Positions 1 through 64,000 are shown, counted from the stretch's first letter. The stretch is 64,000 nt of DNA from Cenococcum geophilum (GCA_050273025.1 CP158635.1:13020001-13084000); one strand, 5' to 3'. Translations and numbers: made by a program. Notes: generated by a model not told the origin, from the letters alone.

Positions 1-310
1 TATATACCAGATCTTTTAAAGCGGATAAGCCTTATAGCTAACCTCTATTAAATAAGTTTAAGGCTATAACATAAGGCTCTAGTAGTAAAGTCTAGGTAAG
101 TGCTATAAATATAAAAAATGGAAACAACTTTTAGTGCTAAGAGGAGAATTATAAACTAGAGGCTCTATTAGACTTAGAGCAACTAAGTATAGGTTAGGTG
201 GTAAGGCTTAGAGGGAGAGAATAGGTAGGTTTAATTTCTTAGAAAATAACTTAGATTAAATAACAGTGCCCGCCCTCTAATAAAGAATTATATAGAGGTT
301 CTATAAAGCG

Positions 311-376
311 GCTAGGAGGGCTAGGGAGGGCTAGGGAGGGCTAGGGAGGACTAGGGAGGACTAGGGAGGGCTAGGA
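311..376. repeat. 10-bp tandem repeat (CTAGGGAGGG/CTAGGGAGGA), about 6 copies
   Basis: Directly visible: ctagggaggg ctagggaggg ctagggagga ctagggagga ctagggaggg, about 100 bp upstream of the zinc-finger gene ATG. Confidence 0.85.
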
Positions 377-480
377 CCCCACAAAGATTAAGGTCCTACT
401 ACTTTTTCTATTTTTTAACATTAACCGTCTACGCCTTGCCCTATATTTCTTACTATAGCTATCCAAACTTCTTTATAAAA

Positions 481-2109
481 ATGCCGCCAATTACCTAATA
501 AACTTCCTTAGCCTAAAGTCCCATACGCAAGGGGCGAACGCCTACCCGTATACTAAGGTTAACGACTAAAGCCTCCTTTAAAGAGCGAGGTTTATTAAGC
601 GCGACGCGTAAAGAGGCTGTAAGTAAAGCCATTAGCAAGGGGGGCGTTTGTTTTCCTTATAAGGAGGTTATTAAAACTAGAGCGGGTATCCCTACCTTAA
701 GCGTAAACTATAATAGCTTTTTATTCCCTTAGCTATGACTTTTTTAATAATACTAACTTCTCTAAGATCTTCCCGGAATAGAAGAACAGCAAAGCTTAGC
801 TGCTATTACGCACAGTATTACTACGGAGTTAATAGCAATATTACCGCATCTTATTAACCTAAGGATCTTAAATTAAACAGCTTATAACCTTAATTATCTT
901 ACCTAAGAGAATTACATCTTAATAATAGGGTAATCGGAACCCCCTAGTTTCTAAACACCTAATAATAAAACAAATAGCCTTCCGGATAAAGTTCTTTATC
1001 CTATAATAAAAGTAAAGTTTATACGCAAGTATTATAGCTCTACACTTAGGAACTAATATTTATATAACAGTTGTAAGGGGTCCTACTATAAAGTTTATTT
1101 TAGATTATACAGACAAACAAAACACGGTTAAATAAGATATTATTATAGCTATACAAATTGCCGTTATGCTAAGGGCGCGGGCCTTTCTTCCAAAAAAGCT
1201 CTTACCGCTTATATTAAGCGTTACGATTTAAACCGTTATAAAAGCATTCCAAATAGACCATAAATCCTTCCCTAGTATAGCGCCGCTTTAGAACTAATAA
1301 AATATCTATACCCTTTACTAGGTTATAAAAAGGCTATTAAAATAGGTTTACCTTTAAAAAAGAATCTTTGCGGCTATATTAAAGACCACCACAGCCTTAA
1401 AAGAGTTTATTATCCTTACCAAGATTATAGATAATTAACCGGCCTAGGGCTATCCTCAAAAAAAGCCCTTACCCACCACTTAAAAGATTCCCACAGTTCT
1501 AGAGCATATTTTTGCCATTATGTCACCTATAATTAAGCTAGAGGCTAAGGCCTGCCCTCTAAAGCTACTTTTCGCCGCCATATTAGGGATATTTACGGCG
1601 ATAAAAAGAAATGCCCCTACCCTAACTACAAACAAGCCACTAGCAAAGGCTTTTATAATATATCCTACTTTTACCGCTATATAGACGGACATTCTAAATT
1701 ATATCTTTGCCCTTATATTAGTTGCAAATTCTCTAAAGGCAAAGGGCTAGGTACTAAAGAAGCTCTTTTTATATATAAAAGGAGGGCTTACAGCTCTCTT
1801 TAATTCCACTATAGTATACCTAATTACAAAGAAGCCACTAGAAGAGGGTTATCTTGCAAAAATAGTTTTTAAAATTATATAATAATGGTCCACAGCTCTA
1901 GTTCCTATTATTGCCCTAATATTAACTGCGAATAAGCTACTAGCCAAGGATTTTATTTAGAAAGAACTCTTTAGGGGCATATAAACCGTGTTTACGGCCC
2001 TTAATACAAATGCCCTATATCCGGCTGTAAACAATCCGCTAGCAAGGGTTTAGTATCTAAAGAGATTCTTTAAGATTATATAAAGTTATATAGGCGTAAA
2101 AATAACTAA
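481..2109 (+). pseudogene. RIP-inactivated multi-C2H2 zinc-finger protein (about 9-10 fingers)
   Basis: ATG at 481 is in frame with repeated fingers once TAT/TAC are read as TGT/CAT and TAA as CAA, e.g. CPYQDC-RQSTGPGLSSKKALTH-H-LKDS-H, CPYPDC-KQATGKGFYNISHFHR-H-IDG-H, CPISGC-KQSAGKGLASKEILQD-H-MKS-H. Several Cys/His codons survive unmutated. One frameshift near 1770. Confidence 0.8.
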
Positions 2110-2361
2110 GCGTAAAGGTTACTCGTGTTATTACTAGTCTAATAGTTTATTTTATTTTACCTTTCCTAAGATTCGCCAATTATAATAGGGCTCTTCGGGT
2201 TTAATATTAGCAGGAATTATCCAATTAATAACATACAAACTTACGGCTGGTTTAGTTCCATTTTCTTATATATTTTTAACAGATAAGAGCTATCTATCTA
2301 CAGAATCGCACATTTCTTTAATTGGCGTTTGGTGCAGGGTATATTCTTAAAAGAGAAGAGT

Positions 2362-2787
2362 TATTAATTTAGGTTAAATTTAGCCTATTACCCTATCCTT
2401 ATTCCTATTCCAGTTATACTACTACCCCCATTCTAGTTTTATACCCCCCCTCCCTTTCCTATTTCAGACACCTACCTTATATATAAATAGATTCTTTTCC
2501 TTATAGTTTAAATAGACAGAGTCCTCATTCTTTACTTACTGTCGACCTAAATCAGGTTATCTTATCACCGACTTAGCTACCTCCCATTAACTTAGTCATT
2601 AACTCAATTATTAACTCAGTCATTGACTCGGTCACCTACCCCTTATTTCTATTACCACCCCCCTACCCCCTTCTCGTTCTCATTTCCTATACCTTTTCTA
2701 TATATATATAGAGGCTCTAAAGCCACCATTTAATAGACAAAGTTATTATTCTTTTCTTACAATTAGTGTACGGACTACTAATTAACA
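2362..2787 (+). mobile_element. Composite (tandem or nested) solo-LTR relic
   Basis: 5-bp direct repeat AGAGT at 2357-2361 and 2788-2792. Two internal copies of a TATATA...AATAGACA(G/A)AGT...TTC..CTTAC block (about 2472-2539 and 2689-2760). The second unit starts TGTCGACCTAAATCAGG at 2540 and the composite ends AATTAACA. Confidence 0.6.
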
Positions 2788-3074
2788 AGAGTTGCTTGTC
2801 TAAAGCAGCATATATTAGTTTATCCGCTTAATTTAATAAGTGTTAAGTATAAGAGAAGAAAAAGTATTAAAAGAGAAATAGTAATATACCTTTAAAGGAA
2901 GCTAAGCGGGTATAAGGTGTAGCTTAAATCTAGGGTTTAGTAAATAAGGATAATTAGCAGTAGTACTAGCCGCCATAGTTCCTCCGTTATAGTTTATCCT
3001 TTACTCTATATAATATTAAACATTAAACATTAATTATAGATATAACTAAATATTCTAAAGCACTAATCTAGCCT

Positions 3075-5725
3075 TAGCCGTAAAGAGAATCAGAATTAGA
3101 GCTAGAGCTATTAACTTTAACACCGGATATATTAATTTCTTCGCTAGCTTGTCGTCCGCCGCCGTCTAAACTACTTAAAGACCCTTCTGCATCTAGGAAT
3201 AGCCATAGCTTATTTATTCTATCTTCCTCTAATAGCGGCTTCCCTATATTAGGATGCAGCTAACACATCCTTAATTTCTTAAATACCTTCCTCTTCCTTA
3301 TATAAGCTTGCGTCAGAATCTCTACCTAAGCCTCTCCCCATCGCTTATTACTTATTTCGACTATTTCTAATTTAGTCAACTAGTTAATAAGCGGCATTTC
3401 GTTAACGTAAGGGTTTTTAGTTTTTTCCTTATAAACCTTGGTTCTAATATAGGTATCTAGCTTTTGCTTGCTATTATTACAGGATTATAGGACCTATACA
3501 CATAGGCCAAGTTTCTTAATAATGTTGATTCGTTTTCTTTTACTACTCCCGTTATTTATATACACCTTTTACCATTTTTTATCGAACTTAGAGTGTTTCT
3601 CTTCTATACTCTAGAGCTTATCAGCACCTCCTAGCGTAAGTTAGTAGCCACTAATTACTTAGTAAAATGGATGGTTTTCTGTGCCCGCATTAACAATAAA
3701 GCGACTTCGCTGTTTGTTTTCGTAAGGTCTCGTAGCCTTTAGAATGCTAAATTCCGTCCTTCTATCCTTATATAAAGGCATCTTAATATAATTGTCGTTT
3801 AATTAAGAGTCTAAATTATTAAGGTCTATATTAATGTCTATATTAGACTCTATAGATTTAATTGCCTCTAGTATATAATATTCTAGAGTAGTAGGGGCTG
3901 TAGCTAATAGCCTTATAGGGGGAGGAACTATAAGTATTTGCCTTGTAGCGGGTTCTAGGGCGTCCTATCTAAGTAGGACGCTTTTAGCTTTTTTTCTATT
4001 AGGCCTAGATAGTTTAGCAAACTTTACCCTCTTAGTAGTAGAACCGCTCTTTATAGGCGATTTAGTAAAGCTTTCTTCTTCGGAAATAAATAGTAGTTTA
4101 TTAGCACTACTTTTATTAGTAGAACTGCCGACTCTAGCTAAACTTACTGCTTTAGTAGGGAAGCTACTCTTTATAGGTCGTTCAGCAGAGCTTACTTTAG
4201 CATTGCTTACTCTAGAAGTAGGGTTAATACCTATAGAGGGTTTAGCAGAGCTTAATGCATTAGTAGTAGCAGAGCTAATCTTTATAAATGGCCTAGCACC
4301 GCTAGCGCTACTTGATTGTTCGGCTAAATTACCCTCTATAGAGTTTAGCAGCCTTAAGCTCTCTTAAGCCGTAGCGCCTATAAAGAGTATTAGCTTCTTT
4401 CTAGGAATCTAAGTGCTTATACTATTAATACCTCCGAATAATAGTATCGCTTTAATCCTAAGTATAAGTGCGTCTCTCTTCTGTTCTTAGATATCCTTAT
4501 TAAATATCTCTAAGATACTAAGAATTTCTTTTATAGATTAAATTAGTATTTTATAATTAGTTAAAACTAGGTTAAGCTCTTTATTAACTCTTATAAGCTC
4601 TATATTTTTCTGTTTAGCTACTTTAATTATATTCTTTAGAGACATATCTCTTACTACAGACTTCTTTTGGCGGGCTAAGTTGAAAAATTCCTATACTTAT
4701 AGTCTAACATCGTTCTACACCGCTATTTGCTTAGGTGTTAGGCCTCTTAGGGCCTCTAAATAGGCTAAATAGGCAGTAGTAGTATTTGGCGATTCGTTAA
4801 TTAACTGCTTAATTTTAATCTTAATATGGCTTGGCGTTATTAACTTATAATTAATGCCTACTTTCTTTAGTAACTTAATAAACACAACTGACCCCTCCGT
4901 AAGTTTTTTAATATTTTCCTCTCTTGTAACTATTCCTTTCTTAAGAGTATTAATTTTGTTAAGCTGGTTTTTAAACACTTAAATATTGTCTAGTATTATT
5001 TTTTAAGGGAAATACTAATGGCGGTCTGGTTACTTAAATTTCTTTTTTAATTTTGTAAACTTAGCCTAGACTTTTTATTAAAACTTCTTTACTATATCCT
5101 TATTATTTTCATCCAATATTTAATTCTTTACTACAGCCTTTTTAGCTTTCTTATAGTTTATATTAAACTTAGGAGAGATGGCTTAAACTAGCTTAGAATT
5201 ATAATTACGGTTAAATTTCTTAATTTATGTATCTAGTTTGTTTATCGCTTTTTTATAGGTTAATAAAATATTTATATCCTACCACCGTCTAATAAAGGGA
5301 AAGGCTTTGTGATATACTTTTCTTATCTCTTCCGGTACCTCGCTAAGTCCTTTTTCTTAAGCTTGTGATATTTGCACTGCCCCTTTAAGCTAAAGTGCTA
5401 CCCTATCCTCGTCTAGGGAGTAGTGTTTTTTAGTTAGTTTCTAAACCCTAACCTTTTTTATTTTAATGTTATCTTTATTATCTAAGGGACTTATCTCTAT
5501 TTTATTATCTAAGATAACTTATTCTATCTCCTCTTCTTCCTTAGAGTTATTATTTACTACTAAAACTTTAGGTTGCTAATAATCTAAATATATTCTAAAC
5601 GGCTTAACAGTATTCTCTAATTTTAATTTTAAGTTTGTCCCTAATAGCTCTGGGTTTAAAGACGTTAGGCTTAGTGGCTTAAAGTTAGTAGGTAGGAGAC
5701 TTAGGTATAGTATATTATCGATCTA
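3075..5725 (-). pseudogene. Long RIP-inactivated gene, unknown function (coiled-coil-rich N-terminal half, low-complexity linker, globular C-terminal domain)
   Basis: The segments I translated read as protein-like in the minus frame with only TAA/TAG interruptions, and include supplied ORF 4715-4978. C-terminal part reads about MPLYKDGRTEFGILKATRPY...RFIVNAGTENHPFYQVISG...DTYIRTKV...WLTKSEMVEI. Confidence 0.5.
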
Positions 5726-6898
5726 TAATAAACCCTAATACTTAATCGCAAATCTATTAATCTAAACGTCCGCTATTATAAGTATTCTTCTGTGCTAATT
5801 GGTAATATTAAAGTTAGGTTAAATAATTAAGAGTAGATAATTAAAAGGAGGTTAGTTTAGATAACTAAGGGTAAGTTAAGATCTTTTATAGAACCTCTAT
5901 AACTACCGTTCCTATTTATAGTATATATTTTTATTTTTTATTTTAATATTTCTGTTTTTTAAATTATACTTTGTTAAATACGTTACTAGATTACTTATTT
6001 AAGGATTTTATTTTAATATCTTATATAAATATCTGTTAAAGCTATTATCTACCTATTAGATAAAGCATTATATAGCTATTTATTATTTCCACTCTTATTA
6101 TCGCTACTTTAATTTAGTATGCTATTTTACTAAAGGGTACTAAAGTAGTATTATTTTATAACTTATTAATCTATTAAACGAGTAGTATAATAGGCGGGCG
6201 ATTTTTAGGAATTGTAGTAGGTATATGGAATTTCTTAGCTAGTGAATTTTTACTACTTATGAAACCTACTGCTTATATAACTGTTAGAGACCGTAGGAAT
6301 TTATCTTTTTCCCTAAATACGCTTAACGCTATGGTTGGAACGATATTAAGATTTAATTTTCTTAGTCTTAACTATACCTTAATGTAAAGCCGTTTTGGAG
6401 ACCCTTATTAAAGTAATAGTTAGTTTAGTATAGGTTTTAATTAATTTAATCTAGTAAATATAAGTGGGAAATTCTTAATTAATTATAAGGTGAAAATATA
6501 TGTCCCGTAATAGTTCTACTGTGCTTAAACCGTTAAGAAATCTTATTGCTATGCTAGTATAGTGTTTAGCTTAAATACTAGTAGAGCTAAGGAGAAATTT
6601 ATATAAAACGCTTTAGGGTTTACTTTAGGAAGTTAAGCCCTATTATTCTCTATAATAGTATACCTTTTCCCTTAAATTAAATAGAACTTAATAACTTAAA
6701 TTATATTAACTCAGCTAACAAATATAGGAGCTATAGTTTAGCAATTAACGCTAACGTTATCCGCTATTTTCTCCCTAATTGTAAATAATATAGGAATTTA
6801 CCTAAATAGCTATGGTAGATATATAGGGGTATTTCTAGGACTTTTTATAGTCTAGGTAGATGTAATATAGAGTAAATAGAACTTGTTTTAAGAGGAAT

Positions 6899-7108
6899 TA
6901 TCAACCTAAATTAGATTTCCTTACTACTATTTTATTACTGTCTTTAATACCTAGTACCCTATATCTTACCACCTATTTCTATTACCGATTTTGTCTCAGT
7001 TGCCTATAATATTTATCTTAGTTGCTTAGATCTACCTTATGTATATAGAGAGCTTCTAAAGCCCTCTTTAATAAAACAGAGTTTTTATTTCTAATCGTTC
7101 GTTTAATA
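6899..7108 (+). mobile_element. Solo LTR related to the 2540-2787 unit
   Basis: Start TATCAACCTAAATTAGA is the transition-mutated form of TGTCGACCTAAATCAGG at 2540. Shares the TATATAGAG..CTAAAGCC..TTTAATA..ACAGAGT block. Flanks GGAAT (6894-6898) and GAAAT (7109-7113) form a 5-bp TSD with one G>A change. Confidence 0.65.
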
Positions 7109-7239
7109 GAAATTAATTTTAGCCCCTATCTATAAGTTAGTTATAAGTAGAGTAAAGAATAGTATTACTTTAACTATTTTAAAGATTAAATTCAAAAACT
7201 AATTTAACTATATTATAACTAATTTTAGGAAATTTACTA

Positions 7240-8960
7240 ATATACTATAAGTACACCGCCTCTAGAATCTCTTTAGAAGAGTTAATAGGCTAGCAAGTTA
7301 TAGATAGTACTGGTATTCCTACCTAAGTAAAGTTTCCTTTATAATTTACTATAACTTAAGCGCTTTTACTATCTATTTAAAAGGCCTTATAATCGCCTAC
7401 TCTGCTAGAAATCTCTAATAGCGTGAATAATATAGCCTCCGCACTAACGCATTGCCTTAATTTAAAGGGTTAGCTATAGCTTCTAAATAATAAGTTAGAG
7501 ATTCTTACTATTAAATAGCAGCTATTCTGTTTGGCGCACTTAGAGGAATTCTAAGCCGGGCTATTTAATCGCCTGCGCAGTTATGTGGTTAGGCTATAGC
7601 CAAAATTAGGAGAAAAGTTAAGTTCTAAAAACTTAACATAGCTTTATATGTAGTATTTTAAGAGTTTAATAACCTAAGGAGATTTAGCGTTATAAAATAG
7701 GACTTATAAGGGCATAACTTACTAAAACATAAGCTCTTAACCTGCTTGCGCCTCTAAGATTAGGTCTATAAGGCTAGGTAAAGATTAATTAAAGGGGATT
7801 AACTACGCTAAAGTAAACGCAAAGTAGATAAAGGAGAGGATTAACGTCTTTATTATAGGATTGGATCTTATTACTAGTTTAGCTTAACTAGCTAGGTAGG
7901 CGCTAGCAGCCTATTATATAGGGTATTATTAGCGTTTTAGGAATTTGTTTTAGGATTTAATATTATAATTTTATAAAGTAGGAAATCTAAATAAGAAAAT
8001 AGAAAGTATTCTAAATAATAAATACTATTTTAGTAATCTTAACTTAGTATATAACCCCTATAGGTTTCGTAATAAAGCGCTTCCTTTAATAAGATATAAT
8101 GCGGCGCTAAGAATAGGAAAGATCTATAAATTTAGGTCACTGAATTTTAGCTAAGCCGTAAATGGGAAATATATTAAGTAGGGTATTCTAGGAGATCTAA
8201 CGAATTTAAGATTGCATTGTTTTTACCTTAGTATACATTATCCATACTTAAATCTAGAAATATTACGATATTGGCCTGCTAAAATTAATTCTACTAATAA
8301 TTAAAAACTATTAAGGCCCTTATCCCTTATCCTTTATCCTTTATAGCACCTAGCGATATAAGCTAAAACTTAATTACGCTCTATAGATGTATATATTCTA
8401 CCTAAATTATTAAAAAATACTATAGATTTCGGGTATATATATTACTAAATAGATTAGATAGGTAAAAGAATAAACTTAATACTTATAGATTATTATCTAG
8501 TGAATTTTATAATCTCCGCTATCTGTTTACATTTCCTAATCTACTATTTAAATTATCTGTAAGTCTTTAGGCACCTATAACTAGATAAGCCAAGAATTAA
8601 AGTACTATCGGTATAAAAACTTACCTAATACCGCTAATTCCCATCTAATAATCGTGAATTAATTTACCTGCCCCTTTTAACTTAGAAACTAAAACCTAGG
8701 TATTAGACTAGTTTACTTTCCAAAATATAATATCGCAAAGGTCGCGGTATAGTCTGTTATTTAGAATTATAGGATCGTATAACTTAGTTATATCTTTAAG
8801 TAACTCCCTAGAGCACCTCTCTATAAGCTAGCAAAACTTAATTATACTAGGCTCCCACTTAATAAGATAGGATTCCTTTCCGCTATTATGTTGGAAATCC
8901 TTTACCCTCTTTATAAGATATAGCCTATTATACTTAAAGCATCTTATAGCCTTATTATTA
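7240..8960 (+). pseudogene. Probable RIP-inactivated gene(s), unknown function
   Basis: Several hundred codons from about 7260 read as protein-like with TAA/TAG-type stops only. No family motif recognised and boundaries are uncertain. Confidence 0.3.
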
Positions 8961-9104
8961 TATATTTTACTATTTTAGGCGCCTAATAATTCTAGTAGGT
9001 TTTACCTAGGTCATTAATAAAGGCTAATCTTGGGTCAACTTTATAAATAGGACTTTATAGTAATAATACTAACTTAGGATTTTTAACGGTAATTGTGTTA
9101 TATA

Positions 9105-11608
9105 ATAATAATTCATTGCTTAACGTCTGATTTGGATCCCTATTGGGCCTACGCGGACTACTCCTTATTTATATATAGGGAGAAAACTCAACTTAAGAAA
9201 GACTCAACTTAAGAAAACCCTATAATCTATCTCCCTGCCTCTTGGGACTCGCCTATAAGGCGCCTGCGAGGCGCCTACAAGTCATCTATAGTGCTCCTAC
9301 TACCTTACTTTTTAACCTCCTTAGGAACTACTGCTGCTGTAACTAGCCTACGGACGCGTTAGTATTGTATACTTTACTTTGCTACTATAAAGTCATTAGG
9401 GGGCGCCCATTGCTCGCCCCCCCCGCCCTCTATTATTATTTCCTTTATAACCTGGAACTGGTTTAATATATTTTAGCTAATAAGCCACTAGGTAACCGCC
9501 TTAAGGCCTTTTTATATTAAGAGTAGTGTCTTATAGTTCTCTATACTAGCTACTAAGAGCATTACTTCTTAGTTAGTGTGTAAGGGGCATAATAGTATTA
9601 CGTGTTTTAGTGTCTATCTTAGCCAGCTATATTTGCATCTTAGGCTACCTATTAAAATACCTACCTAGTAGAGCTAGTCTTTTAGTCCTATTATTCCTAT
9701 TCTTAAAAGCGTTACTATTATATTTTCTGCCTTCATTAGGCCTTTTTAGAGCCCTAGGGTGTTTACCCCCTATAGTATTAACTATACTACGGCTTGGGTT
9801 CCTCTTGCCTTAGTTAGCCTCTGTACCTTTAACTCTTATATACCTCTTTAGCGTTGGTCTAGCTAGTATTACATTACGGTAGATGGTTTCCCAGTGTTCT
9901 TTTATACTCTGCTTTAGCTCCTTTCTCTCTCTTACTATTATTCTTACTGGCCTCTTACATGTCTCCCTTTCTCCTCTATATAGGCCTAAGCCCTAAAGTA
10001 GCACTATTCTTCTTCTACTTTCTTTACCTGTTTCTCTAATATATCTTCCCTACTTTAGGGTTATTGGTTTATTCTCCTATAAGGCGCCCTAGGGTCCCTC
10101 TATAGTTTATTTAGGCGTGTCTTAATATACTTTATAATATTAGAGTTACGTTCCTTTTACGCCCTTTATATTATAGTAGCTTTAATATATAGTTATAGGG
10201 GGGGAATATTAGCTTCCTTCTTAAGTAGAGCTGTGGCTGTTCGCTTATATCCGCCTATTATACTTTAAAGGCAGGCTATTTGGACCTTTTAGAGTGGTTT
10301 AAGGAGTAATTTAGGGGGGCCTTTTTTAGATTCTCTAATGGCCTAGATACTAGACCTATATATTATAATTAGCCGGATAACTGCTATATATAGTAGGCGT
10401 AACCTTTAGAAGTATGGACCCTATATAGAATTAATAATCCTAGATAATGCGATATACTGTGCTTGGCCCTTATAGGCCGCTTACGCCGCATATACGCTCT
10501 ACTAGAGCTTACTGTCTACCTGTACTCCTAATACTCTTAGGCCCTAAACTAGTTAACCCCTAAAGCCTTAGATGTGAATTATATACTAAAGATCTGTAGA
10601 TTAGTTGCGTTTTCTTATAAAATAGATTAGCTAGTATTTCTCTAGTAAGAATTAGACTCTATATCGTCCTGCCTATTCTATATAGGTGTTATATACTTTC
10701 TCTAGTGTTCTATAATTCTCTACGGCTGTTGGCCCGTATATAATTAGGTTTATATTATTAACGAAGCCTATCCTCTAGGTTGCCCCTTCCTTAAAGGAGT
10801 TAAGCAGGTTACTTATAAAGAAAAGGAAGAGTATAGGCGAGAGGGGTAATCTTTATGGTATTCCTGTTGCAACTATAATAGGGGGGCTTTGGTATCCGCT
10901 AAAGACTAGTAGATATATTTTTTTAACCTATAAACCCTTAAATAAATTATATAATCCATTTTAGGAAGCCTTTTGCCCTAAGGATGTATAGGAGACGCTT
11001 ATAGGGTATATTATTGTAGGCGCCACTAATATCTAGGCTGAGCATTAATACTATAAAGTCCCTTCGCATCGCCTATGCAGATTTAATAGTGGTAGCGAGT
11101 AGCGTAAGTGCTAATAGTGTTAAGCGGTTCTTTCTTGCCCCTATTTAGCTTTATAGTAGTAGGGCGTATTCCTTAGCCGTGTCTGCTATATGGTCCGCTA
11201 TTACTCTTTCTAAGATCTTGCTAAGGGTATTCTCTAAGGCAATAGGGCGGTAGCTTCCTGGGAGTAAGTAGTCTGCTTTACCTTCTTTACGTAGGATAAA
11301 CGTTGTTATAGCTCTTCTAAGTCTTAGGTAGTAGCCTATTATAAAGTATGCTTTAGCTACATCCGTAAGCCAAGGTGCTATTAGTAGTCCGTAGGTCTTT
11401 AGGGCTTTATTTAGGATCCTATCTAGTCCTAATACTGTATTGTTTAAAAGGCGGCTAATAGTTCTAGCCATTTCTTCAGTTGTTATGTCACTGTTAACCC
11501 TTAGGCAAGTTACCGGTGCTTCGCCTGTGATATCGCTGAGGTCTGCTAAAGCTGGTTAAGGGAAAAATCTTTTTATGAGGATCTTTGCCTTCTCATTATT
11601 GTCGCTTG
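9105..11608 (-). mobile_element. 5'-truncated Tad1-type LINE (family A, copy 1), RIP-mutated RT region
   Basis: 12-bp TSD TTGTGTTATATA at 9093-9104 and 11609-11620. (TTA)n tail at the left end. ORF 11151-11471 has the RT N-terminal motifs KEGKADY..PGSYRPIALENTLSKILE. GIPQ-SPLSPILF and FVDD-like motifs at about 10750-10865. Collinear with 36198-38670. Confidence 0.92.
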
Positions 11609-14600
11609 TTGTGTTATATATAAGAACTATATAAGTTAGTAGAGGTATGTTTTTATTAGAGGTATATTATAAGGTATGTTATAAGTATAAAAGGCAACTA
11701 GTGGGGGTTGGTAATTAAATTAAAGTTATAACTAATAAGAGTAAGAGCTAATAAGTAACTGTTAAAGTAGGCTATAAGCCGAAAATAGGAAACTTGTTTT
11801 TAAATTAAGTTATTTTAATACCATTTTAGACTAGAAGTATGGTTGGCTAGGTATTAAGCGCCCGGTTAGTTTGGCGCCTTTTAGATAATTTTAAAAAACT
11901 AATTTCTGTAATTTAAATGCTAATAACTTAAACTTTAACTTTAGAGGAAGCTAGATATCTAAATTAAGTAGAATACTTGCTACTATGCTCTAATATAGTT
12001 TATAGGATAATTTCACTTCTAGCCGCCTGGTAGCTAAGGCTTTGCTAATACGCGTATAAAATATTATATAGTAAGTAACTTAGTAATTGCCTTGCCAGAA
12101 TAAATGAATTACTATAGTTTATCTATTTTTTACTTTGCTGGAATAGAAGGAAGAAGCTTTTTAAATATTAAGTAATTTGCCCGGCTAAATGGAGCGTAAA
12201 GTTACTACGAATTAATTAGATCTTTAAGATATATAGGAAATCCACTTATTAACCTCGGTATGCTTATGATCCCTCTAATAGAGATCGCAATACTTTTGCT
12301 TAAGGTATTAACCATAAATTACACGCGTTGTTTAAATGGGGGATAACCCTTTAGTACTTTTAATATATAAGCTATTAGATAACTATAAATAAGGAACCAA
12401 GATAATGTAGTAATAAGCTAAGAGTATAAGTATTAACGCCTACTAGGAGGGAGATTAAGTCGGTAAAATATATAACTAACGTACTTATAACGGCCGTTAA
12501 TATACTAAGGGAGATATTTAAGCTTAAAGTAGAACATTACAGCGTATATTAAGTCTATAATAATAGGAATTATAGAACTTAATTTTATATATTCCGTAGT
12601 TTAGCTTTTTAATTCTCCTACCATAGATAGGTTATTAAGTGGAGGTTTAAGTCCTTGGAGATAAAGATTAAGACGATAATATCTACTGTGGTACTATACT
12701 AGGATAGTATAAATAAACCTCTTTTAAGCTTCCTTACTGTCTAGACTCCGTATAAAGCTTTTAAAGAGTCTTAGGTAAAATTAATCTGTGACTAGAGATT
12801 AAGTGCTAGCAGCTATTAGTATAGAGGTTGTACCGGTCCCTAATAAGAGAGCAAAGTTAGGCTTGCCCTTTTTAGGCTATAGGAATAGACTTTCTAATCG
12901 GGCAATAATAATTGGATTATTATTTTAAAGGCCCCTATTCTAAAAAGTACTAAGGTTTTTTACTACTTTGGGTTTAAAGAACCTTTTTAATTTAGTATTA
13001 AATTATAGGATATATAACAGATTAGCTAACTAGGGTATAGCAGAAGTACAACATGCCCTAAAATATATTAGCTTAATTCTAAGCATCCCCTAAACTAAAT
13101 GTACGCTTTACTAATAGATATATTATGCTGTGAATAATTAGCCTAGATTAAACTGTACCCTATATAATTAGGACGCTACTGTATTGAATTAGGAAAGTAC
13201 TTTGCTTACCAATCTCCTTAGGTTGCTTACCCCTATTATAATTGCAAAACAAATAAGGCTGTAACTCCTTGGCAGTTGTCGTTGTTACTATAACTCTAGT
13301 ATTGTTTGTTAGTGGATTAAATATCTTTAGATAGGATCTAAAAGCGGCTTTAAAGCCTGATTCGATAGCGGTAAGGCTGTACTAGCTATCTTGGGCGTAG
13401 CTTAGCATTATCTCTTATAACCTAGTAAGTAAAGTAGATCTAAATTTTCGCTACTTAAAGGTCTTGCTTACTATATCCTTAAATCTCTATAATAACTTGG
13501 CTACGCTCTACCTTAAGAGACTTATCCCTATAGCGGTTATCCTACCTAAATACTAGATTAACTTAAGTTCTTATTAATAATATTTTATTTTTACGTATCC
13601 GTAGAAGTGCTATAGATAAGGTTAAAATGTTCTTGTAGTAAATATCTAAAGTTAGATAGTGCCTGCTTAATATATATTAGAAAGATAAAAGATATAACTC
13701 CCCTTATACCTCCGCCGTCTATGCTTAAAATATGGATACTAGCACTAGGTGGTATAAATTAAAAATTAGACGCTCTATAAGGTAAGGCACAGAGGATATA
13801 ATATAAAAGATAATAGCTGTATTTCGTTAAGGATAATTGTCTTCTATATGTTTTAATGTATATATTATAGAGTATATAACTGCAGTTTAATACCTTTTTA
13901 GGCATTTGCATTAGATAATAGAAGTAAAACTTATGGCTTCTAAACTCTACTACTTAGGGCTAAAGCCTTGCGATATTTTGCGTATAAATTTAGGATGCGG
14001 TTAATAAAGAGTTTAATTAAAGTATTTAGAATATAGACTGGAAATTATCTAGAACCGCTAATAAAAATTTTGTGTGGATACTCGTATTTATAGTATAGTC
14101 CTATATTATAGAGATATAAGCGTTTAAGAAATGCTTTAAGAAGATAAAAGTAGGAAGAAAGTCTATAATTAGTATTAGTTAGTTAGCTGGATTTAGGGTA
14201 GGGGTTATATAATAAGAACCTGGGGGATAGCTTAATAGGATTAACGCTAATGCTACTAATGGGGCGATAAAGTGCTATAGCTATGCCTAAGACGGTATAT
14301 GCTTAATAAAATCTCTAAGGCACGCCAAGAACCCCTCGTTTAAGAAGCTATAAGGTTATACTGCTTAGACGAATAAGAATAGGGCGGTAATAGTGGAGTA
14401 GAAGTGCTTTAAAGCCAAGCTTAATAAAGCCTTAAAATGCTTAAAACGGAATTTAACTTAAGTGGATTGGCGTAAGACGCGTGCTTCTTTTAATATAAAA
14501 AGAATTCGCTTTTAAAACGCGTATAAACATTTTACTAAGCTTATAGACGAATTTAGTTTAAGAATACGGATACTATAAAAATGAGCCTTTAGATCTATAT

Positions 14601-14905
14601 TTACGTCTTTAGCTTTACTATATTGCTTAAAGTTCTATATTATTTTAGTTATTAAAGCTAAAGACTTTAATTCAGCAATATTTTTATTAAAGGTTAGTAA
14701 GGATATATTAAATACTAGTAGAATATAGGGGAGTATAGGGAGATTGGAATTTGGAGATTTAATAGCTTGCTAAGCTATAAGCTTAGATACCTCCCTTAGT
14801 CCGCCTAGATCTATAATAAAATAGTAAACTATATTGGAGAAAGGTAAGAGTACTTAATTATATAATAACGAGCTAAGTATTTTATAACGTTTTAAAGGCT
14901 ACTAC

Positions 14906-15141
14906 TGTGGGAGGGTACGACCACTCTCAGATGGGAAAGTCACAGTGCCGTCTGTCTGTCGGTCGGTCGGTCAGTCGGTCGGTCGTCAGTTATAATCAAT
15001 CAGTAGGAAAGCAGTCAGTAAGAAGAAAGGAAAGAATGTATTCCCGGTAGGTCGTGATAGAGAGAAGGAGAGAAGCCAAAGGCTCGATATATACAGGAAA
15101 ATGCCAAGGCACTAAGTAGTGGCCTATTTTACCCCACTACA
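14906..15141 (-). repeat. 3' LTR (236 bp)
   Basis: TGTGGGAGGG...CCCCACTACA, direct repeat of 20922-21157, adjacent to the PPT. Confidence 0.93.
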
Positions 15142-15299
15142 TACCTCCCCCACCAAGAACGTTGTCCCCTAACGTTTTATACTATAGAAGAATAGCAAAA
15201 GCAAAATAGAAAAAGGAAAGCATATCCCTAAAAGAACACAGGTAACCTTATCCTTAGCCTTCCTATAGAACCATCCTATAGTGTCCTTCCTACTAGCGG

Positions 15300-16850
15300 T
15301 AACCAAAATAGCCGTAAACCAGAAATGATAATAGCAGTAGCAGCAGTAATAGTAATGGTAGTAGTAATGGTAAAAGGCAGATAGTTAACGTAGTAAGATA
15401 AAGCAAAACGGTCAGTAATAGAACAGTTAGTAGAAGAACTTGGTTTGTATAATAAGCAGTAGGACATCTAGCAGCAGAACTTTTAGTAGCAGAAATCTCG
15501 GTAGTAGGACGGCCAGTAGCAGTCAGTCAGTAGCAGTCGGTTAGCGGCAGTTGGTTAGAACAGTAGCGGTAAAACAGTCGTATTGGTGGAACAAAACGGT
15601 GAAACAGCAGCAGTAGAATAGCTAGTTAGAATAATAGTAGCAGTAGCAGTAGCAGTAGAACAGTCGGTTGGCGGCGGTTAGTTAGAGTAGCGGTTAGTAG
15701 AAACTAGAACGGAATAAGTCAGTTGGAATAATTGGGCGTTATAGCAGATCCAGCAGATCTAGTAGTAAAATAGATCTAGCAACGGTACAGATCTAGAATA
15801 GTAAAGACAGAGCAACTGGTTAAGACAGTAGGGACAGAACAGTCGGACGGAATAGCAGCAGCGGCGGCGGTAGTAGGGTAGTCGATTAAGACGGCAGAGG
15901 CTATAACCCGACTCGATTATTTGGCTGCCGTTTAATATCAAAACTCTACATCTAGCTCTGTATCGGTCTGCATCTAGCTGTATATCTGGCTGTGTATTAA
16001 TAGCTCTGTATTGTATACCCTGCGCCCGTGTCTGCGTCCGCGTGTATGCATATATGGCTGCCTTGACTGCTAGCCGAAGACTGTCTAATTAGTCGGCGAT
16101 GATATGCTGCAACTAATCGTTCGGTCGTTTAATTAAGGTAAAAAGTTAGCCTGGTTAAAGGCTCTAACTGTCCTAACTTGCATGCGGAGACGGCGTTTAA
16201 ACTAATTAAGATTTAATAAGGCCCTGGCTTAACTTAAGGTATCCTCTGCTGCATATAAGGCTCTGCATCCGTAGGCAGCCGATTAAAGCTTCTATGTAGA
16301 CGTCCAGTTGGTCAAGGCTCCGCATCTACTGTTTAATTAAGGCTTCGCATATATAGGCGTCTAGTTAAGCTGCCGTACTATTGTCCAATCAAGGCTCTAT
16401 ACCTATATGCTTACTATCCGTAAACTCTGCGTACGACTCCATATAAGACTCCGTGTAAAGCTCCGTATCTATATCTATAGAAAAGATTGTTCTAGGTAAC
16501 TAATCCGCGGGCGTTAAGACGGGCGGCAATTAATCTATAAGGGGAGGGGCAGTTAAGGGAAGAGGCTCTCACAAAGGCTCTAAAACATTAATTAACCGTG
16601 TTTTTAATGTTCTTCCGGCCATATACTGGTTTCCTAATTAATCTAACTTAACTACGGAGACGGCGTCTAATTAATTAAGATTTAACTAAGGCTCTGGCTT
16701 GACTTAAGGCATCCTCTGCTATATAATTAATTAAGGCTTCGCATCCGTAGGTTCTGCATTTATAGATAATTAATTAAGACTCTGGCTGTGTAGTCGTTCT
16801 GTTAACGCTTTTATATCCATACAGTCGATTAAGGCTCCGCATCGTATAAT
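15300..16850. repeat. Low-complexity and internally duplicated 3' region of the LTR element
   Basis: CAG/TAG/CGG-rich runs at 15300-15900. A ~70-bp block CGGAGACGGCGT...GGCATCCTCTGCT occurs at about 16185-16256 and 16655-16725. Many AAGGCTC(T/C)GCATC-type units. Confidence 0.7.
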
Positions 16851-18099
16851 TAGGGCTCTTAGTGTCCACTAGACGTCTAATCTAGAGGCCTGTCTTAAGA
16901 CTTCCTTCTTTACGAGCACTAACGGTAGCTTTCTCTAAACCACTATAATAGGCCTAGTGCTTTTCTAGGACGTCCTTAATAGCTACTTCCTTCTCTTTCT
17001 GGGCCGTCTTTGCACTTAGCTTCCTTAGTGCATCCTTAGGCTTTTACAGCTGCTTCTTTATTCCTACTACTAGCAGTATACTCACGTATCCTTAATCTTC
17101 TTCCGGCTTAAGAACCCTCTTAGGATTGTCTTCTACTTTTAGTCTCTTTGTCGCTGTCCTGCTGACTCCATACTTTATCTAAGTCGTCCTTCAAAACCAT
17201 TCGGTGGCAGCTTCTTAGCTATTATAACTACCTCCGTCGCATATCCCTTAGCCTTATATCCACAATGCAGCCCTTTATTAGATAACCTCTAAGGAAAAGC
17301 GCTAGTTCCTATACGTCTAATTCCTATTCCCCTTGTAATCCCTAATAAGGTCCTTTACTAGCTTAGCCAGACACGGCTTAGTCCTGTCTTTAGTCGCATA
17401 AAAATAGCTTAGGCACGCGGTGCTTTGTCACTAATATTGTGCTGCTGCCTTTATATAAGTCCCTTCCTTATCGCGGTGTCCGTTCTCGTCTTATAGCTAG
17501 CGCAGTACTGAATTCAGATAGAGGTTGCGAAGCTGCGATTAGCTGTTATTTAAATAAGGAACAAAGTCGGCCCGGTTAAAGGCTCTAATTTAACAATATT
17601 TAACTAATTTAATTTAGGGACGAGACGTGCTAATATCGAGGCTCTGGCTTGGTTCTTTAGCTAGCCGTAGGTCTGCATCTATATACGGCTGATTGTAGCT
17701 TTTATGCAGTTATTCGATTAATGCTTTACATATAGCTCTGCGTCTAGCTCTACATCATATAACCGGCTCTGTATCTATGCAATTAATTAAGGCTCTTGGT
17801 GCCGTTCTTATTATACAGCTAGTGTATTACCAAATTCCAGGGGCGGTGTAGAGTTTTGCCGGCTTTACTGCTAAATAGACCAATTAGGATTTTCCGTGCC
17901 CGGCATGGAAAATTGCTATTAGCTCAGTAACAGGCGGTGAGCTAAACTAACATCTCTGCAGTAGGTTGTCTCGATTAACGCGTTAACGTATCACAATTAG
18001 GAAAGTAAATAAGAAAGGAGCTTTAGGAAATACTGTAATTAAGCAGACAAATAGAAATCTTTTATACGTCACCTACGTCCCCTCCCCCACCTTAGAACT

Positions 18100-20750
18100 T
18101 GACTGTCCCCTAGTCGAACATCCTACCCCTCAGCGGAGCCTGTTGCGAAGCCTACTGCGACGCCTGCTGCGGAGCCTGCTGCGAAGCCTGCTGGTCAAGC
18201 GTCTATCTCCAATAACCGTCTCCAAGGGTCGGACGATTCTAATAGTCCTCCCTAGCTTCAGCTGTCTTCTTTATAGGCTGTGACCTAATCTGTATATAAT
18301 CTCCTAGTTGTACATTGTTCTCCTACGGCTCAGTAGCTGTCCTACTGTCTCTAAAGATTATGCGATTTTGATAGTAGTCCCCCCAGTTTATACTTTTCTC
18401 GTTACTAATCTTTAGCGCTGTTCCGTTATAGAAGGCCCGCTACTACGTTTATTCTTTCCTTGGTCTGTCTAGGTCTGTCCCTTAGTATATATAGAGCCAG
18501 TCCTTAATACCCTTTAGTCGTCCTTTATTGCCGAGCCATGGAAGTATAGGTTTAGGCCGCTTACATGTCTTAGCTACTAGTTTTCCTTAATTAGACAGAT
18601 ATACAAGTCCTTACTAAATAAGATCCCTAAGCCCTTAGCATTCGTACTCGGTGAAACGGTAACTCCCTCTATATCTAAAATAGGTCCGTCGGCCTTGTCC
18701 TCACGTGCCTTACTAACCCCATATATCCTGCTGCGGTTATCTAAAGGCAGTAGAATCTTGCGGATATCGGGAGTCCTGCGGATATTAATAATCCTATAGA
18801 GGTTAAGAGTCTTACGGGATAAAGGGAGCTCGGGTACTGTTCTGCCAGTCTTTATATCCTAGTGCTGGGCTATATCCTTATACTAGGTCTTAAACTATAG
18901 CTTAATCTAATAGCGTTGTAAACCTGTCTAGGTCCTTTTAGATTTGGTTAAGAAACGGCATTGACTATATAGCTGCCGCAAGCTCCGTCTTACTTAATTT
19001 TTAACTTAACTGGCTTGCCATTTCGTCCATCTCCTAGTCTACGGTGGGTGGTAACTACTACTGCGTTAGGGCTCCTCCGTGTATACCTGGTCTTACTAGG
19101 TCCAGAAGTCTTCCTTCTCTCCTACGGTTAAGCTCCTTAAGTTCTAGGTCCGTTTCCTGGCTGGCTTGACGGGCGTCGGCTGTCTTATTTAGCTAAAAGA
19201 TCGTAGGTGGTCGAAGGGTAGTATCTTTACTTATAACTGTCTGCTAATTATAGAACTGCTTAACTAGCTAACAAAGGCCCTAATCCTTGGGGTCTATTTT
19301 TAATAGACGATCTGCGCCCTTATATAAACTAAGTCTGTCCTTTATAGCTTTTTACAGCTAATAGAAGTTAAAGGACGTTCGTCTATCTAGGTTAGCTCCC
19401 GTTTTAGCTATAGTGTATCTTTAATATTTAAGCGGAAGTCCTTTTATAAACTAGTATCCTCGCTAACTATTATCCAAATTACTAGCTTTAGTAGCCTTTT
19501 AAGAGATTAATACGAACTATCTATAGTACTTACGTATACTATTTGGCGGATTGTCCCTATACTGCTATATATAGGCTTCTAAGAATTCTACCGTTTCTAT
19601 TTGTTGAAATTGGTTACTTCCTTAGTATTCTACCCTAAGCTTTCTTATAAGCTCCGTCTAGTTACTAGCTGTGAATTTAGGCAAGCTTCGGATCTATATC
19701 CCTATCTAGTAATCGTAGTACTCCAGAAGGCCCTAGTGCTTTTCTTTACTTATTACATGGTATTAGACGCATAGCCGTTCGTACTGCTCGATAAACTATA
19801 ACATATCCTGCCCTGTAAAGTACGGAGTTCTAACGGTTCCTAGGGCTAGCATAGGCTAGACCATAACGTAGACCTTGTCTTAAGCCGTCGACCGCTATCT
19901 ACGTGCATCTAAAGCTTCCTTAGGAGCTTATAGGTGGTCCTTATGGCTCTTATCCTTTGTCTGCTAAGGGCTATCGGTCCTAGGTGTCACGGGTGAGCGC
20001 TACAATAGGTCTACTTGCATGGCCGTGGTCTTAATAGAGGGTGTCCCAGATGGCTGTCCTGGTGTTGGTTTATACTCAGTAAAAGAAGTATAGGCTTCGG
20101 TTCCTTCTGGCTGCTTCTTAACGCCTAGAGGTCGGTCTTCATAGGAGAGCACAGAATCGCCATCTTCTACTACTGCCGGGTCTCGATACGTCCGTCTGTT
20201 TTGGCCTGCCGTTACTCCGCGCGGTAGGGTGCTGCTAAGCCTTACGCTTTCGCCTATATCTACTTCTTTATAGAACGCCTCTAGAGCTGCCGTAGATACA
20301 ATCCGGATGACTTAAAAGAAGATAAAGCTAAGCTAGAATAGGAAGCTTTCGAGGGCAGATCTAATCTCGTGTACTTGCGACCTTGCTTGGTATTGTCTCT
20401 GTTCTTAAAGGGCAGTACTAACTTCCTCTGCCGCCAGATGTCTTAGATCTCGTTTCCATCTAATTGACTAGCTCTTAGCTACCTGTTATCTCTGCATCTT
20501 CAACAAAGCTCTAGCCATGCTCGTGCGCGCGCGGGTGGTAAGATATCGGGTAACTCCGACTGCCAGTCAACGTCGTCTAATTAGCCCGTTGGTTCGCTTG
20601 ACGTCCTTATACATAACTTTCTAAGACCTTTGCCACTCCTTTTTGCTACTATTTAGCCTGTGCGTTAAGTCTAATATCTGTCTTTTCCGCTGTCTTTCTG
20701 TTTAGGGACTACCTGGTTCCCCTTGCTGTCCAATACTGCCTAGTTCTCTG
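18100..20750 (-). pseudogene. gag: gag-like ORF of the LTR element
   Basis: Reverted translation PMPAPGTVGTPYFTGQDVSQFIEQYERLC...LPEYCD...WIRSLPEF...DWTELVRKLRVEY (about 19620-19855) and a zinc-knuckle-like CFGCGGSHRFTEHECQGL.DLIQQGLVH (about 18600-18690), as in fungal gypsy Gag. No protease, RT, RNase H or integrase motif seen downstream. Confidence 0.75.
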
Positions 20751-20896
20751 CTTTCGTCTCGTCTATCTAGCTGGCAGTTCTTCTACAGCTAGTCGTTCTT
20801 CTACAGCTGGCGGTTTTTCTATAGTCGTGGTATGTTCCTATGCGTATATAGTTGTGTATAGAATGCCAGACTTCTAATCTGAAGAGCTTGCCGTCA

Positions 20897-20914
20897 TCCC
20901 TACGTGGAATGCCA
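20897..20914 (-). promoter_or_regulatory. Putative tRNA primer-binding site
   Basis: Minus strand reads TGGCATTCCACGTAGGGA 7 nt inside the 5' LTR. TGG is complementary to tRNA 3'-CCA. The tRNA was not identified. Confidence 0.55.
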
Positions 20915-20921
20915 TAAAATA

Positions 20922-21157
20922 TATGGGAGGGTACGACCACTCTTAGATGGGAAAGTCACAGTGCCGTCTATCTGTCGGTCGGTCGGTCGGTTAGTCGGTC
21001 GTCAGTCGTAATCAATCAGTAGGAAAGCAGTCAGTAAGAAGAAAGAAAAGAATGTATTCCCGGTAGGTCGTAATAGAGAGAAGGAGAGAAGCCAAAGGCT
21101 CGATATATACAGGAAAATGCCAAGGCACTAAGTAGTGGCCCATTTTACCCCACCACA
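20922..21157 (-). repeat. 5' LTR (236 bp)
   Basis: TATGGGAGGG...CCCCACCACA, direct repeat of 14906-15141. Confidence 0.93.
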
Positions 21158-21783
21158 CTACTAAGAGATTTTTCTTATTACCATTTCCCTACTGTTATAG
21201 GAAAGAAGCAACTATAATAAAGAATAGTTTTAAAGTTCGTAATTAATAAAAAGGATTAATAAGGTATCTTTGTAGGTTTTAGGGTCTTTCTAAAGGTAGA
21301 TTTAATTATGCGTATTGGCTAGAAAATTTCTATTTATAGTATCTCCTAGTAGGTATTATAGAACTGTAGACTTTGTTTTTTTACTAACTAGCGTAATAAA
21401 TAATAGGCTCTAATGCTGGCTCTCTTCTAGTATTAAGGACTTAAAAGCTTATTAGTACTTAGTAATAGCACCTTTACTTTTAAAATCGACAGTTATTTAA
21501 GGAATTTTTGCCATTAATAAAAGCGAATAAGGCGGAGGAGTAGAGCTTAGGGAATTCTTTAAACATTTGTTTATATATATATATTTAAATATTTACAGTT
21601 TCCTAAAAATTTAATTTTGCTTTATACCGCCTAATACAGCTTTATAGTCTATAAGATGGTATAATTAGAATACTAAATTAAATTTTTTGTTTTAATATTT
21701 GGTTCTGACTAATATTTTTTATAAAAGAGCTTTAAGTCTCCTATATTAGTATTAAGCTCTTAGTATAAGTAATAGCTCTTCTT

Positions 21784-24700
21784 ATAACTATAGATAACTT
21801 TAAGCTGTCTATACTTAAGGCGCGGAACTACTTAGGTATAGCGAAAATAAAACTTAGGGCACTTAATTTTGACTATCCTCTTATGCGTAAAAAACATCAG
21901 TTACTATCTAAAAAGAACGTCCGCCGCCTTAGAAATATATTTAAAAGAGTAGGTTATAAAAGGCTAGAAATTTTTTTTTATTAATGCTGTTATAGACGAT
22001 GCGGCCCTTATCTTGTTACTAGCCTTTTTAGGTCTTAATAAATAACGTTTTTATCAACTTTAGGAGGGTAACTTAATACCGTTTGTTAGCCTAAGGAGTA
22101 TAGACTGCCTTAGAGGCTTATATCGTATTAAAGCTGCTAAAGAATTTTTAGACAATAATAACTAGTAGTAGATAGTAAGGCTCTTCTCTAAAGGTAAGCG
22201 CGTTTACTTAAGTGTTTTGCTATTCTAGCTAAGAATCTATTATAGATCTCCTATAAACAGCCCTTATAAGGATAATTAAAGAATACTTAAATAAACAGAA
22301 ACCGTTAGATGGGGAAGTGTTTCGTAAAATATAATACTATTATCTTAAGAATAACACGAAATTAGAGAATAGATAGTAGGCTCTATTAGATAGGTCCAAG
22401 CCAAATAATCTAAAACAACTTCTTAAGAATTCCTACTTTGCGATAGCATTTAATGCCCTAGTAGAAATGCAAGGCCTATAGGAACTAATTTAGATTACAG
22501 CGCTATATAGATTCTTAATACTTAAGTATAATAAGGTATATTATTCTCTACTTGCTTATAGAGAGTGCTAGCTAAATAAACTAGGAACTGCTTTATGGAC
22601 TTAACTATATCTCTAAAATTTGGAAGAAGATTATTAGCTATAGTGATATAGATTTACCCCTATTAGTAGTAGATATAAACACCGTTTAAAATCTAGAACT
22701 ACTTATACTAGCTATTTTAAAAGCTAATATAGATTGTATTACCGCGCTAATAAAGTCTAGGAAGATTTTCTTAGCTATTTTAGACCAGTTAATAAGAGAC
22801 CTTATTTTATAGAACATTTCTTTAGTAGATTATTTAATTCCTTTATTAAGAACCTTTTTTAAGAACCTTAAATACCTAGAACCTTGTTGTATTATACTAA
22901 AGTATTTAATTAGCAATAAAATAAAACAAATAATTTGTTAGAGCCTTAAAGCTTGCTATTATTATCCTAAAAACTTAATTATACCGTTCTTAGAGATAAG
23001 CTAGTGGTGCTGCTTAAAGCGTGGATTTATAGAAGACTGATAGCTTCGCTATACACTATTATAGGCGTTTTATCTTCGTAATTTCCTATATATAACTTAA
23101 TATACTCCCTAAAAAGAAATTAGAAAAGAAAAGCCTACTGTTAGGGAGCTAAGTCCAGCTCTATATTAAAACCTTAGCTATTTATCTATTACTTAAGGCT
23201 TTTGGACTTCTATAGCTCTTATACTTAAGTTATAAGATTTTAAAAGAGAACTTACTGTCTAACTATTATAAAAAGCTAATTCTTGATTAAAGTCTATAAA
23301 TAAGTAAAAAGTTACGGCTATTACCTTAGTTCTTAAGTAGTTAGAAAATTAAAATAACTATATTTAATTACTACACTTTACTAGTTTTAAACCCCTCCCC
23401 ACTAATAGAAGGTATAGAAGGCCCTTTAATAATAATTATAAGATGGATAACGATTGCCTTTTTATCCTATATATTTATAGGAGTAAGGTTTATCCTAGTG
23501 CCAACATTATACCCTTTTTTATAAAACGTAACTTTATTATAACCTTATTTGGATTTAAGTCATTTAAGGTATACCTAAACCCCTTTTTTATATATGAACT
23601 TAACTAATTAAGAGAAGGATGTATATTTTACCTTAAAAACTCAGTTGCTATTAATCTAAAATACTATACTAATATAGAGTCCTACTAATGCGTATAACTG
23701 TACCTATTATTACTTAGTTAAAGAACTATAAATTAAAATAAACTAATTAAATTCATAAATTAAAGAGTTAGAAGATAGTGAAATAAGTTTAAAAACTACT
23801 AGGAAGTTAATAGCTTCCACTTTTATAATAATAGAGAATTAATTAGTAAAGGCAAAATCTTAAATTAGGGATTTTAAGAAAGAGCACTCTCTAGTTAGTA
23901 ATAAGCTAGAAAAAATAACAGCTTAAAGTATATTATTTAAGATTTCTAAAAAGAGGCTGGAATCCCAGTTTATATAATAGCAGTTAATACTTAATACGGC
24001 CGTAGCTAAGAATAAATATCTTTAAAGCGTAATAGTAGAAAATAAATATTAATAGGACTCTATAAAAGGCAATAGGAAGGATACCTAAATTAAGCAATTA
24101 TAATATAATCTGGAGGCCTAGATAGCTATAGTCTTAGAGCTAAATAACGGCCTAAAAAAATTAAAGGATATTTAAGAAGAAATGCGGAATAAGTTATAAA
24201 TAAAAGAAAGAGATTATAAAGCGCTCTAATAAAAGATAGAGAAGGCAAGAATTAAAATAAAAGAAAAAAGTATAGAGTTAATAGAAGTATCTAATGCTTT
24301 AAAGAATAAAACTACTACTCTAACCTAATATCTAAAGGTAATATAGATAGAGACGAAATAAGTTATAGAAGAAAATAATAACTTATATTATGTACTACAA
24401 TTAGCTAGGCCTAAGAAGGAAAAAGTAGTTTAAGAGGTGGTATTATAGGCCCAATCTAAGCATCTAAAAGCTCTTAAGTTATTAAAGTAAGTGCGCTAAC
24501 GGTAAGAAGAGAAAAGACTATATTAAGCATTAGAGTTAACTAAGTCTTAAAAGAAAAAAGCAGTTTAAGAGGCGGTGGATTAGCTAATAACATAAGCCTA
24601 ATTTAAGCATCTTTAGGTCCTTAAATTGTTAGAAAAAGAGCATAAGCGTTAATAAGAGTAGTTAAAATAGATAGTAGAGACTAAGTATAAACGCTAATAA

Positions 24701-25500
24701 CGTAAATTATAAAACTAGGCCGATTAAAGTATAGCGGTGTATTAAGGCTAAGTAGAATATATATTTTTCGCGGCGAAGATAAAGATTGTGGGCCTTAAAT
24801 ATAATATATAACTTAATAATAACCTTATTAACTAAGGTTTTTAAAAATTAAAAGAGCTTAAGAAGTATAAAAAGCAGCTAGATTTAGGCTTTATTACTAA
24901 AGCAGATATATCTAATAACCTTTAGATTATTGTAATTTAATTAGATAAGAATGGTGGCTTTTAAAGAGTAGAGTTCGCGTATAAGCCAACTCAGGCGCTT
25001 AAGGGCTTTAGATCCTTTCTAACTAAGTAAGTAGTATAATATAAAAAGATATCCTAAAGAATAATAAAGTTTCTAGCTCCTAACCTCACCGTTATAACGT
25101 CTTATAACCCTAAATATTTTTTAAAGGCATTACTATATAGGCACTAAAGAAGATATTAATGCTTTTGCAAACTAATATAGGAGTATATTTACTATAAATA
25201 GCAATATTAGGCTTCTTAGGAGATCTAGGTTAGGGAGAAAACGATTATATAATAGATTTAAGGACGTATTACTCTTAAAGAGGCAACTCCGTTTTAATAG
25301 GAGGTCTATATAGTAGGAGATACCCTTACTTTGGTATATGCCTATAACTATTTTAATAGAAATAGAGCGTTTTCCTAAAATATTACTTTAGCTAGTACCT
25401 TCTATAGAAATAGAGCGCCTCCCTAAAATGTCACTTTAGCTAGCGCTATACGCGCCATTTAAGGTTTAATTAGGGGAAGAGGTTTATTATTTATATAATC
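21784..25500 (+). pseudogene. DUF3723-type gene with long coiled-coil C-terminus (Starship auxiliary gene), RIP-inactivated
   Basis: Reverted translation YLGIAKIKL.ALDF...KNVRRL.NIFE.VGC.RL..FINAVID; CLRGLHRIKAAKEFLD..DQWWIVRLF; GTAAG intron at about 22193; EEYSNEQKPSDGEVFRKI..YH......ENRWWA.L; AFDALVEMQGLW. K/E-rich heptad region at about 23700-24750. Confidence 0.82.
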
Positions 25501-25581
25501 CTAATAATAAATTAAATATTTAAATTAAATATTTAATTGCTTACGCTATAGTAAAAATATTTCATTCTGCTCACAGTTACA

Positions 25582-27370
25582 ATGCAATCGCCCGCTAAAG
25601 AAACCTTTGAAATAAGCTTAATAGAGCTCCTACGAGCTCCAGAGGACTCCAGAAACCCTTCCTATTAACACTACATACCCCAATTCGGCGTTAGTGGAGG
25701 TATACGTGGTGTTTTCTAGTATATAACCCCTAAAGCCGGACCACAACAAACAAATAAGCCCCCACCCCTAACCCTAATGACCCTAACTAAACAACGCGCC
25801 CTTTAAGAACGCGTCTTATAGACTATATAAGCTGTAGAACAAACCTAGCAGGTGCTATAGAAACGATCTTTTAATGTAAACGAGGAGCGTACTACTATGC
25901 TCTCTTTCCTTACTACTGCGATCACAACCCTTTGGGTAGCCTTCGCCACGTTAGCGGAGCTTATCTGGACCTAAGGAACCTAGGAATAGTATATTTAGGA
26001 CATAAAGGCGATCTGGACAGATATTGGCGCCCTCTAGAGGGCCGTAATAATGGCTACGAAGAGCGGACCAGCGTCTATAGGCCCGCTATCGTACGTATAC
26101 GTCGCTACCACTATACCTATAATGCCCTAAGCTATAAGATAAGTTGCCTATAAACCTATAGAAGTAAACGAGATTATAATCTGTATAGGTGACGCTGCTG
26201 ACCGTAAGGAAACCTTAAAGTAGAATAGCTAAGCCCTGGTATATAAGCTCTAGGCCGTAGAACCCCTAAACACCTACAAGATATAAGCCGTAAAGAAGCT
26301 ATAGAGTGGCAATGTTAGGGCGTACGTTATAGATAAAGATATAAAAGATAGATTGCTATAAGAAACGGGGTGGACAAAGGTCCTAGGGCGCTCTACTATA
26401 CCAGCTATACCGCTAGTACTAATAGAGGTCCACGCGGTGCCTATAAGCCTCGCCACTTAGGGCCTAGAGGCTAAGTAGACGATAGAGGATATAATAAAGT
26501 AGAATTGTACTATAGCAGGGCTTATAGTAGAAAGGCTGGCGTAGAAAAGGCCAGGAAGAGTCTGGACGGGAGAAAAGGTCCGATTGTTACTTATTATGGG
26601 CGTATAGTTAGAAGAGGTTATAAATACGCTATTTAATCGGGGCCTCTTCTTAGGAGGAGACCATTACCTAGTTATAAGGCACGAGACGACATTTCTAGTA
26701 ACGTAATGCTTTAAATGCTAAGGCTTTAACTATATAGCTAAGAGCTATAGGAGAGAGGCTAGATATGGACGCTATACTGGGTAATATAACACTAGCGAGT
26801 GCGTAGGGGACCTACCTAAGAAGTATATTAACTGTAAGGCAGACCATAAGGCATAGAATAGGGCGTGCGGCGTCAAGCGGACGTAGTAGGAGAAGGCTGC
26901 AATAATTAGGGCCTTTACGCCGATATACTACGCGGGCACCTATAAGGCGCCCGAGAATGGATAGCAACCACAATTATAATACGAGATTACCACTAAAGAG
27001 GCATCGTAATAAACTAAGAAAAGGAAGCTAAAGGAAACAACTACGTGGGAGAGCTCTGTATAGGCAGAGGAGGCCCCCTAGAAGGTTGGCCGACTATAGA
27101 CCATCGACTACTCTAGAAAGGAAAAGGGCCAGAGAACCCTCCAATTAACACTTTAAATAGCGCTAAATGGCAGTATATACGCCCTAATTTAAGTTCCGGC
27201 AACTTAGGAGCCCCTATAAAGTATAGAGCTTAATGCGGAAGTAGAAGCAGAAGCCTAGATCCGGAGAGAGGCGTCTAAAGGTACCGAAACTGCGTTGTAA
27301 GGGAGCGAATAGACGCTAAAGGGCACTGACTTAGCTAACTTAGAGGCCAGCATAGATATCTTATATTAGG
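25582..27370 (+). pseudogene. LINE ORF1 (gag-like, three CCHC knuckles)
   Basis: At about 26700-26870: QCFKCQGFNHIAKSC, RCGRCAGQHNTSEC, KCVNCKADHKAWNRAC after reverting RIP changes. Confidence 0.85.
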
Positions 27371-30300
27371 ACACCGGAATCCACTTATAATTATATAGTA
27401 TAATACTAATAACAGCAAAAATGGCGTACTGCTTTACTTTTTATAAAAGGTAGAGTAGGCGGACCCCTAGCCGGATATACTAGCTATCTAGGAGCCGTGG
27501 AGGAAGGATTAAGGAAATATAATATATATTATAAAGTCCTACTACCTAGTATATGCGGGAGTCGGCAATATAAGGGTTTATTTCTATGTAAATAAGGCTA
27601 TTAATATAAATAAGTAGGCGCTTATGTACTACTTAGCGGACGCATATACGATTAAGCTAGAGGGCCGTAAGCAGACTATTTAGATCTATAATATTTACAA
27701 CCCCTAATAGACGAACAGTAGCTTCCGCGTATTACCAGAGCTACTAAAAGCCGAAGGAGAACATATACTATTAGGAGACTTTAACCTACACTACCCCTTC
27801 TAGGGGGGTGTAGTAGTGATAAGCGTAGATAACGCGGCGGATAACCTTATCCGCGCTATAGAGGCAGCTGGCCTAAGCCTAGCCATTAAGGCGGGTATGG
27901 AGACGTGGGTAAAGGGTATGTTAAGGAGCACGCTGGACCTAGTATTTACCTCCCCCTAGATTATAGATAGACTGCTATAGAGTTAAAGGCAGGACTGTTG
28001 GTATATAGGGTTTAACTACTTCCCTATTACTATAGAGGTAGACATAGAGGCGCTAGAGGGGCCTCTACTACCTAGAAGACCACTATAAAAGAAGGCTAAT
28101 TAGAAAGAGGTGCGAAATAAACTAAAGGGCCAGCTCTAACCCCTATATAGTTTCCTATATAACATAAGAGACAAACTAAACGCACTAGCAGAGGCTATAC
28201 ACTAGGCGATTAAAAACACTATAGTAAAGATAATACCTAGCGCGTGGCCCTCGCCGTAAGCCTCTAAAGCGTAGTCGGAGAAATGCATAGAGGTAGTAAA
28301 GGAAACCCAGCAGGCTTCCTGGGCGTAAAAGGCCTTTTAGTTAATACCTAATTGGATTAACTATAGAGTCGCATATAATAAGAAGAAAAGGGTAATCCGG
28401 CGAGAGGCTAATAAGCTATAGAAACACACCGTTAAGAAGCTAACGAACGACCCTAAGGGAGTATAGAGGTTGGTAAAATGGGCGTATATAGCGGACGGGA
28501 AGCCGAAGGCCCTACTACAGTTCCCTCCTATTAGCAGACTAGGAGAAGAGACCCTACACTATAATAATAAGGAGAAGGCCGCTATCCTTACAGAGTAATT
28601 TTTCCTGCTGCCTATAAAGGTGGACCTTAGTAATATACCGGGTTTTATATACCCAGAGCCGAGAACTACAAAGGAAAAAGTTAAGAAGGAGGACATTATT
28701 GCGGCTCTAAAGGGGCTTGCCCCCGATAAGGCCCTAGGCCTAAAGAAGATTACTAATTAATTTCTTAAGATATACGGAGAGCAGCTGGCCCTAGTACTAG
28801 CTAAGCTCTTTAGCAGCTGTATAGAAATTAGATACCACCTAAAACCATTTAAAAACTCTATTATAGTAGTCCTCCGGAAACCATAGAAGCCGTCCTACTT
28901 TATAGCAAAGGCCTACCAGCTAATTACGCTACTTAACACTATTAGGAAGCTATTTAAGAGAATAGTAGCCAATAGATTGTCTAGAATTGCGGAAGAGACG
29001 GGTATACTACTGGCTAGCCAGATAGGAGTAAGGCCGGGGCACTTAACATAGATAGCGCTAGAACTACTAACTCAACAGGTGTATACGGTGTGGAGGAGCA
29101 ATCCAAACCTAGTAGTATTATTATTTAGCCTTAATATTTCCGGGGCCTTTAACCAAGTCTCCTATAAAAGAATAATCTATAATATAAAAGCCCAGGCCGT
29201 GCCCTACTAGATAGTATAGTTTATAAAGTCCTTCCTTAAAGACCGAATAACAAGGCTCTTAATTGGAGGATATATGGCGCAAATAATATAGACAAATACT
29301 GGCATACCCTAAGGCTCAGCGCTATTACCAATCTTATTCCTCTTTTTTACCTATACGCTCCTACCGGAGCTATAAGGGGGTACTACTATAGCGTTTAGGT
29401 TCGTTAACGACTTAAATATACTAACGTATAGTAAGACCATAGAGGAGAACTATAGAGCCCTAGAAAGGGCGCACAAAATATATACAAAGTGGGCACGCTG
29501 ACATAGGGTAGTGTTCGCCCTAGAAAAGTACTACCTTATCTATTTTATAAGAAGCTATAAGAAGTTTAATATAAAGGCTATAGCTAACATACGTGGATTT
29601 ACGGAAGGCTTAGTTAGCAACCTATGCGTACTAGGGGTATAGGTTAACTTAAAGCTCAAATAGGGACCGTATATTAACATCGCTAAGGCGAAGACGGTTA
29701 TATAAATAGCCGCACTAACCTAACTTACAGCCTCTATATAGGGCGCCTCCTTTTAGAAGGCGCGGACGATATACTCCGCCGTAGTCCGACTAATAATCTC
29801 ATACGGATATAGTACCTGGTACTTACCACCGGAGTGGTTAAAGCCTAAGGAAATAAGTAAAGCTAAGCTGCGCTAACTAGGCGTAGCGCAGAACCTATAC
29901 CTCTATACTATTACGGGGGCGTATAAATTAACGCCAATAGTAGTACTAAAATACGAGATGGGGTTTCCGCCGCTCTAGATGCACTTAGAGGAGCTAGCTA
30001 TAGCCTACGCGGAAAGAACACGGGAGGAGTAGGCAAGAGAATATATTAAGAGGGAGTGCAACACTATACAAACTATAATAGCCCACTAGCTCCGACCTAG
30101 AACGAGGCCACTAATACAGCCCACTAGAAGGGATAAGCTTAAGAGGATAGCGGCTGCTATTATAGGGATAGATATACGGCCGGCGGACCTATCTAAAGCG
30201 CAGTATAGGAAGAGCAGAAGGGCTAGGGTATAAGAGGCGTTTAAAGAGCAGTGGAAAAAGGAGTAGGAAAGGTACTAGAGTATACTTATATACTATACAA

Positions 30301-30710
30301 CGGCCTAGGCCAAACTATGGAATAAAAAGGTCCATAAACGCTACATAAGGCTTACTAAGATAGAGAGTATAATTAATACGCTGCTTAGAATAGAATATAT
30401 AGGACTTAATAGACACCTCTACTATTAGAAAGTACCAGGGTAACCAACTCCGGCCTGCCTATGCGGCTATAACTAACAATTAACAATACATGTAATAGTA
30501 TACTGCCCTAGGCATATTACTAGCCGGGCGGAAATATATTACCATACCGGAATATCCTTATATAGAGAGCTCCTAGCCAAGCCAAATGCTATAAAGGTAG
30601 TTGCGGACTAGTTTATACAGACAAACCTCCTACTATACCTCTTACTAGCTAGGGAGCTAGCTAGGGCGAAGGGAGGAGACTAGGAAGTACCTTAAGAAGA
30701 GGGATAGTAA
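27360..30710 (+). pseudogene. LINE ORF2 (AP endonuclease, reverse transcriptase, C-terminal CCHC; no RNase H seen)
   Basis: IQYNTN, DILAIQEPW and LLGDFNLHHP.W (endonuclease). KAPGP, Y.PI.LLNTIGKLFE, LDISGAFD, GIPQGS.LSPILF and FVDD at about 29400 (RT). CPCG...H...C at about 30455-30508. Confidence 0.9.
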
Positions 30711-30734
30711 ATTGCGGCAACGTTGCGGCAATTC

Positions 30735-30932
30735 GCCGAATATAGCAGAATACTACAGATATAGCAGAATTTGGCAGAATTTGGCAATATAGTAAAATTT
30801 AGCAGAACTTAGCAAGTTAGTAGAATCTAACAGAACTTAGCGAGTTAACAGAATTTAGCAGAACGCAACAAGTTGGCAGAATTTGGCAAAAATTAGTAAG
30901 TTAGTAGAACTTGGCAGAACTTAGCAGAATTT
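30735..30932 (+). repeat. 9-10-bp tandem repeat (TTGGCAGAA(T/C)) in the LINE 3' UTR
   Basis: About 20 degenerate units such as ttggcagaat, ttagcagaac, ttagtagaac. Confidence 0.85.
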
Positions 30933-31649
30933 GCACCGTTATAGCTACGGAGCTACGTACGGACTTTTATACCACCAGCCTTGCGGGCCGCTAGCCCTCG
31001 CCCTACCTAGACAACTAAACCAACTAGGATAGAACTTAGGCCCTAGCTATATACCCCACCGGACGGACCTAGGAGTACGCATTAAGATGGCTTTTCTATA
31101 GCGCCTTAAAGAGATATCAACTTGTGCTTAGCAGCTACTAATTAGAAGAGAGGCTATATAGGCTATATAATAGCAGAAGGAGAGGTTTTATCCGGCTATA
31201 GCTGCACGGTTTCCCTTATATATATATATACCTATATAGACCCGCTATATAGACCCTAACGGGAGCCGCAATAGCGTAATTAAATATCTTATCTTATAGT
31301 AAAAATATTTAAAAGGCTAGGTACTAGATTCTAATAATATAAAGGCTCCCTATCCTTATATATAATTTACTAGGTATTATATATAATATAACCTAAATTC
31401 CCTAAATTATTCTAATAATCTCTTTAAAGGCAAAGCGCCAAATATAGGTACTATAAGAGAAGGGAGAATTATATGGTTAGTTAAGTTCCGGCTTAGGCTT
31501 TAACTATAGTAGTAAGGTTATTAATAGGGATCCTTATATAGTATATAAAAAATCTTACTTAGAGGGGTGGGAGAGTTGTGGTTACCTATATTATTATAGT
31601 TAGGTAATGCCTAATTACTAATAGGGGGTAATACTTCACTATAGTGGTC

Positions 31650-32167
31650 TATAAACTCTATCCTATTATAGTAAATAGATAAAAACTATTCTAATTAATT
31701 AATACTTTTAATAGGGGACGAGTAAATAGGCTCGCTCTTAACCCTAATATTTAGATTATAGTAGACCTTACTTAGAAATAGAAGACGTTTTAAGGAGCTT
31801 CGGCTAAATAGGGGAGTTTTATCCCCCTATAAGCGTGCTTCGGCGGCACTTTAATAATAGTAGGGAAATTTATTAATTGGGTTACTTTCCCTTTACTACT
31901 CTATATAAGCGTATAGAGACGGTAAATAAGAATAGTGCTTATAATCTCTTCTATAGAGGGAGGCTAAGAAGTTAAATTCTTATTAAATTAAAATATAAAG
32001 ATTTCCTAGTTCCTCTCTATAAAGATAGTAACTTTTATTTTAGGCACCAGTTAAGTAAGAACAAAAGCTTTCTTAAAAATGCCTTCTTATTAGGTTGCGA
32101 ATATTCGGTTACTGGCTTCTAAAGGTCCATATAAAGACGCGTAGGGTCGTTTTTTTAGGCAAGGCAT
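31650..32167 (-). pseudogene. Small MADS-box/SRF-like gene relic (copy 1)
   Basis: ATG at 32167. Reverted SNRIFATRQEGIFEKAFVL.QLVPEMKV.IFIERNQEIFIFQF..NSTSWPPSIEEI fits the MADS pattern F..R..G.F.KA..L..L....V.V.I. The 3' end is uncertain. Confidence 0.55.
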
Positions 32168-33234
32168 AGCATTAATACCCTTTTAATAAGATTTAAAGGT
32201 AGACGTATATAATAGTCTTTAAATAAAGTAAGACTAATAAAATAACGGTTTATAGTAATTAAAAGTATTCCTAGTAATATTTATATTTAATTCTACTAGA
32301 GATAACATAGACGGTATAGTATGTATATTATATGCAAGTTATACACCTTAGGGTATATTTAATAACTTTTTTAGCTAGGTTAATACCTAGGCGCAATCTT
32401 TAGGATATAAGCGCCTCTTCTAGACACTAAGATAGGGGTGCTTTCTACCTAGTAGAAGGGGTTCGTTTAGTAAGAAAGGAGCGTTACTAGATAATTAGCG
32501 TTAAATTAAATCCTAGGATAGTAAGAATAGGTTAAAAATATTATAAAGGGCAGGATTAATTAACCTAGTTATATTAGTATTCTACTAGTACCCCCCTTAA
32601 AACGGTAAGTACTAGCGGAATTCGCCTAGGTAGATTACCTAGGTGGCTTAAAATTACTAATAAAACTCGCCGCTATAAGCGTAATCGTAGTTAGCGTAAA
32701 CGCCTCTACCTAGCTAAATAAAACCTCCTTTTTAACTACTAAGACAACTAATCTACCTAAATCTACCTACGGCGTCAAACGGACAATATCCACTAGGCGG
32801 ATATTAATATTAGTAGCCTATTCGCGACTAGTGGACCTAGGTAGGCTTAGGTAGCTTTTTTAAAACGCCTACTTAATAGAGCCTACCTAGCTAAGTAATA
32901 GTTATTAAATATGCCCTTAGCTAAAAAAATAAGTAGGGTAAAGTAAGCTACTAGTTCTATATTTAGCGAGCGGCTAGTTTACTAATTAGAGTTTAACTAT
33001 TTTATAGCGTATTAATTAGACCCTAAAATAGCTTTTTACTTAAATTTTAGTTCCTAATTATAGCTTCCTTAATTTTCTTTTAATACCCGCTCTTATATCA
33101 AAGCGCTAAAATAATATCTCATTATAGAATTTATTAAAATTTATTATTTTTTTAATAAACTTATTTCTTTTAATAAAGAACTAAGCACGTCTTTATAATA
33201 CTTAACCATCCTATAAAATTCTTAGGGAAAGAAA

Positions 33235-34930
33235 ATAAATATAACTACTATTTACGTCGTTTCGTATAGCGCAATTATTACCATCTTCTCTATTTAAAGA
33301 ATTTCCAAACTTATTAGCTCTTAGGCTTATAAAAAACTCCTATTAAATATCCAGAAATAGACTCTATATAGTTTAATTATTTCTAAGTAAAAAAGCACAT
33401 TAAATATTAGTCTTTTAGCTGCATTTTATATCTTTCTTTACGCAGTTGCAAATGTTATTGGCTCCGTTTTAGGCTTATCTATAGGTATCCAATTTACGCA
33501 GCGTTTAGGATATCTATTCGCTATTAACGCAGTTCTACTATTTCTTAAGGGCAGAACCAATTTAATTAGCGATAAAGTCCTACGCCTGCCAATATATAAT
33601 TATAGCTTAATTTACCACTAGATTGGTTAGGTATATATCCTAAAAGGAGTACTTTATGCACTTCTAATAGTATCTTTAAAGTATTCGCGTATGGTAAACG
33701 TTAAAATTATAGTTTATCTAAAACTCCCTTATTCCTACTAAGCTTAATTATAAATAGCTTATTATATTTATTTCCGCTATTAGCCTTCTATCTTTTTTTA
33801 TTATTTGTTATTACGCTTATAAAATTTTCCTCCATACTCACCTTCTTCTTATATTAGCTTTAATGGGAATATTATAGTTATATATTAGACTAAAGCGGAG
33901 CTATCCTATAGCTTATCTCTTAGTCGCATTATTACTTTAAGTTCTTTAGAAAGTACTTTAGGCTGGATTTATATTATATCGAAATCTAGGATTAGGTTTT
34001 TAAGTATTTATAGTTCACTATCCCCAAGAAGGTAAGGATTTAGAAAACGCCGTTTAACTTAGAATTATAGTAAAACGCCCCTAGAAAATACTGCCAGGGC
34101 AATTTATCTACATTACTATTCCGTACAGTTTCGGCTTTATTTAAGCACATCCTTATATAATAGCATGGATCTTAGAAAATAAGACTAGTATTAATAAAAC
34201 TATAGTACTCCTTGTTTAAACTAAGTAAGGGTTTAGTAGCAGACTAAGGTTATATAGTAAAGCAACTCTAGTTATATTAGATAGACCGTATAGAGGTACT
34301 TAGTACTACTACCTAAGCTAATATAATAAGGTGCTGTTTATAGTAAATGGTATCGGAATTATAAGCCATTTATTATTAATTTAATATCTCCTAACGGCAT
34401 ATAATAATCAGACTGCCCATATATAAAGGCTATTATTAGTATAGTTCTTAGAAACAAAAGGTAAGAATTTATAGTATACTAGAAAAATAAGGGTATTGCT
34501 AACTATAAAGACCAATATAAATAGGCAAAAGAGTTTATCCTAGCTCTATATAATATAGACCACCGCTAGATTTTTACTATTTTCATTTTTTTCCTATATA
34601 AAGTTGCTAAGTCTATAGAAGAACTAAGTAAAGGGGATAAGATTCTCAGAAAGAGGCTTTATAAGCTTTTATATCTACTAGATATAGTATAGATTATTAA
34701 CTAAGAATAGTCTACCGAGGCGGGAAATATAATAATATTAGGTAAGTTTCCTTTAAAAGGTAATAATACTTTTTAATTTAACGGCCGACAGTTTATGGGA
34801 CGCCTAGGTTTAAAACCTATATAAGAAAAGCCCTTCGCTTAAACATATATAACATTATACTCCTTAGTATAGACTTTTAGCCTAATAAGACACCGGCGAG
34901 TTAGGTTTTAATAATTAGGTATATCTCTTA
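33235..34930 (+). pseudogene. Ferric-reductase/NOX-like transmembrane gene (Starship FRE type), RIP-inactivated
   Basis: INAVPLFLGGRTNLISD...YSLIHHWIGWV...GVLH and YEIFLHTH (heme histidines). KRPWKILPGQFIYI...QAHPYMIAW and LDGPYG (FAD domain). VLFM.NGIGI.SHL...RRLSLVWFLET (NAD domain). Ends VCG....DFQP. GTAAG introns present. Confidence 0.88.
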
Positions 34931-35467
34931 GATAATAAGCCATTTTTATTATAAAATTATTCTTATAAACTATAATAAGCTTAGGTAAATTCTAACTAAA
35001 TTATATAACGATAGAGCTGTAGGTAGTTATCCTACATTAAGCTAAAGTCTAGAACTGGAATTACTAGGGGCGGCTTATATAAGCTTCGGATTTACGCAAT
35101 CGCTAAGATTTATAATTAATTAATATTTAGTAGGTACGGGGCATAGCTATTACAAAAGCCCCTAATTAGCCTTTAACAGCAGATTATTTATAAGCCTTAT
35201 ATAACCTTTAGCTAGTTATTTAGTTTTCTTAAGGTCTAACTAAAATATATATAAGCAATTTCTTGGCGATATTAAGTCCTAGCACCTATATATGCAAGCC
35301 CTATCTTTAGCTAATATTTTTTATAGCGGTCCTTAGAAATAGATTTCAGATTTTAGAATATATTAGATTTTTAGGGTTTTTTAGGGTACGCTCTTTCCTT
35401 TATCTTATAATATAAGAGGTTATATACTAATCTTAGAATTTTACTTTATCTTAAGAAATAATAGCTT

Positions 35468-36020
35468 AATACCTAAAATAGACTCTTCTAGTACTAATTT
35501 AAGCACTCTAGTAGGTCTAAATTCTTCTTTTACTAATGGTTTTACTAATAAGAAAAAGAGCGTAAGCTATTACTCTTTTTACTAAAAGTCTAACAGCTAT
35601 ACCAATTAGGGGTTTCTTAAGGAATTCTTTCTTCGCAAGCAGAACTCTATACTTTAAATTTAAAAACTTAAAACCAAACTAGATAAAGTAAAAGTAATAA
35701 TTAGTATACTTTAAGATTAATATTTAGAGGTAGAAGCTGCACTACTTAAGTGCTATAAAGAGCTTAAAAACGCAAGATAGATAAGGTTTAAGAAGTTAAA
35801 GTAGTTTAAGAATTAGCTTAGGTAAGTAAAGCAGCGGATCTTTAATAATAAGGCTAAGCTTAAACTTTACCTTTAAGATCTTAAATAGGAGAACCACTAT
35901 AAATAGGAAAGAATTAATAAATTAGAGTATGCTCTTAGCCTTTAGAATTTATAATAGTATAAAGATAAAGGTAATAGAGTAGGAGAAATATCTCTAGTTG
36001 TAAAAGTAGAATTAGGTAGT
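35468..36020 (+). pseudogene. Small coiled-coil protein relic
   Basis: Ser-rich start followed by a heptad-like K/E/Q/L-rich frame with only TAA/TAG stops. Confidence 0.4.
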
Positions 36021-36197
36021 ATAATAAGCTATTTAGTTTTAGCTAAGCTAATAGATTTTAAGATCTTATATTTAAATTTATGCTTTATAAATTTCCCAGT
36101 TAACGTCTTATATTAGATATTCCTATTTTATTATTATAGCTAGGAATATAGTTTAAATCTACTACTAATACCGTATTATAGATGCTTCTCCTATATA

Positions 36198-39178
36198 ATA
36201 ATAATAATTCATTGCTTAACGTCCGATTTGGATCCCTATTAGGCCCACGCGGACTACTCCTTATTTATATATGGGGAGAAAACTCTATTTAAGAAAAATA
36301 AGAAAACCCCGTAATCTATCTCCCCGCCTTTTAGGACTCGCCTACTTAGCGCCTACAAGTCGCCTATAGTGCTCTACTACCTTACTATTTAACCTCCTTA
36401 GGAACCACTACTGCCGTAATAAGCCTATGGACGCGCTAGTATTACAAACTATTACTCTACTACTATAGAGTTACTAGGGGGCACCTGCTGCTCGCCCCCT
36501 TGCCTTCTATTACCATTTCCCTTATAACCCGGAACTAATTTAGCACATTTTAACTAATAAGCCACTAGGTAACCGCCTTGAGGCCTTTTTATATTAAGAG
36601 CAGTGTATTATAGTTCTCTGTGCCAGCTGCTAAGAGCATTATTTCTTAATTAGTGCGTAGGGGGCATAGCAGTATTACGTGTTTTGGTGTCTATCTTGGC
36701 TAGCCATATTTATATCTTAGGCTACCTACTAGGACACCCACCCAGTAAAGCCAATCTTTTAGTCCTATTATTCCTGTTCTTAAGAGTGTTACTATTATAT
36801 TTTCTGCCTTTATTAGGCCTTCTTAGAGCCCTTAGATATTTACCCCCTATGGCGTTAACTATACTATAGCTTAGGTTTATCTTGCCTAAGTCAGCCTCTA
36901 TACCTTTAACTCCTATTTACCTTTTCAGCATTAGTCCAACCAGTATTGCATTACGGTAGATAGTTTCCTGGCGTTCTTACGTATTCTACTTTAGCTCCTT
37001 TCTCTATCTTACTATTGTCTTTACTAACCTCTTACGCATCTCCCTTCCTCCTTTATATAGGCCTAGGCCCTAAAGCGGCACCATTTTTCTTCTACTTTCT
37101 TTACCTGTTTCTCTAATATCTCTTCCCTACTTTAGGGTTGTTAGTTTATTCTCCTATAGGGCACCCTAGGGTCCCTCTATATTACTTAGGCGTGTCTTAA
37201 TATACTTTATAATATTAGAGTTATATTTATTTTACGTCCTTTATATTGCAGCGGCTTTAATATATAACTATAGGGGGGGAATATTAGATTCCTTTTCAAG
37301 TAGTGCTATAGCCGTTCGCTTGTACCCGCCTATAATACTCTAAAGGTAGGCTATTTGGACCTTTTAAAGTGGTTTAAGGAGTAATTTAGGGGGGCCCTTC
37401 TTAGTTTCTCTAATGGCCCAAATACTGGATTTATATATTATGGTTGGCCGGACAACTGCTGTATATAGTAGGCGTAACCTTTAAAAGCATAGACCCTATG
37501 TGGAATTAATAATCCTAGATAAAGTAATAAACTATACTTAGCCTTTATGGGCCGCTTACGCCGTATATGCGCTCCACCAGAGCTTACTATCTACCTATAC
37601 TCCTAATACCCTTAGGCCCTAAACTAGTTAACCCCTAAAGCCTTAGATGCGAATTATATACTAAAGATCTGCAGATTAATTGCGTTTTCTTATAAAATAG
37701 ATTAGCTGGTATTTCTCTAGTAAGAATTAGACTCTATAACGTTTTGCCTATTCTATATAAGTATTATAGGCTTTCTCTAGTATTCTACAATTCTTTACGG
37801 CTGTTGGCCTGTATATAATTAGGTTTATGTCGTTAACAAAGCCTATCCCCTAGGTTGCCCCTTTCTTAAAGGAGTTAAGCAGGTTGCTTATAAAGAAAAG
37901 AAAGAGTATAGGCGAGAGGGGTAATTCTTGTGGTATTTCTGTTATAACTGCAATAGGGGGGCTCTAGTATCTACTAAAGACTAGTAATGTTTCTTTCTGG
38001 CCTATAAACCCTTAGATAAATTATATAATCTATTCTAGGAAGCCCTTTACCCTAAGGATATACAGGAGACGCTCGTAGGGTATATTGTCGTAGGCACTAT
38101 TAATATCTAGGCTAAGCATTGATACTATAAAGTCCTTTCGCATCACCCATGCAGATTTAATGGTAGCAGCGAGTAGCGTAAGTGCTAATAGTATTAAGCG
38201 GTTCTTTCTTGCCCCTATTTAGCTTTGTAGTAGTAGGGCGTATTCCTCTACCGTATCTGCTATATGTTTCGCTATTACCCTTTCTAAGATCTTGCTAAGG
38301 GTGTTTTCTAAGGCAATAGGGCGGTAGCTTCCTAGGATTAAGTAATCTGCTTTACCTTCTTTTTATAAGACAACCGTCGTTATAGATCTTCCGAGTCGCG
38401 GGTAGTAGCCTATAGCAAAGTATGCTCTAGCTATATCTGCAAGCTAAGGTGCTATAAGTGGCCTATAGGTTTTTAGGGCCTCATTTGGAATCCCATCTGG
38501 TCTTAATACTATATTATTTAAAAGGCGGCTAATGGTTCTAGCTATTTCCTCTATTGTTATGTTGCTGTTAACCCGTAGGCGAGTTACCGGTGTTTCGCCT
38601 GTGATATTACTGAGGTTTACTAGAGCCGGTTGGGGGAAGAACCTTTCTATAAGGATCTTTACCTTCTTATTATTGTTATTTATGGCCTGTGATTCTCCTG
38701 CTCTTTGTAGGGGTGGTAAGTATAGGTCTTCTGCTAGGCGCCCTACCTTTTTCTTTACCCATTTTGCTATAGCCCAAAGGCCCTTGTTATAGGGGAGGCT
38801 CGGGTTAAAAGTATACTCGTTTATAAACCATCTCCAGTTATTTCTTGCTTCTTTTTTTAGGGTATTCTTTAGCTGGTTTCTTGTGTCTTTGTATCGTCTC
38901 TTATCTTTAGGGTTATGGCTGCTTATATATTTCCTTCTTGCTTATTGTTGGCTGGCAACCAAAACTGCGCATTGTGTGGACTATGCGTATCGCGTATAGG
39001 GGCCCGGTTTTAAGATCAGGCAGTGCTCTTCTAGCCCATTTTTAATCGCTGCCTGGATCCTTTCTAGTCTTCGGTCGATTTCCTCGGGGGTGGCCAATGA
39101 GCCTTACTCGTTTGGTATTGGGTGGATTTCTTCTAGGTCTTGGAGTTGTTGTTTGACTGCATTAAAGAAACTGTCTGT
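36198..39178 (-). mobile_element. 5'-truncated Tad1-type LINE (family A, copy 2)
   Basis: 15-bp TSD TGCTTCTCCTATATA at 36183-36197 and 39179-39193. (TTA)n tail. Collinear with 9105-11608, differing mostly by transitions, and about 0.5 kb longer at the 5' end. Confidence 0.92.
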
Positions 39179-40172
39179 TGCTTCTCCTATATATCTATAT
39201 AGTAAGGATAGCTATAACTCCGCTTTTAGGCAGATTATAGAAGTTTTAAGTTTCTCTTTTAAAAACTATTTATAAAATAATATAGCGGTTACAAAGCGCG
39301 CGTAATCTTTTCTACAAAGTAACTATTAGTGGCGTTTTTTAAGAAACCTGTACTATTCTTAGTCTAGCTATATAAATAAAGCTTTATAAATAGAATATTT
39401 TGCCTATATAAACTTTAATTTTATTACTTATTTAGATTAAAATCCTTTATCGGCAATATTATAATACAATCTTTTCCGCTAGTCTATATATAGGCAAAGT
39501 CTATTATCCTTTACTTCTACTTAGATTACCCTATTCTAAATTACTTAGTATATATTAAATAAGCTAGATATTTAAAAGGGGAGCTGCTTATAAAGGATGC
39601 CCTTAATACTTTAGCGGAATATACTAGGAATTCCTAGGAATTTAACCTAATTATTAAGAACTTAAGCTTAGGGGCGGAAGGGTTTAATTTAGTTCACAAT
39701 AATAATGGCACTAGAGTAAAACTCTAAGCTATTTTAGATTTTGGTATAGAATTATTAAAGAAGATAAATACTTAGATTTTAGATTTTATAGGCTAGATTT
39801 ATCCTTATATACCTTAGATCGACAATTACTTATTTTATACTACGAAACTTATAAGTATTAAACTTCCTATTTATAAGAGTATTAACACAAAGATAGTTTA
39901 AAAACTAGTTATTCTTTCTACCGTTATACTAACTAAGTCTTTAAAATTACTGCTTAGCTAATTAGAAGCTCTTAGGCATTAGAATAGTTATATATTAGAG
40001 GTTAGTAATCTTAATAAAACTTGCTAAAAAGATAGGGAGAAGAGCCTAGTATTATTTTAGATTATTAAGCTACTTAACTTAATTATATGGTTTCCTCGTT
40101 TTAATAATTTATACAATATTCTATAATAGTTTAATTAAATTAGATTTAGCTTCGTCTCCTATTATATCACTA

Positions 40173-40865
40173 TTAAGCTTCTATCTCCTTACCTCCGTTA
40201 TAGGTATTAGTATCTACCTTCTACTTATTTACGGCTTTCTCTAATAGCTTATCTACCTTCCGTTTATGTCCCCTTTCCTTTAGTAACTCTTTAGACTGCT
40301 CTTTTAACTAGTATTCTTACCTCGCTCTACCTCTTATTATCTATTTAAGCTCTTTATATATTTTAGCATATTAATTAAGTTAAGTCAGTTCCCGAGTATA
40401 ATATAATTAAATCTTATTATATGGTAAATTTATAGGTGGCTTCTAAGTAGGATCCTAATATACTAACACCGTGTTATTATTATTATTAATAGCAATATAT
40501 GCTAGGTACTCTAGGCCTTTATAATACTTTACTGCGGATATTTACCTAGGCTCCTATAACATGAGAAACTCTAAGCTTTTATTTATAACCCTAGCATAGG
40601 CGATTTCTCTAATATTCTTAAAACGAGATTTATTCTTTAAGTTTACCCCTATAATTATATTAATAATATTATAAACTAATTACTAGAACTTAGGCATTAT
40701 CCTTACTATAGTATACCTTAACGGCATATATGGTCTCATCCGCGATAGTATTACCGCCGCCACTATACAAAGAAACTATATTAAATGGTTAATTGGGTAT
40801 AAAGGATATTTGCTTCTATTTAGGATTAGAAGTCTATAGCTATTATTTAACTATAAAAGATATTA
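40173..40865 (-). pseudogene. Chromodomain-like gene relic
   Basis: Reverted IREIAHARVV..SLEFLMLWEP.W....(acidic run)..TVLVHWDPTWEPPINLPYDEI..Y. The LV.W..TWEP..NL segment (about 40425-40470) matches the chromodomain signature. One probable intron at about 40650-40716. Confidence 0.55.
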
Positions 40866-40909
40866 TCGGCAAGGTTATAAAATTAATATATACTAGAGTT
40901 AAAAGAGTT

Positions 40910-42603
40910 TAGAAAATAAAAGAGGGATAAAGGATATAGAGAAGGAATAAACAGTAAAGTAATGCCTCTTTTATATAGCGTAGAGCTCTAGCCATACCTT
41001 TAAGTATATTTCTCTAAAAGTTGCGTTATATAGACTACTAAGGTATAATTTTTTGCCGCTAAAGGTGTCCTTCCTTAAGTATAAGGCTTATCTTAACAGG
41101 TTTCTTATTTACTTAGGTCTTAGTAACTTATCTAGGAATCTCTAAGTCTTCGTCTTCTAATTTATAAGAAACTATACTATTATTAAGGACGCGGGATATC
41201 TATTAGTCTATAATTATACTATTAACCTTAAGGCGTTTATACGTCTAGGTTCTAGAGCCCATTTAAAGGCAGTATTTAACTTATAAGGGGTACCATCTAA
41301 TTACTTAGGCTCTATTTATAGAGTTTATAGTACTCTATATAGATATAACACATCTTAATAAGATATTTAAGTTTTATAGCTTTTTAGTAAATACTTTAAC
41401 CCTTAGCAGATTAACTATATGGCTCTTAGGGGCTCTCTAAGCTTATAAAGTTATTAAAACTATTAATTTATACTAAACGCTAGATTACGGTAGCTAATAC
41501 GTAGATAGGCTTATTTGGTCTTAATCTAAGCCTAGCGCTTAGTATATAACGCCTTAGTATAGGCAGCTATGCTTTCTATTATAAGTGCCATATATTATAT
41601 ACCTCTAAAATACTTAGTAGAAATAGCTATAAAGCTCTATACCTATAGGTTATATAAAAGTATAGTCTTTTAATAATATTAAATCATATATATCACCTTT
41701 ATTAACCTTAGAAAACTTACTAATAATCCTTATAGGTCCTTAAGCAGTATTCTAAAATAGATTGTTATTAAATATAATATCGCTTTATAAGCTTATATCT
41801 ATAAGTATAGGAAGTAAGTTTTAAAGGGGGTATCTAATAAGAGTTATTAAATATAGGGCTTTTATTATCTAAGAGTTAATTCTACTTACTATTACTTTCT
41901 AATTACTATCTTATTAATTTAGATCTAGCTACCTTTATATAACTATCCTCTATAGTTTTAAGCCATACCCTATTAAAATAAATGCCGAAGCTAAAGCCCT
42001 ATTATACTATAAAGAAACCATATAAGTCCTTAATCTTATTTCTTTCTAAGGAATATACTTTGCTATTTATAGCCTAATTTAGTTATATCTTATTATATTC
42101 TAAGCTAGACGCTTAAAGTTAACACCTTTAAGCATACTCCTCTAACTAAGATAAACTGCATTTATTAGTAACGCGCTATTAACTTATTATTAAAGAACGG
42201 CTTATAATTCTTCTTTATATAAGCTTCTTTAATAAGAAAGTAAAAAACTTATAACGCTATTATACGTGCAACAGATTTAAGAGAAGTTTTTAGATCTTTC
42301 CCCGCTAAAAGCTATAAGTTTTATACTTAGAAAATAAGTTATCTTACATATAGTATTAATTATTATCTTTAATTTTTATCCTCTTAGTATAGATTTAAGA
42401 ACGTCTTATAAAGGCCTATAATTCCTTTAATTACTCTAAGCAGTCTAAGTGCTGTTATATCTCTAACTCTACTAAAGCGTTTATATATTATTTCAACGCT
42501 AGTACTATATTCTTTAGCTATAAGTAGTATAATAGAGGTAATACTAACTATACATATTTCTAGTCTCCCCTAAATTTAATAATCTTGCTTATTTTCTTGC
42601 CAT
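40910..42603 (-). pseudogene. Possible RIP-inactivated gene, unknown function
   Basis: ATG at 42603 (MARKQAR...) and protein-like stretches downstream. No motif recognised. Confidence 0.25.
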
Positions 42604-42637
42604 TATATATAGAGTATAGAATATTACTGGCTTAACT

Positions 42638-43580
42638 GCCCGTATAGGGCGTATATTTATAACCCTTTTAACTAATAGATTATTTATCCTATAGGGAACT
42701 TTTATATATAATTCCTTTAACTACTAGATCTTTAGTGCTATTTTTAATTTTATCCCATATAGTATAAACAGCTAATAAATATAATAATCTACTAAATTTT
42801 AATCCTATATTAAAACTTAATTACCTAGATTTTATATCCTATTTTTTATAATATCCCATACGGAATAATTTAATAAAAAATCTTATAGAAACTAGAATTT
42901 ATATTCCATTTTAAAAATATATTTATAAAAGATAATATTTTATATAGGATTTCTACTAAAATTCTCTTCTTATATTTAGCTTTTAAATACCTCTTTTAAC
43001 ATCCTCCTATACGGGAAAAGTGGCTATAAAAATAATACTTTTATTATTTTCTATCCTATACGGAACTTTATTTAAAACCATTTAAATTTACTAGCTTTTT
43101 TTTTCTTATTTTCTACGCTATCCCGTATAAATAGTATTTTTAAAAAAAATAATAAAGTTCTAATTTCTCTATCTTATTTTTAGTATATAAGCGCAAAAGA
43201 AAATATCCTATATAGGATTTTTAGTAGAAATCCTTTTTATTTATAATTTCCGTATACCGTTTTATTATAATTCCTATATGGATAAAAATACTAAATAATT
43301 TATTTTAAGTAAGCCAACTAATCCTATACGGACTTACTACCCTTAGACTTTTAAATTTAGATTTTTTTATACCTATATGGACGAAAATACTAAGTAATTC
43401 TATTTAAGTAAGTCTGCTAATCCTATATAGATTAAGTACCCTTAAACTTTTAATTTTAGTTTTTTTAAGTTCCTATACGGAACGGAGTCCTATATAACTT
43501 CTATTTACTAGAAAATGCCTTCCCGTATAAATAAAATAGCCTTACCATATTAAAAACTATAGGAATTTCTTCCGCGTAGG
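42638..43580. repeat. Interspersed array of a near-palindromic motif TCC(C/T)(A/G)TA(C/T)GGA with A/T-tract spacers
   Basis: About 18 motif copies, e.g. tcccatacgga 42854, tcctatacggga 43005, tcctatacgga 43054/43322/43471, tcctatatgga 43272, tcccgtataa 43121/43521. Confidence 0.8.
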
Positions 43581-43619
43581 CTAAAACTATATAGCTACTA
43601 ATTAGAACTTAAAAGTAAT

Positions 43620-44236
43620 TTTAATTATTATATTATACGCAAGCAGATATAGGATATATAATTAAATAACTAGAAAGCTTTCTCTAATAGCTCTATACTA
43701 TTAACTTACCCTATAAGCAGATTGGTCTTTATTAATATGCTTATTACTAAAAGCTTTTATAATTTTAGCTATTATCTTTTCTACCTCTCCTATATAGTTA
43801 AGACTTTTATTTATAGTCTTTTTAAACTCCGTAATTTAGCGAAAACTTTTAGCTATTATTTTTTTAAACTTTGCTATCTGGCGAATCCAATCCTTTAAGG
43901 TATTAAGGTTGTGTCTTAAACACTTAATTATAGCCTACATCTTACTTATTTATCTGCTTTTACGTTTGGGTTTTAGGATTGGTAGATATAGATTTTAATA
44001 TTATACTTAGTAAGGTCTTCTACTTACTTATAAAGGTTATTAAATTTAGCTAAGTCGCCTTAGAATAGGTTTAGTTCTATAGTATCTTATTAAAGCCAGT
44101 TAATTAAAGGTATATTAGAACAAAATCTTTTAATTTTGCTTATAGATGGGGAATAAGGAGTAAAGTCTTTGGCTTCTGGATTAAGTTTCATTGGCGTTAT
44201 AGTAATAGTTATATTATTAAAATTCTAAGATTCCAT
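43620..44236 (-). pseudogene. Small helical protein relic with an N-terminal PAM2-like motif
   Basis: ATG at 44236. Unreverted MKLNPEAKDFTP at about 44156-44191 matches the PAM2 consensus LNxxAxEFxP with D in place of E. Confidence 0.45.
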
Positions 44237-44999
44237 TTCTAAAAGAAAGCTATTAAAATAATCTATTATAGAGAAAGAGTGTTTATAGTAAACAAAGGAT
44301 TAAAGATATTAAAAGATTTAAAGACTAAAAGTAATCTAAGACTAATTGTTGGGTAGTACTCTACGAACTCCTTTAAGATATTATATAACTCTTTACTATA
44401 AAATTAATTAAATTGCTTGCCCCTTACCTAGGCTAAATTATTATTTATATTTATAAACGCGCGCGGTTATAGGCGTAAAATATAAATTTATATTACGGCC
44501 TCCTAGCATATTTAGTGGTTAGCGTATTTTATTAACTTTCCCTTAAACCATAAAAATACCAAAACTTCCCCTACAAAAAGGCCATGTAGATATGGCTGCG
44601 CTAACTACTAGAGGTAATAGGATGCTATAGAGCTGTTTTCTATTTTCTTTTTTCTCTAGCGTTTACTAAAATAATTTTAATAGATTTTAGTATCTAAGTA
44701 AAAATAACGTAGGTAACGGGTTTTAACCAATACCCTAGATTTAACTAAAAGGAATATTAAAGCTTTACTTAAGTTATATCTATTATACCTAGGTAAGCCT
44801 TAGCACAATATTGCCTTTTAAATATACGTTACTTTAATTTTAGCTAAATAATAAAAATAGAGGCGGTACGCTAGCTTAGTCAAAACTAAGGTGTTAATAA
44901 AAACCCTATTAGACATAAATAATCTTAAATATTATTAAGTTTAAATATTATAAAATAAAATATTTTATATTTTATAAACTAAGTATATTTAAATTATCC

Positions 45000-46260
45000 C
45001 TTTTACTTAGCTAAGCTATCTTCTAATATATGCTAAAGCTTAAAACACTTTAGTAAAACAAGCTTAATAAATAGTAGTAGGTAAAAGTAGTTAAGGTCAC
45101 ACTATAATATATATAGGTGCTTTTATAGTAAGTAGTCTATAAATATTAAGACTAGTATAATATACCGGTTTATCTAACTTTATAATTACTAGCTTCTTAG
45201 TATTAAAAAGCTCCTCTAAAAAGTTATTTAAAACTTTATATCCGCTCTACCTATCCGGCTATTTAAGACTAAAAACCCTATTTTTTGCCCTTTATTATTT
45301 AATAAAGTCAACTTTATAAAGGTCTTTTTACGGCCGCCCGTTTATATATTTAAGTACTATATATCTAAGTTATTCTAGGTCTAAGTTTAATATTAAGGAC
45401 GCTAATTACTAAATATATTTTTTAAAATTAGCTATAAAACGTTAGATTTTAATATAAAGGTAGAATTAATTAGGGTAGCTATATAAAAGGACACGCCTAC
45501 TACGGCCGCAAATTCTAACTGCGTTTAAAGTAACGGATTTATAAAGTAACCCTACTATACTAATATGCTTAATTGCATTAAAGATCTATACTAATTTAGT
45601 ACTTTAATAAGCTCTAGTAATATTATTTAACTTACTAATATTATAATAACTTATATCTGCTATTTCTAGAGACGTAAGTAAATATAAAAAATCTCCTTTA
45701 AAGTAAAATAAGAATATTTATAGCTAAGGTATATCTAATCGTTATCTAAGAATACTTAACTAATTTAAGAAATATTTCTGTGATAAAGCAGTTAAAATTT
45801 TATAAGTTTTGCCTTGCCTTTCTCCGCTTTTAGCCTCTTTACCATTATTATTCCGTTTATACCTTTATTAATATAAATTATCTATAGCTAATTTCCTTAT
45901 ATAAGATCTCTAAGACGCGTTAGAGCTCTTTAAGGATTATAAGGCTGTATATTTAAGTCCGGATTTGCACTAGAAGGCATAAATAGGGAACTAGAGATAC
46001 TACAATTAGGATTTTAGCTAGTTAGTAAAAGCTTAACACGCTTTAAAGAATTATATAAAAGTGCTGCCTTAGTAAGGACTTTATAACCTTACGGCTAAGG
46101 GTAACGCTGAAAAGCTTCTTTAAAAACCTTTGCGCACTTTAGGCTTTCTTCTTTAGGCACTTCGGCCACTTTTAAGCGCTTTAAAATTAAGCTGCTCTCT
46201 ATATTATTAGGGGCTAGAAGTTTATAGGGAGAGTTTTAGTACCAGTGGCAAGACTTATAT
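45000..46260 (-). pseudogene. Protein-kinase-like (probable pseudokinase) gene relic
   Basis: Reverted MVKRL...KAELMKFQLL.HRNI.QI.QVF.D..QIYLGYEY..FTLEEI; IFDAIKHIS.VGLLHESVTLNAVRI; ANFE in the DFG position; DLEQLGYIVLECMNG; DFLEELF. Interrupted by short introns. Confidence 0.65.
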
Positions 46261-47347
46261 AATCTATAGCCACTAGTAGTTAGAAACAGTTTCTTTATTT
46301 ATATTAATAAAATTTATACTAAGCGTAGAAGTCTAAAATTATTTATATGGCTTTAGCGCTTTTAATAATAAATACTAAAAATATATTTATAAATAAAAAT
46401 TCGTTTTTACTAATTTTAAAATTACGGGAATTATATAGAATATTTAACCGCTATACGTTCGCATTATAAAGTAATTTTTATCCACTGTCCTTAACAAACT
46501 ATAGAATATAACTATATGCCTAGATACCTATTTCTTTAAAGTATACTATTTAGCCGTTAATGGGAAATATATAATAATAGCTTAACTATTTTAATACCTT
46601 CCGAGTATACCATAGATACTCTCGCCCCTTATTTACAGCCTTACCCGCAGCCTTTACCCGGTAATATTACCTTATAAGATATAGTAAACCCTAATAGAGT
46701 AAGTAGCACAACTATTTAAATAATCCCTACTGCAAATTAATACTTCTAGTTATCGCAGCTCTTGTAAGGCGAAATTTAGGCTCACAATTAAACATAAACT
46801 AAACTTTAGACCAAAATTGAGCGCTGTATTAAGATAGATAACGCTATATAGAAATAAACTAAATAAGCTTTAGAATGGTCTATATTATATTAAGAGGCTT
46901 ACACTGCTCTAGATTAGTATAGAATAGAAGAGGCACTATTATATAAAGAGATTTAAAGCTTAAAATTAGAGATAAAGGCACTTAATGTACAGGTATAATA
47001 TAATAAACTATATAGGAATCACTAGTTAACATATTTAGCAGGTAATCTCTACTAAAGATTCTAGATTAAATGCGATAGAATTAAAAGAGCGAAGGTTACG
47101 CACTGCACGTTGCATAAAACCTCGTTTACATCAGGAATTTTTTTTTTAGGCACGTTGTTGCAAGCGAAAATCGGGTCTGCAAAACCTGCGTAAGTCGCAA
47201 TTTGCGGCAATTCGCAGCAATTTGCTACAAACACGCAGCTACTTATAAGTAGCCTATGCAAATTGCTATAAATACGCAGCTACTTATAAGTAGCCTATGC
47301 GAATTGCTGCAAATTACCGCAAATTGCTAAAATCGCGACTTAAGCCA

Positions 47348-47600
47348 GCTCTGCACGAAGCTCCGCACGAAGCTCCGCACGAAGCTCTACACGAAGCTCT
47401 GCACGAAGCTCTACATAAAGCTCTACTAAGACTCTGCACGAAGCTCTGCACAAAGCTCTACACGAAGCTCTACACGAAACTCTACACAAAACTCTACGCA
47501 AAGCTCTATACAAAGCTCTATACAAAGCTCTACGTATAGAGGCTCTGCACGAGGCTCTACGCGAAGCTCTGCGTATAGAGGCTCTACACGAAGCTCCGCA
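47348..47600. repeat. 12-bp tandem repeat ((G/A)CACGAAGCTC(T/C))
   Basis: About 20 copies. Source of spurious ORFs 47297-47608. Confidence 0.9.
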
Positions 47601-47719
47601 TAACACATATTACTTCGGGTCCCCGCTATATTCCCGATAGCCTCTATATATAGGTAGCCACCTTATTTTTTACCCTTCCTTCCTTATATCCTCCCTACCT
47701 AGAGAGGCACTAGAACTGT

Positions 47720-48292
47720 AGCTAGCAGATAACCGTCGCCAGAACTAGATAACCGTTACTAGAACTAGACAACCGTCCCCAAAGCCAGACGATTGTTGCT
47801 AGAGCTAGACGACTGTTGCAAGAGCTAAACAACCGTCGCCAGAGCTAGACGACCGTTGTTATCTAGACAACCATTACTAGAGCTAGACAATCGTCGCAAG
47901 AGCCAGACGACCGTCGCCAGAGCTAGACAATCATCGCTAGAGCCAGACGACTGTCATTAGAGCTAGACAACCGTCGCCAGAGCTAGACGACCGTCGTTAG
48001 AGCTAGACAACCGTTGCCAGAGCTAGACGACCGTCGTTAGAGCTAGACAACCGTTGTTAGAGCTAGACGACCGTCGTTATCTAGATAACCGTTACCAGAG
48101 CTAGACGATTATCGCAAGAGCTAGACAACTGTCGCTAGAGCTAGACAATCGTCGCCAGAGCTAAACAACTATTATTAGAGCTAGACAACCGTCGCCAGAG
48201 CTAGACGACCGTCGCTAGAGCTAGACGACCGTTATTAGAGCTAGACAATTATTGCTAGAGCCAGACAACCGTTGCCAGAGCTAGACGACTGC
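47720..48292. repeat. 20-bp tandem repeat (AGAGCTAGAC(G/A)ACCGTCGCC), about 28 copies
   Basis: Directly visible head-to-tail units varying mostly by transitions. Confidence 0.95.
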
Positions 48293-48434
48293 TAACCGTT
48301 TAAACGACCTAGCCAGCAAACACTAAACGATTTAATCGGTCGAATCAAACCAGAGCATTATTATTAGTCTATTACCGAATTAAATTAAATTAAGCCCTTT
48401 TATAAAGGCACCCTAGATAACTACCATTTAGAGG

Positions 48435-48648
48435 TAGTATAGATAAATAGGTATAGACGGTAGGCATAGACAGGTAGGTATAGACAGTAGGCATAAATAG
48501 GTAGGTATAGACAGTAGGTATAGACAGGTAGGTATAGACAGTAGGCATAGATAGGTAGGTATAAGTAGGTGGGTATAGACAGACAGACAGATAGATAGAT
48601 AGGTAGGTAGGTAGGTAGGCAGGCAGGCAGGTAAGTAGGCAGGTAGGC
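48435..48648. repeat. Compound GTAG/ACAG/ATAG microsatellite with a 24-bp higher-order unit
   Basis: GTAGGCATAGACAGGTAGGTATAGACA-type units followed by (ACAG)n(ATAG)n(GTAG)n(GCAG)n. Confidence 0.85.
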
Positions 48649-48749
48649 ACTAGGCTAATTAACGATTTAAAGGCTCTAAGTAGATAGCTCTATATTTTAT
48701 ATAGTTATAATATAAATATATTTAAAAGTATATTATAGCAATCTATAGG

Positions 48750-48890
48750 AAACGTGTAAAATATACAAAACGTACGAAACGTGCGAAACGTACGAAACGT
48801 GCAAAACGTACGAAATGTATAAAATGTACGAAACGTATAAAACGTGCAAAACGTACAAAACGTATAAAATGTGCGAAATGTATGAAATGT
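48750..48890. repeat. 9-bp tandem repeat (AAACGT(A/G)C(G/A))
   Basis: About 15 copies. Source of the FRT-repeat ORF 48705-49064. Confidence 0.9.
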
Positions 48891-49659
48891 AAGGGCTACG
48901 TACAGGCTTCGCGCGGATTGCCGCAAAAAATATAGGCTTCGCGTAGGTTGCTGCAAACTACTATAAAAAATATAGGCTTCGCGCGGGTTACTGCAAACCG
49001 CCGTAAACCGCACAGGACCATATACGACTACCGCAACCGTATAGTTTGCAGCAAATTGCCGCAAATTGCTGCAAACCGCAACAACGAGCTAAAAAAAAAA
49101 TTTCCTGATGTAAGTGATAGAAAAGGGGGGCAACTACAGAATTATGCTCTAATTTAAGATATTAAATACTACTTAAGGGAATAACTAGGTTCTAAGAGCT
49201 ACAAGTTTAATTTAGTTTAAGAAATAAGAGATTAAAGCATTGCATATAGGAAAATTAAAGAAAAAAAAAGGTTAGAATAGTTCTGCGAATATTAAATATT
49301 ATATAATCAGCTGTATAAACCATTTAACGGTAGAGAAAACTATAACTATAAGCAAAGCACTTATATATTAAAAACGCCGAATAAGATCTATACTAAAGCT
49401 CCCTAATATAAAGCTATTCGTGGTTCTATTCTACTATTATTTATTAGAGCTAGTTGTGGTAAGCTATATATAAGCCGCTCTCTACGGCGTTCCTATAAAA
49501 GCTGCTATTAGGTGTATATAATAAGGATATAAAATTTTTAGCATTACTACCGCTTAGAAAGACAATGTAAAGGATTTCTTGCGCCGTAAGATTCTAAGGT
49601 TTATATCCCACCCGGAATTATAATCCTAAGTTAAAGCTGTATTATATGCCTGTCTCTTC

Positions 49660-49872
49660 TGTGAGGTGAGGATGTGGATAGGGAGCTCAATGATGGAACA
49701 ATAGGGTATATTGTATAGACAGAGACGAATCCTTAAGGGAGAAGGAGGAGTCTGAGGTGCGAGGTAAGGGGTTTCCATAGGCACGTGCAGCGTACATACC
49801 TCACAGGCGAGTTGCCTGCGGGTCGCCTGTACCTCGCAGCTATATAACTATATGCTTAGGTTTCACCTGACA
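49660..49872. mobile_element. Solo LTR (213 bp), lightly RIP-mutated
   Basis: TGTGAGGTGA...TCACCTGACA terminal inverted repeat (9/10 match). Flanks TCTTC (49655-49659) and TCTCC (49873-49877) form a 5-bp TSD with one transition. GC-richer than the flanks. Confidence 0.8.
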
Positions 49873-51024
49873 TCTCCCTTAAGACTAACTTCTCTATTAT
49901 AGGGCTTAGAAACATCCTTATAAAGCTATAATAAATATCTTAGTTTCTCTTTATTAGCTTACCGCAAATAAAAGGTTTATAACATTTTGGCGTACCTTAA
50001 TTCTACAGCCTATTATTATACCGTAAAAAAACTAGAGATAGTATTAGCCTATAAACTTAAACACTGTTTTAAATAAGAACTTACGGTTTAATAATCACTA
50101 AATATCCCTTATGCGGCATGTCCCTTAAGTTAAAAGGGCACCCTAAACGTTCCCTAGGTGGTAAGCTATTACTATTACGCTGTAGATCCTTTAAATCCTC
50201 CATTTTTTTTTAAAAATAGAAATGCCGATAGTATTAGGCAACGAAGAAGTTACTCCTAGGGTCCTAAGTATAGATAGCGCGAGCCTAATTTATATATAAA
50301 GGTATAAGGCAGTATAAGCCTCTAAGGCTTTATACAGACTTTATATTTCTCTTCGCATCGCACTTTATATACTTATAGTGTCTCAAATCCCATATAAGTG
50401 CTAATAATAACAAGATATTATAGGCGGATGGCTTTAGCCAGCGGAGAGCATAAAATTACGCCTTATTATTGCGGCGGTACTGTTTTAAAGCAGAGCGTAT
50501 TACCCAAATTATTTCTTCTTTAGAATATCTAGGCTAGTTTATTAGTATTTTTCAATCTTACCCAGTCGTCTTATGTCTTTACGGCAGTAATAGATCTATT
50601 ATATATCTAATTAAATAAGCTTTCCGGTACAGCTACGGTTTAAATAGATTTTTATACGTTTAATAGGCGTTCTACGGTAAACCCTATAGGGAGGTTATAC
50701 GAAGAAGCTACCTATAAGCGGCCTAGAGAAGATCCAAAGAGATATTCCTAGATAGTTAGCTTAGAAGCTCATAGAGATAGACGCGGCTAAGCTAATACCG
50801 TCCCCCCTATAGTACTGCTTCTATTATTCCGTATCTAGTGCAGAGGCTAATATTATATAGTATAGTAAAGGTTATAACTAGAATAAGGAAACCCTACTTA
50901 AGCTATTAAGTTCGCCTTTTTTTGTGTCGACCGTATCCGATAACTATTAACTATAACTTCTAACCGTTACGTTAAAAGAGTTCCACCTCCAATATAAACA
51001 ATTTATTTAATATATTTACCCTTA

Positions 51025-52500
51025 TAGACTATATCTTTCTAGAATAGATTTAGGATTCCTTAATAGTGGACCTTAAAGATCTTATTCTTACTAAACCTAA
51101 CCTAATATCCGGATCTTAGGAAGCTAATATTCTCTCTCCTTATATAGATGACTTTTAATATAATTACGGCTTAGATATAGCTATAGTTAAAACTACAGAT
51201 ATAGTCTCTAAAAATATAGACGCTTCCATTAACGATATGGATATAGATAACGTCCTACTCTAGAATTTTCTATATAAGCCTACTTTTAGCACAGACTGCT
51301 TAAATCTAGAAGATTTTAAAGGTAACTAGACCAATCCTAATCTAGCCTTCGCTCTATTTAATAAAATAATACAGAATCTAGACCAATATATTAGATTAGA
51401 GAAATCTATCTTAGATAACCCACCTAATAGTATTAATGTATTAGATAAAACCTTAGTATTCTCTCCCTTAGAAGACTTCGCGTTAAATAAGCAACTAGCA
51501 GAATAGGCTAATAAGCAGATTAATAAGCTACTAAATAAGCAGCTAGGTTAGTATAGAAATAAGTAACTAAGGGAGTAGCTAGACGAGTGGCTAAATAAGC
51601 AGCTAGACTAATACCTAGATAGCTAATTAGATAAGTATCTAGATAAGTAACTAAGTAAGCGGTTAGATAAGTTCCTATATAAGCAGCTAGATAAGTCGCT
51701 AAAGAAGCAGCTAAACTAATACCTAGATAGCCAATTAAATAAGCAGCTAGACGAGCACCAGGATAAGCAACTAAGGGAAGAGCTAAATAGTTAGGCGAAT
51801 AAGGAGGACGACTAGCACTTCTATATAGAAGATATCGAGCCCTAAAAACAGCTTTAGAGCCCCTAAGAAGTATTAAATAACAAAAATTAGGGCTTAGGAA
51901 GATCCTTAGCTGGTATATAAAGTTAAAAACAAAGAAGATATAGAAGTAAACTAATAGACAGCAGATCTAATCATTATTAATAATAAGGTGGATTATTATA
52001 TATATAAAATACAGTCTACCTAATACCGAAGGTCTTCTCAAACTAGGAGGCAATTAATAACTTTAGATAGTAATAAGATGCTATAATACAGTAATTAGTA
52101 TAACTTGACAGCCCTAGCTAATAAGGTTGTATTAGAGTGGGAGCAGATATAGGCGGATTAGTTTAATATATTAAAGATCGTCGGGAGATATTAGTACCTA
52201 GAAATTAAAGAGTTCGAAAAGAATATATAAGAAGAGGTTATAGATATACGCTTATTGTAGAGATCTAGGGTTTCTCTTAGCGTAGGAAAGATGCTTACGG
52301 ACCTATAGAAGAGCTTTTGTATCCGTCTTAAGGGAAATAATAAGATTTCTAAGACTGCGCGGAGTTATATAGGCCTTTTAGATTAATTTGCTAAATACAA
52401 GTATATACTATATTTAAGAGAGTTATAAAGATAAGGTTATATAAAATATATAAGCTTCTTATAATATTAAATAAGTCCCCTATTTAATTCTAAGCGTAAA
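51025..52500 (+). pseudogene. Gene relic with tetrapeptide (D/N-E/K-Q-P/L) repeat, unknown function
   Basis: Continuous acidic frame from about 51025. A 12-bp degenerate repeat GATAAGCAGCTA/GACGAGCAGCCA at about 51485-51790. Confidence 0.45.
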
Positions 52501-53959
52501 ACTTAGCTTAGTTGGATCATTAGCTTTAAGCAATAATTAACTTATTAGGGCTACCCCTAAACACTAATATGTAGAGCCCCTTATCTAGTTCTAGATAGAA
52601 TAGGAACTATATTCTTAAACTTCTTCTTAGTTACGGTAAAGCCGGCTAAATATATTACGGCTTTATCTCCTAACTCTTACTTATACTATATGCCTTAGAA
52701 ACCATAGCATAGCGCTTAAAAAGTAGCATTGCTTTTACCCACGTTATATAGATTTAGGCAGAAATATTAATCTTAGAGTAACTCTTCTCTAGTTGCTAAA
52801 ATATACGGTATTTATATAAGCTTCTTTATATTAATGCTAATAAGAGCTAGAAATACTGCCAAATTTCTTAGCTTTAAAATAGTTTAGTATAGGGTTATTG
52901 GCAAAATAGGTATAGATTACTAGAAATAATAAATAAGTAAGTAAAGCTTTAGTTTCGGAATTAGTAAGTTATTTTTATAGCTTTAATATAACTTTATTAA
53001 ATAAAAGTATACTATAGGAAAGTAAGATTAATATACTTACTAAATAAACCGTAGTTATATACTCTTTGTGTATAAAAATCCGGAAGCTTCGTAATATAGA
53101 GTAATAGCATTATAATTATGTTATAAAAAGCTTAGATGCGATTAAAAGATAGCTATATTTTAGCTAAGAACCAAATAGAGGCAATAGAGAAAGTACTTCT
53201 ATTAATAGTTATACCTCCTAATAGTCTTCTTATCTAACTACTTGTATAGCATTAGAACCCTTAATAGAGGGTAAACTAATTTTTAAGCCCTAATTTAAGA
53301 AGCTTTTTTAAAAGAAAAGGGTAGTAATTAGAAAACTATTTTAGTAAGTGCAGATATAAAGTAGGTGCTAAGAAAGTACTAATAGTAGATATATGAAAAT
53401 GAAAACGACTTTAATCTTAAAGAACTAGAGAAATTCCTATAGGAGAAGCCCTACGAATTTGGCGATAAGTAAAAGTCCTACTATACTTCCTTCTAACCCT
53501 TTTTTACTACACTAGTAAAGGTATATAATTCTACTTAGTAAATTACAATAGATGGAATAAGCGCTAAAGAGTATATACTAGATATTATTCTTTAACTCTT
53601 TAATATATAAATCTATAAGCTTACTAACCTTAAATATAACTGGTACTTACTTAGGATATAAGTGTTTAAGCTTAGAAAGAAACTTATAGAGTTTAGGGTT
53701 ATTATTATATATTAGTTATCCTTTATTAGTAATATAGTAAATAAAATCTTCTACCTATGTTAAGAGATTTAAGAAATTATTATAAATTATATAGAGCTCG
53801 GAAGAGGTCAAGCTAAAAGAAATAAAAGTAGGAATTTTAAAACGTAGATAGACCACTAGGCGTTCTATAGGCGTCCTATAATTTCTTATTAAATTTCTAC
53901 TTTATTCTTTTGTATAGCATTATACTTATAAAGTCTTGCTTACTAAATTATACTAAATC

Positions 53960-54873
53960 CTAAGTTTTCTATTATTACTTAATAATCCGTCATTGTTACT
54001 CCGGCTTGGTTTATTAATGTTAGTAGTATTAATTCGCCCTTCTACTAGGTTACTTTGGCGCAATTTATTAATAGGGTGGCTAGAACTCCGTAACTTATTA
54101 CTACAGTTTAAAACCACTGTCTTTTTATTACTATCTTTATTACTATCCTCTTCCTATCCTTAATTATAAGGTGTAATATATATAAAGCTAGGGTATATAT
54201 AGATTGTCTCCTAAGCTCTTCCTATAGACCTATAAAAATTATTAGTAATCTAATTTAGGTTTATTTAAGGCATTATATATAATAGGACTTATTTAATAAG
54301 TATAGAAAAGAACTATATTTTAGCAAGGCTTAGTATTTAAAGGAAAGGTAGCTTAATCTAAGGATATTTAGAGGTAAGGTAAATGCCACCTTTATAATAT
54401 TTCCTCTACTACTTAATAGAGCTAAGGTTAAGTTTAAAAAGGGAAACTAATATTGCCTAAACGAGGCGAAGTATATTAGCGGCCCCTTTACCCTAAAGCT
54501 AGCGCGTAATATCTATTAGCTATAATTACTCCTTACTTAGCGTGCTATCTGCGCCTAAAAGTATAGGCTACTTAACTAAATCTAATGGTGGCTGTTTAAA
54601 TTAAAGGAGGTATTGCTAGGGGTAATTATTAGCTAAGCTGTTACTAAATATAAATACCTAACTAAAATATATTATATTAGTGTGGAAGAACTAACGTACT
54701 AGTCTCTAGCTTTATAAGTAGTGCTTAGCTACTATTACTTATTAAATTATAAGTAGTCTTAATATACTACCAAAGTTACTAAAAGCAGCTCCAAGTATAA
54801 AGCGCTAGGATTCTTTGCACCTATTATAATTTAGCGCTCTGTTACTCTTAGAGGCAGCTAAGTAAAATGGCAT
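53960..54873 (-). pseudogene. Possible gene relic, unknown function
   Basis: ATG at 54873 (MPFY.AAS...), protein-like frame with an acidic patch near 54130-54160. No motif recognised. Confidence 0.25.
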
Positions 54874-57329
54874 TTAATAATAACTTTATGGTAATACTTT
54901 AAGCCCCTTTAACCGTTATAGATAAATCTATAAACGTCTTAGCTATAGTATAGGAAGCTATAGTTTAAGGCATATAGATTAAGATCCTATCTAACTAAAT
55001 TTTAGGATATTAGTAAAGCGGGCTTAGCTATATATGGGATACGGTTTAGTATATTAGAAAGAAAGCAGCAACAGCCTCTTCTATATAATGCCTTACTCTT
55101 ATAGAGGCGGAGTAAGCTTATACGTTATAACCTATACATTTTACGTTGGTCTAGGCTATAAAATAGCAATAGATATTAATTATACCGCTAATAAGGTTTA
55201 AGGATCTGTCTAGCCCTATATATAGGTAGGAAGGAGAATATAAAAGGATCTTACGTCCCCTTACTAGGAACCCATATAAAATACTTTTTAAATAATTTAT
55301 AGCATATATTCCGTCCTAAAGTTAGCTAATTAAATATTAATAATAAAGGTTATAGAAAGAATAATTAATATAAGTAATAGCAAAATAATAAGTGATGGAG
55401 AAAGATATATAGAGAGATCTAGAGTAAAGGGCGTATCTATTAGAGGAAAGGCGCTTCTAAAGATAAGGAATGCTTCCCATACTATAGTAGTAAGAGGCCT
55501 TACTAATAGGGCACTAGAGCTAAAGCTAAAACCGGAACTACTAAGGCTCTAAATTAAAGTGTAAGAGAGATTAACTTGGCGTTATAACCTAGAAGTTATT
55601 ATAAGTATATAAATATATCGCAGTTAGGTTAGAACTTACTATCTTAGATATTACCAATAATACGTTTAATAGCAGCAATCCTAGTTACGCTATTGCTCTA
55701 TAGATAAGCTATTTATAGACTAAAATTAAAATTAAGATACTAGAGAAGGCCAACCAGAAGCTAAGAGAGGAGGTGGTATCTCTTAAAAGAAAAAGGGGAA
55801 TTATAAATAAAATGTAGTAGGGAAAGTATAGAGATACTAGTAAGCGTATTATACTTAAGGTAGAGGTATATCTAAGTAATAATTAGGGTAAATACCTGAC
55901 GATTCTTATATAGAGGGTTAGTTTAATAGAAGTGGATAGATATCTAGCACGTGCGCATTTTGTTTATAGGTAAGTAGGGTTAAGAATTTAGTGCCTTATA
56001 TAACTAATACTAAATAATATCTCTATTAATCCTACATTAGTTATTAATATAGCCCCTTAATAGTAAATAGGGTATTTTTTATACTTACTATATCTATTAA
56101 ATAACCTAAAGACTAAAAATAAAAAAGCTAATAAAATTATTAGAAATACGGAATAGTAAACTATATTAAGTTTTTAGTCTAATATTACCTATATAAATTC
56201 TACGCATTCCCTTTAGGCTCTTTTATAGTAGTACTATAAACTTATTCTAAGGCAGTCTTCCCTATAGTATCTTATAACGCCACCTTATTAATACTAACAG
56301 CTATATTATATATAGCTTAGATATTTTATATTACTATTTAATTTTTATAATCCGTATCCGCGCATATATAGGTAGAGAGAATACTAGTTCTCGCTACCAG
56401 TGGAGTACTTAAAGGATTTCCTAGATTTCCTTAAGGATATAGTAAGAAATACTTATTATAAGTACTACGGACCCCCAAATTTAAAGATCTATTTATAGTA
56501 TATCTTCTTCCTCCTAATACTCGTAATAATAATATTCTTCTATCTACTGATCTTATATATAAAGATAGTTAATTACAGCCTAATTAGATAGTGGGAAGTC
56601 TAATATTATCTACCTATTCTGGTAGTACTTTACTGCTAATATACTAGGAGAATGGCCATATTACCCTACTTAATTAGACTCCCGGTAAAATTTCCTTTAG
56701 AAATATCTTTATCTATAAAACAGATTAGTCTTTATTATTAGATACTCTTAAAGGAATTTATAATATATAGACGCTAAATAGCAATAGCGGTAATACTAGA
56801 GAACGTCTTCTTAAAGAAGTATTATTTAATAATAGTACCTGCTACTAAATTAATAGCAGCCCAGAATTAAACTGCCGGAGGGTTTTACTATAGCGGCATT
56901 ATAAGTCTTTTAAAGGGAACGATTTGTGGTATAGAATAGAAGTTACTCTCCCTAAAGATCTAGTTAGAGGAAGTCTCTATATATTATACTAGGTTTAGAA
57001 TTAGCTAATAGTTATAAGCCCGCCTATATTACTAAAGGGTAAAATTAAAATATATACCACCTATATAGATATATTAATTATTTAATAGCGAATTAAGTTC
57101 TAAATTATGTAGTAAAAAATTTAGTAGATTAAATTATAACTTATAAATTTAAAGTATAGTTATGCTTTACTAATTAAAAACTATATCTATTAAATATAAA
57201 ATAGAACTTAAAATTTAAATTTATAGTAAATATATAGATAGTTTAAAGCAGTAACTTAATATCCTTATTAAATCCCCTAGAAAATACCTATTAAAGCTTA
57301 ACTTAAAATATACACTCCTAAGCTTTAAC

Positions 57330-57678
57330 AGCTTTAATATTAGTAGGGACAATAATAACCTTAGATCCCTATAATAGATTAGTAATAGCATATTAAGAAA
57401 TTCCTAAGGAGATCTTTTACCTATAAAAGCTTTTCCGGCTAGAATAAGCTCTTATTAGAAATATAAACGAAGTGCTTTCCCTTATAACGTACTATTATAA
57501 ATATTTTAGCTTTAGTTAGATTGCTAAGCTTATTAGCTTTTTTAAATAACGTGCTACTTCGTCTGCTAAACCTAAGTTATTACCATTTTTCTAGAGTTTA
57601 TGTGTGGACTTTACCCTTATCTAATAGAGTTATTTTAATTCTAGGTTTTATTCCATCTTCTTTAAAAGCATTGCCCAT
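57330..57678 (-). pseudogene. Small MADS-box/SRF-like gene relic (copy 2)
   Basis: Reads almost unreverted: RFSRRSSTLFKKANKLSNLTKAKIFIIVRYKGKHFVYIS....WPEK (about 57430-57575), i.e. MADS FSKR..TLFKKA.EL..L..A.V..IV....GK. Confidence 0.7.
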
Positions 57679-58479
57679 TAGAGATCTATTAGGGCCCTAT
57701 TTATCCAATATAACATTACTATAGCTTAACTATCTTAGTATTAGCCGTAGGGTTATCCTTAGGGTGTTATATTATTGTATAGGGGTTCTAGTTACCTTGC
57801 CTTCTAAAAAAAACGGAATCTACTTAATAGGTAACGCCTGTAAAGAACCTTTAAGGGGTATAAAATAAGATATACTAATAGGTAATAATTTTAGTAACAT
57901 TTTAAGAAGCGGAGAATTCGTTAAATTAATAGTATGCTTTCTCTTTTATCTTTTAGACTATAGAGTGGTATAATCTAGCATTTAAGAATCCTTTATAGGC
58001 TTATATACTGTTTTATAAAGTTTAAATAGGTCGCTAAAGAATTATAAGAGCTTACTATATATTCTAAACTTATAAAAGACGTATAAGGGGAAAGAGTAAA
58101 GATTAGAATAAAGAGTTTGTAAATTAGAATATAAGAACTACTAATAACTACTACTTATATCTTATACGCGTAGAATAGATTTAAAAATCTTAAATTAGTT
58201 TCTACTTAGTGCGTACTATAGCGTTAGCGGGAATATAAGTAGTTAATAGTAGTATACTAAGGACGTACCGCCTAAAGCCACAGCGCTTAAGAAATCTTAA
58301 TTTTGATTTACGCTAACACAAATTTATTCTCTAGAAAAATTAACCCTTAGTTTTAAGGGACATAATAGGTCCTTTAATTAAACTATAATAATTGCCCTAG
58401 CTAGATTTTCTACTTTAGCAGTAAGTATTTTTACCGCTTAAGTATAACTACTTATAGTCCTAATTAACAGTTATAGAGA

Positions 58480-59265
58480 ATATTACTATTTAATCTACTA
58501 ATTAAAATATTATTATTAATAGCCGAGAACCTATAAGTAGAGAGAGATATTAACGCTTTCGCCTAAATAAATAACCGCCTCTATAGTATTCTAAATCCCT
58601 ACCTTTATTGCTATAACGTTAAACGGGAGAATAGTATAGCACTAATATAGGCTGTAAAATAAGGACAAGATGTAACTGCTTAAAAATCTCTTAAAGCTGC
58701 TAAAATTAGAGTAGCGACTTAATATCGATACTATAGGCGTGCGGATTTATTATAGGTAGTAAGGAATAGACATAAATTAGTAATACAGCTATTAATTAAA
58801 AGTGGACTTAGTAGTCTTAACCTAGAGGACTTTTCCTATAAGCTGTTATACGCTATAAGGTTTAGGCGGACGGTAGTAATACAGCTACTCTTAAAAAGCA
58901 TTAATATAAACTATAAGTAGGAAAACAGCCGGATACCGCTATTATTAGCTATAGAAAAGGGGTATAAAGATATAGTTTAACTGCTTCTAGAATATAAGAA
59001 TGTTTATATTAATATAAGAGACCGCTTTAGTTAGATACTACTATTATAGGCTGTCGATTATAAGTATAATATAGTAGTATAACTTTTAGTTAAGTATAGG
59101 GGTGTTAATATTAACTTAAGGGACTCCTTAGGTAGAACGCCGTTATCTATAGCTAAAGTATATAGGGATGCTATAATAGTCTAACTGCTTCTAAAGTGCA
59201 AAAGTAATAGTCTAAAATTTATAGACTAGTATAGTAGTACAAGCAGTCCTTTAATCTAATATTAA
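58480..59265 (+). pseudogene. F-box-like plus ankyrin-repeat gene relic
   Basis: N-terminus LFNLP.EILLLIAENL...RDINAF...N.RLY.ILNPYLY. Ankyrins GRTPLSLA.EKGH.DIVQLLL, GQTPL.WAV...H..VVQLLV, DSLGRTPLSIA...G...IVQLLL. Confidence 0.85.
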
Positions 59266-61799
59266 AGGATAGGTAAAGATTAACTTAAAAGTAATCTAAC
59301 TCTAGTATATAGATTAATTAGTAGGTCCGTAGTTCTTAATAATATAGTAAATATAAAATTCTATAGATTAGCTAACTCTTCTTTTTACTAATTAATGTAA
59401 TTATTTCTTATATACCTTAACCTCTTAGAGATCTACTTCCTTTCTATATTAGTGAGTTCTTACTATATACTAGGCCCAGCTTTATATTTAGCTATAGTAA
59501 TTATATAGTTAGCAGTATAGCCTAGTATATTTAATAACTATAGCCTTAGCTAGTATATAGCTATATTTAGCAATAATTTCTAATTATAGAAAATACGCTA
59601 TAATAAAATAAGCTAGAAGTAGAACCTAAAGCTAAAAAGAGATCCCTAGGCTAAAAAGAAGGGCACACTATAATTATTGCCATCTCTTTCGCTAGAAGTT
59701 ATTACCCCTCTTTATATTTATCTTATTATAGAGTATAGGGTTAATGCATCTGCTATAGAGACTAATTTTATTTAGGAATAGCGTCTAAAATATAGGGCGA
59801 ATAATAGATTAGTTAGCTAGACACTAGGATTTTACTACCCCTTTAAAGCTCTTTATATATTTAATATTAACTACTACTTTAATACTTATAGACTTTATTA
59901 TAGTACTACCCCCTAGCTATAGCTGTAAGAATCTTATTAGCTAAGGAGTTTTAAGCACTATATATCGCGATAAACTTCAAAATAAGGTTATTAAAGCTCT
60001 AAATAACGCGAATTCTTAATGCTTTATTAAAGTTAAAAAGAAGATCTATAAGAGACTTAGTTAATATAATAGACTCTTATAATACTATAGCAGCAAACTT
60101 TTCTAGAAGGATAACTGTACGGCGATATATTTAGAACGCGCTCTAAATAGCTAGCTTTATAGGTTTCTTTAGGATAAAAGTAATAACATTAATTAAACTT
60201 TATAAATGTGTTAGATTTTATAGCTTATAAACGTTCTTAAATTTATTTACTCTAGAGGTGTTATATATAGTAATATTTTGTACTATAATATTCTCTTAAA
60301 TAAATATTTAAATATAAAGCTAATTAACTTTACTAGTTTATTAATTAATAGGTCCCCTTTTCTTACTTTATACTCTGTTTAAGCCTAACCTCTATATTTA
60401 AGTACACCTTAAAAGAATAAAATTTTTACCTTTAGATTGGCTTATTATTATATCTTAATGCGTTATATTACCTTTTATAAACTTTCTAATAATAATATAG
60501 AGGATTATTATAAATAAGGAATATTTCCCGAATTAAAGTCCCTAGGGGCCTTTAGAGTTATTATTAGAGGCTATTAAAACGGTAAATATAACTATATAGA
60601 TGGCGTTATTAAAGAAATAAATAAGTAAGGTATGTTTATAAAACTATAATTTTTTTAAAACTATTTAAACTTATTTATAGGTTTACGGAATCTATCTCTA
60701 GTAGCGGCGCCATAGTATTTCCTCTATACTCTTAAGGCTTTCCTTTTAATATTTATAATATCTTATCCTTTACTTAAAAATCTAAAGGCTTCTCTATTTA
60801 GATTTATACTTTACCTATTTCTTAGGCGTTATTAGCGTTAATAAAGGCAAGTTTTGTACTTTATAAATCTATTAGTTTTACTATCCTTATATATAGTATA
60901 ATATACTAACTATCCTTTATTTTAGATATACTAGATACTTTCTGCTTACTAATAAGCTCCTAAACTACACTATACTTTATATTATAGGTATTAGGTTAAA
61001 ATACGCTTACCTACCTAGCGTAATAGCGCTAGGGTAGGGAACAATACGATTTATCTTTAAGGAATATTTTGGTTTCTTTTAGCACTCTTTATATTCTACT
61101 ATAATCTTAGTAGATTAGTATATCTTAAGTATAGAGAAGTTTATAACTAAATAAATTCTTTTAAGCGTATTAGTGGTAAAAGAGAGGATTTATATTTTAG
61201 CTTTAGTGTAATATAAATAAATAGCTATAGGTACTATAATGCCTAGTAATATAATAAGTCTCACAGCTTATAAGGCTCTGTTTTAATTAGAGATATATAA
61301 TATAGATATATTAGCAGTAAAATTTAGATAAAAACGGCTATATATAGCAACACCGCCTTAAGAAAATGCACTTAAATAATTGGACTATTAAATATAAACC
61401 CTAGCTTCCTATCTCCGTAGGACCCACTATTATAAAGCTACTAAAAAGCGGGGATATTGTAGTTTATGTTAACCTAGATATTAGCCCTACCCTATAATAT
61501 ATATTACTATATAACCGGACCCGCCTAGGACCTAGCATATTATCTTAAACTTATACCTTCTAAAATACTAATATTAAATTCCTATCCCGCCTTAAATACT
61601 TTAAACTAATAGGACCTTAGTCCTAGTAAACAGTTAAAAGCTTATATAGAAACTTACTAAGCCTATACCTTTACGCCTCCTAGGCTTATAATATATACTA
61701 AAGCCATAATCGCCTTATAATTGTGGTGCTAAAAAAATAGGCTAATAATAGGAAATTATAAGATATTGCAGAAAATGCGCTATAGGGCCCTACTATTAT

Positions 61800-63716
61800 T
61801 ACCGTCTCTTCTACCTAGCGGGCTAGCCCCTTTTTTTCTATATAGTAGGCCAGGCCTTTAATTTTTAAACAATAATGCGCCTATAGTAATCCAAGAGTTC
61901 TCTTTAAAAAGTAGTCTTTAATCTGTTCCTATAGAAAATTATATTTCTCCTTTAATTTAATAAATAGCGCGTCTTTATTTTTAGTAAATTTTACTTTAAA
62001 CTTTAGCTCTTAGGGCTTTAGGTCCTAGGGCTGTTTACTAGGTTAAAAGGTAAAGGGAATTATTAAGGAAGGATATCTAGTATATATAACCCGTTTTCCT
62101 AGCGTCTAAAAGCTACTTAGATTAACTATTCTTCCAAATTAGTATTTAAGACGGCTTTTAGTATTACTTTACTAGAGTTAAAGTTAGGGGCTAAGTTTAA
62201 TAGCAACTTTTAAGTATAAAGGCGATTACATATAGAGAATCTAGCCCGCTTATAATAATCGCTACTAAGTATAGTGCTCTAGTTGGACGTGCGTATAAAT
62301 AAAATTAAAAGAGAAAGGTAAGACCGCTAAAGATAATACTTCGCAGTACGCTTTAGTTTTAATTTACTACTAATAGGCGCTAGCGATCCTTGCTACCCTA
62401 TATACCTATAAACCTTATTACCCTTATTATTATCACTACTATTACTATCACTGCTATTGCTATCGCTACTATTACTATCCCTAGCGTTGTTATTATCTAT
62501 ATTACCGCTATTATTGCTTCCATAGTTATAGTTTTTAGTATTACCTTTATCTACAACCTCGCTATCCTTAGCGTTATTACTATAATTATATTCTTTAGCT
62601 AGGCTATTAATAAAATCGTCCAAAATTTAATTATAATTGTTATTAACCTTATTTTATAGTAATCTAATATCTAATCTAATATTATAAGAAGATAAAGATT
62701 ACTAAAAGGAAGGGCTAGTAGACTATGTAGTAAAGGCCGCTCGCTCCTTAATACGTTTATCGCCATTATTAAGGCTAAGGGTAAAAGGGCTAGGAGGTAA
62801 GGTCTTTTAGGGAGCTAGTAAGCTTTATTATTTCATAGGTTATAGGCTCTTACTACTCTTATTAATAGAAGTATTAGAGATATAATTAATATTATTTAGT
62901 TATTTAATATAATTAAACCTCCGCTTTCTTAACTTCTAGGCTTCTAAAGACCCTTAATTAGTAGTAACTAATATTTTAAGCTTATGCCAGAATTACGGAA
63001 CGGTTTTAATGCGACGCCCCTCTACTAAATTATCCGTTTGGTTGCCGTCTGGCGTTAAAGGTATAGTATAATTATATATAGGTGCGCGTACCTCCTCTTT
63101 TAGCGCTTTTAATAAAGGCAGCTCCTTATTATTTTTATTATCCTTATTACTGCCATTATTCCTATTATCTACTAATTATTAGATAAGGCTATTATAAATT
63201 AAAAGGGAAAGCGTATACCTAATCTATAAGGTATTAGTTAATTATTAACTTCGCCAACTCCGTTAGCTTTATTATTAGTATTATTAGCTTTATTACCCTT
63301 AGCTTTTAAGTCTAAATCGGCTATATTATCTTTAATAACTATTAGATTTACTACTAGTTATTAAAACTATATATTTAGAACTGCTAGGGAAAGAGGGAGA
63401 GTAGTAGGGTAATTATTAGGATAATTACTAACTACTTCCTCTAGCGACTTAACTGTTATTTCTATCTCTATAGAAATCTTCCTTATTGTCCTTATTATCC
63501 TTATTATCCTTATAATACTTATTATAAGCTTTCTTATAATTATATATGCGGTCTATAGGCGCTTTATTAGATAAAATCTCTAAACTAAGATCCTAAGTAG
63601 AATAATATACTGTTAATTACCTAAGCTTATAATGCATCTTAACTTTATAGGAGGAAAAGAAGTACTCCCTTACTCCTCCTTTTAGGCTTACTGCTCGCGC
63701 TTTTCTTAGGGGCTAT
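61800..63716 (-). pseudogene. Acidic low-complexity gene relic with a C-terminal Myb/SANT-like domain
   Basis: Reverted KFTEDEDALFIELKEKYNFPWEQIKDYFSERTLGSLQAHYCSKIK at about 61858-61992. Upstream D/E/S-rich tract (ORF 62393-62623, with N/K read as D/E). Basic start APKKSAS.KPKRRSKGVLLFLP near 63716. Whether this is a single gene is uncertain. Confidence 0.65.
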
Positions 63717-64000
63717 AATTATATAGTGCTGAGATAAAGCTATTAATTTTTTAGGGGGACCAGTATAGAAATTGTTATTATTAAGTAAAATTTTAAAAGG
63801 GATTTAAAATGAAGATTAAGATAGTGCTAATGTTGTTATTATTATTAGAGTTACTATTACTTTATAGCTTTTAAAAGCTTTAGGGGGGAATTAAAGGTCT
63901 TTTTAAGTGCATATTAGTCCTCCCTTCGCTACTAGCTCTCGCCTATTACCCTTTACCTTTTACCCCTTATCTAGGTTTCTTATTAAATTAAAGTATTTAA

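Follow-up and report, generated by a model that had tools for sequence, protein, structure and literature searches.

Relics of patatin-like lipase, DUF3723 and ferric reductase genes in what is very probably a RIP-inactivated repeat of Starship-travelling families

The block at 11775..34930 of the 64-kb window (the whole stretch of DNA analysed) holds three real gene relics, each inactivated: a patatin-like lipase (PLP), a DUF3723 gene and a ferric reductase (FRE). The locus is very probably a RIP-inactivated copy of a repeat of about 11 kb that carries these three families, all known to travel with Starships, in fixed order and orientation. Two insertions interrupt the block: a LINE at 25563-31294 and an LTR-bounded element at 14906-21157. 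The features are as follows, with the basis of each in brackets; L001 to L004, L006 and L012 are metagenome loci that carry PLP relatives.

9102..11602, minus strand: 5'-truncated LINE fragment, left flank of the block (RVT_1, E 2.1e-7)
12060..14905, minus strand: PLP pseudogene, main part, from about codon 122 to the end (tblastn of relatives)
14906..21157, no strand given: LTR-bounded insertion, 6,252 bp (LTRs, target duplication, empty sites in L002 and L003)
21158..21514, minus strand: PLP pseudogene, first ~119 codons, ATG at 21512-21514 (tblastn of relatives)
21515..21783, no strand given: divergent spacer between PLP and DUF3723, ~225-270 bp (gene starts)
21784..24700, plus strand: DUF3723 pseudogene, 3' end approximate (Pfam PF12520)
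25563..31294, plus strand: LINE (non-LTR retrotransposon), 5,732 bp (domains, target duplication, empty site)
31311..33135, no strand given: unassigned RIP-mutated stretch separating the DUF3723 tail from FRE, where a MADS-like gene had been placed (no matches)
33136..34930, plus strand: FRE pseudogene, transmembrane domain then FAD-binding domain, both ends approximate (alignment of an L004 ORF; FAD_binding_8)
36198..39000, minus strand: longer 5'-truncated LINE copy, right flank of the block (RVT_1, E 3e-14)

The three gene relics

A preliminary description of this DNA had placed a patatin-like gene on the minus strand with its ATG at 21514, and the homology searches bear this out. Searching nt 12430-13788, with stops as X, against 1.84 billion proteins with phmmer gave 376 matches at E<=1e-3, six of them at E<=1e-30, and Pfam Patatin (PF01734) is present in 10/10 of the relatives scanned. 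A direct scan of the stop-as-X translation for the same Pfam family gave 0 matches at both E<=0.01 and E<=10. Relatives of 950-990 aa align from residue ~127 at nt 14853 through residue ~940 at nt 12157; in the tblastn of P0003 on the window, residues 127-525 fall at 14853-13603, 527-638 at 13546-13208 and 657-940 at 13056-12157. The main part thus aligned runs in the order N-terminal domain, RING-like Cys cluster, patatin domain and C-terminal region. The start of the gene is found on the far side of the LTR-bounded insertion, where residues ~32-100 of the relatives map to nt 21400-21218 (P0009, residues 32-72, 29.6 bits; P0006, residues 44-100, 28.9 bits; maximum in 20 control regions, 20.4 bits), in frame with the ATG. 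Residue numbering is unbroken across the insertion, passing from ~120 to ~122. The 3' end lies by homology at ~12060-12121, and no alignment supports the edge drawn earlier at 11775.

In-frame stops occupy 38 of the 830 aligned PLP codons. As motifs of a patatin we took the Gly-rich oxyanion motif, the G-x-S-x-G serine and the D-G-[AG] aspartate. The first is intact, as DGGGIRG at nt 13719. In the stop-as-X translation S-T-S-T-D stands in place of the serine motif and N-R-G in place of the aspartate motif, both departing from the family consensus (A1, A2) via G-to-A type changes. From its motifs, the relic fits an enzyme that would once have been active and is now dead.

The DUF3723 gene lies on the plus strand, as had been described. 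PF12520 covers nt ~21977-23554 in three frames and pieces, with E-values of 1.1e-38 (133.6 bits, profile positions 180-508), 3.2e-15 (56.3 bits, 87-178) and 2.8e-6 (26.7 bits, 9-82), all above the cut-off of 22 bits and together spanning positions 9-508 of 508. There are 29 in-frame stops in ~490 aligned codons. The changes of frame fall at profile positions where the intact genes of L001 and L004 also split into ORFs, so that point mutations suffice and frameshifts need not be invoked. The tail is rich in Lys and Glu (K+E 0.23), charged helical repeats can be read in the translated tails of L004 and L001, and the tail may form a coiled coil. Homology puts the start at 21737-21784, and the prediction from L001 and L004 falls at 21737-21767; the start proposed earlier, 21784, is an ATA codon. 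The head-to-head arrangement with PLP stands, and the ~270-bp spacer becomes one of ~225-270 bp when measured from the homology-predicted start. In L004 the equivalent spacer measures 202 bp, in L001 284 bp.

The identity of FRE, on the plus strand as previously proposed, comes from one domain match just above cut-off together with one intact homologue. The domain is FAD_binding_8 (PF08022) at nt ~34058-34259, at 22.9 bits and E 9.6e-5, barely over the cut-off of 22 (17.5 bits in the L002 copy). The homologue is an intact L004 ORF with Ferric_reduct (PF01794, 37.1 bits, cut-off 28), which aligns to nt 33373-33660 and 33758-33991 at E 5e-20. Direct Pfam scans of FRE detected neither Ferric_reduct nor NAD_binding_6 (PF08030). 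Thus HMM searches recover DUF3723 directly; Patatin and Ferric_reduct escape direct scans and are recognised via relatives.

The preliminary description also had a MADS-like gene between the LINE and FRE, the two forming a second divergent pair. The searches support neither this candidate nor the pair. Pfam gave 0 matches, whether to SRF-TF (PF00319) or to any other family, in all minus frames of 31200-33150 at E<=10 and 0 families in the plus frames of 31311-33135 at E<=1. A PDB search of the latter interval gave 0 matches at E<=10, its copy in L002 gave 0 matches, and tblastx against the corresponding L004 interval found no match at E<=0.01. Elsewhere in the window, 22 kb away, a RIP-mutated SRF-TF-like relic lies at nt 57487-57570 on the minus strand (E 2.8e-5; 23.9 bits, below the cut-off of 26); that it was picked up makes it a positive control for the sensitivity of the search.

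Insertions, RIP damage and other copies

The LINE carries Exo_endo_phos_2 (E 2.3e-8, nt ~27678-27972) and RVT_1 (E 5.3e-14, nt ~28890-29541) and is flanked by a 16-bp target duplication at 25547-25562 and 31295-31310. L002 is without it and has a clean single target site, and a contig of run X5 links 25546 to 31295, so the earlier report of a LINE interrupting the block holds. The LINE remnants on the two flanks belong to one family: the left one, 9102-11602, is 85.7% alike to 36198-38676. The ORF text of the right-flank copy, read by eye, continues past 38676 in minus frames, and this copy is an independent insertion, not a boundary repeat common to both sides.

The second insertion interrupts PLP near codon 120. 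Its LTRs (14906-15141 and 20922-21157) are 95% alike with TG..CA ends, and a 4-bp target duplication, CTAC, flanks it at 14902-14905 and 21158-21161. It is absent from both L002 and L003, each with a clean single target site. No pol gene is recognisable in it, and Pfam found 0 families in 6/6 frames at E<=0.01. Neither this insertion nor the stop codons throughout the genes had been mentioned in the preliminary description.

RIP is indicated by TpA/ApT above ~0.89 and (CA+TG)/(AC+GT) below ~1.03. In the window these indices are 1.45-1.98 and 0.29-0.81, respectively, in 32/32 bins of 2 kb, and divergence between copies is dominated by transitions. The entire 64-kb window is RIP-mutated; its longest stop-free frame is 165 aa.

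Two metagenome contigs, L002 (10,213 bp) and L003 (4,751 bp), are 86-92% identical to the window, the former aligning over PLP, DUF3723 and FRE and the latter over PLP and DUF3723; the ends of both fall inside the block. L002 differs from the window by 835 transitions and 39 transversions, and L003 by 432 and 35. DNA runs X1, X5 and X10 contain further contigs, 95-99% alike and set apart by transitions, with several variants within single runs. Because L002 and L003 are near-copies without the insertions that show almost only transition differences, the trio constitutes a multi-copy repeat of 11 kb rather than core sequence.

A full-family PLP preceded by 1.9 kb or more of DNA was present in six metagenome loci. 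In 4/6 (L001 and L004 plus the two near-copies, L002 and L003) a DUF3723 gene lies immediately upstream on the opposite strand. The more distant PLP relatives L006 and L012 had no DUF3723 upstream, so the pairing is not universal. The DUF3723 proteins of L001 and L004 are 34-62% identical, and in intact L004 an FRE gene follows beyond DUF3723 on the same strand. Gene order and orientation are accordingly found again in intact, distant relatives, the head-to-head pair in both L001 and L004 and the downstream FRE in L004.

Starship origin and its alternatives

DUF3723, FRE and PLP are published Starship companion (auxiliary) families, and a working definition calls a region a degraded Starship when it has three or more hits to DUF3723, FRE, PLP or NLR and lacks DUF3435 (both as given in PMC9156397). 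The window holds 3/4 of these families, NLR being the fourth. At 58.8-59.2 kb there is an ankyrin-repeat relic (Ank_2, E 4e-11) that may be NLR remains; neither a NACHT nor a HET domain was detected. The DUF3435 captain (PF11917) gave no match when all six frames of the window, apart from nt 21201-21699, were scanned against Pfam with stops as X at E<=0.01 to 1. This absence is weak evidence, since Patatin and Ferric_reduct, both clearly there, went undetected in those scans as well. Nor did the 64 kb yield any element ends, direct repeats or inverted repeats. With three auxiliary families that are multi-copy and RIP-mutated, and no captain detected, the block fits the degraded-Starship definition (as worded in PMC9156397) within the window. 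Of the Starship auxiliary module proposed earlier, PLP, DUF3723 and FRE are supported as members and the MADS-like gene is not.

The trio might instead be a repeat of another origin, a segmental duplication or the cargo of some other mobile element, that was never led by a captain and whose families are simply common accessory genes. The lack of DUF3435 and of element boundaries in the 64 kb agrees with this, as does the fact that the recovered copies L002 and L003 hold only the trio. However, the three families are the very ones published as Starship companions (PMC9156397), their order and orientation recur in intact, distant L004, and RIP damage makes captain detection insensitive; we consider this origin unlikely.

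RIP can extend into adjacent unique DNA, and the block sits among LINE and LTR elements, so single-copy host genes killed by RIP leaking from adjoining retrotransposons have to be considered as well. This is very improbable, given independent copies at 90-92% identity without those retrotransposons and with almost only transition differences, and several variants at 95-99% inside single DNA runs. That the block is a live co-regulated unit of the present genome, as its preserved start codon, gene order and orientation might suggest, is scarcely credible against dozens of in-frame stops per gene, mutated Ser and Asp motifs in the lipase, a 6.3-kb insertion splitting that gene and a single partial RNA read in 9.29 million records.

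The RNA figure comes from one run under one condition, X21, in which 1 partly fitting read for nt 21158-35000 was seen in 9,287,142 records, ~12% of the run; X21 is labelled "organism B" and also "same species label as X1" (organism A), and may not be of the window's own strain. The window copy of the trio is functionless today, with no open frames and no transcription seen in X21, and the co-regulation that had been proposed for these genes is not supported for the locus at present.

For the preferred reading, a RIP-inactivated copy of a repeat of Starship-travelling families, we propose the following history. The trio would have become multi-copy as a unit, most simply inside a Starship-type element. 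RIP would then have struck every copy with C-to-T and G-to-A changes, killing all three genes. Afterwards the LINE would have inserted between DUF3723 and FRE, and the LTR-bounded element at PLP codon ~120. The order of these steps is our reconstruction.

The divergent layout and known systems

The one useful lesson of the relic is that intact, distant relatives share the head-to-head placement of PLP and DUF3723. This recurrent arrangement, with FRE downstream, is consistent with a shared promoter, and from the layout the 200-285 bp spacer in the intact relatives is most likely a bidirectional one by which both genes would be switched on together. The trio layout is kept between lineages with 30-45% protein identity, and in the window genome it is an ~11-kb multi-copy repeat. 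It is conceivable, though we lean against it, that PLP, DUF3723 and FRE form an ancient module whose architecture is fixed and which multiplies as one unit: a CapV-like, RING-bearing lipase and a DUF3723 protein whose helical tail is charged, both on one bidirectional promoter, with FRE downstream. The preliminary description had suggested that the genes could act in membrane remodelling, cell fusion or cell death. If the divergent pair functions jointly, perhaps as a switchable device that attacks membranes or brings about fusion in the service of element spread or host-cell killing, the layout would give direct access to what Starship auxiliary genes do.

Among solved structures, the best relative for the intact PLP family is CapV (8zr9_A, E 1.5e-23), a patatin phospholipase that cGAMP activates and that serves as an effector in bacterial CBASS defence. 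The two are similar over ~200 residues of the patatin catalytic domain. Unlike CapV, the fungal PLP has ~970 aa, with a ~400-aa N-terminal domain, a RING-like finger (TRIM-type matches, E ~3e-3) and a long C-terminal region, and the family is not known to have a nucleotide-sensing partner. The likeness is one of a single domain and not CBASS membership.

As a whole, the relic is a known kind of fossil. The degraded Starship or "Derelict" regions described by Gluck-Thaler et al. 2022 (PMC9156397) in Macrophomina phaseolina and other Pezizomycotina are alike in that DUF3723, FRE and PLP persist without a captain, in several copies and in a repeat-rich accessory region. Derelicts, as portrayed there, retain homologues of cargo genes to which a tree can assign a position, whereas RIP has destroyed every gene of the present block, which a LINE and an LTR element also interrupt. 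The reference Starship Voyager is an intact element with a captain, in contrast to the window, where none was detected. In Table 2 of the same paper its DUF3723 (mp102_11356) and PLP (mp102_11357) bear consecutive numbers and its FRE (mp102_11352) is four genes off, the same neighbourhood, judged by gene numbers, as in the window, L001 and L004.

State of the DNA and the three pseudogenes

The window is AT-rich throughout (GC 0.24-0.44), and in all 32 of its 2-kb bins the indices for repeat-induced point mutation (RIP) point to such damage: TpA/ApT is 1.45-1.98 and (CA+TG)/(AC+GT) is 0.29-0.81. Stop-free frames of at least 60 aa number 77, the longest being 165 aa, and only three frames reach 100 aa between 9 and 38 kb. 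The whole 64-kb window carries RIP marks and no gene in it can be live. All frames were therefore read with stops as X, and gene calls rest on searches with profiles and homologues. Scanning the window for Rfam families and tRNA genes gave no matches. The block under study comprises pseudogenes of a patatin-like lipase (PLP, minus strand), a DUF3723 protein and a ferric reductase (FRE), with these insertions and Pfam matches:

14906-21157 (6,252 bp), inside PLP: LTR-bounded insertion with 236-bp direct repeats and a 4-bp CTAC target duplication
14906-15141 and 20922-21157: the LTRs, 95% alike, with TG..CA ends
~21977-22193, plus strand: DUF3723, PF12520 profile positions 9-82, E 2.8e-6
~22257-22533, plus strand: DUF3723, PF12520 profile positions 87-178, E 3.2e-15
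~22585-23554, plus strand: DUF3723, PF12520 profile positions 180-508, E 1.1e-38, 133.6 bits against a cut-off of 22
25563-31294, plus strand: LINE with endonuclease (E 2.3e-8) and reverse transcriptase (E 5.3e-14)

Pfam found no family on the minus strand of the PLP region in the stop-as-X translation. With nt 12430-13788 as the query, phmmer found 376 matches at E<=1e-3 among 1.84 billion representatives; 94 of them reached E<=1e-10 and 6 reached E<=1e-30. Pfam detects Patatin in all ten of the matches scanned. Relatives are 950-990 aa at full length, and the named ones come from Dothideomycetes and one Geoglossomycete. The intact relative P0003 aligns over residues 127-940, which correspond to nt 14853-12157; the alignment falls into three pieces with short gaps between them and contains 38 in-frame stops in 830 codons. 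The translation retains an intact DGGGIRG motif at nt 13719; the serine and aspartate motifs are altered by G-to-A type changes. Beyond the LTR-bounded insertion, residues ~32-100 of two further intact relatives, P0009 and P0006, match nt 21400-21218 with 29.6 and 28.9 bits, as against 20.4 bits for the best of 20 control regions. This N-terminal match shares its frame with the ATG at 21512-21514, and the residue count runs on without a break from ~120 on one side of the insertion to ~122 on the other. Thus, the preliminary description, which does not mention this insertion, was right in its start codon and in the ~270-bp spacer from which PLP and DUF3723 diverge.

Alignments A1 and A2 of intact PLP members, among them P0003, P0006, P0009, P0010 and P0016, show a conserved Cys/His cluster directly before the patatin domain. 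In PDB profile searches, the patatin part is closest to the bacterial CBASS effector CapV (E 1.5e-23) and the Cys cluster to TRIM-type RING fingers (E ~3e-3), and no solved structure matched the first ~400 residues. Members of the Starship-type lipase family, ~970 aa long, thus combine a ~400-aa N-terminal domain, a RING-like Cys/His cluster and the patatin domain.

The three PF12520 pieces of DUF3723 sit in three consecutive plus-strand frames. Because the intact DUF3723 genes of L001 and L004, two metagenome loci with distant relatives of the block, pass from one ORF to another at the same two points of the profile, the frame changes look like introns rather than damage. In-frame stops number 29 in ~490 aligned codons. 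Homology to L001 and L004 predicts a start at 21737-21767; the start originally placed at 21784, an ATA codon, is close to this. A K/E-rich tail follows the domain to about 24.7 kb, and the matching region of L004 and L001 translates as long charged helical repeats; the tail may form a coiled coil. The L004 C-terminal tail had no matches in PDB at E<=0.1. A complex prediction for two L004 DUF3723 pieces and the PLP N-terminal domain scored 0.00, with no verdict given.

Direct evidence for FRE is thin. FAD_binding_8 at nt ~34058-34259 lies just above the Pfam cut-off (22.9 bits versus 22, E 9.6e-5) and scores 17.5 bits in L002, a metagenome copy of the block. Pfam scans of the window FRE detect neither Ferric_reduct nor NAD_binding_6, two word-based searches yielded no homologues among 899 and 1,358 candidates, and phmmer with the FRE piece found no PDB match at E<=1. 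The gap is closed by L004, in which ORF 550-1194 contains PF01794 (37.1 bits versus a cut-off of 28) and, together with the next exon, aligns to window positions 33373-33660 and 33758-33991 (joint E 5e-20). The FAD_binding_8 match and the alignment of this intact Ferric_reduct ORF both argue that the FRE gene claimed in the preliminary description is real. It lies on the plus strand and is dead.

The MADS-like candidate and other relics

A MADS-like gene had been placed beside FRE at nt 31.3-33.1 kb, the two forming a second divergent pair. Pfam detects no family in this interval, on the minus frames at E<=10 or on the plus frames at E<=1, and there is no match to PDB sequences at E<=10. The L002 copy of the interval gave no match either. 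Moreover, we detected no coding conservation with the matching L004 interval, where the only ORF is a low-complexity one of 189 aa (1748-2314) that matches neither Pfam nor the window. We reject the gene, and the second divergent pair therefore falls with it. The scans are able to see RIP-mutated relics of this kind, since they detected an SRF-TF/MADS-like stretch at nt 57487-57570 on the minus strand (E 2.8e-5; 23.9 bits, below the cut-off of 26), 22.5 kb outside the studied block.

This stretch lies between two other RIP-mutated relics on the plus strand, a DUF7492 relic at nt ~56354-57086 (E 2.6e-27) and an ankyrin-repeat relic at nt ~58756-59155 (Ank_2, E 4e-11). All three (56354-59155) lie outside the studied block and could be additional inactivated cargo that belongs to one large RIP block with it, and the ankyrin repeats might be NLR remains. 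Elsewhere, a locally GC-richer patch at 47.3-48.3 kb holds repeat arrays of 12-nt and 20-nt units (47188-48310), and a 12/24-nt array at 51.5-51.8 kb (51484-51834) translates on the plus strand into a charged peptide that repeats. At nt ~1000-2100 on the plus strand, a repeated Cys..Cys..His-type spacing resembles degenerate C2H2 zinc fingers by eye; Pfam finds nothing there at E<=0.1.

Insertions, paralogous copies and the probable order of events

The LINE is flanked by an identical 16-bp target duplication, which, with its two enzymatic domains, confirms the LINE of the preliminary description and fixes its exact limits. The LTR-bounded element has no Pfam domain in six frames at E<=0.01 (no protease, reverse transcriptase or integrase) and may be non-autonomous or simply too RIP-mutated for recognition. 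A gag-like reading is visible by eye on its minus strand. A 2.5-kb direct repeat (9102-11602 and 36198-38676) brackets the block. We rejected it as an element boundary or duplication scar: the copies belong to one LINE family and are separate insertions, because both are 5'-truncated and the right-hand copy extends further 5'.

Five aligned intact lipases, used to scan metagenomes, retrieved 80 loci, among them two nucleotide-level copies of the block, L002 (10,213 bp) and L003 (4,751 bp).

Alignment of L002 with the window
L002 1-3649: window 34941-31295
L002 3634-4765: window 25562-24412
L002 4671-8156: window 24641-21157
L002 8151-10054: window 14906-13003

L002 has no break at either insertion point and shows the target site only once at each, and L003 likewise lacks the LTR element. 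Both are 86-92% identical to the window, and transitions far outnumber transversions (835:39 for L002, 432:35 for L003), which is the mark that RIP leaves when it hits paralogues independently. With its insertions removed, the trio is about 11 kb long. In agreement with the two copies, each of three public DNA runs (X1, X5 and X10) has many contigs 95-99% alike over nt 21158-35000, with transition differences, and one X5 contig joins 25546 to 31295. In public runs, the LINE is covered roughly 2 to 30 times as deeply as the block. The block is a clean worked example of layered dating, in which paralogous copies show the target sites of both later retrotransposon insertions unoccupied.

The copies also differ in smaller ways. 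The last 159 bp of L002 (10055-10213) do not align to the window and look GC-richer in translation; either this copy breaks off within the lipase gene and abuts other DNA, or the contig is a chimera. Missing from L003 are about 72-89 bp with the start codon of the lipase and some of the spacer (window 21495-21583), as well as about 205 bp within the lipase gene (window 12706-12910). In the DUF3723 tail (24412-24641), the window carries a tandem duplication of ~130 bp that L002 lacks.

Starship status and the head-to-head pair

Six-frame Pfam scans of the window except nt 21201-21699 detected no DUF3435, the captain recombinase; this negative carries little weight, since the scans failed to pick up Patatin. 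No element ends of the block were found in the window. The accessible text of PMC9156397 gives a working definition of a "degraded Starship" as three auxiliary matches without a captain, and under it the Starship-auxiliary reading is reasonable, minus the MADS-like member. What does not stand is a working module: the stops, RIP and paralogous copies mark a dead, multi-copy fossil. RNA from one condition gave a single partly fitting read over nt 21158-35000 among 9,287,142 records (about 12% of one run, labeled "organism B" and also listed as "same species label as X1", organism A), which is compatible with silence of the block. The original observation was largely right, and as a locus the block is one more RIP-killed Starship-type relic with no live function.

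The layout of the pair has a wider reach. In six loci, a full-family lipase is preceded by 1.9 kb or more of DNA, and in four of these (L001, L002, L003 and L004) DUF3723 sits directly upstream on the other strand. In L006 and L012, which are more distant, the lipase has no DUF3723 neighbor; across all 80 loci, DUF3723 occurs in L001-L004 only. The intact DUF3723 genes of L001 and L004 (PF12520, E 1.1e-84 and 4.2e-68) are 34-62% identical, and their spacers to the lipase, first Met to first Met, are 284 bp and 202 bp. L004 also resembles the window in having FRE on the far side of DUF3723, with both genes on one strand.

In the accessible text of the Starship literature (PMC9156397, PMC11162782, PMC10104507, PMC13562431, PMC12506042 and preprints) we found no statement of a head-to-head PLP/DUF3723 layout with a short spacer and downstream FRE, which may already show in figures or supplements. 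In the reference Starship Voyager, DUF3723 and PLP have consecutive gene numbers (Table 2 of PMC9156397). The single point to take over to intact elements is the conserved head-to-head pairing of the lipase with DUF3723. Should this layout prove general among curated Starships, "recurrent auxiliary genes of unknown role" would become a testable two-gene unit.
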